DNA from: Hydrurus foetidus
Lineage: Eukaryota
Direction: 5' to 3'
Length of the DNA stretch: 64,000 nucleotides
Assembly (NCBI GenBank): GCA_900617105.1
Contig: UYFQ01000146.1
Coordinates: forward strand, 1-64,000
Part shown: piece after piece, positions 1-64,000 of the stretch
Position numbering within the stretch: the stretch's first letter is position 1
How the letters are laid out: each line of letters opens with the position of its first letter
Notes under the pieces: model-generated
Told to the model about the DNA's origin: nothing
Databases searched by the model: none
What the model saw: the letters and a program-made list of their open reading frames with translations, nothing else
Program-made: the position numbers and the translations under genes

Positions 1-1878
1 CACAACAACTAGATGCACACTTCCCTACCGACGAGGCCTTCGCCCTCATCCCGTCCCTCTACTATACTGATAATAATAATGACCTATTGTGGTGCCTGAG
101 CGAGTCGACCTACCCGGCCTCCCCTCACCTGCACCCCTTATCGACCCCGACTATATAACCCCTGTCGCTGAGACAGAGCACTCAGTCAACGATGACATGA
201 TATACTGGTCCACCTACACCAGTTCTTCCACATGCTTCCCTGTTCACCTCTTCCGTGTCCTGCACTACAACATAGCAGTCCAAATCAAGGATCCCTACAT
301 CCCCAAAGACTTCTGGACCGCAATGCAGTACCCAGAGTGGGAACAGGCCATCAACACTGAGCGAACAAGTTTGAAGTCAACAACTGCTTCCGGTCTGTTC
401 CCTTCACCGGACAGCACCTCGTACCAATGATGTGGCTCTTCAGTATCAAGACTGACGGCACCAAGAAGGCCCGCCTCGTAGGTCGTGGTGATCTCATGAT
501 ACCCTGGGTCGACTTCGACCCCTACGCAGTATACTGCGGTAATGTCAATGCGTCATCGATCAAGATTGCACTCGTCATAGCCGCAACCTACAAATTATCC
601 ATGCGGGGAGGAGATTTAGTAGGCGCCTACTTAATCACACTCGCTAACCCCGACTTTCCCGTTCACATCAAGACACCTCAAGGTTACACCACACCTTTTG
701 GCACATGCTTTCAAGCCATTGGCAACCTCTACGGTTTTCCACCAGCAGGCCAGAATTTCTCAAAAGAAATGTGTACGCGAATGTGGATACGAAAACACAC
801 CGTGGGACTTAAAGTTCTTCTTTAAGTGGGTCCAAGGTCAACCCCTGATACTGATAGCACACTCAGACGACTTCAGATGGTTCGGACCACTTGCACTAAT
901 TAGCGAATGGGATCTCCTCATCGCTACATTCAACTCCCACAAGTATGAAGTCACCGACGCGACCTCCAAAGAGTTCGTCGGCATCCGCATTACATGCGAT
1001 GACAACTTCAACTACTACATGGATCAGTCACGATGATCACATCCATCGTATCGGAGGCCAACCTTGCTGGCGCCGCCGATGAGCATCTACCATATCCACC
1101 TTCTGGTGAGAGTCTGTCCAAGGCGGACAACTCTACCGATCTCGATAGGCACATGTATAATAAGTATCCCTACCGACGGGTAGTTGGTCAACTTATGTAC
1201 GGTATGGTACACACATTGATTACAATCATGTACGCTCTCAACATACTATCAAGATATAGTAACAGTCCAGGTGCAAGACACATCAAGTTCCTTAAGCACT
1301 TACTTCGATATGTCAAGTACGCCAAGATGGATAGACTGAAATTCACCACACACGACGGTCCCACCGACATCGCTACGATGACCAGTCTACTGCAGTTGAA
1401 GTTCCAATGCGACGCCGACCTCGCCGGTAACAAAGACAACCGTCACTCCCAGACCTCCTACATTGGCTACCTCGCCGACAATGTCATCTGCTGGAAGAGT
1501 ACCGACCAAGGCAGCATCTCATCATCAACTGCAGAATCCGAAATCAAGGCAGTTAATCACGCACTAAAATCCGATGTCATTCCCCTCCGGGGCATACTAA
1601 ACCACATGGGATGGACACAAGCTCCTACAGTCATCGAAGAAGACAATTCTGCTTGTGTTGATGCTTCAAATCATACACACATGACCAAGAACCTTCGTCA
1701 CATTGACCTGAGCGAAAACTACTTTAAGGACAAAGTCGCCGATGGTACCTGTGTCATTGTTAAAATCCCTTCGGGCGAAAACAACTCAGACATAGGTACG
1801 AAAAGAGTTCCACTACCACTTTTCGAATACCTAACGCACAGGCTCGTTGACAAGTCTTTACGAACTAATATTAAATAA
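1..1878 (+). pseudogene. Ty1/Copia reverse transcriptase-RNase H, frameshifted; 5' part lies outside the window
   Basis: Overlapping ORFs 89-430, 427-825, 698-1036 and 1033-1878 carry Copia motifs KARLVGRG, AHSDD (YVDD-equivalent), CDADLAG, SSTAESE and NNSDIGTK. Confidence 0.9.
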
Positions 1879-2085
1879 CATAAATACTTAATATCCATAT
1901 TTCTAACATACGTACTAATTTTACTATCTTATATGAGTGCACGCATATATTATAACTAACTTTTTACACTTTTTGCCAAATCTCTCGTACGGGGAGTACA
2001 TCCTCAGTACGGGGAGAATATATACACATATCATTCATTTCGATACTCTGAATAACACGTTCAGCTACATCTTCACTACGGGGAG

Positions 2086-2333
2086 TGTCAGTCCAACATA
2101 TTCATGCATGATCTGTTAGCATAGTTTCATCTGTAGATTAGCATTCACATGTCACAAGTAGTGTAGCGCTTCCTCACCCAAAACACCGCCATACACTGTT
2201 GTGTACATACGCTCATCGTTCTTCTAGCGATATCCCCCTTCGGGGCCATCACCAAGCATCCGGTTTTTCATCACCAAGCATCCGGTTTTCCACCAGGTAT
2301 CCGGTTTCCACCAAGCATCCGATTTCATGAGCA
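2086..2333 (+). repeat. Probable 3' LTR of the first Copia element (right end uncertain)
   Basis: Purine tract GGGGAG (2080-2085) is directly followed by TGTCAG. Four copies of a CACCAAGCATCCGG-like motif lie at ~2250-2322. No partner LTR in the window. Confidence 0.45.
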
Positions 2334-2588
2334 GCGAGGGTTCCGCCCATTGCTCAATCGCCAACTTGAATATTCGCTGAATATATTTCCACTTCGGCGA
2401 TCACCATTTCATGCACAATGGATGCTTTGCTTTGCTTCTTTGATGGTTGTCTTCTCTGATATCATCGCCAGTTGTTTTACTACTTGATCGTTGTAAGTAA
2501 ACACGTCTTCCGAGACCACTTCCATCAGCCAGTCTTTCATTTGCGCTTCCGCAGCCAACAGGTAGCTCGCTTCACTCCACAGCCTGAC

Positions 2589-4654
2589 TCACAGTTCAAA
2601 CTGGTACACAGCGTCATCATCATGCAGTTTATGCAGACAACCAGTACTAATGAAGGACCTTACTATTCCTGCCTTGAATTTTTCCTCTTTGAAACCGCTT
2701 GCAAAAAGATCAAACAAATCATTGATTCCTTGCAACATGTCAGGTCTTGGCGCTTCGAACACCAATGGCTTACGATGTTCTGGATTCTTAGTCGACTCAA
2801 TTTCATACAATTTGGCAAATTCTTGGAAAGCTGTGACGATACGAGATCCTCTAAGCTTTCTACTGTGTGCTTTCAGTGGGCCGTTCACTACCAAGTCCAG
2901 AACCTGCAGTACTCCCGTCATGTTAGGAGGTAGACATGCTACATGGACCTGTAGACTGTTTATCACATTATCCACTGTGCTTGTTTTATGGCACCCGCAA
3001 TTATCAAACCAGATTAACAATTTATCAAGCTTGTCTTTTAATGGTTTAACCACAGTCTCTAGCCACATGATCATCCTGACAGTGTCATTCCAGGCCTTGT
3101 ATTGGCTGGTTATGACTGCACCTGTATCCCTTTGAATGATGTAGTAACATTTATGGACAGCAGTAACACCACTGATTTCAAGCTCTTTTGTCCACAATAC
3201 CAGCTCCCAACCATTACTAATACCAAATCCGTCGTCTTTTTTGTTAATGTTTGTTACCACTGTCATTTTCGATTGATCAGGTCTCACTTCAGAGCTCACG
3301 GAGTGCTTGATAATAATGAACAAAGGTGCGAAGTCTCCTGTTGCAAACACTGCTACCACCGCAGTTATGTGAAGTTTCATATTCGGAACTCTTACGTTCT
3401 GTGCCCGCGATTGATCCGTGGGACAGTAGATGTATTCCGGCCCTATTGCATATGTGAATGCCGTTTCGTCCATGTTCAGTATCTGTCTGGGAGCGTACCC
3501 ATGATCAATTATCATTTTTGTCCTATTACCATTATTCTCTCAACTTCACTTATTTCTGGCATGTCTTTATCGTCTGTTGTTATCTTACGACGTCTTATGT
3601 TTGCCCTAGTCAGGAACCCTCGAACCCAGTGAGGACTAAATTTGAGATCATTTACAGACGGATCACCTTGATATAGCTGTTGCACTCTTGTCGCAGCTTC
3701 TATAATGACCTCATAGGAGTAAGCAACATTAACAATGATGCGTGGCACACTTGCTTCTTCGCCATCAATCTGCAGTCAAATGTCAAAAAGAATGAAATCA
3801 GGTGACGTAACAAATCAACCAAAATGAGCTATTGTATATAACATGATATTGTAACAACAAATAAATTGTAATTTTCATTATAAATATGAACGTACCATTA
3901 CTGTTTCTAGTTCACATATCATAAGCTGCCCCCAAACGGCACATTCAAAATTCTTATCAACTTTCCGACCCCCTTTTTCTCTATATACATCTCTGTTTTT
4001 ACTCCATCTGTCAACAGAACCTTCTACCAGCTCTGAATAACCAGTATGGTGCTCTAGGGCGACCTTGACTAGAGTTGCAGCTGTAATCAATATTCCATTC
4101 ATAATTTATGGTGATTGATCATCCAATACTGCTGATATTACATCATGAATGCGCAGGACCTCAGCCTTTTCTTCGTCACTAAAAGTGATGTTCTTTTTTG
4201 GCAACACCCTAATCGATGCAACTATCCTTTCATCTTTGAGCGATCTGTCTGTAAGTATCTCTAACTTTTCATCCTCGTTTTGGAATAGGTCTTTTGATAC
4301 AGAAGCGAGACTACGGGATTCTTAAATAGCAGCGACGAAATATGGGATAGAGTCTTCGTTACTTAGACAAATAGAAGTCGATACCATAGTGAGAATTTTC
4401 TTCGCACAGTTGCTCAATTGCCTCTCACTTAGTTCGCTACTTGTCTTTCTTCTTTTATTACTGGTGGTACTTAGTTGCACCTCTTTTACAGGAGTAATTT
4501 GTCGTACTGGAAGTTGCTGTTGCCAGAGAAAAGCACCGATATCCACCAACGATTTGAATCGTAATTTCTTATTGAAGTTTAGCTTCATGAGTAGCACCGC
4601 TATTTCGCTAATTTTCAGCGATAAATCGTGAATTCCATGAAATTCCCTGCCCAT
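2589..4654 (-). pseudogene. pogo/Tigger-like (DDE_1, Tc1/mariner superfamily) transposase, intron-containing and frameshifted
   Basis: Motifs LNMDET, WFDNCGCH and LPPNMTGVLQVLDLVVNGPLK; CENP-B-type HTH-like segment (FSPHWVRGFLTR) upstream. A GT-AG intron at 3895-3770 joins ORFs 3878-4102 and 3512-3748 in frame; frameshift near 3513. TIRs not found. Confidence 0.8.
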
Positions 4655-7459
4655 AGGTTAAAATATTATGTCCCAACCATGAAGTACTTCCGGCAAAGTC
4701 ATAAAAGATATAATAAGTCTAGTATTCCTCGCTCTCATCGATACCACTCAATGTCCAAAATTTCTGATCGTCTTCTTGAAGAGGTGAAAGCCTTGATGAA
4801 GAGCCAGTAGATTGATGGTAAAATTAAGCTCAGTGCCGTATGGAAGACACTTCATCGCTTCTGAAATAGCGCAGGGTGACCATTGACCTGATCTATTGGG
4901 AGCTTTTAGAGGATGCCACACCAAGACTACCGCCAGTGTTAGTGCGCAATATTCTACTGCAATCTCATCCATGCTCCGGTATCAGTGTCTTTTGCGACTG
5001 GAAATTACGATCCGCTAGTTGACGGAAAGTTTGGGTTCTAAAGTGAGCGCAAACTTTACAGAACATTCAAAGACATACAAGTTCAGCTAAATCACAGCAT
5101 CTGGGATCATTTCTCACATTGATGACTTTATCTTCTCTCGATTTGTCAGAATATTCGGATATGCGAGCTGTCTGAGGAAATGGATCGTTACGAGGACAAT
5201 TCAACTCGTTTCGAACCGTTGCAAGTCGCAGCCGATTGCGAAAATAGCATGACTTCAAATGTCAAAGAACTGTCCAAAACTGTGGAGAGTTGTATATTCT
5301 ATAGCTAGCTGTTGAGGAGTGCACACGATTGGAAGTGTAAATCAATCATGATGAATTCGGCAGGGAAAATGGGTTCTATTCCTCTGCATTCCGGCCGCTA
5401 CCCGGTCGGATGATACCGTACCTCCCGGCACAGGGGTTAGCTTCTCAAACACCCTTAAGACCGGTGAGGTGCACTTGATAACGGGCTGTTAGTCAACCAA
5501 TGTGAGTTGCCCTACAAGTGGCGTCACTCGCGCGCCAGCTAGTGCCCACCCACCCTATCCGTGTAGCCGCTGACTCAGTCGGCTGCGCTGGTATAGGATG
5601 GACCGTGGACCCAGAAAAGCCCTTCATCCACAGCTACCTAGGGCGCTCCTGATGGTCATCTCGTTCCTGATGGTCACGGTCTCCGCTGCTCATATGTATT
5701 CGTCATGAAGTCATGGGACCCCGCCGCTTGCTTCACCTTGACCCTATGGTCGTCCTTGGTGATACTACAGATTTTGAACGACCCGTTACCGACAGCTCTG
5801 ACCCAAAGTCCTGTCTTGCTCCCATCTCGCTTGGGGACACACAGCAGCTCCTCATCGTAATCGGCTTCTGCGAACTCGATCAAGCTGTTAAGGAACTCGC
5901 TTTCTACGAGGTACTCGCCGATGAGCTTCGCCTTGGCAGTGACCCTGCCCTTTGTGGTCACAGTCATGACTCAGCACTCTCCTACTTGGCCGTACCCCTG
6001 CCCCGTACCCCTGCCCGTAGAGGCAGGTTGGAACTCCCCATCAAGCTGGTAGAATCAGACGCGGTCTTGACTGCGAAAGTCCAATCGTCTATCCTTAAGG
6101 CTTCCCTTACTTTCTCCTTTCTACGTCTCTCCTCCGATCCGGGCGGCTAGCTCGAACCCAAACATGCACGCAGGGTACGTTTCTAAGCATGAAGTCGAAG
6201 AATGACGTGCTACACACCAACAGCCTCCTGGCTGTCGATGTGACCCTGGAGTCGCGGTCACATCTAGTCGGTCGCATAGGCACGCATCCTCCTCGACAAC
6301 CGTGTTCTTCTCGTCTCGACTTGCGCTGACACCCCCGATACCTCTGCGCCTTTCATTACACCTTGTGCTCTCACATCAAGCTGGCTACTCTGTGGAGACG
6401 ACCACTCATCGCGCTTTATTTCTGAAAAATTGATGTTGGTGCGGGAAAGGTGGGTCTCTGCTCTCTTATATGATTATGGTAAGGACTTGCACTCGTGTGC
6501 TTGCGCCCTTACCAGTGCTATAGCCGCGTAGTATTCTGACAGATACAGTATACCACGCGGCTATAGCCACACACATACAATGCACTGAGCTTTCTACCGT
6601 CAACCTGACGGCAGGACTATTACTTACTTAATAGTCAGGCCTTTTCTACGGCTACACACAGGTGCCGTAGACAGTACAAGGTGCTATAACACAGGTAAAA
6701 TCAGAGGCTTGTCATATCAAGCTTGTCACAAGTGAATAGACTGCATCAATATATTATGGGGCTGTTTCTTGCAAACATGTAACCAACCGTCGCAGCATGT
6801 ACTGGGCCAACGCTATTTCTGTAGCCACACGGCTACAGACAGTACACACCACACCACCCGGCTGTCTCATCACACATTTACAGACAGTCACACCCATAAC
6901 TAACACATTGGAAAACACTACGGGGCTGTTTCTTGCGCATGTGAAGACTGCCCCACCAAGACAGTCTGCTTTCCTTGGCTCACTTGCCTCAGATGGTGTA
7001 TACTCAGCCAACGCTGCGCCTTCAAGGCACAGTGGCTACAGTACACTGTCACACATGCGCAGACAGACACACCCATCAATGCTATGTTGTACGTATTCAA
7101 ATGACAAATTCAATTGATCATTCTTTGCTCACGCAGGGTGTGGATTCAACATCAATTAATCGTGTTTCTCCAGAATCCACAAAGCATCAACGCAAACGCA
7201 CACCACCAACACTATGGTGCCGTAAGTTCATATCAGCTTATCACTATTATGATCGCCTACGATTTACTTATAACAATACACCCTCACCTGGCTGGATTGT
7301 TACCGCACCGCTCACTGTGGTGCAGCCTTCTTGAGTGAAGACACTGCATGGGTAGTGATGGACATTATTGTGGACTCTTCATTCGCTATCCCCAAAGGGG
7401 ACGGTCTCTCCTCAGACACTGTCTCCAGGCACCCAGTCTCGTCTCTACTCTACAGTGGG

Positions 7460-7790
7460 CTACCTGCACCGTACTGCACTCGCACGCACCGCACCATACT
7501 GCATTCTCTCACATGCACTGCGCTGCACGCACATGCACCGCACTGCATCACATCGCACTGATATGCACAGTACTGCATCGTACTGCTCTCACAAGCACCG
7601 CACTGCACTCACATGCACCGCACTGCATCACACTGCACTCACATGCACCGCACTGCACTCACATGCACCGTACTGTAGAACACTGCTTTCACGCGCACCG
7701 AACTGCATCATACTGCTCTAATATGCACAGCCTTGCATCATACTGTACTAATATACACAGCCTTGCATCATACTGTACTAATAAACACCG
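7460..7790. repeat. Degenerate minisatellite (~20-bp CACTGCACTCACATGCACCG units grading into ~30-bp units)
   Basis: Tandem units read directly; they explain the repetitive His/Cys/Thr ORFs at 7331-8056. Confidence 0.85.
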
Positions 7791-9224
7791 CGACAATGCA
7801 CTGTCAGCAGCACGTCCTGACAACCGCGACGCTTGGTCGGATGACACTGTGCAAAACCAGCAATCTGACACGCTGGCCTGCGGCACTACCGCCAGGAATG
7901 CGGCTCTGGTGCTCCTATTGTTCGATGAATTCTGGCGCGTACAGAACACCCACTTCTGGCAATGGAAGTTCTATGTGCCGTGCAGTTACAGCACACCGTA
8001 GTGGTTACTGTAGCGCTGGCTTCTTGTACCGAAAAGAAATAACAGGAGAGAAATAACACGTAGCCTTCTCCTGTAGACCACAGTAAATTAGCTGGTCACT
8101 CCCTACATGGCCTGCACTGCCAGTATCGGTAGGCATCCCACGGCGTCATTGATCAGCCGTCGCGCTAATGGCCCCCACTCAGAGGTTGCGATGATGTGAG
8201 ACGCCTATCATCTATATTTTGCCTTAATATCGTTCTAGAAAGCTTACTGCCTCCATGCACGCCTGGTGCTGTCATTTTTCATCTTCTAGCCTGTCGCGAG
8301 CATCACACCCACCACTGGCGATGACACCCCCGATACCTCGTCGTCCTCTGCGATTGAAGTGGAGTACAGCTTTTGACTCCGTCAGGATTCTCACTCCGTC
8401 AGTCTAGATCCCAAGAAGATTCCGAAGGTTGGGGAAAGACGGAATAAACTCATATATTTCATATGAATACGGAAAAATATATAATATCGCGTATTCCGAA
8501 TCCACCAGCTTCTCCTTTCCTTTTTGAAAATAAGCATTTCTCTCCCCAGAGTATAAGGACAGAAGTGATTTTGCAGCAGTTGAATTCTTATTCATTATTT
8601 ATTTATCACCTTCCCGGAATTCGTCAAATCTGTTTATTCATTTTGTTTTATTTTTCGTCTTGCGATTTATTTTTCTATTTTTTCTAATGCCATGAGGAGC
8701 AATTGTTGACATTCTCAGTCGAATTAGGAATATTTGATCATGATTTTCTACGCGTCTGGGGTTCCGAAGGTCTTGAAAAGACGGGAAAATACAATATATT
8801 TCGTATGCATACAGGAAAGCCCATGATATTCCGTATCGCAGATAAATCACTTCTTATTTCTTCCTCTCAGAGAATTATTTCATTTAACTTATGGTAGAAG
8901 TAGGAGGGAGAAGATTTCTGTAGCATTTTAATTCATTATCTGTATCCACTAGTTTATTATCTATTGATCCTCTTCCTTTATTTTGCTTGATTTCCTAATT
9001 AACTGACCTCATTTATTTACTTATTTTAATTTTGTAAGTATTATTCTGTGATTTCGTTTATATTTCGATTCAAATTAAACGAATTATTGACACTCCTTGT
9101 CAGATTAAGTAATTCACCGTGAATTTCTGTTCCTTTATCTGTTTTCTTCGCATTTCTTGTTTGATCACATTCCGAATTCCGGATTTTCCGAAGACAACTC
9201 TAATAATCTCCGCCCATTTAATCG

Positions 9225-9305
9225 GAGCCAATTGTCTAGTGGTAGCACGCACACTCTATAAATAGAATGTTTCGCGAAGTCGTGGGGTCGATCCCAGTAA
9301 TGTCT
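9225..9305 (+). other. Degenerate tRNA-like / SINE-head sequence
   Basis: A-box-like TGTCTAGTGGTAG and B-box-like GGGGTCGATCCC at tRNA-like spacing, but no convincing acceptor stem. Confidence 0.3.
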
Positions 9306-10201
9306 TTCCTTAATTATCCAATACACGAGTCAAAGGGCTCTCTACTCTGCTACCAAGTAGCCACTATATCTAGTATCTGATCAAGGGTTGCACGGACAGC
9401 AGGAAGGAAAACTCCAAGCAATAAACAAATGCCCCTCCCTGACCAAATGTAAACGAGATCGGCAATGAAATCCTGAACAAGTTGCAATTCTGATGGTGTT
9501 GTCTTCATCCATTGGCCACTGCTGATGTTCTTGTGCCTGTGATACTGCAATGTTAGTTGAGGTCGTGATCGCGTTGATTGGCCGAACTTATGTTCCGAAG
9601 GAATCATGAGTAGATACAGGAGCATTTCGACGCGCCTCCATCTCGTCTCCAATGCTCTTTCACTGAACTCAATATGCTGAACTCCGAAATTGATTGCCAT
9701 TTCCTGATGAAAAATCACGATAACCGATCGAGAGCACATCCTACTCGCAACCGTAATTCGCAATTTGGCTCGACACCCCCTTCATTCCTCGAGCCAATTA
9801 AAGATCGAATTGTTTCTTCGTCGGCATTTCCGCAAGGGATCTGAGAGTTCCAGCTGCAAGTCATATCCTTGTCGTGAACGCTAGTTTCCTTTGATTAAAT
9901 AAAAACACGCTACGCTGCTGCAATGATTAGCAAGCAGGTGCAGTGCATCAAACGCTGCGATTAAGTCGAGATCGCAGGATTGAAAAGATATGATGCATGT
10001 ATCTAGAGTAGCTATGCAACGAGACTTGCGTCTCTCATAATGAGTGATGTGGACATAAGAATGGAAGACTATACTATGAACCGACCGGTTGCTTGGAATT
10101 CCAGTCCAGAGAACCTATACTACCCTCCGCAAGCTCCGGGTATCCTCTAACGGATTACTGAAATCCCAGCAAAACGAAAGGAAGGAGACGGTATCCAACA
10201 G

Positions 10202-10480
10202 TGTTGGAAATCTGGGCGATTTACAAGGAATTTCTTCCGAGTTCCCAAACGATCCCTGCACTTCCGACTGCTAGCAACGCTCGCTCAAAAGAGAAGAAGA
10301 CGTTCTATTCGGTAAGTTGGATTAAACGACAGTGACATGCTATCGATTACATCTAGGTAGCATAACATGAGTGCGAGGGTTGCGGTCAATGTGATCGCTG
10401 AATGTACGTACACCCGTGCATGAAAACAATCATACATCACACAGGGTACAAGATACTAGTCTAATCCGGATATCACAACA
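10202..10480 (-). repeat. 3' LTR of Copia A
   Basis: Direct repeat of 21677-21955. Confidence 0.95.
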
Positions 10481-11044
10481 CACCCCCATGATGATTATTG
10501 TTTGAATAAGTGAAAATGTTAATTAGCCAACACACCCCCATGATGATTATTGTTTGAATAAGTGAAAATGTTAATTAGCATATGCTTATATAGTATACTT
10601 ATTGGTTATTGTTCATAATGTTTCACACAACACTCAGATAGGGAACTTAGTGTTAGGGTATGGTAAACAGTTAATTTTCTTAAAAATATTTTTTACGGAA
10701 TTTTTTGATATTGACAAGTTGCATCGTGGTATGGTGTAAATTAAAACATGGGTGGTTGGATTAGCGGGTAAGTATTACTCGAGAAAAACTATTTCTAAAC
10801 CGTCAAAAAAGCCTCAGCTGGTGACCGGTCTCGAGTTCGATCCAACCGATGTTGGTGCCCTTAAATCCGCTAAAACGTCGATATTCGATGTCGCAAAGGC
10901 GGTGCATCGATGTCCCTCGCGGTCCTATCAAACAAATGTTGATTTAAAGCGAAATCAGATTTTTTATTTTTATTTTGTAATTTCTCTGGAAAAAGCGCTA
11001 TAAGTGGGTAAGTCAAAATCAATAAATAACTCCCCTGAATTTCT

Positions 11045-11971
11045 TTATACATTGAGCACTTGGTCACGTAGCTCATGGAATAGCTTCCCCTGCAGTGGCT
11101 TGGTAAGCAAATCTGCAATCATTTCTTTAGTACTCTTGTAGATTACAATAATATGGTCTGATTTAATTCGGTCATGCAGGAAGAAAAACTTGATGTCTAT
11201 ATGTCTAGTTCTTTCACTGTTGGACCTACCGTTCTTAACTAACTGAATTGTGGATAGGTTGTCTTGGTAGATTAAAGCTGGACCTACCTCATACTCTTGA
11301 TGGATAAGGAAATTCCTAGTCCATAAAACCTGATTACCTGCTTCAGTCATAGCTACTAGTTCTGCCTCTGTGCTAGACGTAGTATTTAATTTCTGAGTGG
11401 AACTCTTACCATATATTGCTCCCTTACCTAGTGTTATAATACAGCCAGTGTGACTCTTCTTATCTGCATGTACAGCGTATGATGCATCTATGTAGGCTAT
11501 AACCTTAACCGGAGTATCTACCTCTAGGGTCAGCGGCATAGCTCTAGTCTCTCTGATGTACCGTATAGTATGCGCTAACTTATTCCAGTCGTCGGTTCTA
11601 GGTTCTAAGACTCTTTTAGTTAGATATGCTATACATGTCAGTATGTCTGGTCTGGTTCTCTTACTTAAATATAACAACTTAGCTGTTAGTGAGTGGAATC
11701 TCTCACGTTCTTTATCTTTCAATAAAGGACTGTTAGGATCGATCTTAAATAGATTATCGTCGGCAGGTGTTCTAGACACCCCCACAATCTCTATGCAATC
11801 GTCTAACAAGTCTTTTATGAAACCTTCCATGGATATGACAACTCTGCCTAACTGCTCAAAGTCAAAAGTCATACCTATATAATTCAACACTTTACCTCTA
11901 CTCTTAGTCAAGCCTGGGTATAGTTTTTCTATCTCTGAAATTATACTATCTATACGCTTCTCATCCCTACT
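11045..11971 (-). pseudogene. Copia A RT C-terminus and RNase H
   Basis: Motifs YIDASYA, SSTEAE, RTRHIDIKFFF and ADLLTKPL. The frame rejoins the segment beyond 19526 (IHVDDMMISSRDEKRID) once Gypsy A and one TSD copy are removed. Confidence 0.92.
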
Positions 11972-12294
11972 ATGCTGTGTCACGGCTTAGCAAACTGGCT
12001 GAAGATAAACGTTGGTTCTGGAGTTGAGCAAATCGGCTCAACTGGAGATCTTGTCAGACTACTTGGACTGATCAAGGCGGTTGGTTGACTCAAAGGAGTC
12101 GAAGTCGGTTGGAGTTTATTAACGGTAGTTATTAAGATGTGAAAGGAGTGTGAGATTAGCTACGATAGAGTGCAACTCGAGTTGACGTTGTCGAACAGTC
12201 AGAAACCGAAAACTGGTACGAAAAACTAGTGGTTACAACTAACGTGCGATTTGTCAGTACAAACGTGCATGCAATATATAGTGTAACTATAACA
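11972..12294 (-). repeat. 3' LTR of Gypsy A
   Basis: Near-identical to 19199-19521. Confidence 0.93.
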
Positions 12295-12730
12295 CCACCC
12301 TCCTCCGGATCAAATGAATTGATTGTGTGAAGTGGAAATTAAGAAATACAAATAGTTAACTACATCTCAGTGAGTTCGTTAAAGTATTTGCATCGCGATA
12401 AAAGCTTCTTAAGAAAACATAAAACAATTGTCTACGCGGTAGAGTCGGACCCGCGACCCTTGAACTGAGACTAGACCCTATTACCACAGCACCAAAAGCC
12501 TTATCTAATGGATTATATAAGTATATATATGAACACAAAAATGTATGATGTGTATTATTGTTCTGACGGTTTTTTAATTTTTTGGTCAGTTGCGATGACG
12601 ACGAGTTTTTTGATTATTTTGTTGTGACGATGGTATTGAGGTTGCAGTTGACGTAAAAAAAAAAACATTTTTTTGAAGTGAGATATATACATCAATATAG
12701 ATCGGATGATCACAATTTTTTCGAGGTACA

Positions 12731-13309
12731 ATGGAGGATATAGTGAAGTGGCCACTCAGTGAAAACATGTGCATGTTACATGTTCTGTACAATGGATTGG
12801 ACAGTGCTGGTAGAGAGTTAATGACATGTGGTGGCACATTTGAACCAAGAGCGTTACTGAAGTCTGTTATGGTTAATGGTGTTGGAAGGACACTGTTAAA
12901 AGGAGCGAGCGCAGAGGACGCACACAAGCTTATGGAGAAGATTGTAGAGAATAATAAAGCGAGAGGAAAGTCAGTGATGTATACGTGGAAGAGGGTCGGA
13001 TACAATCGCAAGACGAACAAACGGTGGAATGTACACGATATTCGAAAATCATTGGGGAAGAAAGGGCTACATGTGATATTTGGGAAAGCGAAAAAAGAGA
13101 GCGACAAGCACAAGAATTGGATCAAGAGATTGAAGAAGCTGGAGAAGGATGGCGAAGAGGATGAGATCGAGAATTTGTATGTAGAAGCGGCAGACGGGTG
13201 GAGTGCGGTAGATCATGCAGTAGGTATTAGAGTGGATGAAAATTTGAATGCAACACTAATTTGTAATGGATGTGTTAAGGGCGCGAAAAATCGTAAATTT
13301 AGCAGATAG
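12731..13309 (+). CDS. Antisense accessory ORF of Gypsy A; possible papain-fold (Josephin-like) cysteine peptidase
   Basis: 192-aa ORF between pol and the 3' LTR with CMLHVLYNGL and DHAVGIRV motifs. The function is an inference. Confidence 0.5.
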   Translation: MEDIVKWPLSENMCMLHVLYNGLDSAGRELMTCGGTFEPRALLKSVMVNGVGRTLLKGASAEDAHKLMEKIVENNKARGKSVMYTWKRVGYNRKTNKRWNVHDIRKSLGKKGLHVIFGKAKKESDKHKNWIKRLKKLEKDGEEDEIENLYVEAADGWSAVDHAVGIRVDENLNATLICNGCVKGAKNRKFSR

Positions 13310-13529
13310 AATGGAAGATGTTTGCATATGTTATGAGTATGATTTGGTGGAAATTTAAGATATAAAAAAAATACTTTTGTCGGGTTCACACCCTTTTGAT
13401 CGGTCAACCGTGGAGGACCTGCGAAAGGCCTGGTAGTACCTGAGTGCCTGGAGCATTACGATACATGATAGATCAAAACTTGAAATTGACGGAAACTGCA
13501 TTTGGATCGCCGGACAGGAGAAACACAGG

Positions 13530-16500
13530 TTAGTCTTGATCGTATTGTCTTGGAATAATTGTTTTCATGTTGTTTTTCCGAAGGTATGTATGTACTGCCG
13601 ATACTGATTTCATCTCTGCCCATGGTTCCCAAGTGTCGTGTTCCGAAGAGTAGTTATGCCAGCGTACAAGGAATTCAAGAGTGCTGACTTTTTTCGGATT
13701 GCCACGATGAGTAACGATCGAATCGACGATGTACTCATCTCGGTCAAGGAGTGCAGTGGTGTATGCTTCGGCGGCAGAGCCGATGAAAGGTGAGACTCGA
13801 CTTGCGTGCAATTTGTGAACAATGTTAGTGATAACATTTTTACAACTGATGTCGTTCTTTGTCTGATGCAGAACTTTGTAAGGTCCGAGCATTCGAGGCG
13901 AAAGCTTAGATGAACGGAAGGAATGCGAGTTTTCGAGCGGATTCCAGAGTATAAAGTCACCAGGTTGGAACTTGTTTTGGAATGCGGGAGGCGTTAAAGA
14001 CTGCCGTTTAAGCCGTAGGGATTTTTGGTAGTCAGAGGTCACAGATCTTACAATAGAGAGATTATGGTCAAGCGAAGTGACAAGTTCGTTGTAGGTGTGA
14101 CCTGGCGAAAGCGGATCGGGCAATTTGAAACGAGAGTGATCTCGTGTGCCAAATTTAAGTTCTATTGGAGAGACACCTCCAATTTCTGCATTGGGCATCG
14201 TCATCAAGGCATGATTGATGAGTGGGAGAACTGTGTCTGATGCCCACTTGTGAGTGAAGCGTTCATCGTGGACTAGGCGACGTAGGTGTCCAAGGAACAG
14301 TGCGTTGACATGCTCAGTACCGTTGGACTCGTGGCGGCCGACAAGTGATACATGGTGAGGTACACCAATCCATTTGTTTAGTTGGTCAAGGACGTCTGAG
14401 GTGAAGGCGCTACCCGGATCGGAATAAAGGGAGTCGTAAGATCCGAAGGTACAGTAGTGTTTGAAGAGTACTGTTGCAACTGTCTGTGCGGTATAATCAC
14501 GCACCGGATAAGCTTGGGGAAACTTTGTGTCGAGTTCGACAACAAGTAATAAGCCGATGTAACCGTCCTCATCTGCAGGTGTGACAGAGACGTGGTCGAT
14601 GCCGATGGAACGGGGGTGGTGGAAGACAGTTTCGCGAATCTCATTGTTTGGAATGAGTTGCATTGGAAGGCGATCTTTTTGACACACGGGACATTCGGCA
14701 ACCAGATCTTGGACGACGCGGAGTGGAATCCCGTGACCAGGAAATCGATGACAGAGGGAAAGATAGGTGCGTTTTGCGCCATGGTGCAAGGATCGTCCTC
14801 CATGGACAGTATTGAACATATCCATGACTGTTGCAGGTGTTGAAATGGTAGAAAGGGATGATTGTGCTGTTGAAGGTAGCTGGTGCATTCGTGATAGCCA
14901 ATCTGCCACAGTGTTATCTTTACCGGGAATATGTTTGATTTCGAAGACATAGCTCTGAAGGAGTACCCGCCAGCGAACGACAATTGGGACTTGACTGGTT
15001 TCTATCCAGACTAGATTACGGTGGTCGGTCTCTAGTAGGAATGGTTTACCTCGAAGATAGTAACTAAACTGAGTGACAGCAAAGTATAATCCGTAAGCTT
15101 CCTTTTTGAAGGTGTCCCAATTGATAGCGGCGCCAGAATATTTGTGTGAGGCGAATGCTATCGGTTGATGGATGAGAGAACCTTGAGGGTTTATGAATTC
15201 TTGGAACAAGACAGCACCTACGGCATGATCGGAGGAGTCCGATCGAATTACCCAAGGTAGAGTGTAATCTGGAAAATGCAGTGTTACTGACTGTGTGATG
15301 GCTATTTTGAAGAGTTCAAATAGGTGTTTATAGTCGGTTTTCCATGTAGAGCTGTCCCAGTTGAAGCTAGCAGCAGTGCATTCGTATAACGCAGATGCCC
15401 ATGAGGCGAAGTTGGGAATGTGGGTATGAAAAAAGTTTGCTGCTCCTAAGAAACTTTGCATTTGTTTCTGTGTTGTAGGGAAGACCATAGAGGAGATGGC
15501 AGCTTTGCGTGCGTCTGAGAGCTGCCAAGATCCTGGGTGAACTTCGTAGCCGAAGAAAGTGACAACGTCGGTCCCGATCCACGATTTTTTCATCTTCAAA
15601 ACCAGACCGTATCTTTGGCAGCGACGTAGTACTTCTTCAAGTTTACTGTAAGCATCGTTGTAATCGGAGGCGAGAATCAAAAAATTGTCGAAAATAACAA
15701 TAATCCAGTCGGTGAAGTCTGCAAAGATTTGACGGACTATGGACTGAAGGATACCAGATGCTGGGCCAACTCCTTCTGGAAGGAACTTTGGACGGAATAG
15801 TCCCCATGGTGTAGATACAGAAAGGAGGTTGGAGCTGAAGTCGTCTATAGGAATTTGGTGGAATGAGTTTGTCATATCCAGATCCACAAAAACTTTCCAT
15901 CCTGCCGCTTTTGCGAGAGACTGTTGAACATGTGGTATTGGTTCTTGTGGAATACTAATGAAAGGATTGATAGGGCGATAGTCGCCACAGAGTCTTATGA
16001 AGGGAGCAGTAGCTTTTGGTGCAATCACTAGTGGACAAGCGATTGCAGATGTCGATGGTTCGTAGAAGTATGTTCGCATGCGGTCAAACTCGGTTTTAGC
16101 GTCTTGATACAAGGCCTCTCGAACAGGTCGAGCCCGTGCTTTAAGGTGATCAGGTATTCCAGGTTTGACGTCAAGATGTATTGGTGACATGTCAATGCCC
16201 TTCCACGTATGTGGGACAAAAACATCATAAGCAAGTTCTGATTGAAGGAGGTCCATGATAGCTGGACAAGCAGCAAGTATGCCAGGAGTAACGTGCGTTA
16301 TGAGATCAGCGTCATATGCTGCTCGAGCTTCTTGTGGAGTGGTTGTTAGGTAAGTTAGGATGTCGTCGGGGAAACTAGTTGGATCAGGAGTACTGAGTTC
16401 TTCGGGTGCAAGAGAGTCGATAGGTTTTGACCAAGGTTGGAGTATGTCACCAGGATCTGGGGAGCTTAGCAACGCAGTTAACATGTCGTATTGAGTTTCT

Positions 16501-17267
16501 ACACGATTGTCAGCAAATGCGTGACCAAGTCGAGGATGAGTAAGAACATTAGTGATTGTTCCATCCTCAAGTGCGAGTAGATGTATGTCAGTAGTAGCAC
16601 TAGTGCAAATAATATTCTTGCGTTGCACATAGTCTTCATTACATTTTCGCAATTTTCTTGTTGCACACTCTATCTCATGATGGTTTTGTTTCAGACGAAG
16701 TTGATTAATTGTTTTTGTTGCTTTTGTCAAATTTGTTCCAAGATCGTTGGTGATCAAAAGTTGGCGAGCTGTTACGATGGAATCAGCGAAGAGGTCATAA
16801 AACGGTCCGATAAGATCAATCAATCCAATGATAATGTCATGACTCAAATCGTCAAGGACGCTGTACCAGAGCAGGTGTTGGTGATTGTTGTCGGTAGAAT
16901 CGAATACACTTATGGTAAGAGGAACTTCAAGTTGGATTGATAGGAAGCGAGCGTCGCCTAAGCGAACTATTCGATCTATTGGGCGACTGAGATTAGTAAC
17001 AGTCTCAGGAAGGCTATCAAATAGTTGTCTGGAGATGAAGTTGCTGCCTTGTGCTCCTGTGTCAAGTAAACCTCGTGTGAAGTTGATTGGTTCGTTGTCA
17101 GTCACGATGGTACCAGCGCGAATGAAGGGCTGGCACAGTATCTGTGAAGATGTAGATGTGGCAGCTGCCAGTTGATTGAGCATGGCTTGCGTTAAGACTT
17201 TGTCGGGATCAAATACAGTCGGATGTGCGTAGTCGTTTAAGGGGGCGAGGTGATCTTCCACATGCAT
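13530..17267 (-). CDS. pol: Gypsy A Pol polyprotein (protease-RT-RNase H-integrase-chromodomain)
   Basis: LLDTGA, RLCGDYR, IFDN at the YxDD position, SDSSDHAVG, TDHRNL, HHCC finger, SDPGS..ESNGTE, and chromodomain YIVDSIVTHR..FLVRW..DTWEP. Confidence 0.95.
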   Translation of the reverse strand: MHVEDHLAPLNDYAHPTVFDPDKVLTQAMLNQLAAATSTSSQILCQPFIRAGTIVTDNEPINFTRGLLDTGAQGSNFISRQLFDSLPETVTNLSRPIDRIVRLGDARFLSIQLEVPLTISVFDSTDNNHQHLLWYSVLDDLSHDIIIGLIDLIGPFYDLFADSIVTARQLLITNDLGTNLTKATKTINQLRLKQNHHEIECATRKLRKCNEDYVQRKNIICTSATTDIHLLALEDGTITNVLTHPRLGHAFADNRVETQYDMLTALLSSPDPGDILQPWSKPIDSLAPEELSTPDPTSFPDDILTYLTTTPQEARAAYDADLITHVTPGILAACPAIMDLLQSELAYDVFVPHTWKGIDMSPIHLDVKPGIPDHLKARARPVREALYQDAKTEFDRMRTYFYEPSTSAIACPLVIAPKATAPFIRLCGDYRPINPFISIPQEPIPHVQQSLAKAAGWKVFVDLDMTNSFHQIPIDDFSSNLLSVSTPWGLFRPKFLPEGVGPASGILQSIVRQIFADFTDWIIVIFDNFLILASDYNDAYSKLEEVLRRCQRYGLVLKMKKSWIGTDVVTFFGYEVHPGSWQLSDARKAAISSMVFPTTQKQMQSFLGAANFFHTHIPNFASWASALYECTAASFNWDSSTWKTDYKHLFELFKIAITQSVTLHFPDYTLPWVIRSDSSDHAVGAVLFQEFINPQGSLIHQPIAFASHKYSGAAINWDTFKKEAYGLYFAVTQFSYYLRGKPFLLETDHRNLVWIETSQVPIVVRWRVLLQSYVFEIKHIPGKDNTVADWLSRMHQLPSTAQSSLSTISTPATVMDMFNTVHGGRSLHHGAKRTYLSLCHRFPGHGIPLRVVQDLVAECPVCQKDRLPMQLIPNNEIRETVFHHPRSIGIDHVSVTPADEDGYIGLLLVVELDTKFPQAYPVRDYTAQTVATVLFKHYCTFGSYDSLYSDPGSAFTSDVLDQLNKWIGVPHHVSLVGRHESNGTEHVNALFLGHLRRLVHDERFTHKWASDTVLPLINHALMTMPNAEIGGVSPIELKFGTRDHSRFKLPDPLSPGHTYNELVTSLDHNLSIVRSVTSDYQKSLRLKRQSLTPPAFQNKFQPGDFILWNPLENSHSFRSSKLSPRMLGPYKVLHQTKNDISCKNVITNIVHKLHASRVSPFIGSAAEAYTTALLDRDEYIVDSIVTHRGNPKKVSTLEFLVRWHNYSSEHDTWEPWAEMKSVSAVHTYLRKNNMKTIIPRQYDQD

Positions 17268-17294
17268 GTCAGCAAAGGAAGGCCTCGCAGATTC

Positions 17295-19004
17295 CTATTT
17301 GTGGTACGGACGAGTAGTTGTCGTTGAGACATGAGGCTTTGTAGCTGCAGGAAGATATGGAGGTGCAGAGTTCTTGAATCCGTGGGAATTGTTTATTTTC
17401 TGTTTGTTGGTTGGTTCAAGTTTTGGAGAAGACCATTGTTCTAGCTGTCCATGTTGTTGTAGCTCTCGTTTGGCAAGTAGAGTAAATGACTGAATACACC
17501 GTTCCTGACCTGCAGCCGAATGATCAAAAGTGCAACCAGAGTGCTGGCGCATGCATTTACCGTAGACGAATGCTTCACTGCAATATCCACGGAAGGTCGC
17601 AGAAACAGCTGAACGGGAGCGATGCTGATCTGCGTTTATTGCAAGGAGGAAATCATTGTCTGTAGGTGTCGTGTTTGTATCATTCTGGTCATCAAATTCT
17701 TCAGTTGAGATTTCAAGCGCATCCTCCTTTTCTATGTCTTCATCATTGTTATCGTCATCGATGGAGTTTGACGTTTGTCGAGAAGAGATCTCTAGCGAAG
17801 AGAAGTTGGACTGCCGATGTTGGTCGTGTTTACGAGGAGTAACAAACGGTGGACGGCTTGGTGTAGATATCTGATGTCGGGTATGCGATTCCGCTTGAGT
17901 GTATCGTAAATCCTCATAGCGAATAGGGGTTAGCTTTGCATCGAAGTCTTGACGAGCCTCGCTTTGGGCGCGGCCCTCCATTAGTCTGGCTCTGATAAAC
18001 TTGACTGATGCCTCAAGAGTCTTGTGTTTGACGAGTTCGTCTTTGCTAAGCCATTGTGTACCCAATGATATTAGCCATAAGGCAATTTGACCAGGACTGT
18101 CCCTTGTTCCATAGCCGCAGACTGGAATCTTTGCCTTGTTAGTGCTGTGATTGGAGGTTTCTTCTGACATGAGCTCGTAGAGGTGGAGCAAGTCGGTGAG
18201 TGACTTCATCAGTGGAGCGTAGAATGTGCTAGAGAAGTTGTCGGTGGTTATGGAGGGAGTCTGTGGGATTCCTTTGCCAAGAAACAGAATTAGTTCCTTG
18301 GAGTAAAGCTCTTTTGTTCTTGGTCTTGCAGCCTCCACCAAAATAGCTTGTACCTCTGAATTTGATAAAGAGAGCCAATCTTCAACCATTATTTCGTTGG
18401 TTTCTATTCCGGTAATTAGGGATTCTCGATAACGGTGGGAGTTCCACGAGGCTATCACATGCGGGCGAAGGTTGTAGGAGACCATGTGGGCCATTTTGAT
18501 ATCACGACCGGGGTATTTGGAGGACAATAGTTGAAGTTGTCGAGCCAGATACTGGAGGCCTTCCAACGAACTGACTTTCAGCTCTTTGTCGTACACAATA
18601 TCTGCTTGGAGCACTTGGATATTTGGTTTCAGTGGCGTATCAATGAGCGGCGTATCTGATGGCGGTGAACTTAATGGAAGTTAGGAAATTCCGAAGAACA
18701 TTGAGGATCTTCTGCTACCACGGGATTTGATTGGGAGAGGTGTTTCCATGCTTTCGTCACCCATTGGAGATTGAGAGCTTGATCGATTGATTGCGATGAT
18801 GGCGTCTTTGAGTTCGTTAATGTCGGCACGATTGCTTGCTTTGTTTTCGTTACTCGATTTCAGAAAGTGAGCGAACATATTCTTGAGCTCCAGAATCGAA
18901 TTTTCGATTGGGTTTTCCTTCGAGACATCCATCTTCTTTTTTAAGTCTTCCTTCTTGGCATCTTCTTTCAAAGGTTGGATTTGGCTTCCTGTTCCTTCAG
19001 ACAT
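17295..19004 (-). CDS. gag: Gypsy A Gag (one in-frame TAA at 18681-18683)
   Basis: ORFs 18681-19073 and 17295-18614 are in the same frame, between the 5' LTR and pol; Cys/His motif C-x7-C-x6-C-x3-H near the C-terminus. Confidence 0.75.
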
Positions 19005-19198
19005 AGTCGAAGCAAGAAAAGAGAATTGTAGTCTTGGTTTCTTGAATAGGTTTCTTGATTCAAGATTGAGCACTTACCTCAGAGATTCGGAATCTCTCTG
19101 AGCCAGGGCGATCACTGCTTTCTGGCGGATAAGAGACGAATCAACTGAGGGAAATCGTTCCTTTAACGTTTTCTCGTGGTTACTAGAAATATATATTT

Positions 19199-19521
19199 AT
19201 GCTGTGTCACGGTTCAGCAAACTGGCTGAAGATAAACGTTGGTTCTGGAGTTGAGCAAATCGGCTCAACTGGAGATCTTGTCAGACTACTTGGACTGATC
19301 AAGGCGGTTGGTTGACTCAAAGGAGTCGAAGTCGGTTGGAGTTTATTAACGGTAGTTATTAAGATGTGAAAGGAGTGTGAGATTAGCTACGATAGAGTGC
19401 AACTCGAGTTGACGTTGTCGAACAGTCAGAAACCGAAAACTGGTACGAAAAACTAGTGGTTACAACTAACGTGCGATTTGTCAGTACATACGTGCATGCA
19501 ATATATAGTGTAACCATAACA
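19199..19521 (-). repeat. 5' LTR of Gypsy A
   Basis: Near-identical to 11972-12294. Confidence 0.93.
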
Positions 19522-20778
19522 CTACTGCTGATCATCATATCATCAACATGGATAACTAAAGTAGTCTGAGTGGAATCTAGCTCAGTCCTATTGAATACAC
19601 ATATGTCTGATGGATTTACCTTATAGCCTAACTCTGTCAAGCCTGATGATATTTTATCGTACCATAACTTAGCTGACTCTACACATCCATATAATGCTTT
19701 CTTAAGCTTAACTACTACTGTTCCTTTCTCATTTACATACTACTGATAGGACTTGTCGATGCTAACTAATATGTTAGTCAAATATTTATTCAGTCTCATC
19801 AGCACTGCATGGTCACCGTCTAGTGGCATATCACTGTTGAGGAATGCACCAGGAAAATCGATCGTAGCGACCGCTCGATTTTCACTAGCAGCAATTGCAG
19901 CAACAATAAATACGCTAGTGGTGCTAACAGTTGGTGATGAACCGTTATCATATATGTTTCTATCTTGTAGATGACCTCCTGCTACGAGTCTAGATTTTAG
20001 CTTATCAAATTTACCATCTGCTGTATACTTATCTTTCAAGAACATTCTGCTGGTTATGATACTTTTCCTCTGATTGTAACTAAGACTGTTGAGGTGAACT
20101 GCCTCCCACACATTCTTATCACACATCTGTTGTAACTCTTTTTTAATGGAATCTACGGCTATCTCGCCTAATTTCTGTACTCCTTCTGTTACGGTCATGT
20201 TCATCATGTACTTACACATAACTGAATCTTTGTTGCTAGGTATACTTAAACCTACTAATCTCTTATTCCATCTACCTGGTTGATGGTTTCTAGCACTACG
20301 TCTGGGTTGTTTATCTAGAATTTCCTCTGACTTGCTATTTTCTGTGGTGGGGGTATCTACCTCATCATCACTGTCTACACCAAATATATCATTCATTAAT
20401 GCATCGGGGTCAGTTGGTGTATCGTCATACACTACATCCTCTCCTTCATTAACGTATATATCATTTGGTATGTATTCTGTTAATTGTTCGAACTCTGATT
20501 CGTAAGCTACATCAGAATTGCCATCGTATGAGTCAAAATTATTTGCTATCTCATGATGCACAAATTCGTCCTCTGTAGGATAACTATACGGTGTTATCAT
20601 GTCAGGTGTCTGCAACTCAAATTCATCGTTGGAGTAATCATTTCCATCGTCTTCGAGGATTTGATTACTCTGTTCGAAAATAGGTTGCTTGATATTCACT
20701 GACATATTTAATTTCCTCTCAGATGCTAACTTATCGAGGTAACTGATAACATCATCTGTCATTGGTAAGCTAGTAGCC
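19522..20778 (-). pseudogene. Copia A integrase C-terminal tail and RT N-terminus
   Basis: Motifs KLKSRLVAGG, IDFPGAFLN, LKKALYG and IHVDD; in-frame stop at 19740. Confidence 0.9.
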
Positions 20779-21621
20779 GTGGACGGGCCTTCCCATCAGG
20801 AAGTTGGCCGCGTCCTGGATGGCATCGGCCATGGTCTGCGGCCATGACCGAACCTTATTTTTAAACGTATTTATATATTCTGAATAGTTTGTATTCAGTC
20901 CAGTTATAAATAGAATAGAATAGAACTCATCTGTGTGTTCTGGGGCGTCTTCGTCCGCCAACCTGTACGCTTCGTTCTTCACAAAAAGTAGCGTCCTACA
21001 CCTACTATAGTATGCAGCTAGGTCTTCGTGCATAGTCATTTTGTTATTATAGAAATTTCTAACTGCAGTAATGGTGTTATAAGTTTCTCCATACCTTTTG
21101 TTGCTCATGTGTGTTGCAACCACACATGTCAACAGACCGCGTGGATCGCACTCCTCCATGGCTCTCTTCCCAGCAGGCATCTCGTTCACCCGCGTCTGCG
21201 ATGCCTCCGACATCTGACCTAATAATACACCATATAGCTTTGCACAATCTTTTATAAGTAATTCATCTGCAGCATCGTATTTCTTACGTGCTGTTTTCCA
21301 TCTCTCTATCGTGACGAGGCCTGCTCCCTCCGGCGGATCTTCAGGTTCCACCTGCTCCACATAATCGTAGAGAATCCCGTCGATACCTATAATTTCTTTT
21401 ACAGTGGATTCATAAGTACTGTACATATATACTCGAAAACATTCGAGCCATTTCAACACAGATTCTGGATCTGCCGCTTGTCCTCGCGGCAAATCCAGGT
21501 AAGCACCTACCTCGGGCTTCCTACCTTTAGATATGGGTTTATGAGGCTCTCCTTGTCCTCTACCATATCGACCCCTGCCCCCGCCACGGGACTGGAATCT
21601 TCCATCGCCTCGTCCTCTCAT
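20770..21621 (-). pseudogene. gag: Copia A Gag, truncated by the internal deletion
   Basis: RGG-rich N-terminus; homologous to Copia C Gag (GAYLDLP, LYGV.LGQMSE.S.TRV). Confidence 0.85.
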
Positions 21622-21676
21622 CCTTGCAATGCTTTTGCAACTTCTAGCTAATCTATCTAAGGATGACTGTCGTTTA

Positions 21677-21955
21677 TGTTGGAAATCTGCGCGATTTACA
21701 AGGAATTTCTTCCGAGTTCCCAAACGATCCCTGCACTTCCGACTGCTAGCAACGCTCGCTCAAAAGAGAAGAAGACGTTCTATTCGGTAAGTTGGATTAA
21801 ACGACAGTGACATGCTATCGATTACATCTAGGTAGCATAACATGAGTGCGAGGGTTGCGGTCAATGTGATCGCTGAATGTACGTACACCCGTGCATGAAA
21901 ACAATCATACATCACACAGGGTACAAGATCCTAGTCTAATCCGGATATCACAACA
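21677..21955 (-). repeat. 5' LTR of Copia A
   Basis: Direct repeat of 10202-10480. Confidence 0.95.
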
Positions 21956-22015
21956 AACAGCCTGTAGACAACACAGCGCTCGCCCTGTGGGCGGTGACTT
22001 TTTTTTTAAACGCAT

Positions 22016-22292
22016 ATTGTGGTTTCACTTTTGATTGGCAGCACTCCCCCCCCAGAGAGTTGTGAAAAACACCGCGCGCCATCAGAGAACTCAACTCGGC
22101 ACCAAAAATTTGCCGACAGGGGGGTCTAATTTCGTTTTTTTTCTAGAATCTGACCCAGGGACCAAGATTTTTTGCAAATAGACCCCCCTGGTCGGTAAAT
22201 TTTTGTTGCCAAGTTGACTTCCCTGATGGCGCGCAGTGTTTTTCACAACTCTCTGGGGGGGATCTGCTGCCAATTAAAAGTGAAACCACAAT
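22016..22292. repeat. ~277-bp imperfect palindrome (MITE-like)
   Basis: Arms of ~130 bp (ATTGTGGTTTCACTTTT... / ...AAAAGTGAAACCACAAT) are reverse complements with scattered mismatches. Confidence 0.85.
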
Positions 22293-22534
22293 TGGACCTA
22301 TTCCAACTGACTCGGGTGGTGCTTTTTAGGATAAAAATAGAGATAAAATCAGACTCGTCAAATTTTAAATCGATTTTTGCTCGACTCGAGACTCTATAAA
22401 ACCAAAACAAGAGTTGATGGCTAAAAACAAGAGTTGAGCTAAAAGAGCTAGTAAAATTCAGAACGAGGTACCTCTCACGACATTTTGAATTGCAGGCTGA
22501 TTAGATTCCTCGACAACAAAAATCATCATCTCAA

Positions 22535-23938
22535 ATGTCGGACATCGATGACGGAAGCAGCAGTGACAGTGGTAGCTCTGTCGCTAGTTCGAAGTCAACC
22601 AAAAGCTCACGGACTCCAGTAAGCTCCGGGAAAATAGACACTGTCGTTGCCAGCAACGCCACTGCAAGCGATAAATCTGCTGCTGTGGGATTGGTGGATG
22701 ACTTCTCAACTCCGACAGCATCGTCAAAGAAAAAGGTTGTCCGCAGGATCAACCTACAAATCCAGGCGGACAACGCAGCGAAAGCATCCGAGAAAGTAGT
22801 CAAAATCTCGAAATCGTCAAAAAAAACCGGCGAAGCAGTCCAAATTCGATCCTGAAATGCTGTCTGAGAATACTGCGAGAACTACAGAGAAAGTGTCAAC
22901 CAAACAGGGTGAAATCGATGCATCTGCAGCAGTCACTCACGTCACTGTTAATGGCGTTAGCTTTCCTCTTCAAGCTGCGAAGACCGTTTGGACAACAGCC
23001 GAGACACTCGACCTGATAAAGGTCCTATGCATTTCATCATCCAGCAAACATGACGTCACCTAAGAAATCGGATGTCAGAGACGATCACTTTGTACTAACT
23101 ACTCTATTTTCAGGCGTACAAGAAGTGGGACAACATGACCAAAACCTCCCAGAGTAAGAAGCTCTGCTCACTAAGCAAGGTCTGGTTGGTGAACATACCT
23201 CTTCTGATGGGCAATAGTTTCGGGAAAGTGAGATACTGTCCCAAGGACCAGCTGGCGAACTCCCCATATCAATCCAAATGGATTCTGTTGCGCCGAAAAG
23301 TTAGCGATTACAATGCAGCTCAGGTGGATGGAAGAGAGGAAGAGCTCCCAGATGTGGAGGGGCCTACAGGTGGCGGGGTTGATGAGAACGGGCTGGAAGA
23401 TGATCGGATGCTAAACGCTGCTGCTGTCGATCAGGCTCGTGATATGAAACGCAACAATCGTTTCGTCAACGCTGATATAGATGAGGAGACATTAAAAATA
23501 ATCAGCTTCTTCAATGAGTCATTTCCGGAGTCCGTTTCAGGCGTGGGCTTGATGTCAGAAACTGAGGCTACTGGCGGTGGTGATAGAAAGAGAGGTTTTT
23601 GCAATATCGACGGCTTGAACAATGATGCGCTTGCTGACGATCCGACTGGTCCACCGACGAAAAAAATCTCAAAATCGTCTTTGATCATCGACTTGACGAA
23701 GACATCAATACAGCAGCACGAAGAGATGATGGCATTTAATAAGTCTAATCTCGAATATCAGAAGGAAAGCAGAACTCAAGATATCGCTAGACGCCATGAT
23801 AGAGATGTTCGTGAGCATGAGTACCGTCAGAAGCAGGATACGATAAGTCAACAGAGATACGCAGAGACACGTGAAGATGCGAAGGAAATGCAAGGAACTT
23901 TTGCAGATATTCTGAAAACATTGGTGAATAAGCTGTAA
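22535..23938 (+). pseudogene. Harbinger second ORF (probable Myb/SANT-like DNA-binding protein), frameshifted
   Basis: Fragments 22535-22855, 22857-23063 and 23135-23938 contain WTTAETLDLI and QSKWILLRRK (Myb/SANT-like) and a coiled-coil C-terminus. Confidence 0.6.
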
Positions 23939-23952
23939 ACTTATTACACTAA

Positions 23953-25561
23953 CTAGACGATTACGTGATTATCATATGCATAGGCTGGTGCGCCATATAT
24001 GGCTCTTAAGTTATTGAGTGTCACTATCCCACCCTCCTTGTAGTCGACCCACATATTAAACATATCGCGTAACTTGATACGATACTCGTTTACAAGAAGT
24101 TGAGCATTATGAGCGAAATTTACGCCTATGAAAGTTGTTGTAAGAAATAACATAAATTATTCATTTGGAAGAAGAAGAAAGAGGTTTAATACTCTCACCA
24201 TTGTTTGCGAGAATTCTATCGCAAGCTGCATTGATTTCAACTCTGTCTGCTACTGCTTCTGCTTCATCTCTAACTGCAGCATCTTCTTCCTCGTTGACGT
24301 CTCCAGCATCGATACAAATATTATGCAGCACGCATGCGCAAAGGATTAGTTGTGGTACCACACGAGTGCTCTCAGCAATTGAGTGCTGATGCAAGCGCCT
24401 CCATTTCATTTTGAGCAGTCCAAATGCGTTCTCAACAACGCAACGTGCACTGCTGATTCTAGAGTTGAATGAGTTTTCCAGTTGATTGACAGCTGGATAG
24501 TCAGGTGCTATAAAGCATGCCCTCTTGTGAAAGCCACCGTCAGATAGAATCATGAACGGTAGTGGGAACAACGTCTCATCTCTTCTGACAAACAGATTCC
24601 TTAAAAATCGTGATCTTGAAACAGCTCCAGTATCCGCTGTGGATCCTGGCCATCGAGCATCAGCATATATAAAACGCTTCCTATGGTCGCAGATTACCAT
24701 TAGGTTTAAGGAGTAGGCTTTTTTTCTCTTACACCAGAATTCCCTAGGAATAAAACTAACGGAAAATGGTGCAGAAATTTTGATAATACTTCCATCAATT
24801 GAACCACATAAATAAGGGATATTGCATTTATTAAAAAACCATCGAGCAGCATCCTTACGTCCTTCCTCCAATGGGAAAGATATCTTAGGGTAAGGACATC
24901 CTTGGTACCAATAGGCAGATAAGAGTGCCTTGTACCCACGATCTATACGCCTACTCACACATGGCTGCCTGACTCCGAATTCTTTTCCAAGTGCATGCTG
25001 GTCACTTTGAACCGCCAAATATCTGATCAGCGTGGCTATAACAACTTTACTTCGAAGATAACGAAATCGAGCTGACTTCAAGAAGTACGTTGGACGAGAA
25101 TAGAGGAAAGGCACACAGTCGCGCGCGATGACATTGAATGTAGCCTGAGACATTCGATACTCTTTGTACCAATCCTCATTGCAACCTCGATACATATCCC
25201 AAAACGGTTGTTCCGACTTTCGACTGGAGTCAATGCAGAACATGTCTATCGCAAGAATTTGAGTCCAAACATCCTGCTGAAACTTGCTCGCACGCTGAAA
25301 TGTAATATCCTCTTCACCATCTTCGTTGAAAACATCCCTCATGTCGAATCTTTTGGATGACGTGCGCTCGTAGGAAATAGGATCACCGTTTTTTGCAGAA
25401 ATGAAAAGTTGCATGACTGTAATCATTCCGATTATGACACCGATCAGACGCTTTCGGAACCCGTTGCCAGCATCAGCGTATTCTGCTTCATCAAGAATTT
25501 CTTCGCCCGCGACATCAACGTCAGCTTCTCGATCTCTTTTTCTCGCGTTTCGATTGTCCAT
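23953..25561 (-). CDS. PIF/Harbinger DDE transposase (HARBI1-like); intron 24198-24126
   Basis: GSIDGS, WPGSTAD, LSDGG, ARCVVENAFGLLKMKW and CVLHNIC; a 73-bp GT-AG intron joins the last exon in frame. Confidence 0.92.
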
Positions 25562-25865
25562 TTGCTAGTGAAGAACTGGAGCAGGCGCAGTTCACAGAAG
25601 AAACTGAAGTGCGAGTTCAGTAGAAATAAAGTTATTCAGGTGTCGTGGATTATAGCTGCAAATTTTAGCTCAACTCTTGTTCGGCACTTTTGACTGCCAT
25701 CCAACTCAATTGAGTCTCTACCTAAAATTTTACGTCAAAATTTTACCCAAACCTAACCCAAGTGAGTTGGAATAGGTCCAAATACGTGTCTATGTCATCA
25801 GAAGGTTGAAAGAGTGGAATATATAGCATGCATGCACCAGTAGTGCAACCTTGAGGGTAACAAAA

Positions 25866-28421
25866 ATGGCTGGTTCTGATGAAAAGGCTCTTGTCAGAGC
25901 GACATCGTTACCCAAAGTACAAATTTCTATCGTGATTTTGGTCCAGCTATGCGAGGCGATGAACAGTGAGTCGTTGATCCTCTCTAGTATAAACTGTCTA
26001 CATCATTTTGACTCACTACCTTATACTCGTTTTCTCTCGATGTAGTCAATGTGCTTTTCCCTTTTGTTGCCTTCATGGTGGAAGACCTTGGCTACGGCGG
26101 GTCTAAATTGGGTTACTACGCAGGAGGCCTAGCCGCATCCTTCTGTGGTGCTCAGTTCTGCTCTTCAATTCTTTGGGGGTTGTTTTCTGACAAATATGGT
26201 CGTAAACCAGCAATTGCTATCGGCACTTTAGGAGCGGCTGTAGGCATGTTGATATTTGGCTCCGCCACAAACTATTCCACTGCTTTGATCGGTCGCATTA
26301 TCAGCGGGTTACTGAGCGGTAATTTGGGAGTTCTTAAAAGTTTCTTGACCGAGATAACTGATGAATCTAACAGAGGCTCAGGATTTTCATACATGTCTGT
26401 CGCATGGGCTTTGGGAACTATTGTCGCTCCCTTAGCAGGCGGATTGCTCTGCAAGCCAGCTGACAAGTATCCAAAACTTTTCGCTCCATCAGGGATTTTT
26501 GGAAGCTATCCATACTTGCTACCTTGCGCAATTTGTTTTGCCTTTAATGTTGTTTCGGCAGTGGTTTGTCAGCTCTTCATGGTGGAGACCCGAATGTCTA
26601 AGCAAGAAGTTTCTGTTCGCACAACCTCGACATTGCAGCCGATCAGCGGAAATACCTCAAATAGAGAGATCCTGAACGGATTCAGCGTAGAAGAGAGTTC
26701 TAAATTTTCTCTTTCCGATAGTATATCAACCGCTCAGAGAGATGGTGACAGGAAGGCAAATGGCCTCTTGGGAGTTGCACTGCAGAATATTGGAGGAGCT
26801 TTGTACAAGAGTCGACTCTACGTAGAGAAATCATTTCACCACTCAAATGAACAAAAAAGCGACATTTCATATGGAGCCCTCGATTTAGACGAAGCATCTG
26901 GTCATTATGGGCATGCAAATCATGCAGATAAGAATTACAGAGCTAGCGTCGAACTGTCAGTAATGGCGGATCAGAACTCTAGTGGGACTAGTGCAGCGTC
27001 ATCAACCAGAATGGACTCAACACGCCCTACAACAACTGATCAAGATCTTTCTGATGTACTATCATCACAGCAGAGAAGCATTGACGATGACGAAAGCTCG
27101 ATTGAAAATATCTCTTACAGTAATGATGATAGTGAGCCCGATGATGATGACGAGTATGATAATGAAGAGGAGTGTGATTGTTGCCTCTTTAGTTGTGGAC
27201 GTGAGGGTGACACATCGAACGGAAATAGAGACAGATACAGAACTCTAAATGCACCTAGCAGCTCCAGTAAAAGTACAAATCGAGAAGAATTCGATTGCGA
27301 TAGCTCAATTGAATCACAAGACAGTTGCAACAACATCGTAGCAAAAAAGAGCAGACGACATTCATACAGCAGCGGCCGGCAAGCTCAAAATGTTATGAGA
27401 TCAAGGAGCGTCGTTCTTGTAACTTGTAACTACGGCTTGCTCGCTATGGCTTTCATATTATGGGAAGAGACAATTCCACTATTTCTCAAACTCGACAGCA
27501 AAGATGGTGGATTCGGATTAACGAGCAGCGACATTGGGCTTGTGCTGTCATCTAGTGGTGGAGTCATGCTTGTTTTTACCTATCTTGTTCTACCAACCCT
27601 CGCCAAAAGAAATAAAAAATGGCTCTTTCGTCTAGGTGTCTCCAGCTCACTGCCAATTGCATTTGCAATTCCTCTATTAGCTTCTGGCAAAACAGCGTAT
27701 CCTATCATATTCGCATCGAGTAAAGGCATACTATTTCTTAAATCGCTATTGGTCGCATGTTGCGTGCTCAAGAACATTGCAGCGTGCGTTTCTTTCACAG
27801 CGTAAGTACAGTTACGGTGAATGCAGACTATGATGTCACCTCCTTATCGACGCATTTCATCGGAAGGAGATAAAATCGTTTATTGTGATTTATACACCGA
27901 TTTTTATGCACGCCATCGCAGTATGAATACCTCAGCTTTTGAAGTACGATCTGACCGAACATCTCATTGAACGAAACTACTGAAACTTCGCAGGATGATG
28001 ATTATGATCAACAACAGCGTGCTCGATGAATCTCTCGGTGTCGTGAATGGACTGGGCCAGAGTCTGGCCTCGTTGGCAAGAATGATAGGGCCCGGCTTCG
28101 GTGGCATACTGTGGAGCATCAGCATGGAGGTAGGTGAAGTAACATATCCAATACATGCATTTTCCACTGACATGTATGCCTTCCCACATGGTGTATAGAA
28201 GGTACCAAGTGCATTTCGAATTCTTTAAAGTCAATTAGTAATCATCACGAAACTTGACAATAACTGCTCTACTTCTATTTTCACCTGTGCAGACTAAATT
28301 CGCCTGGACGAACTTCATAGCCGTTTTTGTTTTACTAGTAGCGTGCCTCACAGTAAACAGCCTCCTTCCAGATTCCCTGAATTTAAAGAAATTGAATCGA
28401 CCGGTACTATCAAATGCCTAA
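25866..28421 (+). CDS. Host MFS transporter (ZIFL/tetracycline-resistance-like); exons 25866-25965, 26046-27801, 27994-28129, 28293-28421
   Basis: MFS motif A (WGLFSDKYGRKP), multiple hydrophobic helices, long Ser/Asp-rich central loop; three GT-AG introns keep the frame. Confidence 0.9.
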
Positions 28422-29094
28422 TGTCACCTTGATCAATCTTCAACGTTTTTATTTTTATTTTTATTACGTCATGATCGATTGCTGTTCGATCAGTTTACAA
28501 AGGAAACTACCCCGATTTTTCAAAAGTTTTTTTTGTGGTGGGAGTCAAATATTTGAAATCCGCAGAGCCTTTCATATACAGCCAACGAAAACGCGATGAA
28601 TCTGACTTACAGTATCTACTAATGGTTACTTGGACACTGTGTGGGTGCTACTGGACTGAGATATAGGGGTTCGCAGTTTTAGAGTCAACTCACTCCACAA
28701 TCGCACGTAGCAGACTGCTTTGTGATGTGTGGCAGTTCGAATGCTGATAGATAAAACCTCAGAAATGTTTACTAAAGAGCGAACAATCAATAGAATCAAC
28801 TGCGTCATAATCTATACGTCAGTGACTAGAAAATGAGAACTTCACAGCAACTTTGTCATTATTTGACGATATTATCTAGTTTACTTACAATTCGTAAGAT
28901 AGCGAATTCACCTCATATTCCGAATTTCCCCCAATACAGTCTCTACTACAAAATAATTAAAAATTATGCACAGTCATGAAATTAAATTTGACTCCTGTAG
29001 AAGGATTTAAAGCAAGTTGGAATTTTCAACTGTAATATCTATTTGATCAAAGGTAACGCAGACTCGGATCTGTCTGCTGCCAGAACATGATCGT

Positions 29095-30020
29095 TTATAC
29101 TACCTTCATGGGTCTTTCCTCTGAAATTTCTCCTTTCTCTAATCTGACTTGATCATCGATTAGTTCGCCAGTTGGCAGCTGCTCATAAGCTGCATTAGTG
29201 TCTCTTCGAACATCTACTTCGTAATTAACTTGGGCGGCCATGCATCCGATAGCAGTATAAAAAACAATCTGTGCTACAACATGGACCAAATGAGCTAGAT
29301 GTCGGAGCTCCCTCATAAATATGGCGAGGATGTCGCAAACGCTGTAATTTAAACAATTTTGAACTGCTTAGATAATTGAATGGACTAAATGAGGCATAGC
29401 TTTTCTGATATTTTTAGAGGGGTCTCACCATGATAGAATCTGCAAGCAATTTGCTAGTCTGATAACTCTGTTGTCACACGGATCAGACCGAAGGCCATAC
29501 TGATCCATAATCATAACTCTGCTGGAACTCATACTTGGACCGACGCATATCAGTGATTCTACGCAAAGACAGAAGGTAGGACAGTTTCTTTCACCGCACG
29601 ATCCAGCGTGGAAGCAATAATTATCCATGTAACCTGAATTCAGAGTATTCGAGAAGGTGGAAAAATCATGAACATTAATCATTCCCTTCTTAAATGATCT
29701 GCAAATTATGGGAAGGTTGGACGAGCCTTGGCAGCACACGTAGCGGCTCATGTCCCCGTCAAGCACACGATATCGGGTGTAGTACGCTGAACAGAACGGA
29801 AGACAGTATGTCAGGCAGCAGATTGGCTGATTGTGGGTGAGGCCATCCATCATGGAGATCTGAGGGATAAATGCATTCTGTTCATTCATCGGGCTGATAA
29901 AAAGGGACAGCAACCCTCATATTGATACGTTTTCTCACTTGAAATTTGTCAGATCGCGACGCTCTGACATCGCCCGGTAGATCATCGCCAGAGAAACAGA
30001 GGAGACAGCAAGCCATGGCA
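29095..30020 (-). CDS. Host PLAC8-family cysteine-rich protein (multi-exon; start codon uncertain)
   Basis: CCLTYCLPFC, RYVCCQG/YMD, AGSCGERNCPTFCLCVE, DPCDNRVI and GCMAAQ, separated by GT-AG introns. Confidence 0.75.
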
Positions 30021-30103
30021 AGAGATAATGTAAATTGTCCGAGGGGATCGACAAATATCACATAGAAGTTTTCAGTTTCTGACTTTACCAGGCTTTTTTT
30101 TTA

Positions 30104-30517
30104 AGAGTCACCGGCCCTAGCTGTGCTCTTTTTTGAGTGTAGAATTTGTTCGTACAGCATACCGGCAGGAAGTTTTCGAGTTTCTCACCAAATTCAATTC
30201 TGTAAATTGGGTTCGGTTAAAATCACCAATATCTACTTGCGTTATACCTGCAGCAGGGCATTCGAAAAAATTTTTCTGTACGTGTGCCACCTTTTTAATT
30301 CGAAAAATAGTGAGTATTTTCGAATTCGGAAAAAGTGCCCTGCAAAAGTTTGGAGTACAAAATTTTATGCTGAACACGAATATCGAAACCGTTTGTTCCA
30401 ATTCACTGAAGTGAGAAACTTCCAACCGGTTCAAATTTGAGTGTAAAAAAGCGTTTTTTCGGATTTTATCATTTTTTTTCGTGTAAAAAAAAGAGCACAC
30501 CTGGGGCCGGTGACTCT
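30104..30517. mobile_element. Non-autonomous deletion derivative (MITE) of the IS630/Tc1 element, copy 1
   Basis: TIR AGAGTCACCGGCCC...GGGCCGGTGACTCT with TA on both sides; the interior matches the ends of copy 2. Confidence 0.85.
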
Positions 30518-30836
30518 TAAAAGAGTCACCGGCCCTAGCCGTGCTCTTTTTTGAGTGTAGAATTTGTTCGTATTGTTGAGGTCAAAACAAAACGCCAGAA
30601 CCGAGATTTTTTCTTCGAAAAGATGTTCTCTTTCATTTATTTTTTTCCTTTCAAAAGAAATAATCTCTCTCAAAAGCCTCGCGGCAACACCACGATCACA
30701 ACAGCTAGAAGAAGTGAATGCAATTGACCTACCATGATCAAGGCAAAGAAGTGTCAAGTTGAGCTAACGAAAATGTTCATTGACTTTAAAGGTTGTTCGC
30801 GATCACACTGTCGATTTCCCGACACAAAACAATAAA

Positions 30837-32025
30837 ATGGAACCTTCAATTGTTTTGATGTCCCGCCAGAGAACAAAGGACAGGTCAAAGGTCACTGCAA
30901 TTCTTGATGCTGACCTTCACAAGCTATCAGTATCGATAAGCTACGACGGTGGATTTATGTACGATGGTGCGATCACATGCGGAATTTCAAGCACCGACAC
31001 GACTCAGCACAGGCTATTCGCCTTCGACGTCAGTATCGAGGACGAATGTCCTGTAGAGCCTTCAATTCTAGACATTGATGAAGTAGCTGAGCTGGCAAGA
31101 TCTTACATGAGAACGAAAGGTGTCGATTTACCAGCAGAGAAGTACAACACTTTCCTCGTCTCACCACTTCAGAAAGATGTGTCAAAGAAGGGTGCGGCGA
31201 ATGCCAAATATCGGGCAATTGTCACTGCACCAAATCACGAGGTCTTTACTCCCGGATTATCCGCATCGAACCCTTGTTCCAATCAACGGATGCCGCACAT
31301 CTTTTTCTCCAAACCGGTTGAGACTAAAGCCCCTATGGAGAATAAGAGAGGCAGTAGTGCTGCAGTCAACACGAGCACAATTCATGACGCGCTGAAGAGT
31401 CTCAAACGTTACCTCAGAGTGACATTCAGCACAAAATCGAAGCAGTTGCCTCATTATGCGGCCTTATTTGTCTATGCTAATGCCGACGCTTTGGAGAATT
31501 TCGTTGACCTCATAGGGGATATTGCATTAAAGGATCAAAAATTGTTGAATCAAGTTTCAGGTAACTTTCGTTTGTATCCTACTTTCAAAGTTGTAGCTGC
31601 TAACTCAGATTGTATTTCTCCTGTTTACAGATAATCTTAGCATCAAAGAGACAGTTGCTTTCTTGAGCAACATTTTCGTTTCAGTATCCTCTAATGACTC
31701 TGTGGAGCTGCCCTTGGGAGTGGGTCGCCTCAACCGGTACCCTGAGACGTCATTCTCAACATCATCTAGCTCTGCAAGCAGTTCCAGTACCTATGCTACA
31801 ACCGCCCGGGACGAAACACTGACAACTCGTAAGCGATCCCGCGAAGACGATCTCTACCCCGATGAGGGTGACTTCAATCCAGAAACCATTCAACACTCAG
31901 CGACTGAATCCCCCATTGTGAGACATGCCCGAGTGACAAGTGATTTCAAACAATGTTTAGATTGCGATGAAATGAATCTACTGCCGTCGAAATTTTGCTG
32001 CCAATGCTGTTCTGTTTTTCCTTAG
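30837..32025 (+). CDS. Uncharacterised accessory protein of the IS630/Tc1 element with a C-terminal zinc ribbon; intron 31561-31684
   Basis: A GT-AG intron joins ORFs 30780-31634 and 31663-32025 in frame; CLDC...FCCQC at the C-terminus. Confidence 0.65.
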
Positions 32026-32120
32026 AAGTCGAAGACATTTTGTAAATTCAAAAATAAAAATCGCTTTTCGTTTAGAAATTTTTGAGTCACGAAGCGAATA
32101 ATGCAAAACAAGACGTTTTA

Positions 32121-33161
32121 TCAGGGTGCAGCCATCTCTTCCAGCCATCTTTCATGATTGACTCTGTAAAGTCTAAAATGATTGTCTGCCATGGCAGAGT
32201 GCAGATTGCCTGGTCGAAATGATTCAAATATTGCCGAGATCGTTTGTATCGGGTGTAGCACTGCTTCGTCCTCTCTGTAGCGAAGTAAGTCCTTAACTTC
32301 AGCGAACAATCGCTCGACCGGTTTGAGATCGGGGGAGTATGGAGCAGCAAATAAGTAATATCCCTCGAAAATCTCTTCCATGCAACCTCTCACGATAGGT
32401 GTGTGGTGGATGGCCGCATTGTCGAACAGTCCGATCATACCAGGGAGTATCTGCTGATTTACATCATTCTCCAGAAAAGATAGAAATATCTCTGCATTAA
32501 TAGGGCCTTCAACGACTCTGTAAGCGATGAGGCCGATGGGAGAATATGCCACAATCGATGAGTACTGCCGTCCGTCGACCTCAAGCTGAGTTTTCAAGGC
32601 GACTTCACCCTTCGGTGCATAACCGTGTTTCTGGAAGAACTCTTTGTATGTTGACAGAGTTTCGTCGATGTCTAGTAAACGAAAATGGTCGAAAGGTGCA
32701 GCGTTCCTCATAAATATCCTACGTCTGATAGGGCATCGAAGGTGATGCACCCTCTCCATAATTTTCCTTGATATTCTCATTCTCTTCAAAACTCGCCCAA
32801 ATGATCTGATCGATGGCACTCCATAATTCGCGTCATAGTGCTCCTCACACATGATCTCTCGTCCCCTCTTAAGAGTAGCATGTGGCGTATCGGCAAAGAT
32901 ATTGACGAAGACGTCTGAATCAAAACCGTCGATTAGAAAGTCTGGGCCACCATTTCGCGGTAATTTATCACCAAGAAATTGGTCATCATAGTCACCATTA
33001 TCGCAGCGCAAGCACAACTTTCTCAGGAAAGCAACCGAAATCAAAAACTCGTCGCTGCAGAAAATATTCTCAAATATTGTCTGATGACTTTGCTGCAGCA
33101 TGATTCTCGCATGCCAGATCTGCTGTAGATAAGCAGCCGTCAGATGGCATCCAGATGGCAT
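32121..33161 (-). CDS. IS630/Tc1-type DD35E transposase
   Basis: DIDET, FDNAAIHH and PYSPDLKPVE; 35 residues between the second D and the E. Confidence 0.92.
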   Translation of the reverse strand: MPSGCHLTAAYLQQIWHARIMLQQSHQTIFENIFCSDEFLISVAFLRKLCLRCDNGDYDDQFLGDKLPRNGGPDFLIDGFDSDVFVNIFADTPHATLKRGREIMCEEHYDANYGVPSIRSFGRVLKRMRISRKIMERVHHLRCPIRRRIFMRNAAPFDHFRLLDIDETLSTYKEFFQKHGYAPKGEVALKTQLEVDGRQYSSIVAYSPIGLIAYRVVEGPINAEIFLSFLENDVNQQILPGMIGLFDNAAIHHTPIVRGCMEEIFEGYYLFAAPYSPDLKPVERLFAEVKDLLRYREDEAVLHPIQTISAIFESFRPGNLHSAMADNHFRLYRVNHERWLEEMAAP

Positions 33162-33767
33162 GATCTGTTCTCAAGCCAAAATTACTGGTTGGGGAGTGCC
33201 TTGTTCCAGCAAGTAATGTTGTCAGATGTATCTGTATTCTGATCACCGTCGACAAGAAATTGTTCTCTTCCGAGAGAGAAATGTGTTTTGAAAGCGAAAT
33301 ATCTTTTGAGAGAGACCGAATCTTTTGAGAAAATCTGTGTTCTGGCGTTTTGTTTTGACCTCAACAATACAGCATACCGGCAGGAAGTTTTCGAGTTTCT
33401 CACCAAATTCAATTCTGTAAATTGGGTTCGGTTAAAATCACCAATATCTACTTGTCTACTTGCGTTACCTGCAGGGCATTCGAAAAAAGTTTTCTGTACG
33501 TGTGCCACTTTTTTAATTCGAAAAATAGTGAGTATTTTCGAATTCGGAAAAAGTGCCCTGCAAAAGTTTGGAGTACAAAATTTTATGCTGAACACGAATA
33601 TCGAAACCGTTTGTTCCAATTCACTGAAGTGAGAAACTTCCAACCGGTTCAAATTTGAGTGTAAAAAAGCGTTTTTCGGATTTTACCATTTTTTTTCGTG
33701 TAAAAAAAAGAGCACACCTGGGACCTGGGGCCGGTGACTCTTAAAAAGAGTCACCGGGAGCAGGTAT

Positions 33768-36700
33768 TGTTGGGATATGCGTAGACTAGGAATCTCTTTG
33801 GGGATAATATCATGAGCGATATCCAGTCCGGATAGTTGTAGCTTAGGCATACGTTTTATGATTCCTTGTAGACCGGTTGATACTATACACCAACCCGCGG
33901 TCACATCAGGAATGAAATGTTGGAGTGATGAATCACACCAAGTAGCATACTAGCAGTTAGTATACAGCTGATGAAGTGGATGTTTTGACATGCTAACCAC
34001 TTCTTATTAAAAGAGACTATATGACATCACGTCATTATACCTACACTAGTTGACTTTTCTGCTGCTCTGGCTAGGCTTGCATTTCACAAGGTGTATTCTC
34101 AAAGAATCACTAGCAACCTACCAGTTCAGTACCGGGATCAGTTATCCCTAAAGAAACGGTTTTACCAAGATAATAAGAAGCCTTTAAAGACTTTATCATG
34201 AGTCAAAAAGGTTCCAAAGGTGGTGCGCCACCGAGGAAAGATGAGGGTGCAAATGGATCCCTTGAAAAGAGGACCATACCCGCAGGATTGGTTGAGATCA
34301 GCCATGATTGCCACAAGCAGTGGGATTCAATCATAGCTAAGCTGAAGGCGTACTGCAGAGATAACTATCAGGATCTACAGTCAATCTGTCAGGAGCCGAT
34401 GAAAGTGACTGTTGCACCGGCATACCGGAAGCACCTACCACCGATGCCCTCTGAGGCAGAACTGGAGGTGATCAGAAAAGAGAACGACCCAATTGGAGAT
34501 AAAAACAAAATCTTTATGGGACTACTCAGCGGCAGGAACAACCAGTACCTCAAATTACTGACCCAACAGAAGATCGACAAGGAGAACTGCTACACAGTCA
34601 TTCGAAAGATGTGTTCAGCACAGCTCAACTCGCTACTCGCTGTCGACGCTGCATTCATAGCCTGCGAAGAAGACGACCCACTCGAGTTGCTTCGTGTAAT
34701 CAAGCGCCTCGTCACGGCTCGACCAGATGGAAATGAAGAACTCGACCGTCAGAAAGCCCTTAGCGAGTGGTTTGGAGCGAGGTGATTCTAAGTTATGGCA
34801 GGCGTGCTATCAAAACATTTGAAAGACTCACCACGACTGGAATACCAGTGGAAGAACAGCCAAAGCCAAAGCAGCAATCAATGCGCTTCATTGATGGACT
34901 CGATGGATCAGTTCCGGCATACCACGGTTACAAGATGAACCTGATCAATGCCAAACAGCAAACGGATCGAGACATATACCCTGCGACTCTCGTCGACGCA
35001 ATCCTGCGAACAACAAGATTTGAGACATCATTCATTGAGAATATCAATGCAACCCTCCCTCCAACAACGCCACATTCAGCATTCGGAGCTCAGCAGCAGA
35101 CTGAAGATCGAGGAAAAAAGGGTGCCAAGCAGTTGGGGAAGGGCAAGGGTCACAAAGACAAACCTTCCAGCAAAGACACCAAGGCCGAACCCGACAAAGA
35201 CAAACCAAAAATAAAGTTCGAAGGCGAGTGTTTCAACTGTGGCAAGTTTGGCCACCGAAAATCTGAGTGCCGGAGCAAGGCGAAAGACGAGCCGAAAAAG
35301 GTGCGATTTGAGAAAAATCCAGAGCCGGCAAACAAGGCGAGCAGTCACTCCTCATATTACACATCATTTGGCAACATGCATGATGAAGAGGATGAAGAAA
35401 TGGAAGATGATGATCGAAGATGCAATGTCGCGTTGAAAGGATCTCCACCCGACGACGGTGACGGAATCAGTCTACAGGCCACCCGAACTTCAATCCAACC
35501 ATCATCGACCGAAGCGATTTTCGACACCGGTGCCACCGGCACAATCATCACAAGCGCTGATGTTCTCTCAGAGATTTGGACGTGTCGGCCAACTGTGTTT
35601 AAGGGCTTGCATGGATCCTTGACAGTGACAAAAGTCGGCAGACTTGGTGATATCGGCATCGTTCACTTCGATGATCGGGCGGCGCTCTCCATCATTTCAG
35701 CTTCGGATATCCTTTTGCAAGGACACAACTGGGAGTTCCAACGTGGAGGACATGTTGATCAAGATGCTTTCCTGGTGCACACAGCAAAGCAAACCTATCG
35801 CTTTCAACATCGAGGTGGACTCTATGTTTGCGATCTTGCATCACGACCAGAGCCTCGACATGAGAGCTCCAACAAGTCGAGATTAGAGTCAGCCAACCCC
35901 GCCATCGCTCTCAATAAGGCAGGAGGACCTTTTTCTCAGCTCCTTTGCCAACAACAACGGCAAATGAGGCAGCGTACTCCAAGCGCGAGGTTGCTCGAAG
36001 CTTCGATGCCCGACGGCTACAAGCAAGCCTTGGATTCCCACCCGACGCCAAGATGATCTCTGCTTTGAACGCCGGAGCATTCCTCAACTGCGACATCCTT
36101 CCTGAAGATGTTAATCGAGCAACTGCGATCTGGGGTGCCAACATCGCTGCTCTGAAAGGGCGAACAGTTCGAGCCCGACCATTTCCAGCATTGCAAAGTC
36201 ACCGTGATTTTAAAAGTCACCGTGATTTTAAAAGTCACCGTGATTTTGATGAGCAACACATGCATTGTGATGTCATGTTTGTCAATAAGCAACCATTCCT
36301 GGTTTCCATCACACATCCTCTTGGCATTGTCCTCGTTGCTTGCGTGGAGAATCTCACAGCGCCAATCCTGAGACAAAGCATCAGGAGGATGTTCGGCACC
36401 ATCGGATCCCGCAGTATCAAGATCACCCGCTTCACCAGCGACAATGAACGAGGGATCGCGGCGCTTGCAGGAGACATGAATGCAATGGGCGTGGCCGTCT
36501 CTCTCGTCGGACCAGGTCAGCATGATCACATCGTGGAGCGGATGATCCGCCACCTGAAGGAGACCATTCGGGCCACCATACACAGCCTACCCTACCTAGT
36601 CGCTGACGCGATGATGAATCACTTGGTGCTGAGCTGCTCCAAGAAACTACTGTTGTTCCCTTCGTCCACACGAACGGACAAAATATCTCCCTTTGAGGCC

Positions 36701-39662
36701 TTCTTCGGGAGAAAGGCTGATACAAAGATGGACATCGGTCCACCTTTCGGCACCTACTGTCAGGTCACCAACCGCACCATGTCGAATGGCATGGACCAGC
36801 GCACGATTGGATGCCTTTACCTGGAGCCGAAGATGAATGGCACAGGAACACATGCATTCCTTCGGTTGGACAATCGGGCGACCATCAATGCGAACCACTA
36901 TGTGGTACTGCCGATCCCACCCATCGTTATCACTACCGTGAATGGGTGGGCGGCAAAGAACAAGCTGCATACCTCGATCGACCCGATCTTCACATTCCAC
37001 GACCGAGACATCACAAATGATGTCGACAATGATGCCGTCGGAAACATTACTCGTGCAGCACCACCGACAGCGGCACCAATCGGAGACCGCGGACCCATTC
37101 AGGACCCAAGTCAATTCCCACCGCACCAATCGGTTTTGAATCCCCACCGACACAATCGCCAATGGAGATTCGGGGTGAGACTGATACGGTTCCAGACACA
37201 GAAAACCTACATGAAACTTCTGGCGAAATATCGGAACCAACGGAGCCCGTTGAAGAGATTCCGGAGGAGAACGCTTTTGATAGTGCACCGGTGAACGTAC
37301 GTAAGTACACACCTCGACCCATAGAACCAAGGGAAAAGTCATCCAGACTGAAGAAACCAATCGACCGACTTAACTTAACAGCGGAAGAAGTATCAACTCA
37401 AGCACAAGAAATCGACAATCCGCATGTTTGGTCGATGATGTCAGTTACTCGGGGACTGAAGCTCTTCCCGGAAAAGACTGCATTCGCCATCGAGTCAGAG
37501 GTCAAATCGCTCCTCGCAAAGGACACATTCTCAGGGGTGCACATGTCACAACTGACACAACCACAGCGAAACAAGATCCTGCGTTCGATCATGAACGTCA
37601 CGGAGAAGTTCCTACCCACACTAAACTCGGAGGGTAACCGAGAGATCGACAAGGCCAGGTTCTGTGTCGATGGGCGCGCGCAAGTGCGAACCGACTACAA
37701 GCCCGATGAGATCGAATCACCCACTGCTTCCATGGCCGCAATATTCACCGTAGCGCAACTGGCGGCAGCGGAGAAACGGTTTGTTATGGTGGGTGATGTG
37801 GGGTCCGCGTACCTCAACGCGAAAATGCCGCTGGATAAACCGGATAAAATCCTGCACATGATGGTAACTAAAGATGTGGCGGATGAAATCGTACGACAAG
37901 ACAAGTCATTTGCTGCGTACCGAATGCACAATGGAAGCATTCTGGTACGTCTGAACAAGGCACTATATGGCTGTATCGAGTCTGCCAAACTGTGGTATGA
38001 AGAAATAGCCGGAACCCTACGGTCCAACGGTTTCACGGCCAACCCGCGCGACCTTTGCGTCTTTAACAAGAGCATCAAAGGAAAGCAATTCACGATTGTT
38101 GTCTACGTCGACGACTTAAAGATGACGTGTGTTGACAAGGACGCTGTCCTCGCCATGGAACAGATCCTGCTAAAAGTTTACGGCCAATTCAGGACAACAC
38201 AGGGGCCTATCGTATCGTACCTAGGCCTGACCTGGGACTACAGTGAAACAGGATACGTGAAAGTTTCACAAGCAGGGATGATCCAAGACATTGTCGCTGC
38301 AAGAGAGAAGACTCACAAAGACCGCGGAACCAAACCCGCTGGAATTCCGCACTCACCAGGTGCTCCTCACCTGTTTGATCGAACCCCTGACAGTGAGCTG
38401 TTGAGTGCCAAGGATGCAGAAATATATCACACCGACACCGCAACCATTGCATGGACATGCTCGCGTGCACATCCGAGCCTCACAACAGTGGTGGGCGAAC
38501 TCTCAAAACGAGTGAAAGCACCATCCTACGAGGATGACAAGAAGCTCGACAGGGTCATCAGCTATGCGAAGTACGTACGTGACGTACCCCTACGACTCAA
38601 AGCTGACCTCCCACCAAGAGTCACGGTATCAATTGATGCTGCATTTGCGAATCGCGACAACATGAAATCAACCTCAGGAATGTGCGTCACATTAGGGGTG
38701 GGATTTTTCATCACGAGTTCCAAGGTCCAGAAGCTGAATTCCAAGTCGAGCACGGAGGCTGAGATCATCGCGATGTCCGACGGGATAAACATCCCATTAT
38801 GGCTCGCAGACTTCATCCGCCTTCAAGGATATGATCCACAACCAGTGCGATTGGAGCAGGATAACCAATCCTGTATCACACTACTTACGAAAGGTCGGTC
38901 TACCGCAGAGACCACCAGGTTCATCGAGATCCGGAAATTCTGGATCTCGGACTATATCAAGAACGGTGCAGTGGACATTGTCTATGTTCCCACGGCGGAA
39001 ATGACTTCCGACTACTATACAAAACCGTTACAAGGTGCGATTTTCGACAAAATGTTCAAGAAAATAATGGGACAAAAGTAACATCTCTTTATCTCACACT
39101 CAAAAAGTCACCGTGATTTTTGACTATATGGTTATGATGATAACTACGCAAAAACCTATATTAGTTATGATAATTACCACGTTTTACACCATGTGATGAT
39201 AATTAATTTGCATGATACCTAAACAACCATGTGACTGAATGTCGATGACATTAGGGGTGTGTTGGGATATGCGTAGACTAGGAATCTCTTTGGGGATAAT
39301 ATCATGAGCGATATCCAGTCCGGATAGTTGTAGCTTAGGCATACGTTTTATGATTCCTTGTAGACCGGTTGATACTATACACCAACCCGCGGTCACATCA
39401 GGAATGAAATGTTGGAGTGATGAATCACACCAAGTAGCATACTAGCAGTTAGTATACAGCTGATGAAGTGGATGTTTTGACATGCTAACCACTTCTTATT
39501 AAAAGAGACTATATGACATCACGTCATTATACCTACACTAGTTGACTTTTCTGCTGCTCTGGCTAGGCTTGCATTTCACAAGGTGTATTCTCAAAGAATC
39601 ACTAGCAACCTACCAGTTCAGTACCGGGATCAGTTATCCCTAAAGAAACGGTTTTACCAAGA
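33768..39662 (+). mobile_element. Ty1/Copia LTR retrotransposon B, full length
   Basis: 403-bp LTRs (33768-34170 and 39260-39662) that appear identical and end in CAAGA; TSD GGTAT; PPT AGGGGTG. Confidence 0.96.
34198..39081 (+). pseudogene. Copia B gag-protease-integrase-RT-RNase H in four overlapping frames
   Basis: CFNCGKFGHRKSEC knuckle, FDTGAT protease, HCDVMF/SDNE/VERMIR integrase, VYVDD RT, SIDAAF/SSTEAE RNase H; three frameshifts. Confidence 0.93.
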
Positions 39663-39817
39663 GGTATCCAGGCCAACGAACTAGGCCAACAGGCCAGGCC
39701 AGAGATAGTACGGCATTAATATCAGCAAGTGGAGGGGCTATTGACTTCACCTACTGAAGTATTTGTCCTGACTAACAACAAAAACATTTGAACTTTTTGC
39801 CGCCAAATTTCGCTGGC

Positions 39818-40300
39818 ATGTCAGAGGAGTTTAATGAGGATAGAGAAGATGAGGCTGTCAGTGGTTCCTCGCCTTTAGAGGAAGCACGTAAGAGAATTGA
39901 TCTTGCTTTGATAGATATCAAAGAGAACAATTCTCCACTTGAACGATTCCCATGCACACTATTCAACGAATGTAGGTTCAAGTTAATGAGTGATCAATCT
40001 ATGAAAATCATACAGACTTTGTTTTTACACCTGTGTAGTATTCAAGACCAGAGGAGATGGACAATCAAAAGTGGTTACACTACTTCTCGAGGCCTGAGAG
40101 CGTACAGAGGTGTCTGTTCTAGATCAGGAACGCAGTCTCATAGTCTGATTCACTGCAATAGAAGGACGTCATCAAAGTGTAAATGCACGGCATCTTTTAC
40201 TCTTTTTGATGATGGAAATGTCGTCTTTAAGAGTGACCATGCGGAGCTATGCTTAACAGATCCAGATATGGGAAATGACGGCTACGTTTTCAATTCTTGA
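39818..40300 (+). CDS. FAR1/WRKY-like zinc-finger protein fragment inside the TIR element
   Basis: VCSRSG...RTSSKCKCTASF...H resembles Mutator-associated FAR1/WRKY-GCM1 DNA-binding domains; no catalytic domain seen. Confidence 0.5.
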   Translation: MSEEFNEDREDEAVSGSSPLEEARKRIDLALIDIKENNSPLERFPCTLFNECRFKLMSDQSMKIIQTLFLHLCSIQDQRRWTIKSGYTTSRGLRAYRGVCSRSGTQSHSLIHCNRRTSSKCKCTASFTLFDDGNVVFKSDHAELCLTDPDMGNDGYVFNS

Positions 40301-40706
40301 CCCGAGTCCTTCAGAACTTTCTTTTTTTCTAGGGAAGCTAAGTCTATGAATGAGAGTGCAAATCATGAGTATCAAAATCTACAAAATCCTGTACATCTGT
40401 TTCTCTGGGAAAAAACAGCCATCTAATCGAGAAAAGAAATGTAGACAACATTACCTGATGAATATGAGTCGTCCTGAAAAAGACGTGATGCTGCCGAGCT
40501 CCACAGCCTATAAATTGGCTGTTTTGTCCAAGATACAGATTATCGTCGAGTGAGATGTAGATAGGCTGCGCTCCTGATGTAGATCAGTGCCAATTATTGC
40601 CGTACTATCTCTGGCCTGGCCTGTTGGCCTAGTTCGTTGGCCTGGATACATGCTCCCCTAGCCGCAGGCGTGCTCTTTTTTTAGTGTGGAATTTGTCCGT
40701 ACAGCA

Positions 40707-43700
40707 TGTTGTAAAAAGTGGACTTCTAGGTGTGCCGTATGTCCCATACGGTTGGTCACAAGCTCCCCACTGCACTCTTCGACGCGGCTTCACTTGCTCT
40801 GTCTGGACTCAGAAGAGAAGTTTCGCTGTCGGCTACGAGTTTGGGTTAATTAGCACTACTGCAACGCAGTAGTAGTCGAGTGTAGTCGGTAGTTGTCGCA
40901 ACAGGTTGATGGCTATCTTATATCAAATACGTCATATCGTATGTAGTACGGTACTGCTGTGGTGCAACACCGTACGTGTGGTTCAAATATGAAATACAGA
41001 TAATAGCATCACATTTGTACACGGAATATCTAGTCTACATAATACTGATATTACTACACAGCATACCGGCTGGATGTTATCGTATTCAATTCAAGCAAGT
41101 TTATTCAATTATTATTTCAAAGGCATTATTATTCATACGTGTTCATTCAATATTAATCATAATTAAAGTTTCATCAATGGCTCCGGAATGTTACGTCGGT
41201 GTCTTGAAAATCGATCTCAGTCGGAAAGAATGTAGCAGAGGTTGGTGGTAGGAATTTATAGGCAGTAGAAATAGTTGGCGGTTGGAATTGTCGGTTATAG
41301 AGGGAAGTTTGCTTTTGACAAAGTTGGCGGTTAGAAGTAGTTTATCGTAGGAATGTTGGTTCTGGAGTCTTCGTCTTGATGTGTCTCCAGTTGATGTGTC
41401 TCGACCATATATGGTGTAGGCTCGAGTGTAGGTGTCTTGAGTGTTCTGACTTGGAGATTGATGTCGTAGGGCAGAAGGAATTCGATGGAATCGAAGATTC
41501 ATAAGTAAAAACAGATTCATATAATACATAGAGTTGATGTTGGCCAAAGTAGTAGGAATTATTTTGGCAAAGCGTAGGTAGAAGGAAATTCGAATAAATG
41601 GAATACTCAGGTGATGCCGAGTAGTTTATCTCGGAAAGCTCTGAACTGCTCTCCTTGAAGGGGTTCCGTTAGCATATCTGCTAACATGTCAGTGGTTGAC
41701 TTGTAAACGATGGCGATTTCCTTTTCTCTTACCCCGGTCGTGTAGGAAAAAATACCGGATATTGATGTGGCGCGTACGTTCGCTGTTGGAGCGACCGTTG
41801 TTAATAAGTTGGATCGTTGATTTATTGTCTTGAAAAATGATGGCGCTCCTGTCTTGATATCCCTGATCTATAAGGAACAGTCGTGCCCACAGCACTTGAT
41901 TGGCTGAGTCGCTCAGTCCTACTAGCTCGGCTTCGGTACTCGACTTCGTGGTTAGCTTTTGAGTTGAACTCTTGGCATACACTACGGCTTTCCCTAGTGT
42001 GATGGCGCTTCCAGTGTGGCTCTTCATATCTATGTGTACGCCGTCAATATCTAGGAGGCGTCAATATTACATGTGACTGTGATGGGGTCTTCGACTCGTA
42101 GGGTGAGTCCTAGGTCTTTAGTGCCCCGTATGTACTGGATAGTACGTTCCAGCTTCTTCATGTCTTCGACTTGAGGCTTCGTCACCCGCTTGGTTCAAAA
42201 CGCTACCGGCGTCAAGATGTTTGGTCTTGCCCTTTTGCTAAGGTATAGCAGCTTCGCTGTAGGTGAATGAAAATACTCACGAGCAGAAATGGTTAGTAGT
42301 GGGTCAGAAGTATCCGGTTTTACGGAAAATAATTCCGACTTGGCCGGTGTCGGTGCCACCCCTAGAATCTTTTTACAGTCTTCTAGCAGCTCCTTGACGA
42401 ATCCCTCCATGGTTATCCTAACCTCCCCGGCTGACTCGAAATTAAAAGTCATACCTATGTAATTAAGTACTTTTCCTCGATGTTTCGTTAGTCCGGGATA
42501 TAGTTTTTCAATTTCATGAATTATCATATCAACATATTCGTCATTGCAACACGATATCATCATGTCATCAACGTGAATAATCAATGTGGTTTGAGATTTA
42601 CTGTTTTCGATTCTGTTAAATACACACAGGTCATATGCATTAGCAGTATAACCTAATATAGACAAGTCATGTGAAATTTTATCGTACCACAATTTTGCAG
42701 ATTCAACACATCCATACAATGCTTTCTTCAATAACAATGCATGTACCCTTATCATTAACATATTTCATATATGAATTATCAATGGATGTCAAAACAGCAG
42801 CCAAATACTTATTCAATCTCATAAACACCGTGTGACTACCTTCTAGTGCCATATCGCTATTTAAAACTGCTCCTGGAAAATCTATCGTAGCTAATGATCG
42901 ATTCTCTTTCGCAGCAATTGAAGCAATAATAAACACACTAGTAGTACTAACAGTAGGTGATGAGCCATTATCATAAATATCTCCATCTTGTAAGTGACCT
43001 CCTGCAACTAATCTTGATTTTAACTTATCAAATTTACCTACAGCAGTGTATTTATCTTTCAAAAACATACTACTGGTAATGATGTTGTTACGTTGTGTAG
43101 GTGTAAGTGAATCAATTAACACTCCCTCCCACATATCCTTCTCACACATCTATTGCATCTCTTTTCTAATGGAATCGACAGCTATATCACCTAACTTATC
43201 GATACCGTCTTTAACAGTCATGTTAAAAGCATATGAACAATCAAGGCGATGTAACGCTTCAGGTATACAACATCCTATGTTCCTATTTCCTCTCTTAGAT
43301 ACCCATCTACCTGGTTGATGATTTTTAGCACTCCGTCTCAATGCAGGTTGTTCTATCTCAGGTAGTTCATCAGTAAGTACGTCATCAGTTGTGTACGTAT
43401 CTTCTATGGCATCAACAGTTTCATCATATGTAAGTACATGGTCGTCAACGTACGTGCTGTCTACATCAGGTGCATCATATTCCATCGCAACATCGTCATG
43501 TTCAACAGGTTCAAAATCAGCATCATCAGTATCAAGCTGCGTCCATAATCATCCATCGTGGCATCATTATCAGGCATATCATTAATATTATTCTCATCAG
43601 TCACCATTTGCACATCGGGTGGTTGAGGCAACACAAACGGTTCAGCATCATATGAATCATCATACATTTCATCTGAATGTGGTGTGACTGAATTACTAAA

Positions 43701-46700
43701 TCTTCTCGTATTATTATTATAGATTTTCTCATCATCATAATCTAGTCCATCATCTACTATCAAACGCCTATTCTGTTCAAACACAGGTTGGTTAGTGTTA
43801 TTACCCTTATTAATGTTTCTCTTATCGGATAATCCATTAAGGTTAGTAATCACTTCATCAGGCATAGGTAGTGATGTGGCTTTAGTGCGTTTTACTATCT
43901 GTTCATTACTGAGTAACATGTAATACCAAGATCCTTCTAGATTGCCTGCACTCATTAGAGCGATAGCACCTGAAGTTCTGGCTTTATTACTTTCATCAAT
44001 ATTGTCAGAGTGCACTTGTACATAGTCACCAAAACCATGTTTCAGTTCTTTGTCTACATTTATCTTCCTACCGTATAGTTTCTCTCTGGGGCTGACGTAG
44101 TCTACGGTGTTCCTTGTCGGAACTAACACTATACGGTTAACAGCGTATCTAACTAACCATCCATCTAACTTCTCGGATAATCTAAGTGGTAGTGTATTGA
44201 TTACTGCTCTAACTCTTTCTTTAATCTGACGCTCAACTACGGTAACTGCCTCACCTGCACCTGTCGTGTCTAATGCAGCACCTATTGTAGCTAACTTAGT
44301 TTCAAACCATACTGAATTGATGGCGCCTTCTCCATCAACTCTGACTCAATTTAAACTGAAACCATACTTAGTTATGTGTCTAACGTCGCTCTCTAAGCTA
44401 ATCCACAGCGTAAGATTGGCTCTGTTATTTAACTTATTTACCATAGTATATTCTAATGGCTTAACAACGGCAATCAAAAATGGGTTGCCGTTAACAAACA
44501 TAATGTCTATATACATAATTTGATCTCTCTGCTGTATATTATCTAACAGTGGTTGCTCCTCTTTAACCTGTGCCTGATGGCGTGGCGTTTTTCTCTTTAG
44601 GGAGCCTAAGTCAGGACCCCAGATATCCAAGGATCTAACTACATCTTGTGCTGTAATATTACTGTTGACTAGTTTACCCTGTAAAAAGTATAAAAATCGC
44701 TCCCACTACTATACTTCATAGAGTAGCAATTATTTACCATGTTAGCAAAAGACAAGATGTTGGCTATACAATTAGGGTCAAAGTATACTAATCCGAAGTC
44801 CGTCGTACCGCACTCTCTGATAACCATCGGCTCTTCTCTACTATTAACTCTATTAACTATCATGGGTGTATCAGCAGGCACAATGTCATAGAACAGTGCA
44901 GCAGTTCTGAGTACAGATTCGCCAGCACATGTGTCAAGAAGCAGTTGATTGTCAGCAAATACATCAGAATCATTCGTGATATCCATGCTAAATATATTGC
45001 TATCTACTGCTGGGGTCTCCGTCACTGGAGCTTAGTCATCTATAAATTTAATTTGTACATATTTAGATATTCGTACGTGCTCAACATTATTATTCACAAC
45101 ACTAGTCACATTATTATTCACAGTAATAGCTATGTCATCATGTAAATAATCATATAAATGACTTACTTTCCCTTCCCAGGTGATGTAGTCGGTTTCCCTC
45201 CAGGGCTCTTTCCTCATTCCTCGCCCCAGTGCTGCACCACTGTGTCTGCTGCATCTGCTCTGCATTCCCTAGCCAGGTGCCCGTATTTCCCACAGTTATG
45301 GCATGGACCTCTCCTGTACCCCGCTGGTGGGTATTTGTTGGAGGTGTATGCAGCTGCCACCGGAGATCCTTTCTCGCTGCTGCTGCTTCCTTCGGGAGAG
45401 TCTGGTCCGTCTCGCACCCATTTCGCGTTCGGAGCGCTCTTCCCTTTGTGGCCTTCAGGATATCCTCCTCGGCCTCCTCTTCCTCCTCTGCCAGTCATGG
45501 CGAATGCGTTCGCCCTTTCCGTAGCTGCAGGTGAGTTGTACGCTGCATGTTTGGGGTTATATTTCGCTGCTTCCTGATAAGCAGTCTCTAAACAATCTGG
45601 CCATGGCTTAAGCCCGTTGGTAAAGAATGATCGAAATTCCCCGTAATTGTTATTCAGTCCCAAGATAAATTTCACCGCCATCTGACCCTCTGGATAGGTC
45701 TCATCAAGTGCTCCACGACCAGCCATTTCATAGGCTTGTTGAATGGCCGTGAGAGCTGACTTGGTATTGATGTAATACATGCTAAGATTGTCATGTTGCC
45801 CCATGACAAGGTTGTTGTAGCTTTGTGTAATCATAACATTTGATGAGCTACTCCGAGTGTTGAGTCTCCGATATGTGTAGCAAGGATTGCTTGCATTAAC
45901 TTCCGAGGCTCAAATTCGTTTTCATCTTCGACTCCTGCCTGCACTTCCGAGACTCTAGTCTTAGAACTCTCGGACATTTGTCCCAGCACCACACCGTACA
46001 GATTTCCCTTATCTTCGTCAAGGGTTTTGATATTCTTGTTATAGTCGACCATCTGCAATTCCCATATCTTTCTATCGTAGATCAATGCATCTTCCGCAGG
46101 TTGGTCGGGTAGTGCATAGACTGGGTAGTCACCCAAAGTCCCATCTGCACCGAATATCATACTAACTCTCGATTTATATGTTGTCATAGCATATTCTTTC
46201 ATCTTGGCCATCCACTTGGTAACCGTCCCATGGGCGATGTCCTTCCCAGGCGGTAGATCCAAGTATGCACCTATCGTGGGGATATTCCCACGATGGTGGT
46301 TCGGCGTCGCTGGAGATCCTCTCCCACCACGATCGCCGAAGTAGCCTCGTCCACGTCCCTGATGAAGACTTCCATGTCCTTTCATCGTGGCAACTTCTTG
46401 TTGCAAACGATGGTGCTAATTATGTTGTGAAAAGTGGACTTCTAGGTGTGCCGTATGTCCCATGCGGTTGGTCACAAGCTCCCCACTGCACTCTTCGACG
46501 CGGCTTCACTTGCTCTGTCTGGACTCAGAAGAGAAGTTTCGCTGTCGGCTACGAGTTTGGGTTAATTAGCACTACTGCAACGCAGTAGTAGTCGAGTGTA
46601 GTCGGTAGTTGTCGCAACAGGTTGATGGCTATCTTATATCAAATACGTCATATCGTATGTAGTACGGTACTGCTGTGGTGCAACACCGTACGTGTGGTTC

Positions 46701-46772
46701 AAATATGAAATACAGATAATAGCACAATTTGTACACGGAATATCTAGTCTACATAATACTGATATTACTACA
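40707..46772 (-). mobile_element. Ty1/Copia LTR retrotransposon C (degenerate)
   Basis: LTRs 40707-41058 and 46423-46772; TSD CAGCA at 40702-40706 and 46773-46777. Confidence 0.93.
41607..46406 (-). pseudogene. Copia C gag-pol with many frameshifts and stops
   Basis: CHNCGKYGHLAREC, LLDTCA, YIDIMF integrase, KLKSRLVAGG, IHVDD and SSTEAE. Confidence 0.92.
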
Positions 46773-46864
46773 CAGCATACCGGCTGGATGTTTTCGAGTT
46801 TCTCACCAAATTCAATTCTGTTAATTGGGTTTGGTAAAAGGCACCAATATCTAACTGCGCTGTA

Positions 46865-48653
46865 TGGCGCGCCAAGTCGAACCCCTAGAATTTTACAGAA
46901 AAATTAAAAATTCGAACACGAAAATTTTTGTTCACACAAATTTTCACGCGCAACATTTTTTTTCCAACCGTTGCGGCTACTTCTGCGACCCAAATGATCA
47001 CCCAATCTTTACACCCAGACATATCACATACCGACCACTTTGAAGCACGATATCAAATTTCTGACAGCTCAACTACGAAAAGCAAATCGGCAGCAACCCG
47101 ATGAAACATTCAAAGCAGCTGTTGTCGCTATCTCAAGTTTTGGGCATCATCAAAGCCGGAGATGTCTTACATCTCCAAGACTCAGAATAACGGATCATTT
47201 TATCGACTCCGAGTCATCAGGGGTAATTTCTACAGCAGGTAGAAATATTTTGACCGCAGGAACTTTCTCTTACTTGCATGAAAATACAGGCGGCCACTTA
47301 TTTCTGCGTCAGACGATCGCGGGAAGCCAGGTCTTCCCAAACCGTTTTCACTGCCAAAACGGTTTAGAAAAAATGTCTGCTTATTTTACGATGCCTACTT
47401 TCAATAAGATGCTGGCATGTATAGTTGTGTACAGCTACGTAAATTTTCATGCAATAACTATGGATAGATTTTTCTCTATGATTGCTGTAAGCCTTATAAA
47501 AAGTTGTTTTGCAAAAAGAAGCACTCTTGCAAATTTCGAGTGTAGTAAGAGCCCTGAGGACTTTCACACAATCGGTACTGCTAGATTACAGCGTTTGATA
47601 AATGATGCTCGAAAACCATAGCACAGCATCCAGTCGTCAAATTATGCGCATTTTGTTCTGCAGCTTATCTATGAAAAAGACAAGTTCGTGAGCATCTTGA
47701 GCGCTCTGGCCTCACTATTGCAACTCGAAATCAAATTCCTCTGGTGTAACTCTCGAGAATTCAAATAAATCGGTAGAAGAAGTGGCCACTACTAATTCAC
47801 AGCAACCGTCAGAGCGCTCAAGATGATCACGAACTTGTCTTTTTCATAGATAAGCATCGGAACAAAATGCGCATAATTTGTCGACTGGATGCTGTGCTGT
47901 GATATTCGAGCATCATTTATCAAACGCTGTAATCTAGCAGTACCGATCGTGTGAAAGTCCTCAGGGCTCTTACTACACTCGAAATTTGCAAGAGTGCTTC
48001 TTTTTGCAAAACAACTTTTTATAAGGCTTACAGCAATCATAGAGAAAAATCTATCCATAGTTATTGCATGAAAATTTACGTAGCTGTACACAACTATACA
48101 TGCCAGCATCTTATTGAAAGTAGGCATCGTAAAATAAGCAGACATTTTTTCTAAACCGTTTTGGCAATGAAAACGGTTTGGGAAGACCTGGCTTCCCGCG
48201 ATCGTCTGACGCAGAAATAAGTGGCCGCCTGTATTTTCATGCAAGTAAGAGAAAGTTCCTGCGGTCAAAATATTTCTACCTGCTGTAGAAATTACCCCTG
48301 ATGACTCGGAGTCGATAAAATGATCCGTTATTCTGAGTCTTGGAGATGTAAGACATCTCCGGCTTTGATGATGCCCAAAACTTGAGATAGCGACAACAGC
48401 TGCTTTGAATGTTTCATCGGGTTGCTGCCGATTTGCTTTTCGTAGTTGAGCTGTCAGAAATTTGATATCGTGCTTCAAAGTGGTCGGTATGTGATATGTC
48501 TGGGTGTAAAGATTGGGTGATCATTTGGGTCGCAGAAGTAGCCGCAACTGTTGGAAAAAAAATGTTGCGCGTGAAAATTTGTGTGAACAAAAATTTTCGT
48601 GTTCGAATTTTTAATTTTTCTGTAAAATTCTAGGGGTCCGACTTGGCGCGCCA
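46865..48653. mobile_element. Foldback element: ~845-bp inverted arms with a ~100-bp spacer
   Basis: Mirror-image identical ORFs 47040-47621(+) and 47792-48478(-); TA on both flanks. Confidence 0.9.
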
Positions 48654-48888
48654 TACTCTGTGTGTTTGCCAGTCGAATAATGTTTTCTGTACTTGTGCTT
48701 CTTTTCTTATTCGAAAAAAAGTTAGTATTTTCGGATTCGGAATCGATGCCAGACAACAGTGGGGAATACAGAATTTCAAGCTGAACACGAATATTAAAAC
48801 CGTTTGTTCCACTTCGCTAGAATGGAAAACATCCAACCGGTTTAAAATTGAGTGTAAAAAGTCCAATTTATGGATTTTACGGTTTTTC

Positions 48889-49268
48889 TATGTATTTTTA
48901 AAACCCCCGCGAGAGTAAAAAATCGTGTTTTTGCTTACTTTTCCTTGCTTTTTTTGGCGTTTTTACGAGAAAATGTAACGTTTTTATATCCTTTTCTTAC
49001 GTTATAATTATAACGCCTCTATTTTATAATATTTTACATTTTGTATATTTACTCCATTTTAGCAGTAAAAATACTCCTTCATTTTTCTCTTTTTTTCTCA
49101 CAATACCATTTTTATGTCTCTTATAAATCATAATATCTTTACACCATTTTAGCAGTCATTTTATTGTATTCTATTCTCTTACATTTTCTCGTAAAAACGC
49201 CAAAAAAAGCAAGGAAAAGTAAGCAAAAACACGATTTTTTACTCTCGCGGGGGTTTTAAAAATACATA
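48889..49268. repeat. 380-bp unit with 90-bp inverted arms at the left viral boundary
   Basis: 48889-48978 is the reverse complement of 49179-49268; followed by (AATACAG)n at ~49273-49310. Confidence 0.9.
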
Positions 49269-49317
49269 AGTAAATACAGAATACAGAATACAGAATACAG
49301 AATACAGAATATACGCC

Positions 49318-49470
49318 GTGGCACTTGTGGCGTTTCTTGCCCCACTTTGACAAAATAATCTCAATTAATCCTTAAACAAACAAACATATTTATAAAATGT
49401 TTTTGTTTTTTCTTTTTTTTGTAGAAAACTTTGTAGAAGAAGGGCAGAATACGCCACAAGTGCCACACTC
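49318..49470. repeat. ~153-bp repeat, inverted partner of 60623-60775
   Basis: Bounded by GTGGCACTTGTGGCGT...ACGCCACAAGTGCCAC. Confidence 0.9.
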
Positions 49471-49538
49471 CTCACTCCTCACTTTTTATCTTAAATACCA
49501 TCTAATTCATTGTTCTATCATAATTTATAATAGTTCTT

Positions 49539-50864
49539 TTACTGGATTACACGGGCCGATTTCTCACTTGGATCTATCTCAATTAGAACATCAAACGCAC
49601 TAATCAGAGTTGCTGAGACGGGAAACGCCGTCGCAGTAGCTATGTTTAATCGGACAGTCACGGGGGAATTTTGAGTACTAACCCCACTCAAAAGAACGGA
49701 ATTCGACTGAATTTGTTCGGTATTCACTGCGTAATAAACCTTGGCAGGATTTACAACGGTGGATGCAGTTCCTAGGGTCAAATACTCTTGCTGGTTAATA
49801 CTCATGCTGTTATGCTTGTTATATAAACTACCCACGGCCTTCTTCAATTCCAAGAAAAGCGTACCACGAGAAGCTACTGCTGACGAAAGTGGACGACTCT
49901 GTGGATAAAGACGAGATGCTATACTAAACTGAACATCACCACCAGATGTAATTTCGAATGCATCAAATTTACCGTTCTGAGAACCTGAACCACAATGAAG
50001 GAAAAGTGATTTAACGGATGCCATTTTCTGTGAGTAAATCAACTCAAACTGACCTGCTGTTCCTGAGTTGATAGGGTTAGATGAACTATTGAAAGATTGA
50101 CTCTTAATTGTAATTTTCTCCCCCATAGAACGAACAGCATTGTCTACTTCAGTACCAAAGTCAATTTGGCTGTAAGAAAGCACAAAATCGCTCAAGGTAA
50201 AATCAGTTGGCGTTACTGTTGCACTTGAAACTGGAGTACCTGTTTCAAGATTTAGTGTTACTGCAGCAGCCAATGGAGGAGCAAAGATGTTGGCAATGGA
50301 ATCAAGAGTAAGTTGAATACGGATATTTGGCATCATTCCTGTTGGTATATACCTATCCGCCTCGGATAGAATACACCCCTTCAGTGGACCCCAAAACGAA
50401 CCCGTCTCATTTTGTCCGCAAGAACGTCCATCAGTCGACTGCCATGTATGTACCTTATCAGCACCTTCGAGAGCCCAACCGTAACCCGTCACACTACCAA
50501 TTTTGTCCGCCACGTTATGCGTCAGGTTAATAAGCATATTCTGAAGTTGACCGTACTCATTTATGTTCTGGACTGGCTGAGATCCGAAGATGGTTTCAAG
50601 ACGGAGAATAGGGGTAAAGAAAGGACAAGCACGGATACGAGTCACACCCGTAGAAACACAAGTATATTTATAACGGAGGGCGAGGGTTTTACCGTCCATA
50701 TATCCAGCACGGGCAGGTAGATCGAACTGGACGTAAGCACCCGCCGTAGCACAACTGAAACTTGTTCCATTCACAGGAAGGACGTTAATATCAAATGTCT
50801 GGACGCCAGATGGAAGTGAGACAGGAAGGTCGTAATTAATCTCTTTTGGAAGCATTAAACTCAT
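49539..50864 (-). CDS. Major capsid protein (putative double jelly-roll)
   Basis: Intact 441-aa beta-rich ORF with VQFDLP..GYMD..TLALRY and ILRLET..QNINEY segments typical of PLV-type MCPs; neighbours a penton-like gene and an ATPase. Confidence 0.85.
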   Translation of the reverse strand: MSLMLPKEINYDLPVSLPSGVQTFDINVLPVNGTSFSCATAGAYVQFDLPARAGYMDGKTLALRYKYTCVSTGVTRIRACPFFTPILRLETIFGSQPVQNINEYGQLQNMLINLTHNVADKIGSVTGYGWALEGADKVHTWQSTDGRSCGQNETGSFWGPLKGCILSEADRYIPTGMMPNIRIQLTLDSIANIFAPPLAAAVTLNLETGTPVSSATVTPTDFTLSDFVLSYSQIDFGTEVDNAVRSMGEKITIKSQSFNSSSNPINSGTAGQFELIYSQKMASVKSLFLHCGSGSQNGKFDAFEITSGGDVQFSIASRLYPQSRPLSSAVASRGTLFLELKKAVGSLYNKHNSMSINQQEYLTLGTASTVVNPAKVYYAVNTEQIQSNSVLLSGVSTQNSPVTVRLNIATATAFPVSATLISAFDVLIEIDPSEKSARVIQ

Positions 50865-50911
50865 TCTTTAAGTATAGTGTATCAAAAGAGATTAATTTGA
50901 ATAAAAACGCA

Positions 50912-51857
50912 TTATATTTGTATCCCGTGCTTATACATAAAATAATCTAAATCATTTTCATCTCCCCCAGTATTTGTTTCTACATTTTGTGGTTGCTTTG
51001 TATCCAGTATTTGTTGTGTTGAATCCCTAAATAGAGAATTAATTCTTTCTTTTAAAATACGGGTTGTTGTAATTGCCAGAGTAATGCTATACTCTACATT
51101 ATTGAAGTTTATATAGCGGTTATTTTCATCTGTAATTGTAATATCAATATTTGATATTTCCTTATTTCTCATTAAACCTCCTTTTTTTGAACTATTATTT
51201 TCATACAGTATCAATCCGGTTGCTACAGAATTTACGGGTATGATTCCGAGTAAATCACCGCCCCCCCCCCGATGATAAACCACTTGTATGTAAAGCGGAA
51301 GAACTGATTTTTAATTTCTTTATTCCGATTAAAGATGCAGGATGTTCGGCGTTTAAGATATTACCTGTTGATATGTAAGAAGACACAGAATCAAAACCGA
51401 TAATCTCATTGATAGTTCCGCCTGAAGCACTTGATAATATCGTAAAGGTTGTTCCGATTGGTGATACAAATAACAATTTACCTGTAACCTTATTAAATGT
51501 TATTGTAAATGCATATCCTGCGTTTAAAAACCCCTGCTTGATTACACTCATAAGCGACGTAATATTGTAATTTCCACGCTCTATTGTCATCAGTTGTATC
51601 ACACCACTATTTATTTTATATGCTAATACATTTGTTGTGTAATTGATAAGGTAGAATGACACAGGAATCTGAGCATTTATAATATCAATATGAGAATACA
51701 ATATATCATCATCATCTTTTAAGACGTTTTTTAAATCAAATGATATTTGTGATAAAAAGGAAGATTCGTATAAAGTATTTCCGGAACCACTACTTGGTTT
51801 TTTGATACAATGTTGAGTGTTGAGAGATATGTAACGAGTGTCCTCAACCGTCAGCAT
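50912..51857 (-). CDS. Minor capsid (penton-like) protein, frameshifted in a G-run near 51265
   Basis: NAQIPVSFY.IN, I.RGNY, LLGIIPV and IDITITDENNRYINFNNVEYSITL; adjacent to the MCP. Confidence 0.75.
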
Positions 51858-51881
51858 TTTTATATTCTCTTATACTATAAT

Positions 51882-52569
51882 ATGTCATATTTAAATTCTG
51901 TTCAAAAGATTATCAATAGGATAGGCGACGATGAAATCACGAAAATCACGGTAAATCGAACCCCGCTGTCAAAAGTATTAAAATTCCTACTCAATATTAC
52001 ATCACGAGGACAGTTGGAGAAAAAGATGGAAAATACGGATTATGACACTTTGTATCATCTCTTTATGGTTGTTCAAACTAAAAACTCTTTACATGTTATT
52101 GAGAAAAACGAAGTGATACAAATTTACAAATTCTCAAAAATGGGGAAAGGGACGGAAACTCTACCTGTACCTATCAATGCTGGACTGACTCTCAATGATA
52201 TGCTTTCAAAAACGAAAAGCAAAATGGGGGGTTCTTACTTTCTTACAAAGGGCTGATAATAATTGTCAGAACTACATTATTTCTATTTTAATATCAAACG
52301 GGTTAAATACAGACGCTCTCGAAAAGTTTGTTTTACAGGATACTAGACAATTATTTGAAGGTAATGAACAATTTCGTAAAATTGTAAATACAACTACAGA
52401 TGTAGGAGCGGTTGCAACTACGGCAATAGATAAGATACAAAGCAATGAACTTTTACAAAAACCAAGCACGGGATACAGTTTATTTTCAACCAGCAACATG
52501 AAGTTTAATAACGTACTGAATCGTGATATACCAGAATTTTTCAAAAATAGTTTTTCAAGATTATTTTAA
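51882..52569 (+). CDS. Putative permuted papain-like (NlpC/P60, LRAT/PPPDE-type) peptidase, frameshifted near 52240
   Basis: LYHLF followed ~70 residues later by NNCQNY, i.e. His-before-Cys order. Confidence 0.55.
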
Positions 52570-52585
52570 TGTATTGGTATTGTAA

Positions 52586-53215
52586 ATGGCAAAAAAGAGA
52601 ATTACCAAAAAACCATCTAAAAAGGGGTTGAAGCAGAAACAGAAACAATCACAAAGCGTCGTAGTAAATATTAACACCACCAAAGCAAGGGCAAAAAGGA
52701 CTGCTCCACAACCTGCTTATCGCCAACAACCACAGTATATTACTTTACAAGGTGAACCATCTCCTCCAATTATTTATAATACAGTAGGAACGGTAAAAGA
52801 AACTGTATTTGAACCAGTTAGAATACCTACAAATAGCGTTGGAATACAGACATTGACCCCTCAAGGAATACGAGTTAGTAAAATTCCAGTTCCAAGTAAA
52901 AAAAAATATGATGAAGCGGTTGTAAATCTTACGGACTTATACAAAACACCTGATGATAATTTCTACTATGATAATACTACTCCAATAGCAAGACGAACAC
53001 GGGCTCAACACCCATTGACCCCAGACGAGATAGAAACACGTCGATTACTTCGTAACCAAAAGGCACGGGAAAAGAGGTTAGAAAAAAAAAAACACAGGTG
53101 GTTAGACATTATAAAAGATTTTTTATATATATTTTATTATGTATCATGCTTTACTTCTTTTTTGCGTTTTTCTTGTTTCGTGCAACAATTGCTTTTTGTG
53201 CCTTTGTTGGCTTAG
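52586..53215 (+). CDS. Basic viral protein (possible DNA-binding core protein)
   Basis: K/R-rich, KQKQKQSQSVVVNIN motif; the C-terminus after an A-run is probably a frameshift artefact. Confidence 0.55.
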   Translation: MAKKRITKKPSKKGLKQKQKQSQSVVVNINTTKARAKRTAPQPAYRQQPQYITLQGEPSPPIIYNTVGTVKETVFEPVRIPTNSVGIQTLTPQGIRVSKIPVPSKKKYDEAVVNLTDLYKTPDDNFYYDNTTPIARRTRAQHPLTPDEIETRRLLRNQKAREKRLEKKKHRWLDIIKDFLYIFYYVSCFTSFLRFSCFVQQLLFVPLLA

Positions 53216-53420
53216 CATTTGCTGGAAGAACATACTCACCTCCATGGGCAAGAATAACCTTTGCCTTACCTTTCTTACCACCTACTGCACCACCATTCTT
53301 GAACGGGGCTAGTCCACCAAGGGCTGTTCCGAGCACCTGACCATCCACGCCTGGAATGGGTAAAAATTTAGAACCGATAGCACCTAATCCACCTCCTAAC
53401 AAAGATCCAAAAAATCCCAT
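53151..53420 (-). CDS. Small Gly-rich virion protein, possibly N-myristoylated
   Basis: MGFFGSLLGGG start (MGxxxS), AHGGEYVLP motif, basic tail. Confidence 0.65.
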   Translation of the reverse strand: MGFFGSLLGGGLGAIGSKFLPIPGVDGQVLGTALGGLAPFKNGGAVGGKKGKAKVILAHGGEYVLPANAKPTKAQKAIVARNKKNAKKK

Positions 53421-53467
53421 TTTACTTTTAGTATATTATATTAAAACATATTAATATAATGCTAAAA

Positions 53468-53698
53468 CTAAACGATTGATGGCGGGGGTATATTATCTTT
53501 ACGATTAGTTCTGCTCTCTATCTCCAATTCCAAGTTTTCTGCTGATACATCACGGGTAATTTTACAACACCCTAAAACACACTCACGACACTTCACCTTG
53601 AAAATACACGTTGTTATTGTGATTAACGCCATTGATAAAAAACCGAATGTTAGAGTTATTACTGTTATAGAATTAGATGACTCAATGAATTGTGTCAT
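53468..53698 (-). CDS. Small single-pass membrane protein with a Cys cluster
   Basis: Hydrophobic stretch followed by CIFKVKCRECVLGCC. Confidence 0.55.
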   Translation of the reverse strand: MTQFIESSNSITVITLTFGFLSMALITITTCIFKVKCRECVLGCCKITRDVSAENLELEIESRTNRKDNIPPPSIV

Positions 53699-53719
53699 TT
53701 GTATGTGATATATTGATAT

Positions 53720-55041
53720 TTAAACTGACTGTAATGCGATCCAATCTACATTCACACCCGCTACTGATGCGGAATAAGTAAATGATGTAAGGGTTCTGCT
53801 GACTACAAAAAAACACCATTCCCTGATGGACTAATTAGCACTCTTGGTACAACTGCTCCTGAAAATGATGATGCTGGAAAATTCACCACATTATTTCCAA
53901 CGACGCTTAAAGTATTACCAAAAGACATTCCAGTCATTATCGTCCCAAAATTACCTAATTGTAATCGTGTCGTTATGATCCCTAACCCAGCGAAAATCGC
54001 CTGTCCTAAACAAGTGATTGCTTGATTGTTAATATTATACACTTTTAAGAATGTACTTGATACATAAGGTAGTATGTCTAATGATGACGTTAATGATGTT
54101 AATGCACCCGCTACGGGGGTTGTGTATACAATAGGAGTCGTCTTCTGCTGTAAAGCTGTAATATTAGTATTTTGTGTGGTATTTACTGCGTCTTGATTAG
54201 TGTTTACGGTCTCTATTGCTGTAGCACGTGTCTGTAATGCAGTGATATTTGTCCCTTGAGTCGTATTTACTCCCTCAATCGCTGTCAGGCGGTCATTTTG
54301 CGTCGTGTTTAAAGTAATCATAGTTGTCAATAAGTTTGATTGATTAGTGTTTGTATTTTCCACATTGGTTATGCGGGTGTTCTGTGTTGTATTCAATGTA
54401 TCTATATTCGTGATTGATGTCGCCTGATTCGTATTCACGGTTTCTATTGCTGTAGCACGTGTCTGTAATGCTGTAATATTCGTATTTTGCGTGGTATTGA
54501 CCGTTTCTATTGCTGTTGCACGTGTCTGTAGAGCAGTGATATTCGTATTCTGCGTGGTATTGACTCCCTCAATTGTTGTAGCACGTGTCTGTAATGCACT
54601 TATATCTGTATTTTGCGTATTATTTAAAGTGTCAATTCCATCTAATCTCGTCCTTTGGTTGGTATTTACAAACTCAATATCATCTAATCGTCCGTCTTGG
54701 ATTAAATTAGCTTCCTCTATAAGAACTAACCTATCATCTTGAACCAGATCTAGTGCCTCTATTGCGTTTGCACGTATCTCTAAATCACGAATTAAAGTTG
54801 ACTGTGCATTATACTGTGTGTCAGTATATCCTTTCGATACTAATTGATTCGGTAATGATGGCAATATATTGCATATTGGTAGAGAGTTATGAAGAACCGC
54901 ACCAGTTGTTGTTAATGTACTTGTTGTAATACCTTGATAAGAACAAGATGATCCGCTGATAAGAGGTGATGATAAACTGACCTCACCACTGATTCCGCAA
55001 GTTCCGCTTACTGCCAAATTTAATGCTGAAATATTTGACAT
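53720..55041 (-). CDS. Fibre/spike protein with 21-aa coiled-coil repeats (probable frameshift near 53810)
   Basis: Repeats of TTQNTNITALQTRATAIETVN; another frame continues ..VDWIALQSV to a stop at ~53720. Confidence 0.75.
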
Positions 55042-55074
55042 ATTATTATTATAAGATGATATTATAATAATACT

Positions 55075-55808
55075 TTAAGCTATTCGTAATACTGTTATTT
55101 TTGCGTTCTCTATCAATGTATTACTCGAGGTATTTACTGCCGTATTATGTTTTATATTAATAGATACAAAAAACTATTGTAATCTGTAATATGGAAAAAT
55201 CCCGATTCGTTAAATGTTACGTAAGATAAATTGTCGTTATAAACCAAATTTTGATAATTCTTTTTTTGTATCACATTTAAAATTGCATTATCTGTAGAAA
55301 GTCCATGAGTTATACTATGTAAGATTGGTAATGACACATCTGACAATCCAAGAGTAAAACTATATGACACCATATACACACCAATAGGTAATGGTAAATT
55401 TACAATTGATGAAACCGTATTTGTTGATACTAATGACCTTGATGCTATTATTGATGATGTTTTTATATATCGCACATTTGTATCATCATATGATTGTAAA
55501 TTATTATACAAATGAATATTTCCTGTTTTTAACTTTTTGCATTCCAAAATACTTGATACTAATTTTGTTGTGTACAAATTTGGAACGACAATACTATTAC
55601 CGACTGCTACGTCACGCCCTATCGCAACCGATTGACCAGCTGTAATGTTATTCAATACACTCAAATTTATTGTATTTAAACTATTTGTCTCAATATCATC
55701 TGCTATTACCCTATCACATTCTAATACTCCATTTTCCAAGGTTGCAACACCATCACTGACACTCTCCAGTCCTGCCATTGTCTGTAGGTTGTATGTAAAA
55801 GATGACAT
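55075..55808 (-). CDS. Fibre-like virion protein (probable frameshift near 55155)
   Basis: Beta-repeat stalk-like N-half and GVYMVSYSF head-like region; an alternative frame ends ..ITVLRIA at 55075. Confidence 0.55.
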
Positions 55809-55824
55809 TCTATACTATACCTAT

Positions 55825-56279
55825 TCATATTTTCTCGAAATTTAAAGCAAGTAAGTATTCAGGAATCTCGAGACCTCTCGAATCAGTCCATAGAGAACCA
55901 TCTAAAAATGTTATTTTTACTGTAAATTCATTTACTGACGGGGCATTACCGAGAAAAATGACATTATTCGTGTTGGAATCGCCATACAAAAAACTGTTCG
56001 CATCATTTTCGTTTGGAATAATAGAACCAATTATATTTGTGGTTGATGCTTCCACATTTGTTGGTGATGCTGTATACACACTACTCTGACCTAATTTAAT
56101 TGATACTAAACCAACACTATTTACTGTTGTATCGATTCCTGAACACGTAAAACCCCAACGAAGTAAATACTGCCCTTCAGGAAGCACACCCCCCAATTAA
56201 AATAGTATGTTGAATTTGATGATGATGTAAGTGTTGGCACTCTATTACTACTATTGATTAGTACATTGTAAATTGGCAT
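55825..56279 (-). CDS. Small beta-rich (single jelly-roll-like) virion protein, frameshifted in a G-run near 56190
   Basis: ATG at 56279 reads MPIYNVLINSNNRV..YYFNWG and continues into ORF 55825-56196. Confidence 0.6.
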
Positions 56280-56300
56280 AATATAATCTATGTTAAGAAA

Positions 56301-56555
56301 TTATTCTATCTTTTCAAATTGAAGTTGTATGATATAACTGTAATTTAAAGTTGATACTAAATTTGTCAGATTATCTATTAATTTCACACTAAAAGTGTTA
56401 TTCTGTGGTCTGCTGCGTAATTCAATTGTCTGATTCACATCTATACGGGGTATAAATCTACCTAATTCTCTAGTGTTTCTCGATACAACTTGTGTCGGTG
56501 ATGTTGTTGTAACTGTATCTTGACCCAAATCTATATGCAAAATTATATTTGACAT
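56301..56555 (-). CDS. 84-aa protein paralogous to the C-terminal half of the 55825-56279 product
   Basis: Shared LGQ..T.SPT, G..IP, P..N.F.VK and Y...L.FEKI. Confidence 0.65.
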   Translation of the reverse strand: MSNIILHIDLGQDTVTTTSPTQVVSRNTRELGRFIPRIDVNQTIELRSRPQNNTFSVKLIDNLTNLVSTLNYSYIIQLQFEKIE

Positions 56556-56573
56556 TATACAATAATAGGTATA

Positions 56574-57308
56574 TTATAATAATGTTCTCGTATATAATGA
56601 ATTTATGTCTGTTGCTGTGAGAGTACTTGAATATAACCTCATATCATCCAGACGTCCTGTTAAAAACGATGACCCCCTATATGCACCAAGATTTATGGCT
56701 GCAGTATCTCCACCCCATGATAAATTACCTGTTCTCACAAGCACTCCATTTACATACAAAAGCGTCTGTGATGCTGTTGTTGTTATTGCGTAAAATATCC
56801 ATGCACCTGATGTCTGAGCTACTGTCGATACGACATCTCCTCCACCACCTAGACCAAAATTTACTGTCACAGTTAAAAATGTGCCACCATTAAACCATAT
56901 GGGCATTTTAGTGGTGCTGTATGCATTATTAGCACCTGACGTAAAAATAGGCATTTTGAGCCAAAATGTCTTGGTTGAATTTACGGGCGTCGGTTGAATT
57001 AATGATAAAAAATTTGCACCTGTAAAATTAAATACACTACCACGTATTGTATCATTAATCATAGACACATTAGTATTATTTAATGTTATACCATCTACTG
57101 TTGCCGGGACTGTCAATGTTGAACTCTTCACTCTAAAAACCCAAGGTATTTCTGGTATTACGGGAATTAACTGCTTACAAATGCTATAACTTACACGGTA
57201 TTTTCCATCGTCCAATATCGCACCCCAATTGACACGAAACTCATAATCATTTGCTGAAGTAGCACTATTTACCCTATCTTTTGAGTTGAGTAGTATCTTA
57301 ATTGACAT
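56574..57308 (-). CDS. LamG/concanavalin A-like domain protein
   Basis: W.FYAIT, LYVNGVL, IN.GAY and GRLDDMRLYS..LT..DI..LY are LamG-like signatures. Confidence 0.8.
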   Translation of the reverse strand: MSIKILLNSKDRVNSATSANDYEFRVNWGAILDDGKYRVSYSICKQLIPVIPEIPWVFRVKSSTLTVPATVDGITLNNTNVSMINDTIRGSVFNFTGANFLSLIQPTPVNSTKTFWLKMPIFTSGANNAYSTTKMPIWFNGGTFLTVTVNFGLGGGGDVVSTVAQTSGAWIFYAITTTASQTLLYVNGVLVRTGNLSWGGDTAAINLGAYRGSSFLTGRLDDMRLYSSTLTATDINSLYTRTLL

Positions 57309-57456
57309 TAGTTAACATACTATTAGATATTTAAATGAATTTTGTCTCCGTCTTTACTTTTGTTTTTGGTTTTGGCTTTTCCAGAGTATTCAATTTCACT
57401 TTTTCTTTCATAATAATTCTATATCCCAGTTCGTTCGGTAGTTTATCCATAATATA

Positions 57457-58224
57457 TTATGCACATATTTTCTCCTTATCAACATCAACATCATCGTCAT
57501 CGTCTGGATCGGAAATTAGAATTTCGTCCCAGTTTTTAAACATTCTCTTACTCTCCACATTCACAAATAAAAAATTATGCTTCTTATCAAAAACTAATTT
57601 ACTTATTTTTGGCACTAAATCCACATTCTCCTCTATTGCTTCGTCCCAGATTGTATACAACTCTTTCTTGGCAACCTTGAATAAAAATATATTAGAAAAT
57701 ACCTTGCGGAGATCTAAAGGGATTTTCTTCCATCCCTGTGTTAAGAAGAAAATATTTGTCCTCAGATGCCTACGATTGTACACCAATTCTTCAAATAGAG
57801 TACGTGTGCTTTTTTGCTTTAAATACGCAGCCTGATCATCGAAAATTACACAGTTTTCCTCCCATTTTTCGCTATTGGTAATTCGTTCTAAAACATCACT
57901 TAAATCATCGTAATTCAATTTATCGAAACGCTGATTATCTGGAAGACAACTGAAGATATTGTCCTTCATTGATTCACCACTTACGGTTGGTTGAAAAATG
58001 TAAATATTATGGAATACTTTTTTTAATAATTTCGGGTGTTTAAAAAAACCCCATAATAGAGATGTCTTACCACTCTTTGGTGCACCACATAAAACCGTAC
58101 ATTCATGTGAATTCATCAAACTTGTCAGTGAGTACATATTCAATCGTGAATCAAGACCATCGTCACAATTCATTCGTGCTATTGGAAAAGCGGGGCGTAA
58201 ATTATGTTTTAAACTTATTGACAT
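57457..58224 (-). CDS. A32/FtsK-HerA-like DNA packaging ATPase
   Basis: Walker A GAPKSGKT, Walker B CVIFDD, RRH arginine motif, FLTQ..IP..LR. Confidence 0.9.
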   Translation of the reverse strand: MSISLKHNLRPAFPIARMNCDDGLDSRLNMYSLTSLMNSHECTVLCGAPKSGKTSLLWGFFKHPKLLKKVFHNIYIFQPTVSGESMKDNIFSCLPDNQRFDKLNYDDLSDVLERITNSEKWEENCVIFDDQAAYLKQKSTRTLFEELVYNRRHLRTNIFFLTQGWKKIPLDLRKVFSNIFLFKVAKKELYTIWDEAIEENVDLVPKISKLVFDKKHNFLFVNVESKRMFKNWDEILISDPDDDDDVDVDKEKICA

Positions 58225-58249
58225 TTTATGTAGTATACTGCTATTTTAT

Positions 58250-58732
58250 CTACACGAATCTGTATTTTGGTACAACTGGAACTGGAACTGCTGGAACTGT
58301 TGTTTTCATCACTTTTTCCACAACTGACCTCTTAAACCGTACAAGTTCCTTTTTTACTTCAGAGTCACTCTCATCTTCATCACTGCTAATATCATCAAGG
58401 GCAATATGCTTCTTCAATTCCTTTTTCGCAATAATATTTGCTTTTTTCACAATCTTTTTCTCCAGCAACTTCTTTCTCTCCAGTGCCTCCTTCGCATCGG
58501 TTTCTGCTTTCTCCTCCGCTTCCTTCTCTCTATTATTTGCTCGTATAGCTCTGGCCTCCGTTCGTTTCTCGATGACCTTCAAAAACGCCTCTTTCTGTTT
58601 TTCCGTACGTGGTTTCTTACTCTTTTCTATCGTCTTTGGTTCTTCTTCTACTTCACTATCTTCGGGAATATCTACCATTACGGGGACTTCTTCTACTAAA
58701 GATTCTAATTTATCAACGACTTTTCTTGGCAT
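58250..58732 (-). CDS. K/E-rich coiled-coil viral protein
   Basis: Intact 160-aa ORF (KKPRTEKQKEAF) directly upstream of the ATPase. Confidence 0.65.
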   Translation of the reverse strand: MPRKVVDKLESLVEEVPVMVDIPEDSEVEEEPKTIEKSKKPRTEKQKEAFLKVIEKRTEARAIRANNREKEAEEKAETDAKEALERKKLLEKKIVKKANIIAKKELKKHIALDDISSDEDESDSEVKKELVRFKRSVVEKVMKTTVPAVPVPVVPKYRFV

Positions 58733-58798
58733 ATTATACTACATATAGATAAAAAAATAAGAGATACAAAACTTATTAAAAATGTTATATTATCTTAT

Positions 58799-59312
58799 AT
58801 GCCAGTAAAGGTTACAGTTAAAAAATACAACGTGGCACACGATGAGCTCTTCTTGAAAGGAAAGAATGGTCTGTACTGTCTGCTTCCTTTCGAAAAATTA
58901 GACAGGAAAAAAAAGCAATTTTTAAAGTAGGCATGACTTCACAGGATGTAGCGTCAAGGATTGAGAACTATCATTCTTACTACCCTCTCGGATTGTATAT
59001 ATGTTTTTTTTATCATATCCAAGGGTAAATGAAGGACAAGATTAAAAGAAATTGTATCGTGAGATGGAAAAAAAACTAATTACTTATTTAAAAGAAACTG
59101 ATGCTAAAATGATGTTATTTCCCTCGAGACCAAGTAAGCGGTCTGAGTGGTTTTATACTGATTACGATGATTTACAAACAGCCTTTAGAAAGGTTCAAAC
59201 TGACTACGGTGGAATTTTACACGAATTTTCACTTGATGGTATTAATAAGCAATACGATACTATAATGAAAAATAAAAAGAAGTACGTGGGTGAGATTGTA
59301 TTCAAAGTATAA
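58799..59312 (+). pseudogene. GIY-YIG-like (T5orf172-type) nuclease domain, frameshifted in homopolymer runs
   Basis: Joined frames read GLYC..FKVGMT..RIENY..E..L..SEWF. Confidence 0.6.
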
Positions 59313-60428
59313 TTAAATATCAGGTAAACGCTCCACTGTGAAGCGTCCGCCCTCCGTCAGGTTCACGATGAACCAACCGCATTCGGCTACCTGACGCTCG
59401 ACATCACCATTCAGAAATGCGGGGGAAGGGTTCATAATGATAATATCAATAGCACATTTCTTGATATTCTCATACGAACATTTTGGAGTAAGGAATTGCA
59501 GTGGTAAAAGCATGATGAATGGTTTGCTACTCAACATTGCTTTCTCAAAGAACTGATGCTTGGAACAGAAGGGAGGGTTGGTGATTAGGACATCATAATC
59601 GGGGTCTTCCTCCACGAGATAATCTTGCTTTACTTCGGTGGTATAAAGGTCACGGGAAATGACGGTGAATCCCTTCTTCTCCAAATATCTCACGATTGCC
59701 CCATTGCCACAGCACGGCTCGTAGATAATTTTACCCTCCAATGTAGATAGGACGGGGTCAAGCAACATGAGAGCGTTCTCTGGCGTTTCGAATAGATCCT
59801 GCGGAAGAGATTTCGTGGCGTTTCCATATCTGGAACGGCGGAATAGCGGGGCGATCTCCTCCACTAGCTCTTCAAGAGAGAGTCTATTGATGTCGGCTGG
59901 TAAATCTTCTTCGTAATTGAACTCTTCGTCGACCGTGGTGGCGTCGTCTTCCTTCGGCTCATCGTAGGGAATCGTTTCGTCATCTCTGACAATGACAAGT
60001 TTTCGTCGTGGCGGTGTCACAACTCTCTGCGCTGTTTCTTCGGTTGGCATGAATGATGGAAAAAGCTCCAGCAATAGACGGTTGTAAATCTTGTTGATCT
60101 TCCTTTTCACGACGACTCTCAAATCTCGCAACAGATTCATTTCGTCAGTTCTTTCGGCAGCTTTTATATTGAGATACAACGAACTTTCTTCCAAGATTTT
60201 CTTGTCATCCTTTCCAATACCCATTGAGATGTAGTACTTAATCTCTGAATTGAACACCGTGAACTGGTTTCTTGTCAGGAAATATTCACCAAGAATGTTA
60301 AGAGTCATCTCCGTCTTCGCCTCGTACATTTCAGCAACCGTTGCCCAGTCAGTTATAGCATTTGACACTCTATCGGACATTGAGATCACAATCTCCAGAC
60401 CATCGCAATTCGTGACAACTCTCTGCAT
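59313..60428 (-). CDS. Amino (N6A/N4C) DNA methyltransferase with an unknown N-terminal domain
   Basis: SAM-binding IYEPCCGNG, catalytic ITNPPF, preceding DLFETP, and MLLP. Confidence 0.85.
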   Translation of the reverse strand: MQRVVTNCDGLEIVISMSDRVSNAITDWATVAEMYEAKTEMTLNILGEYFLTRNQFTVFNSEIKYYISMGIGKDDKKILEESSLYLNIKAAERTDEMNLLRDLRVVVKRKINKIYNRLLLELFPSFMPTEETAQRVVTPPRRKLVIVRDDETIPYDEPKEDDATTVDEEFNYEEDLPADINRLSLEELVEEIAPLFRRSRYGNATKSLPQDLFETPENALMLLDPVLSTLEGKIIYEPCCGNGAIVRYLEKKGFTVISRDLYTTEVKQDYLVEEDPDYDVLITNPPFCSKHQFFEKAMLSSKPFIMLLPLQFLTPKCSYENIKKCAIDIIIMNPSPAFLNGDVERQVAECGWFIVNLTEGGRFTVERLPDI

Positions 60429-60622
60429 CTTGTTGTTGATTTGTGAGTTGGTTGAGTAGGTGGTTGTTGAGAGCTGACTGTTGACTACTGATAGGCATAC
60501 AAAACGGAAAATTCAAAAATACGTAGTCCATTGTCCGTTCAACCTTCGACCAAATCGGTTCAAAATGTAAATCCTGAGGGGACACTGATAAAACTCCGTA
60601 TAAATGTCTTTATGTTAAAGTT

Positions 60623-60775
60623 GAGTGTGGCACTTGTGGCGTATTCTGCCCTTTTTGCACAAAGTTTTCTACAAAAAAAAGAAAAAACAAAAACATTTTA
60701 TAAATATGTTTGTTTGTTTAAGGATTAATAAAGATTATTTTGTTCAAGTGGGGCAAGAAACGCCACAAACGCCAC
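60623..60775. repeat. ~153-bp repeat, inverted partner of 49318-49470
   Basis: Direct sequence comparison; a few mismatches. Confidence 0.9.
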
Positions 60776-60776
60776 A

Positions 60777-61233
60777 CTACCCTTCAATAATATTATAGTC
60801 ATTTACTGTATTTTCTGTACTTTTTTCTACCACAATATCGTGACCCATTAATTTATATCCTAACAAAACGTTTCTATATTCTCTTGTTTTATCCTTGTAA
60901 TCTTCTCTAAATGTTCGATGGGTTTCAAAGAACTCATAAAAGTTTTTAAGATTATATTTGTGTTTTTGTTCTTTTGTAAAGTTGTAAAAAGTGTCAGTAT
61001 TTTTTAGTTTTTCATAAGCATCTTTAAGTTTTAAAATGTCTGTTTTCTTATCATCAGTTTTTATGTAATAATCATTAAACAACTCCATAATAGGAAATGA
61101 TTGATTGAGATAATTCATCGTCCTTTTTGCTACAACAGCAGGTATTTTCAATTTGTGTTCATTTCTCTGTAAATTCTTGTAAGAACTAATCAAAATTTGT
61201 AAGAAAGCGTCCCTGTGAGATTCCTTCCACGCC
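60777..61233 (-). pseudogene. C-terminus of a probable D5-like primase-helicase, cut by Gypsy B
   Basis: AFLQIL..Y, IP..V..RT..YL and a winged-helix-like end; catalytic motifs are not in the window. Confidence 0.6.
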
Positions 61234-61572
61234 TGTAGCCTCACTGTATCTGTACTGCATGTACGGATACACTGTGACTGTATACTATACCTGTACTGTA
61301 GATTCTAGAACGGACCCAAAGTCCGGTACAGTTTTCTTTTCTTTTCGTTTCCACGCGAGTACACATCACTGTAGATACTACTGCTTGTTTCTCGCTGTAA
61401 ACTATAAGAATACTCTTCCACCTCCCCCATCTTCGTTTTTCGCCTCCGTCCTCGTCCATCGTCCTCGTCCACCGTCCTTTGGTCACCAACGACCATAATA
61501 TCGATATTTGGTTCTACGACCAAAATTCTGTCCTTTTATTCCTCCATCTTTTCTCGAGAAAATTTTCAGAGC

Positions 61573-62739
61573 ATGGCTATTCGCCGTATCCGTGCCAAAG
61601 CCTCGGCTAAGGCCACCACCAACACCACCAACACCACCGACAACACCAGCGCCATCTTAAGACGAGCTCAGCCGCGCGCTGTCGCCGTCGCAGCACGGAA
61701 GGCGTATCTTAAGCATACGCAGCGCAACGTCCAAGACATAGAGTCTCCTGGATCACCTGCGATTCAGGACCCCGCCGGAGACCTGTCTGCGCCGGCGTCT
61801 CAGCCGACGTCGGGGCCTGCGGTCGTGTCTGCTATTGATGTGCCTGTCATTTCTGCGTTGTCTGCTTTATCTCTTTCACCAGCTTCGGCTGCGATACCAG
61901 CTTCGGCTGCGACACCAGCTTCGGCTGAGATCACGTCGACTTCGGTCGATAGATCTGCTAATCAACGTGCTTTGGCACCACCAACTCAGTACGTGCAAGT
62001 TGGTGAGAAAGCTCCTAAGTTGAGCGCCAAGCCGTCTTGGCAAGAGGTTCAAAGAGTTTCAGAGGTTCTCCTCTCGAATGGAACGCCGTTTCGGCCAGTT
62101 GATGTCGTTCATCACAGCAACTTCCAATCTTTTAAAACCCTTTTGCAACTTCGATTTGCAACCGACCCTGATCGTCGAGACAGTTGTAACAACTGGAGAA
62201 ACTGGACTAATCAGAATTTTTGTAGAGAATTGAATTTGGCAATTCCTGCAACTGCGACGTCCAGAACGGATAAACTAGGATTCATTGAATCCATTACTCA
62301 GATTCAAATTCAATTTGACCTGAAGAACCCATCAGTGGAAGAAAAGACAGACCAGCTTTTAGCTGATATTGTCGATGCATTCCCTGAGGTGTCAGCTGCC
62401 ATGCAGTTAACAGCAACTAAAATTCTTATTGATAAGTTGCCAGCTGAACCCATTAATTGGAGGTCAGTTTTGTACCGCACTCTCGATAGAACGCCACGTC
62501 TTATCACGGTCGATGATTTTCGATTCGTGTGGCGTGCGCAACTAAGAAAGCTACGAGAAGCAATTGATGCTTTACGGTTTGTAGACGTCCACCCGACTTA
62601 TGGCGATCATTCTCGCCAAATCAAAAACTCTAACCGTCCTCCTCAAGAGCCACGAATTAAAAACGGCAACGAGAGGACGAGAAGCCTGAGCAATCTGACA
62701 AACCCCACTGTACCGGCTGTGGGAGACTTGGCCACTTAG
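61573..62739 (+). CDS. gag: Gypsy B Gag (frame changes before the zinc knuckle)
   Basis: 388-aa ORF after the LTR; CTGCGRLGHLVATC is in an overlapping frame at ~62710-62750. Confidence 0.75.
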   Translation: MAIRRIRAKASAKATTNTTNTTDNTSAILRRAQPRAVAVAARKAYLKHTQRNVQDIESPGSPAIQDPAGDLSAPASQPTSGPAVVSAIDVPVISALSALSLSPASAAIPASAATPASAEITSTSVDRSANQRALAPPTQYVQVGEKAPKLSAKPSWQEVQRVSEVLLSNGTPFRPVDVVHHSNFQSFKTLLQLRFATDPDRRDSCNNWRNWTNQNFCRELNLAIPATATSRTDKLGFIESITQIQIQFDLKNPSVEEKTDQLLADIVDAFPEVSAAMQLTATKILIDKLPAEPINWRSVLYRTLDRTPRLITVDDFRFVWRAQLRKLREAIDALRFVDVHPTYGDHSRQIKNSNRPPQEPRIKNGNERTRSLSNLTNPTVPAVGDLAT

Positions 62740-64000
62740 TAGCCACTTGTCGATTCGGCTCTTCTCCGTACTTTAACAGTACCGAGAAACCTTTCCTTCA
62801 GTCGGAAGGAGGCAAAGATCTTTTGAAGATCGATCCCAAAGCGACGTTCATTCCAAACGCGTACGGAACATCTTCTTCTTCCGCTTCCTCCTCTTCTTCT
62901 GCGTCTTCTAAGACCGCGGCCTCGTCAGCAGACACTACTCGTGTCGCGAAGAAACAAAAAGGTGACTACGTTTACAACCTTAATATGTCGTCAATTGACA
63001 ACCCTTCCGTTTCATCGGATAAACATCTAATCCCCTTCTTTATTTCTCATATTTCTCAGCAAACTTCGCTGGAAGAGAAAAATAGAGTCTTCACTCTATT
63101 GGATACGGGATCGATCGCCAGCAATTTTATAGCTAGGCGTGTTATAAATAATCTTAACTTAACACAACATGTTTCTAAATCTTCTAAGACAGCGTGTAAA
63201 GTTTGTAGTGGTTTAGATAATCATTGCTATGAAATTTCTGAAACCATCGACTTAAAACTTTCTTATTTTTGCCCTGATTTAAATAATTATTCTTCTTTCC
63301 AAATCACGGCTTATGTTTTAGAACAAACACAAATTGATCTAATAGTGGGAAGAAAAATTATACGAGATTTAGATCTATTCTCGATTTTCCCAGATCAAAT
63401 AAAATCAAGCACTTCATCGCGACCAACCCCAATAAAGGGAGTCTCGACTTCTGAAGATGTGGTCATAACATGTGGCTGTCAGCCCGAAGAGACTTTGCAA
63501 ACCTCTAAAGGAACCCCAAAAGATCTTTCATTAACCCAAATGAAAGATCCGGCAGTCACCCAAACACATGTCATACTAGCTTCGTTAATTCAAGAGTCGG
63601 AACAACTATTTGGAGTTGTGCCGCCTGATGAAGATGAAATTGATGATTCATTAAATGACTCCTTTTCACCATGGATTAATGAATTTCTTGATACAGATTC
63701 ACTCTCGCTAATACACATAGCAGGTGATGAAGATCAGAAAAATAAACTCCGTTTACTATGTAACGAATTTAGGGATATATTTAGCAGTGAGCTTCCGGCT
63801 AGCCCTGCTGATATCCCACCGTTTGAACTTAACGTGGATGACGTAAAATGGAAAGTCTCCCGTAATAGAACACCTCCTCGACCACAATCCACTGCAAATC
63901 AAGCTGACATTATACGTCAACTCGCGAAACTTGAAGAGCAAGGGATTATCGAGAAATCAAATGCGGCTTATTACAGCCAAGTGCTTATGGTTCCAAAGTC
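62690..64000 (+). CDS. pol: Gypsy B zinc knuckle-protease-RT start (runs off the window)
   Basis: LLDTGS at ~63095-63112; IIEKSNAAYYSQVLMVPK at the window end. Confidence 0.8.

Follow-up and report, generated by a model that had tools for sequence, protein, structure and literature searches.

What primes reverse transcription in the three Copia elements, A, B and C, that lie in a 64,000-nucleotide stretch of Hydrurus foetidus DNA (hereafter, the window)? A sequence-only reading of the window proposed that the bases following each 5′ LTR, i.e., the primer-binding site (PBS), pair with a segment of the same LTR and that the elements prime with their own RNA. Here, we examine this proposal in A, B and C and in related families.

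Structure and self-pairing of A, B and C

The LTR boundaries of the three elements were set by 5-bp target-site duplications (TSD), and each element has two LTRs and such a duplication (Table 1). The LTR pair of A is identical at 277 of 279 bp, and the identical LTRs of B show that the clade has recently been active. The reverse transcriptase (RT) of all three elements belongs to the RVT_2 family (A, 36.8; B, 64.7; C, 36.4 bits; cut-off 31.6), and RNase H acidic motifs were found in each. Compared with full-length relatives, B and C have the domain order gag-protease-integrase-RT-RNase H. Nevertheless, the earlier description of A, B and C as complete elements does not hold, as A has lost its protease and integrase through deletion and is interrupted by a nested Gypsy chromovirus, while B and C are frameshifted. 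The nested Gypsy was itself considered as a self-primer and rejected; among 18 possible LTR ends, the best match was an AT-rich stretch of 8 nt near the LTR start.

Table 1. Positions in the window of the Copia elements A, B and C and of their predicted priming features
Feature	Position	Strand	Remarks
Copia A 5′ LTR	21677..21955	-	279 bp, TG..CA; TSD CTGTT
Copia A 3′ LTR	10202..10480	-	paired LTR of A
A truncated gag	20770..21621	-	protease and integrase missing behind gag
A RT, first part	19521..20549	-	up to the Gypsy insertion
A remaining RT and RNase H	11045..11971	-	
Nested Gypsy chromovirus within A	11972..19521	-	internal control: no comparable self-pairing
A LTR arm (predicted self-primer)	21798..21808	-	11 nt; 5′ edge is the A of TC-A; start predicted from initiator-like context
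A PBS	21666..21676	-	exact complement of arm, then C
Copia B 5′ LTR	33768..34170	+	403 bp, TG..GA; TSD GGTAT
Copia B 3′ LTR	39260..39662	+	identical to B 5′ LTR
B gag (zinc knuckle)-protease-integrase-RT-RNase H	34198..39081	+	Copia order; three frame changes
B predicted +1 A and LTR arm	33999..34009	+	predicted start at 33999, context CCACTTC; arm 34000-34009
B PBS	34171..34180	+	exact complement of arm, then C
Copia C 5′ LTR	46423..46772	-	350 bp, TG..CA; TSD TGCTG
Copia C 3′ LTR	40707..41058	-	352 bp
C gag-pol	41610..46385	-	Copia order; several frame changes (more than B)
C LTR arm, predicted +1 A and upstream base	46563..46574	-	arm 46572-46563; predicted +1 A 46573; upstream base 46574
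C PBS and far edge	46412..46422	-	PBS 46422-46413; insertion variants between 46413 and 46412 in related copies

Starting at the first base after the LTR, the PBS is exactly complementary to a segment of its own LTR, the arm, over 11 nt in A and 10 nt in both B and C, with coordinates and sequences as the sequence-only reading had given them. Based on 5000 dinucleotide shuffles of each LTR, the probability of such a match flush with the LTR end is 0.0004 for A, 0.0010 for B and 0.0006 for C; when offsets of 0-5 are allowed, the values are 0.0006, 0.0018 and 0.0014, respectively. As controls, the PBS of each element paired over 4-6 nt with the LTRs of the other two, and the host flank 3′ of the 3′ LTR gave 5-7 nt. 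In predicted folds, which assume the start site and have no control, the probability of the PBS-arm helix is 0.96-0.99 for A, B and C and at least 0.5 in 40 of 44 families.

Pairing in related families

Relatives were collected as 101 loci, 39 of which, without an RNase H end, a gag start or an LTR, were left unused. The loci yielded 63 regions, and 17 head-tail and extra regions were chosen by eye. Six regions with no LTR interior or junction (L003, L008, L031, L066, L071 and L093) were dropped, leaving 57, which represent 50 families at 80% RT identity, or 53 with A, B and C; the families are not independent of one another in the counts that follow. L094, a relative of L089 with an imperfect arm (9 nt exact), was left out of the counts. 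The elements have the RT motif KALYGC[IV]ESAKLWY, and the relatives come from aquatic metagenomes. Gag-based scans of viral and metagenome contigs and RT-based scans of viral contigs gave no matches, and a search aimed at longer gag relatives was likewise negative. The integrase alignment was too variable to serve as a search query.

An exact match between the PBS, from its base 1, and the LTR of the same family extends over at least 9 nt in 50 of the 53 families, at least 10 nt in 44 and at least 12 nt in 30, versus 18, 5 and 0, respectively, of 2756 pairings with the LTR of another family; the 53-family count is partly circular because most junctions were placed from the best arm, and eight by hand. 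The self-pairing is lineage-wide among these families defined by their RT. A fair, non-circular test of the pairing in the 50 locus families is provided by searches that are blind or anchored on AACA. In a blind search of whole regions, the best inverted match began at or beside an AACA LTR end in 32 of the 50 families (0.7 expected), and when any AACA was taken as the anchor, at least 10 nt were paired in 29 of 50 families versus 21 of 2450 cross-pairs. These numbers are lower because LTR ends other than AACA are missed.

The PBS 10-mers of the 51 positive families are all different. In sister families L037 and L044 (80% RT identity), 4 of 15 positions differ and every pair is kept. The predicted primers are 9-19 nt long, and their lengths peak at 10-11 nt (16 of 47) and 15 nt (18 of 47). 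None of the 53 PBSs starts with TGG, and, by this criterion, none is complementary to a tRNA 3′ end. The PBS starts with a loose NAAT in 26 of the 51 positive families, with NAATT in 19 and with TAA in 16; the TAA start and TTA^A end reported for A, B and C are thus correct for these three elements but do not form a general rule.

Complementarity, whose loss in related families the sequence-only reading had named as evidence against its proposal, is lost only in L053 (6 nt) and L078 (5 nt), and L027 has one mismatch in 11. In a FastTree tree of query-anchored rows, which has no labelled outgroup and whose backbone is weakly supported, L053 and L078 are located apart from each other among the positive families, A and C group together (0.995), and B is on a long branch.

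The pairing might instead serve as a long-range RNA structure in packaging or in the control of translation, with another RNA as the real primer, a reading that we consider very unlikely. In its favor, L053 and L078 have long open frames without the pairing, and a 3′-OH is not evident from the present sequence data. Nevertheless, a structural helix need not begin at the first post-LTR base, where the blind search placed it so often, nor end at an initiator-like site, and it would tolerate G-U pairs or mismatches, yet most families have 10 or more exact pairs. It would also leave unexplained why insertions in family C are confined to the far PBS edge, as described below. Because the PBS complements the LTR of its own element and not a tRNA end, the 5′ end of the element's own RNA likely primes copying. 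We regard A, B and C as members of a large aquatic-protist Copia clade that probably primes reverse transcription with the first 10-19 bases of its own RNA.

Predicted transcription start and the far edge of the PBS

The likely transcription starts are the A at 21808 in A, at 33999 in B and at 46573 in C, as judged from sequence context; in B and C, these are one base upstream of the positions in the sequence-only reading. The 5′ edge of the arm coincides with CA in 43 of the 51 positive families and with TCA in 33 (three registers allowed; the frequency of CA is 0.056 per position). This context agrees with the YCAYTYY initiator of oomycetes (PMC3599244) and with the TCAH motif of diatoms (PMC4686930). 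Nearly all family-C contigs have a C at base 46574, read on the element strand, and thus a putative CA initiator. Inspection by eye revealed no TATA box upstream of the arms of A, B and C. Immediately beyond the paired stretch, 22 of 51 families have a C (12.8 expected, p = 0.004), a modest excess, with A nearly as frequent (18 of 51).

Family-C contigs vary at this far edge. An extra T, the commonest variant, accounts for 43%, 54% and 49% of contig depth in runs X14, X15 and X5, respectively, and pairs with the predicted +1 A, lengthening the self-pairing. A TT variant (7-9% in three runs; 13.1 of 23.7 in X1) contributes one base that pairs and one that does not. Additionally, one X1 contig with a depth of 4.2, which may be an error, has a TG insertion pairing with the -1 C and +1 A, and no pairing is gained where the insertion is placed one base farther along (about 3%).

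These variants bear on the alternative that tRNA halves act as primers and that the LTR match is incidental. Half-tRNA priming has been predicted in several Copia lineages, e.g., Bianca (half tRNA-Ile) and Osser/Bryco (half tRNA-Met) (PMC6317226), whose PBSs, like those described here, do not start with TGG. In C, bases 3-13 of the PBS can pair with 11 nt at the anticodon arm of a tRNA-Ile(AAT) (ARAGORN, viral locus L162), and this duplex is predicted to be stronger than the self-duplex (-15.9 to -16.6 versus -11.7 kcal/mol). The match to a tRNA fragment, which the sequence-only reading had listed as an argument against itself, is nevertheless found in C alone, as the other 59 regions reach at most 7 nt. 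Even in family C, the commonest insertion interrupts it in about half of the contig depth of three runs while extending the self-match, which argues against this tRNA as the primer. A conserved tRNA-Ile PBS, as in Bianca, is not what these elements have: the match occurs in the window copy of C and is broken in many other copies of that family. Among viral loci that contain the PBS complement, a tRNA was present in none of 120 for B and in one of 120 for A; the latter is a tRNA-Ser(GGA), and the 10-mer lies downstream of its anticodon. Moreover, unlike in Bianca and Osser/Bryco, the PBS is not conserved across families and tracks its own LTR, and one or a few conserved tRNAs could not account for 51 different 10-mers. 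We therefore consider tRNA-half priming extremely improbable.

Proposed mechanism and comparison with known systems

The self-priming proposed by the sequence-only reading is well supported by the comparison of families and by the family-C variants, as a comparative rather than an experimental result. The pairing is flush with the LTR end and is kept with different letters across families. Transcription by RNA polymerase II would begin with the A of the (T)CA initiator that marks the 5′ base of the arm, and the RNA 5′ end is predicted to fold back onto the PBS over an R-U5 region of ~70-360 nt. By analogy with Tf1, the RNase H of the element would cut behind the paired stretch, leaving a 3′-OH facing the last LTR base. 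Plus-strand synthesis would then copy the primer, so that the PBS would be rewritten from the RNA 5′ end in each cycle. Such rewriting may explain why the match stays perfect while its letters drift. Any wobble in the start site would then leave a trace at the far PBS edge, where the cap, too, might be registered as a C.

The element's own 5′ sequence might also prime without being released in cis by RNase H, the primer being supplied by another copy of the RNA or by a short capped transcript, or being cut out by a host nuclease. All the sequence evidence fits this equally well as the cis model, and the loose NAAT start of the PBS could be the recognition site of some cutter. However, the cis helix is predicted to form readily, and the only mechanism worked out by experiment, that of Tf1, uses RNase H (PMC7175516). 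Ribozyme searches also lend it no support, as Rfam gave no hits in the window or in 20 loci, and a loose hammerhead core pattern occurred in 3 of 60 regions, none of them in A, B or C. We regard release other than in cis as unlikely.

Among the known systems, Tf1/Tf2 of Schizosaccharomyces pombe, Tj1 and the Tf1/sushi group (Ty3/Gypsy) resemble the cis model proposed here, as A, B and C would produce 11-nt primers from the predicted +1 A. In contrast, A, B and C are Copia elements, with integrase before RT and a Pfam RVT_2 domain, and not elements of Gypsy order with an RVT_1-type RT; their clade has primers of variable length with two peaks, and their mechanism is inferred, whereas that of Tf1 was shown by experiment. 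Closer in superfamily is the plant Copia lineage TAR, in which self-priming was predicted for 89% of 203 elements (PMC6317226, Additional file 5), based on LTR segments of at least 10 bp that complement a stretch beginning 0-5 bp past the LTR end (PMC6317226), a signature that A, B and C share; an earlier self-priming proposal for Houba and Osr-1 is cited in the same work. Since this prediction is already in print, the earlier suggestion of a previously undescribed self-priming Copia lineage was too strong. Nevertheless, TAR is a plant lineage, and the elements described here come from aquatic metagenomes, have their own RT motif and match RVT_2 weakly (64.7 bits in B); the two were compared by signature.

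As regards protists, the ESM Atlas clusters nearest to the B RT consist of eukaryote RVT_2 proteins, with Bacillariophyta the commonest phylum among the 3-4 members of known phylum, which recalls the diatom CoDi elements (CoDiI, CoDiII and CoDi6). In the accessible part of the CoDi paper (PMC2806351), there is no statement on priming, "tRNA" does not occur and the single "PBS" is a buffer. We found no paper on self-priming in protist Copia elements. The fungal GalEa Copia elements also have no tRNA PBS, and their Conserved Hairpin Site, with CHSeq1 as CTGATCAGT or CTAATTAGT (PMC5445492), loosely resembles the NAATT start. However, the GalEa hairpin partner is conserved in sequence and located 12-41 bp downstream, with no complementary LTR segment found (PMC5445492), whereas the partner described here is variable in sequence and located 73-359 nt upstream, inside the LTR.

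We also advance a broader proposal, about which we are slightly more doubtful than confident. Self-priming may have arisen in the protist clade, with at least 50 divergent families from fresh and marine waters, separately from its origins in Tf1/sushi and in plant TAR. Every cycle would write the PBS anew from the capped 5′ end of the RNA; with the PBS thus not inherited as such, individual copies would record at its far edge the choice of start and the cap (as C), leaving the primer free to drift in two length classes of 10-11 and 15 nt.

To date, priming without tRNA has been established by experiment in fission-yeast Gypsy elements and predicted in one plant Copia lineage. Annotation tools that search for a tRNA PBS will count the elements described here as lacking one. 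Their dozens of families provide natural compensatory changes and exact predictions of start sites, and the 5′ ends of their primers could be read out of genomic DNA. If the protist clade does self-prime, making a primer of its own lies within the capacity of the Copia RT/RNase H as well, and tRNA may have been abandoned as primer more than once.

Self-complementary junctions in the three Copia elements

The RT family assigns the LTR retrotransposons A, B and C to the Copia superfamily, as does the domain order of B and C, and all three are outside the Tf1/sushi group of Gypsy elements. A and C form a sister pair (63% RT identity), while the RT of B is approximately 40% identical to its closest loci. 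B DNA was found in sediment, freshwater and air metagenomes and in one organism; the Atlas clusters closest to the B RT are eukaryotic and, where the phylum is known, mostly diatom. The host is an aquatic protist and probably belongs to the stramenopiles. The 5′ and 3′ LTRs are identical at 277/279 (A), 403/403 (B) and 348/350 (C) positions, indicating recent insertions. The sequence-only reading had described the elements as complete, but none is intact: A, split by a nested Gypsy chromovirus, has lost its protease and integrase, and frame changes are present in B (three) and C (more).

LTR pairs of the Copia elements
Element	5′ LTR	3′ LTR	Strand	Evidence
Copia A	21955-21677	10480-10202	-	repeat search, 5-bp target-site duplication
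Copia B	33768-34170	39260-39662	+	repeat search, 5-bp target-site duplication
Copia C	46772-46423	41058-40707	-	repeat search, 5-bp target-site duplication

The primer-binding site (PBS), which starts immediately after the 5′ LTR, is exactly complementary to a segment of the same LTR, hereafter the arm, over its first 11 (A), 10 (B) and 10 (C) bases, and the positions first proposed for the three paired stretches were confirmed. The arms occupy LTR positions 148-158, 233-242 and 201-210, respectively. Based on 5000 dinucleotide shuffles per LTR, the chance of such pairing at offset 0 is p = 0.0004 (A), 0.0010 (B) and 0.0006 (C). Mismatched PBS/LTR cross-pairs among the three elements reached 4-6 nt, and host flanks 5-7 nt. 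The nested chromovirus (11972-19521) showed 4 nt of self-pairing at offset 0 and a best, AT-rich match of 8 nt; its PBS does not begin with TGG and shows no pairing with the LTR of the same element. A single TAG (17295-17297) parts its gag from pol in the same frame, which suggests readthrough.

Several structural features accompany these elements. A 52-bp tandem duplication (10476-10579) spans the polypurine tract and the first bases of the A 3′ LTR. The 24 nt preceding the C 3′ LTR (41059-41082) are nearly identical to the host flank of its 5′ LTR (46773-46796) and contain no polypurine tract, an oddity due to gene conversion, rearrangement or assembly error. Both B and C are inserted into DNA-transposon ends: B approximately 10 nt within a terminal inverted repeat belonging to a 1-kb DNA element (33763-33767, 39663-39720, 40593-40649), and C at the tip of one (46773-46857) whose other copies, 30153-30239 and 33368-33454, surround a DDE_3 transposase. 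Elsewhere, 153-nt inverted repeats enclose an 11.5-kb stretch (49318-60775) that resembles an endogenous Polinton-like virus, with genes for a laminin-G/lectin protein and an A32-type packaging ATPase (57457-58245). The interval 46862-48656 consists of a near-perfect inverted repeat of 847 nt whose two copies are separated by 101 nt.

Pairing among related families

RT-based scans retrieved 22 loci in genome contigs and 79 in metagenome contigs, with 30-40% identity to the B RT. We searched the non-coding stretch from the RNase H stop to the gag start (n = 63 regions); 6 regions lacking an LTR interior or junction were set aside, and the remaining 57 represent 50 families at 80% RT identity. 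In a blind search for the longest inverted match per region, requiring a distance of 50 nt or more between the arms, 31/50 families did better than every one of 40 shuffles, and in 32/50 families the start of the downstream arm was at or beside an AACA LTR end (0.7 expected). Anchoring on any AACA gave matches of at least 10 nt in 29/50 families versus 21/2450 cross-pairs. With curated junctions, mostly set from the best arm and 8 by hand, the exact complementarity noticed in A, B and C was retained from PBS base 1 over at least 9 nt in 50/53 families (these three included), at least 10 nt in 44 and at least 12 nt in 30; the corresponding cross-pairs were 18, 5 and 0 of 2756. Families L053 and L078 showed no PBS-LTR pairing, and L027 has one mismatch.

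The PBS 10-mers of the 51 positive families are all different and none starts with TGG, TAA (16/51) and NAAT (26/51) being frequent starts. The covariation already suspected from A, B and C recurs in sister families, which alter both arms together (L037/L044, 4/15 positions; L029/L024, 3/10 positions). The pairing is a real feature common to a large clade.

Some loci have peculiar contexts. L080, L086, L092, L097 and L099 have very short LTRs, with the arm at most approximately 35 nt from the RNase H stop codon and a leader of 200-370 nt before gag. Copia elements of the same eukaryotic clade in contigs of bacterial metagenome-assembled genomes (L001-L022) most likely reflect binning contamination. 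L032 and L054 are tandem copies with one LTR in common, the structure that Tf1 makes in integrase-independent insertion, according to the available text of PMC11042837; that of L032 may be an assembly artefact. Another, more distantly related Copia type is represented in the window by its RNase H end (1003-1878), which has 22-24% identity to the clade.

A possible tRNA primer and variants at the PBS edge

For C, priming by a half tRNA-Ile, as predicted for Bianca (PMC6317226, in part), would fit: an 11-nt stretch at the anticodon arm of a tRNA-Ile(AAT), identified in viral locus L162, is complementary to PBS bases 3-13, and the predicted strength of this duplex exceeds that of the self-duplex. 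However, the same tRNA matches other regions (60 in all) over at most 7 nt, every family has its own PBS, and contigs of family C carry insertions, each interrupting the tRNA match, precisely at the outer end of the self-paired stretch (between 46413 and 46412). In contig depth, which is not copy count, an inserted T (element strand) accounts for 43%, 54% and 49% in sequencing runs X14, X15 and X5, and TT for 7-9% in these and 13.1/23.7 in X1; TG occurs in one X1 contig (depth 4.2). With T, self-pairing gains the predicted +1 A; with TG, it gains +1 A and -1 C. TT fits this scheme incompletely, as does a less common insertion lying one base beyond this edge. X1 contigs of B break at 34180, the last paired base, hinting at a branch there; no variant was recorded for B. 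Viral tRNA scans of 120 loci each gave no call for B and one for A, a tRNA-Ser matching downstream of the anticodon. One Copia element has a tRNA-Ala(AGC)-like sequence (L091:5767-5839) in its 3′ untranslated region, on the opposite strand.

Predicted transcript start and self-priming cycle

Allowing three registers, the arm 5′ edge falls at a pyrimidine-A step in 47/51 families, CA in 43/51 and TCA in 33/51, the CA background being 0.056 of positions. This edge is similar to two published motifs, the initiator YCAYTYY of oomycetes (PMC3599244) and TCAH of diatoms (PMC4686930), as given in the accessible portions of both papers. The predicted primer, counted from that A, measures 9-19 nt, with peaks at 10-11 (16/47) and 15 (18/47), and 11 nt in each of A, B and C. 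At this step the C element of the window has TA, versus CA in nearly all aligned contigs (46574 A>G, + strand, four runs). Many aligned contigs cover the block around the arm alone (B, 33981-34049; C, 46558-46579), a hint that this block is common to otherwise different LTRs. In RNAs begun at the assumed start and folded without a control, the helix had a predicted probability of 0.96-0.99 for A, B and C and of at least 0.5 in 40/44 families. No Rfam family, ribozymes included, was detected in the window or 20 loci.

In approximately half of the Tf1 cDNA the PBS, copied into DNA, is retained at the 3′ end, and Tf1 RT adds untemplated bases (PMC11042837); Tf2 RNA is copied only if its start site is within the LTR (PMC5341516), both as far as the available text goes. 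A, B, C and their relatives would follow the same cycle as Tf1, the PBS being recopied from the RNA 5′ end. Such recopying would keep pairing exact while the letters drift, and would be expected to cause variation of the kind that C shows at the far PBS edge. Immediately beyond the paired stretch, the base is C in elements A, B and C and in 22/51 families, against 12.8 expected (p = 0.004, with families that are not independent), and A in 18/51. RT can place C opposite the RNA cap, and reading this C as a trace of the cap is offered as a lead only.

The sequence-only reading knew of no self-priming Copia, yet one is already in print as a prediction: in the part of PMC6317226 available, self-priming is predicted by the same criterion in 89% of 203 plant TAR elements. 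For fungal GalEa, the accessible text of PMC5445492 describes Copia elements that lack a PBS and in which no complementary LTR segment was found; Tj1 is covered in PMC4600332 (seen in excerpt), and the available sections of PMC2806351 on diatom CoDi elements do not discuss priming. Our search of the open literature turned up no report of self-priming for Copia elements of protists or diatoms. Judged from sequence, priming of A, B and C probably works like that of Tf1.

Follow-up and report, generated by a model that had tools for sequence, protein, structure and literature searches.

What is the AT-rich island toward the right end of a 64,000-nt stretch of Hydrurus foetidus DNA (contig UYFQ01000146.1; this whole stretch is called the window here), and what is the role of the two palindromes that it carries? 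In sum, our data point toward an endogenous Polinton-like virus (PLV) provirus, an identification that we regard as almost certain, and for both questions together we consider it rather probable that such a provirus carries palindromes serving as replication origins.

The GC content is 0.356 between 48889 and 61233, compared to 0.440 in the left and 0.447 in the right flank, and 16 gene intervals fill 92% of positions 49539 to 61233 (Table 1), in line with the preliminary description of an AT-rich island of about 16 packed genes (GC 35.6% versus 44%). Its edges had been called abrupt, which is true of the right edge, where the GC content changes from 0.26 to 0.45, but not of the left edge, which is graded and passes through the AT-rich end of a host transposon. 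In the assembly, homology to that transposon end stops at 48887. Retrotransposons surround the island, and 21 kb to its left lies an intron-bearing MFS gene whose first organism-named match is a Mallomonas protein; together with the truncated host repeat, these flanks speak for integration into a protist genome, likely that of a chrysophyte. The ORFs of 31 related loci had no match in the window beyond the island. The 380-nt foldback at 48889-49268, for which we found no match in viral contigs and no second copy in the window, could be the left terminus of the virus or else a MITE of the host; neither it nor the 153-nt inverted pair described below was part of the preliminary description.

The MCP, ATPase, and methyltransferase ORFs are intact, as claimed, with open frames of 441, 255, and 371 aa. 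Split in the window are the penton gene, the peptidase-like gene, the fibre region, the gene at 55825-56300, and the T5orf172-like gene. We compared contigs from 4 of the 20 listed sequencing runs (X1, X2, and X3 are among the run names); for the first four of these genes, the majority contigs carry an indel at or beside the break in 3 to 4 of the 4 runs, and the breaks are therefore assembly errors or copy-specific changes.

The major capsid protein (MCP) has homologs of which the best span 100% of the 441-aa query. Its predicted model (pLDDT 88) matches the double jelly-rolls of iridovirus and PBCV-1 in Foldseek (SGIV MCP, E 3e-18; PBCV-1 MCP, E 7e-15), as anticipated, and a different fold, the outcome fixed beforehand as speaking against this, was not seen. 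The MCP had no match in Pfam, NCBIfam, PDB sequences, or INPHARED, single-protein scans of viral and metagenome contigs returned no matches, and an Atlas look-up gave it no group name. With regard to a virophage-type MCP, the MCP profile had no sequence match to any solved structure, and virophage MCPs rank 26th or lower in the fold comparison; the marks of Virophaviricetes, a virophage-type MCP and a protease, were not found. The halves of the penton gene match 30/31 and 29/31 loci, and the C-terminal half is assigned to the family profile at 99.1%. A model of the penton of a family member (L008), used in place of the split window gene, matches the mavirus penton (E 8e-10), so that the penton-like gene is confirmed through its family. 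The ATPase, with conserved Walker A/B and NRRH motifs, has a homolog in all 31 MCP-bearing viral loci; together with the Pox_A32 match, this argues for the A32-like enzyme suggested earlier and against a cellular family.

Among the remaining genes, the likely lipase or peptidase resembles by eye a gene annotated as "phospholipase," and its Pfam and PHROG matches were uninformative. N-termini like that of the basic protein occur in many loci (by eye). The product with 21-residue repeats has a weak PHROG tail-fibre match (E 4e-4), and residues 7 to 46 of its neighbor match the beginning of a 746-aa protein from L072/L073 (E 1e-6); with an indel at 55153 in 4/4 runs, the two are possibly one fibre gene. 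A role of the LamG protein in attachment is likely. The N-terminal half of the methyltransferase has no family assignment, and its gene has a GC3 of 0.53, compared to 0.25 to 0.36 in the other island genes.

Table 1. Features of the island and of the adjoining retrotransposon, in window coordinates
Feature	Position	Strand	Evidence
380-nt foldback, perfect 90-bp arms, then short simple tandem repeat	48889..49268	.	host transposon homology ends at 48887
Palindromic module, second copy (candidate origin), 68 nt beyond MCP stop	49318..49470	.	inverted copy
Major capsid protein, double jelly-roll, open frame	49539..50864	-	172 homologs; predicted fold
Penton (minor capsid protein), two frames, split near 51273	50912..51857	-	homologs, family model
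Likely NlpC/P60-type lipase or peptidase (YSLV5 ORF11-like), split near 52239	51882..52569	+	2/31 loci
Basic protein, KQKQKQ-type N-terminus, possible core protein	52586..53215	+	1/31 loci by tblastn
Small Gly/Lys-rich protein	53151..53420	-	5/31 loci
Small hydrophobic protein	53468..53698	-	ORF; family matches none
Fibre-like protein, 21-residue repeats	53803..55041	-	63-bp tandem array
Family fibre protein, N-terminal part	55152..55808	-	L072/L073 match
Small conserved protein, split near 56188	55825..56300	-	17/189 loci
Small protein	56301..56555	-	1/31 loci, weak
LamG / concanavalin-like protein	56574..57308	-	PF13385 E 5e-15
A32-type packaging ATPase, open frame	57457..58224	-	PF04665 (Pox_A32) E 1e-7
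Conserved charged coiled-coil protein	58250..58732	-	14/31 loci
T5orf172-like nuclease gene, three pieces	58709..59312	+	weak PF10544 E 0.03
DNA methyltransferase	59313..60428	-	phrog_799 E 2e-32 over residues 207-358
Palindromic module (candidate origin), abuts helicase stop	60623..60778	.	z -6.35, 0/200 shuffles
D5-like (SF3) primase-helicase, C-terminal 151 aa	60777..61233	-	match to P0121
Ty3/Gypsy retrotransposon (LTR start, gag, pol start), non-viral	61234..64000	+	Ty3 peptidase E 0.0013

The island thus has the predicted double jelly-roll MCP, predicted penton, and A32-like ATPase of a PLV in the broad sense (Polisuviricotina). The replicase of such elements, pPolB or a primase/polymerase-helicase fusion, is represented by the C-terminal 151 aa of a D5-like helicase; this tail, recognized before, matches P0121 at 99%, and all 22 matches carry D5_N. 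The N-terminal domain of the relatives' helicases is presumably PolA-like (TVpol), a motif of that type being present in 12/22 proteins. In the window the upstream part of the helicase is cut off by the Gypsy LTR at 61234, and the N-terminal domain lies beyond the window. As stated in the preliminary description, whose PLV with MCP, penton, A32 ATPase, and D5-like helicase tail is supported, there is no pPolB, integrase, or adenain among the island ORFs. The adenain-type cysteine protease and the pPolB plus RVE (group 1) of Polintoviricetes (Maverick/Polinton, Gossevirus) are therefore absent from the visible part of an element that is truncated. The window breaks off within the Gypsy element, and no integrase or right terminus was found before that point. 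In 14/31 relatives, a ~300-aa gene resembles by eye an annotated recombinase, with no Pfam match, and it is likely that relatives often encode a tyrosine recombinase.

An undescribed group, raised earlier as a possibility, is unlikely: by eye, a genome with the same set of gene families is present in the 2021 PLV survey, and the element matches GKSPLV13 (V5MERGE_NODE_3031) and MCP cluster PC_0160 (VC_46, VC_48; Bellas and Sommaruga 2021, PMC7805220). Compared by eye, both have a homologous MCP with common SVKSLF and NGKFD stretches, an adjacent penton gene, the ATPase, and the charged, small beta, and basic proteins, whereas GKSPLV13 has pPolB and a lipase where the window has the D5-like helicase, methyltransferase, and LamG. 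The listed BLAST match of the GKSPLV13 MCP is TVSG_00021 of Tetraselmis viridis virus S1, and the group column for PC_0160 is blank in the survey table (PMC7805220). From the by-eye likeness to PC_0160, an affiliation with the TVS/TsV supergroup, class Aquintoviricetes, appears likely. The window MCP falls into a 21-row clade to which none of the 47 retrieved loci placed in that tree belongs, and the remaining novelty is that of a sub-branch within a known kind of PLV. Endogenous PLVs with nested Ty3/Gypsy elements are known from chrysophytes and other ochrophytes (PMC10120064; PMC12220804). Like the window, they are low-GC insertions with an MCP, a primase-helicase, a nested Gypsy element, and apparent frameshifts, often assembly artefacts; unlike them, the window has no visible right terminus, terminal inverted repeat (TIR) pair, or integrase.

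The Gypsy element begins with TG at 61234. In run X3, contigs have loose ends at this position, Gypsy depth is very high, and one contig reaches 30 letters into the LTR, one letter below the bridging rule; a 1,807-nt X1 contig tracks 60714-61233 and then diverges from the window. The X1 and X3 contigs suggest that the Gypsy insertion is polymorphic. X3 may represent the source reads of the window itself.

The module next to the helicase stop consists of two 9-nt repeats, a TGCCC box, and an 81% AT center, followed by the mirror image. Its second copy is inverted and 94% identical (153 nt; 49318-49470 and 60623-60775). Across loci the layout is constant and the repeat unit varies with the helicase. 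The exact 18-nt module pattern was found in one locus, without a viral seed match. The box spacing is 104 nt in the window, compared to 61 to 95 in the 12 loci with a box pair, and the window module would therefore fail our scan pattern. Extra copies are present in 12/25 long loci, with up to six in L033, whose putative capsid gene had no match to the MCP profile, Pfam, or PDB sequences and is, we assume, "virophage-type"; in the other 13 there is one copy each, which the design of the test places at the helicase 3' end.

Palindromes that exceed the 99th percentile of shuffles are found 3' of 40/58 SF3 helicases but only 12/176 MCP, penton, ATPase, recombinase, and PolB genes (2/48 MCP, 2/53 penton, and 2/47 ATPase genes), after removal of genes that had no stop in the locus, were too short, had <250 nt downstream, or shared 85% identity or more with a retained row. 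The remaining 18/58 helicases have none above the threshold. If only gaps of at least 150 nt are considered, the counts are 38/47 helicases versus 10/40 other genes. Tandem repeats occur in the arms of 29/40 palindromes, compared to 155/740 background windows. The box pair accompanies 12/58 helicases versus 1/178 other genes, but the box was picked post hoc and the loci are related, so that the Fisher p of 1.6e-7 overstates independence. All 12 pairs fall into the helicase clade of P0121 in a quick tree, with 0/26 outside it and 20/32 loci of the clade having none; the box thus tracks the helicase clade and not the capsid type. Furthermore, a motif-first scan placed the module 16 to 467 nt 3' of the helicase in 8/17 contigs, whose helicases share no more than 44% identity with the training set, and found none there in 9/17. 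Near-identical MCPs are paired with different replicases in L022, L023, and L088.

This arrangement resembles the origin of SaPI, where Rep or PriRep5 is encoded immediately upstream of the repeats (PMC9371898, accessible part). Both have opposed repeats, at least two per side, around an AT-rich center just 3' of the helicase gene. SaPI are bacterial satellites with 5- to 6-nt iterons in 6 to 12 copies and, in the accessible part of that source, no conserved inner box, whereas the PLV module has 7- to 10-nt units, two to three per side, with a TGCCC box on the inside and further copies scattered elsewhere; helicase binding is demonstrated for SaPI, and the PLV module is alike in layout and position. 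We consider it moderately probable that the palindromes are replication origins. The idea that inverted repeats of PLVs are origins is already in print: the accessible parts of an end-module model for entomopoxvirus-associated PLVs (PMC11296320) and of a study on replicase mobility (bioRxiv 10.64898/2026.10.13.758929) take repeats near the primase-helicase as an origin or as brackets of mobile replicases, and describe there terminal or unspecified repeats, giving neither an iteron-box layout nor tallies over genomes. In the literature we found no defined PLV replication origin, only the terminal-repeat hypothesis.

Giant viruses and their virophages use transcription-end hairpins (the "hairpin rule"), and in the same provirus the palindromes might be such hairpins. 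The helicase stop is directly adjoined by one copy and the MCP stop is followed by the other, as it also is by a copy right behind it in L001, L003, and L005, and the module folds well as a single strand. What makes this unlikely is the scarcity of palindromes after MCP, penton, and ATPase genes, the link of the box to the helicase clade rather than the capsid type, the arm repeats, which a terminator does not need, and copies upstream of the helicase in L022 and L201. The extra copies and the exchange of replicases beside near-identical MCPs would also suit sites of recombination, or a very small mobile repeat, by which gene modules are bounded and shuffled, and repeats bracket replicases according to the accessible part of Barth et al. 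2026. However, no target-site duplication was seen by eye around the window copies, repeat units differ from helicase to helicase within one constant layout, and about half of the long loci have the single copy noted above; we judge this role, in place of an origin, to be quite improbable, the two being not mutually exclusive.

Two further readings concern the island as a whole. The 153-nt pair, inverted and enclosing all virion genes, could be the TIRs of a complete 11.5-kb element without helicase, the stub deriving from a neighboring tandem copy; MCP contigs are indeed ~3.5 to 4.5 times deeper than the helicase contig (X1, X2, and X3), a depth that is not copy number. This is very unlikely, since the complete relatives L004 and L022 have separate terminal repeats, with the module inside or beside them, and the conserved order is helicase, then module. 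Finally, the island could be a free virus contig misjoined to host DNA in a mixed assembly, and no contig among those listed spans the whole stretch; yet a host retrotransposon sits within a viral gene, the X3 contig extends beyond its TG start, and the left edge truncates a host repeat, which leaves hardly any room for this reading.

In our model of a PLV provirus with origin palindromes, an intact copy would excise, with a tyrosine recombinase likely in relatives and none in the window. Helicase hexamers would be loaded at the opposed repeat pairs by means of the C-terminal domain and would open up the AT-rich center; priming and synthesis would fall to the fused N-terminal primase-polymerase, and filling of the capsid to the ATPase. 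The provirus copy cannot make a whole helicase, but since both palindromes and the virion genes are retained, sibling copies could replicate it in trans. More tentatively, and as possible rather than probable, one reading may extend to small eukaryotic DNA viruses with SF3 primase-helicases: they would have SaPI-style origins that combine a variable repeat, recognized by the helicase, with a TGCCC box common to the clade and possibly a priming site; the cassette of helicase and origin would move between unrelated capsid lineages; and spare origins would allow helicase-dead proviruses like the one in the window to be copied in trans and offer homology for the module swaps behind the mosaic nature of these viruses. 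Endogenous PLVs are common in protists, and a single further copy therefore adds little. The module, with its fixed layout, variable repeats, and many natural helicase-repeat pairs, lends itself to binding and swap tests, and it may account for the movement of replicases between capsid lineages.

The AT-rich island is a real endogenous Polinton-like virus (PLV) that belongs to a family already known, and the copy in the window is crippled. Its GC content is 35.6%, compared to 44.0% and 44.7% in the flanks, and 16 gene intervals cover 92% of positions 49539-61233, in line with the about 16 closely packed genes of the preliminary description. The MCP, penton, packaging ATPase and D5-like helicase proposed there were also supported. 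The ORF of the major capsid protein (MCP; 441 aa) has 172 homologs and gave no family match in protein-family searches; its structure, predicted from an alignment of 110 rows (pLDDT 88), resembles the double jelly-roll capsid proteins of two viruses, Singapore grouper iridovirus (E = 3e-18) and PBCV-1 (E = 7e-15), and a viral structure library gave the same result. The packaging ATPase matches Pox_A32, the LamG gene PF13385 and the methyltransferase phrog_799; the N-terminal half of the methyltransferase ORF has no family assignment and is possibly a recently acquired piece. In a set of 31 IMG/VR loci (4 to 18 kb) obtained via the MCP alignment, the ATPase is present in 31/31 and the N-terminal half of the penton in 30/31. 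The model of the intact family penton of one viral locus, L008, matches the mavirus penton (E = 8e-10), and the C-terminal half of the window penton falls into the L008-family profile. The helicase tail proved to be D5-like, with D5_N in all 22 matches of the 151-aa stub.

The neighborhood of the island is eukaryotic, with transposase-like and retrotransposon frames in the window. An MFS gene in the flank has GT-AG introns (by eye), and since its first organism-named match is a Mallomonas protein (68% identity at a query coverage of 30%; fungal matches with a named organism reach 35 to 38%), this single gene makes a chrysophyte-type protist the likely host. LTR pairs that are 99 to 100% identical reveal a recent transposon invasion of the host region. 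The foldback at the left edge of the island is either a host MITE or a viral terminus.

Coordinates of the features in the window and of two box-type sites in fetched viral contigs
Sequence	Position	Strand	Feature
Window	10202-46721		several LTR retrotransposons, some nested
Window	46862-48656		1.8-kb foldback, arms of 847 nt at 99%, adjoining an LTR
Window	48889-61233		island
Window	48889-49268		foldback with perfect 90-bp arms, truncating a host transposon end; reads as insertion at TA inside a palindromic site
Window	49318-49470		second module copy, inverted
Window	49539-50864	-	MCP
Window	50912-51857	-	penton, split near 51273
Window	57457-58224	-	packaging ATPase
Window	59860-60428		methyltransferase N-terminal half; GC3-rich, read cover shallower than virion genes
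Window	60623-60775		153-nt module, abutting the helicase stop
Window	60777-61233	-	helicase stub (C-terminus)
Window	from 61234		Ty3/Gypsy retrotransposon, LTR starting with TG
L033	2315-12179		six box-type modules in one 19-kb small-virus contig; capsid unrelated to that of the window
L202	5001-5080		palindrome of the box type, carrying tandem repeats; the 1.15-Mb contig is from the motif scan and has no helicase within 5 kb of the site

The suggestion that the island may be an undescribed group was not supported. A motif search of the supplement of the 2021 survey (PMC7805220) found one MCP, in the PLV genome GKSPLV13. In a comparison by eye, this genome has homologs of six window genes, namely the MCP, penton, ATPase and three small genes. 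Its MCP cluster, PC_0160, has 17 members and Tetraselmis viridis virus S1 as the listed BLAST match (PMC7805220), and TsV-cluster proviruses have been reported from ochrophytes (PMC10120064; PMC12220804); hence, the family appears to be already in print. A quick tree, which took in 20 of the 120 homologs listed, placed the window MCP in a 21-row clade of database proteins with a support of 100; none of the 47 locus MCPs fell inside. The replicases of the relatives comprise several kinds of SF3 helicase, an SF2 helicase, and pPolB or PolB-SF1 fusions. Three loci (L022, L023 and L088) combine near-identical MCPs with different replicases (SF3 fusion versus PolB-SF1), which, judged from the sequences, points to a recent swap, like the different replicases beside similar MCPs reported by Barth et al. 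2026 (10.64898/2026.10.13.758929). Another contig of 28782 nt (L072/L073) carries two mirror-image PLV copies, which reflect either a dimer joined head to head or faulty assembly.

The stub is 99% identical to P0121, the closest database helicase, whose N terminus looks as if the end of another SF3 helicase (DUF5906) had been joined to it, as a chimeric allele or by misassembly. Four sequencing runs from three studies were compared with the window over 49420-61600. A 1807-nt contig of run X1 tracks 60714-61233 and then diverges from the window, as expected for a helicase gene that is not interrupted. A contig of run X3, which may be the window's own source, extends 30 letters into the LTR, one letter under the bridging rule. 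Indels relative to the window occur in the majority contigs at 51273, 55153 and 56188 (4/4 runs) and at 52239 and 53806 (3/4 runs); these contigs also carry many substitutions and, therefore, pool sibling copies, and the gene-splitting indels are either assembly errors or copy-specific decay. Nested Gypsy elements and artefactual frameshifts have been described for chrysophyte PLVs (Bellas et al. 2023; PMC10120064). The window copy would be replication defective, yet could be copied in trans.

Each arm of the palindromic module consists of two 9-nt repeats followed by a TGCCC box, around a center of 81% AT, and the folding z score is −6.35. Further loci were fetched through helicase and ATPase alignments (189 in total), and the 300 nt 3′ of each stop were scored against 708 shuffles. 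Palindromes above the 99th percentile follow 40/58 SF3 helicases, 1/2 SF2 helicases, 1/6 PolB and 5/22 recombinase-like genes, and 2/48 MCP, 2/53 penton and 2/47 ATPase genes; with gaps of at least 150 nt only, the ratio is 38/47 for SF3 helicases versus 10/40 for other genes. Tandem repeats are found in 29/40 arms versus 155/740 background windows, and 12 of the 25 loci of at least 9 kb have extra module copies. A facing box pair lies 3′ of 12/58 helicases versus 1/178 other genes, and all 12 belong to the 37-row helicase clade with P0121 (0/26 rows outside). The box is absent from all 19 helicase loci that also matched the MCP profile and occurs in several copies in L033, whose capsid gene has no match to the window MCP profile; the box thus tracks the helicase and not the capsid. 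The putative capsids of L033 and of two further viral loci, L204 and L205, look virophage-like.

Since the box had been chosen post hoc, IMG/VR was scanned with the motif alone, giving 18 loci on 17 contigs. In eight contigs, the motif lies 16 to 467 nt 3′ of a helicase; these are seven distinct proteins with at most 44% identity to the earlier set. Three contigs have it elsewhere in a small-virus-like context, and another four have an unrelated context in common, in which no helicase was matched; in L201, it is upstream of the likely helicase start. The repeat unit varies among elements and the box is constant. The box spacing of the window module (104 nt) is wider than the scan pattern allowed.

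Hairpins mark transcription ends in giant viruses, and the main rival reading is that the module is a terminator, because a second copy follows the MCP in the window and in three related loci. The module may also be a recombination site, which is compatible with a role as origin. A motif in the helicase proteins of the relatives is, presumably, PolA-like. SaPI origins lie directly 3′ of rep, have at least two iterons in opposed directions on each side of an AT-rich center, and are bound by the helicase C-terminal domain (PMC9371898). The window module shares this layout and position, with repeats flanking an AT-rich center 3′ of the helicase, and by this analogy it is a likely replication origin. 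Barth et al. 2024 (PMC11296320) hypothesized PLV inverted repeats as an origin for the primase-helicase; our literature search on PLVs with origin, palindrome or primase-helicase found no further paper, and none on iterons of eukaryotic viruses that also dealt with virophages or TVpol. Palindromic repeats are marked in one figure legend of the 2026 preprint (10.64898/2026.10.13.758929). The main value of the window provirus would lie in this origin candidate.
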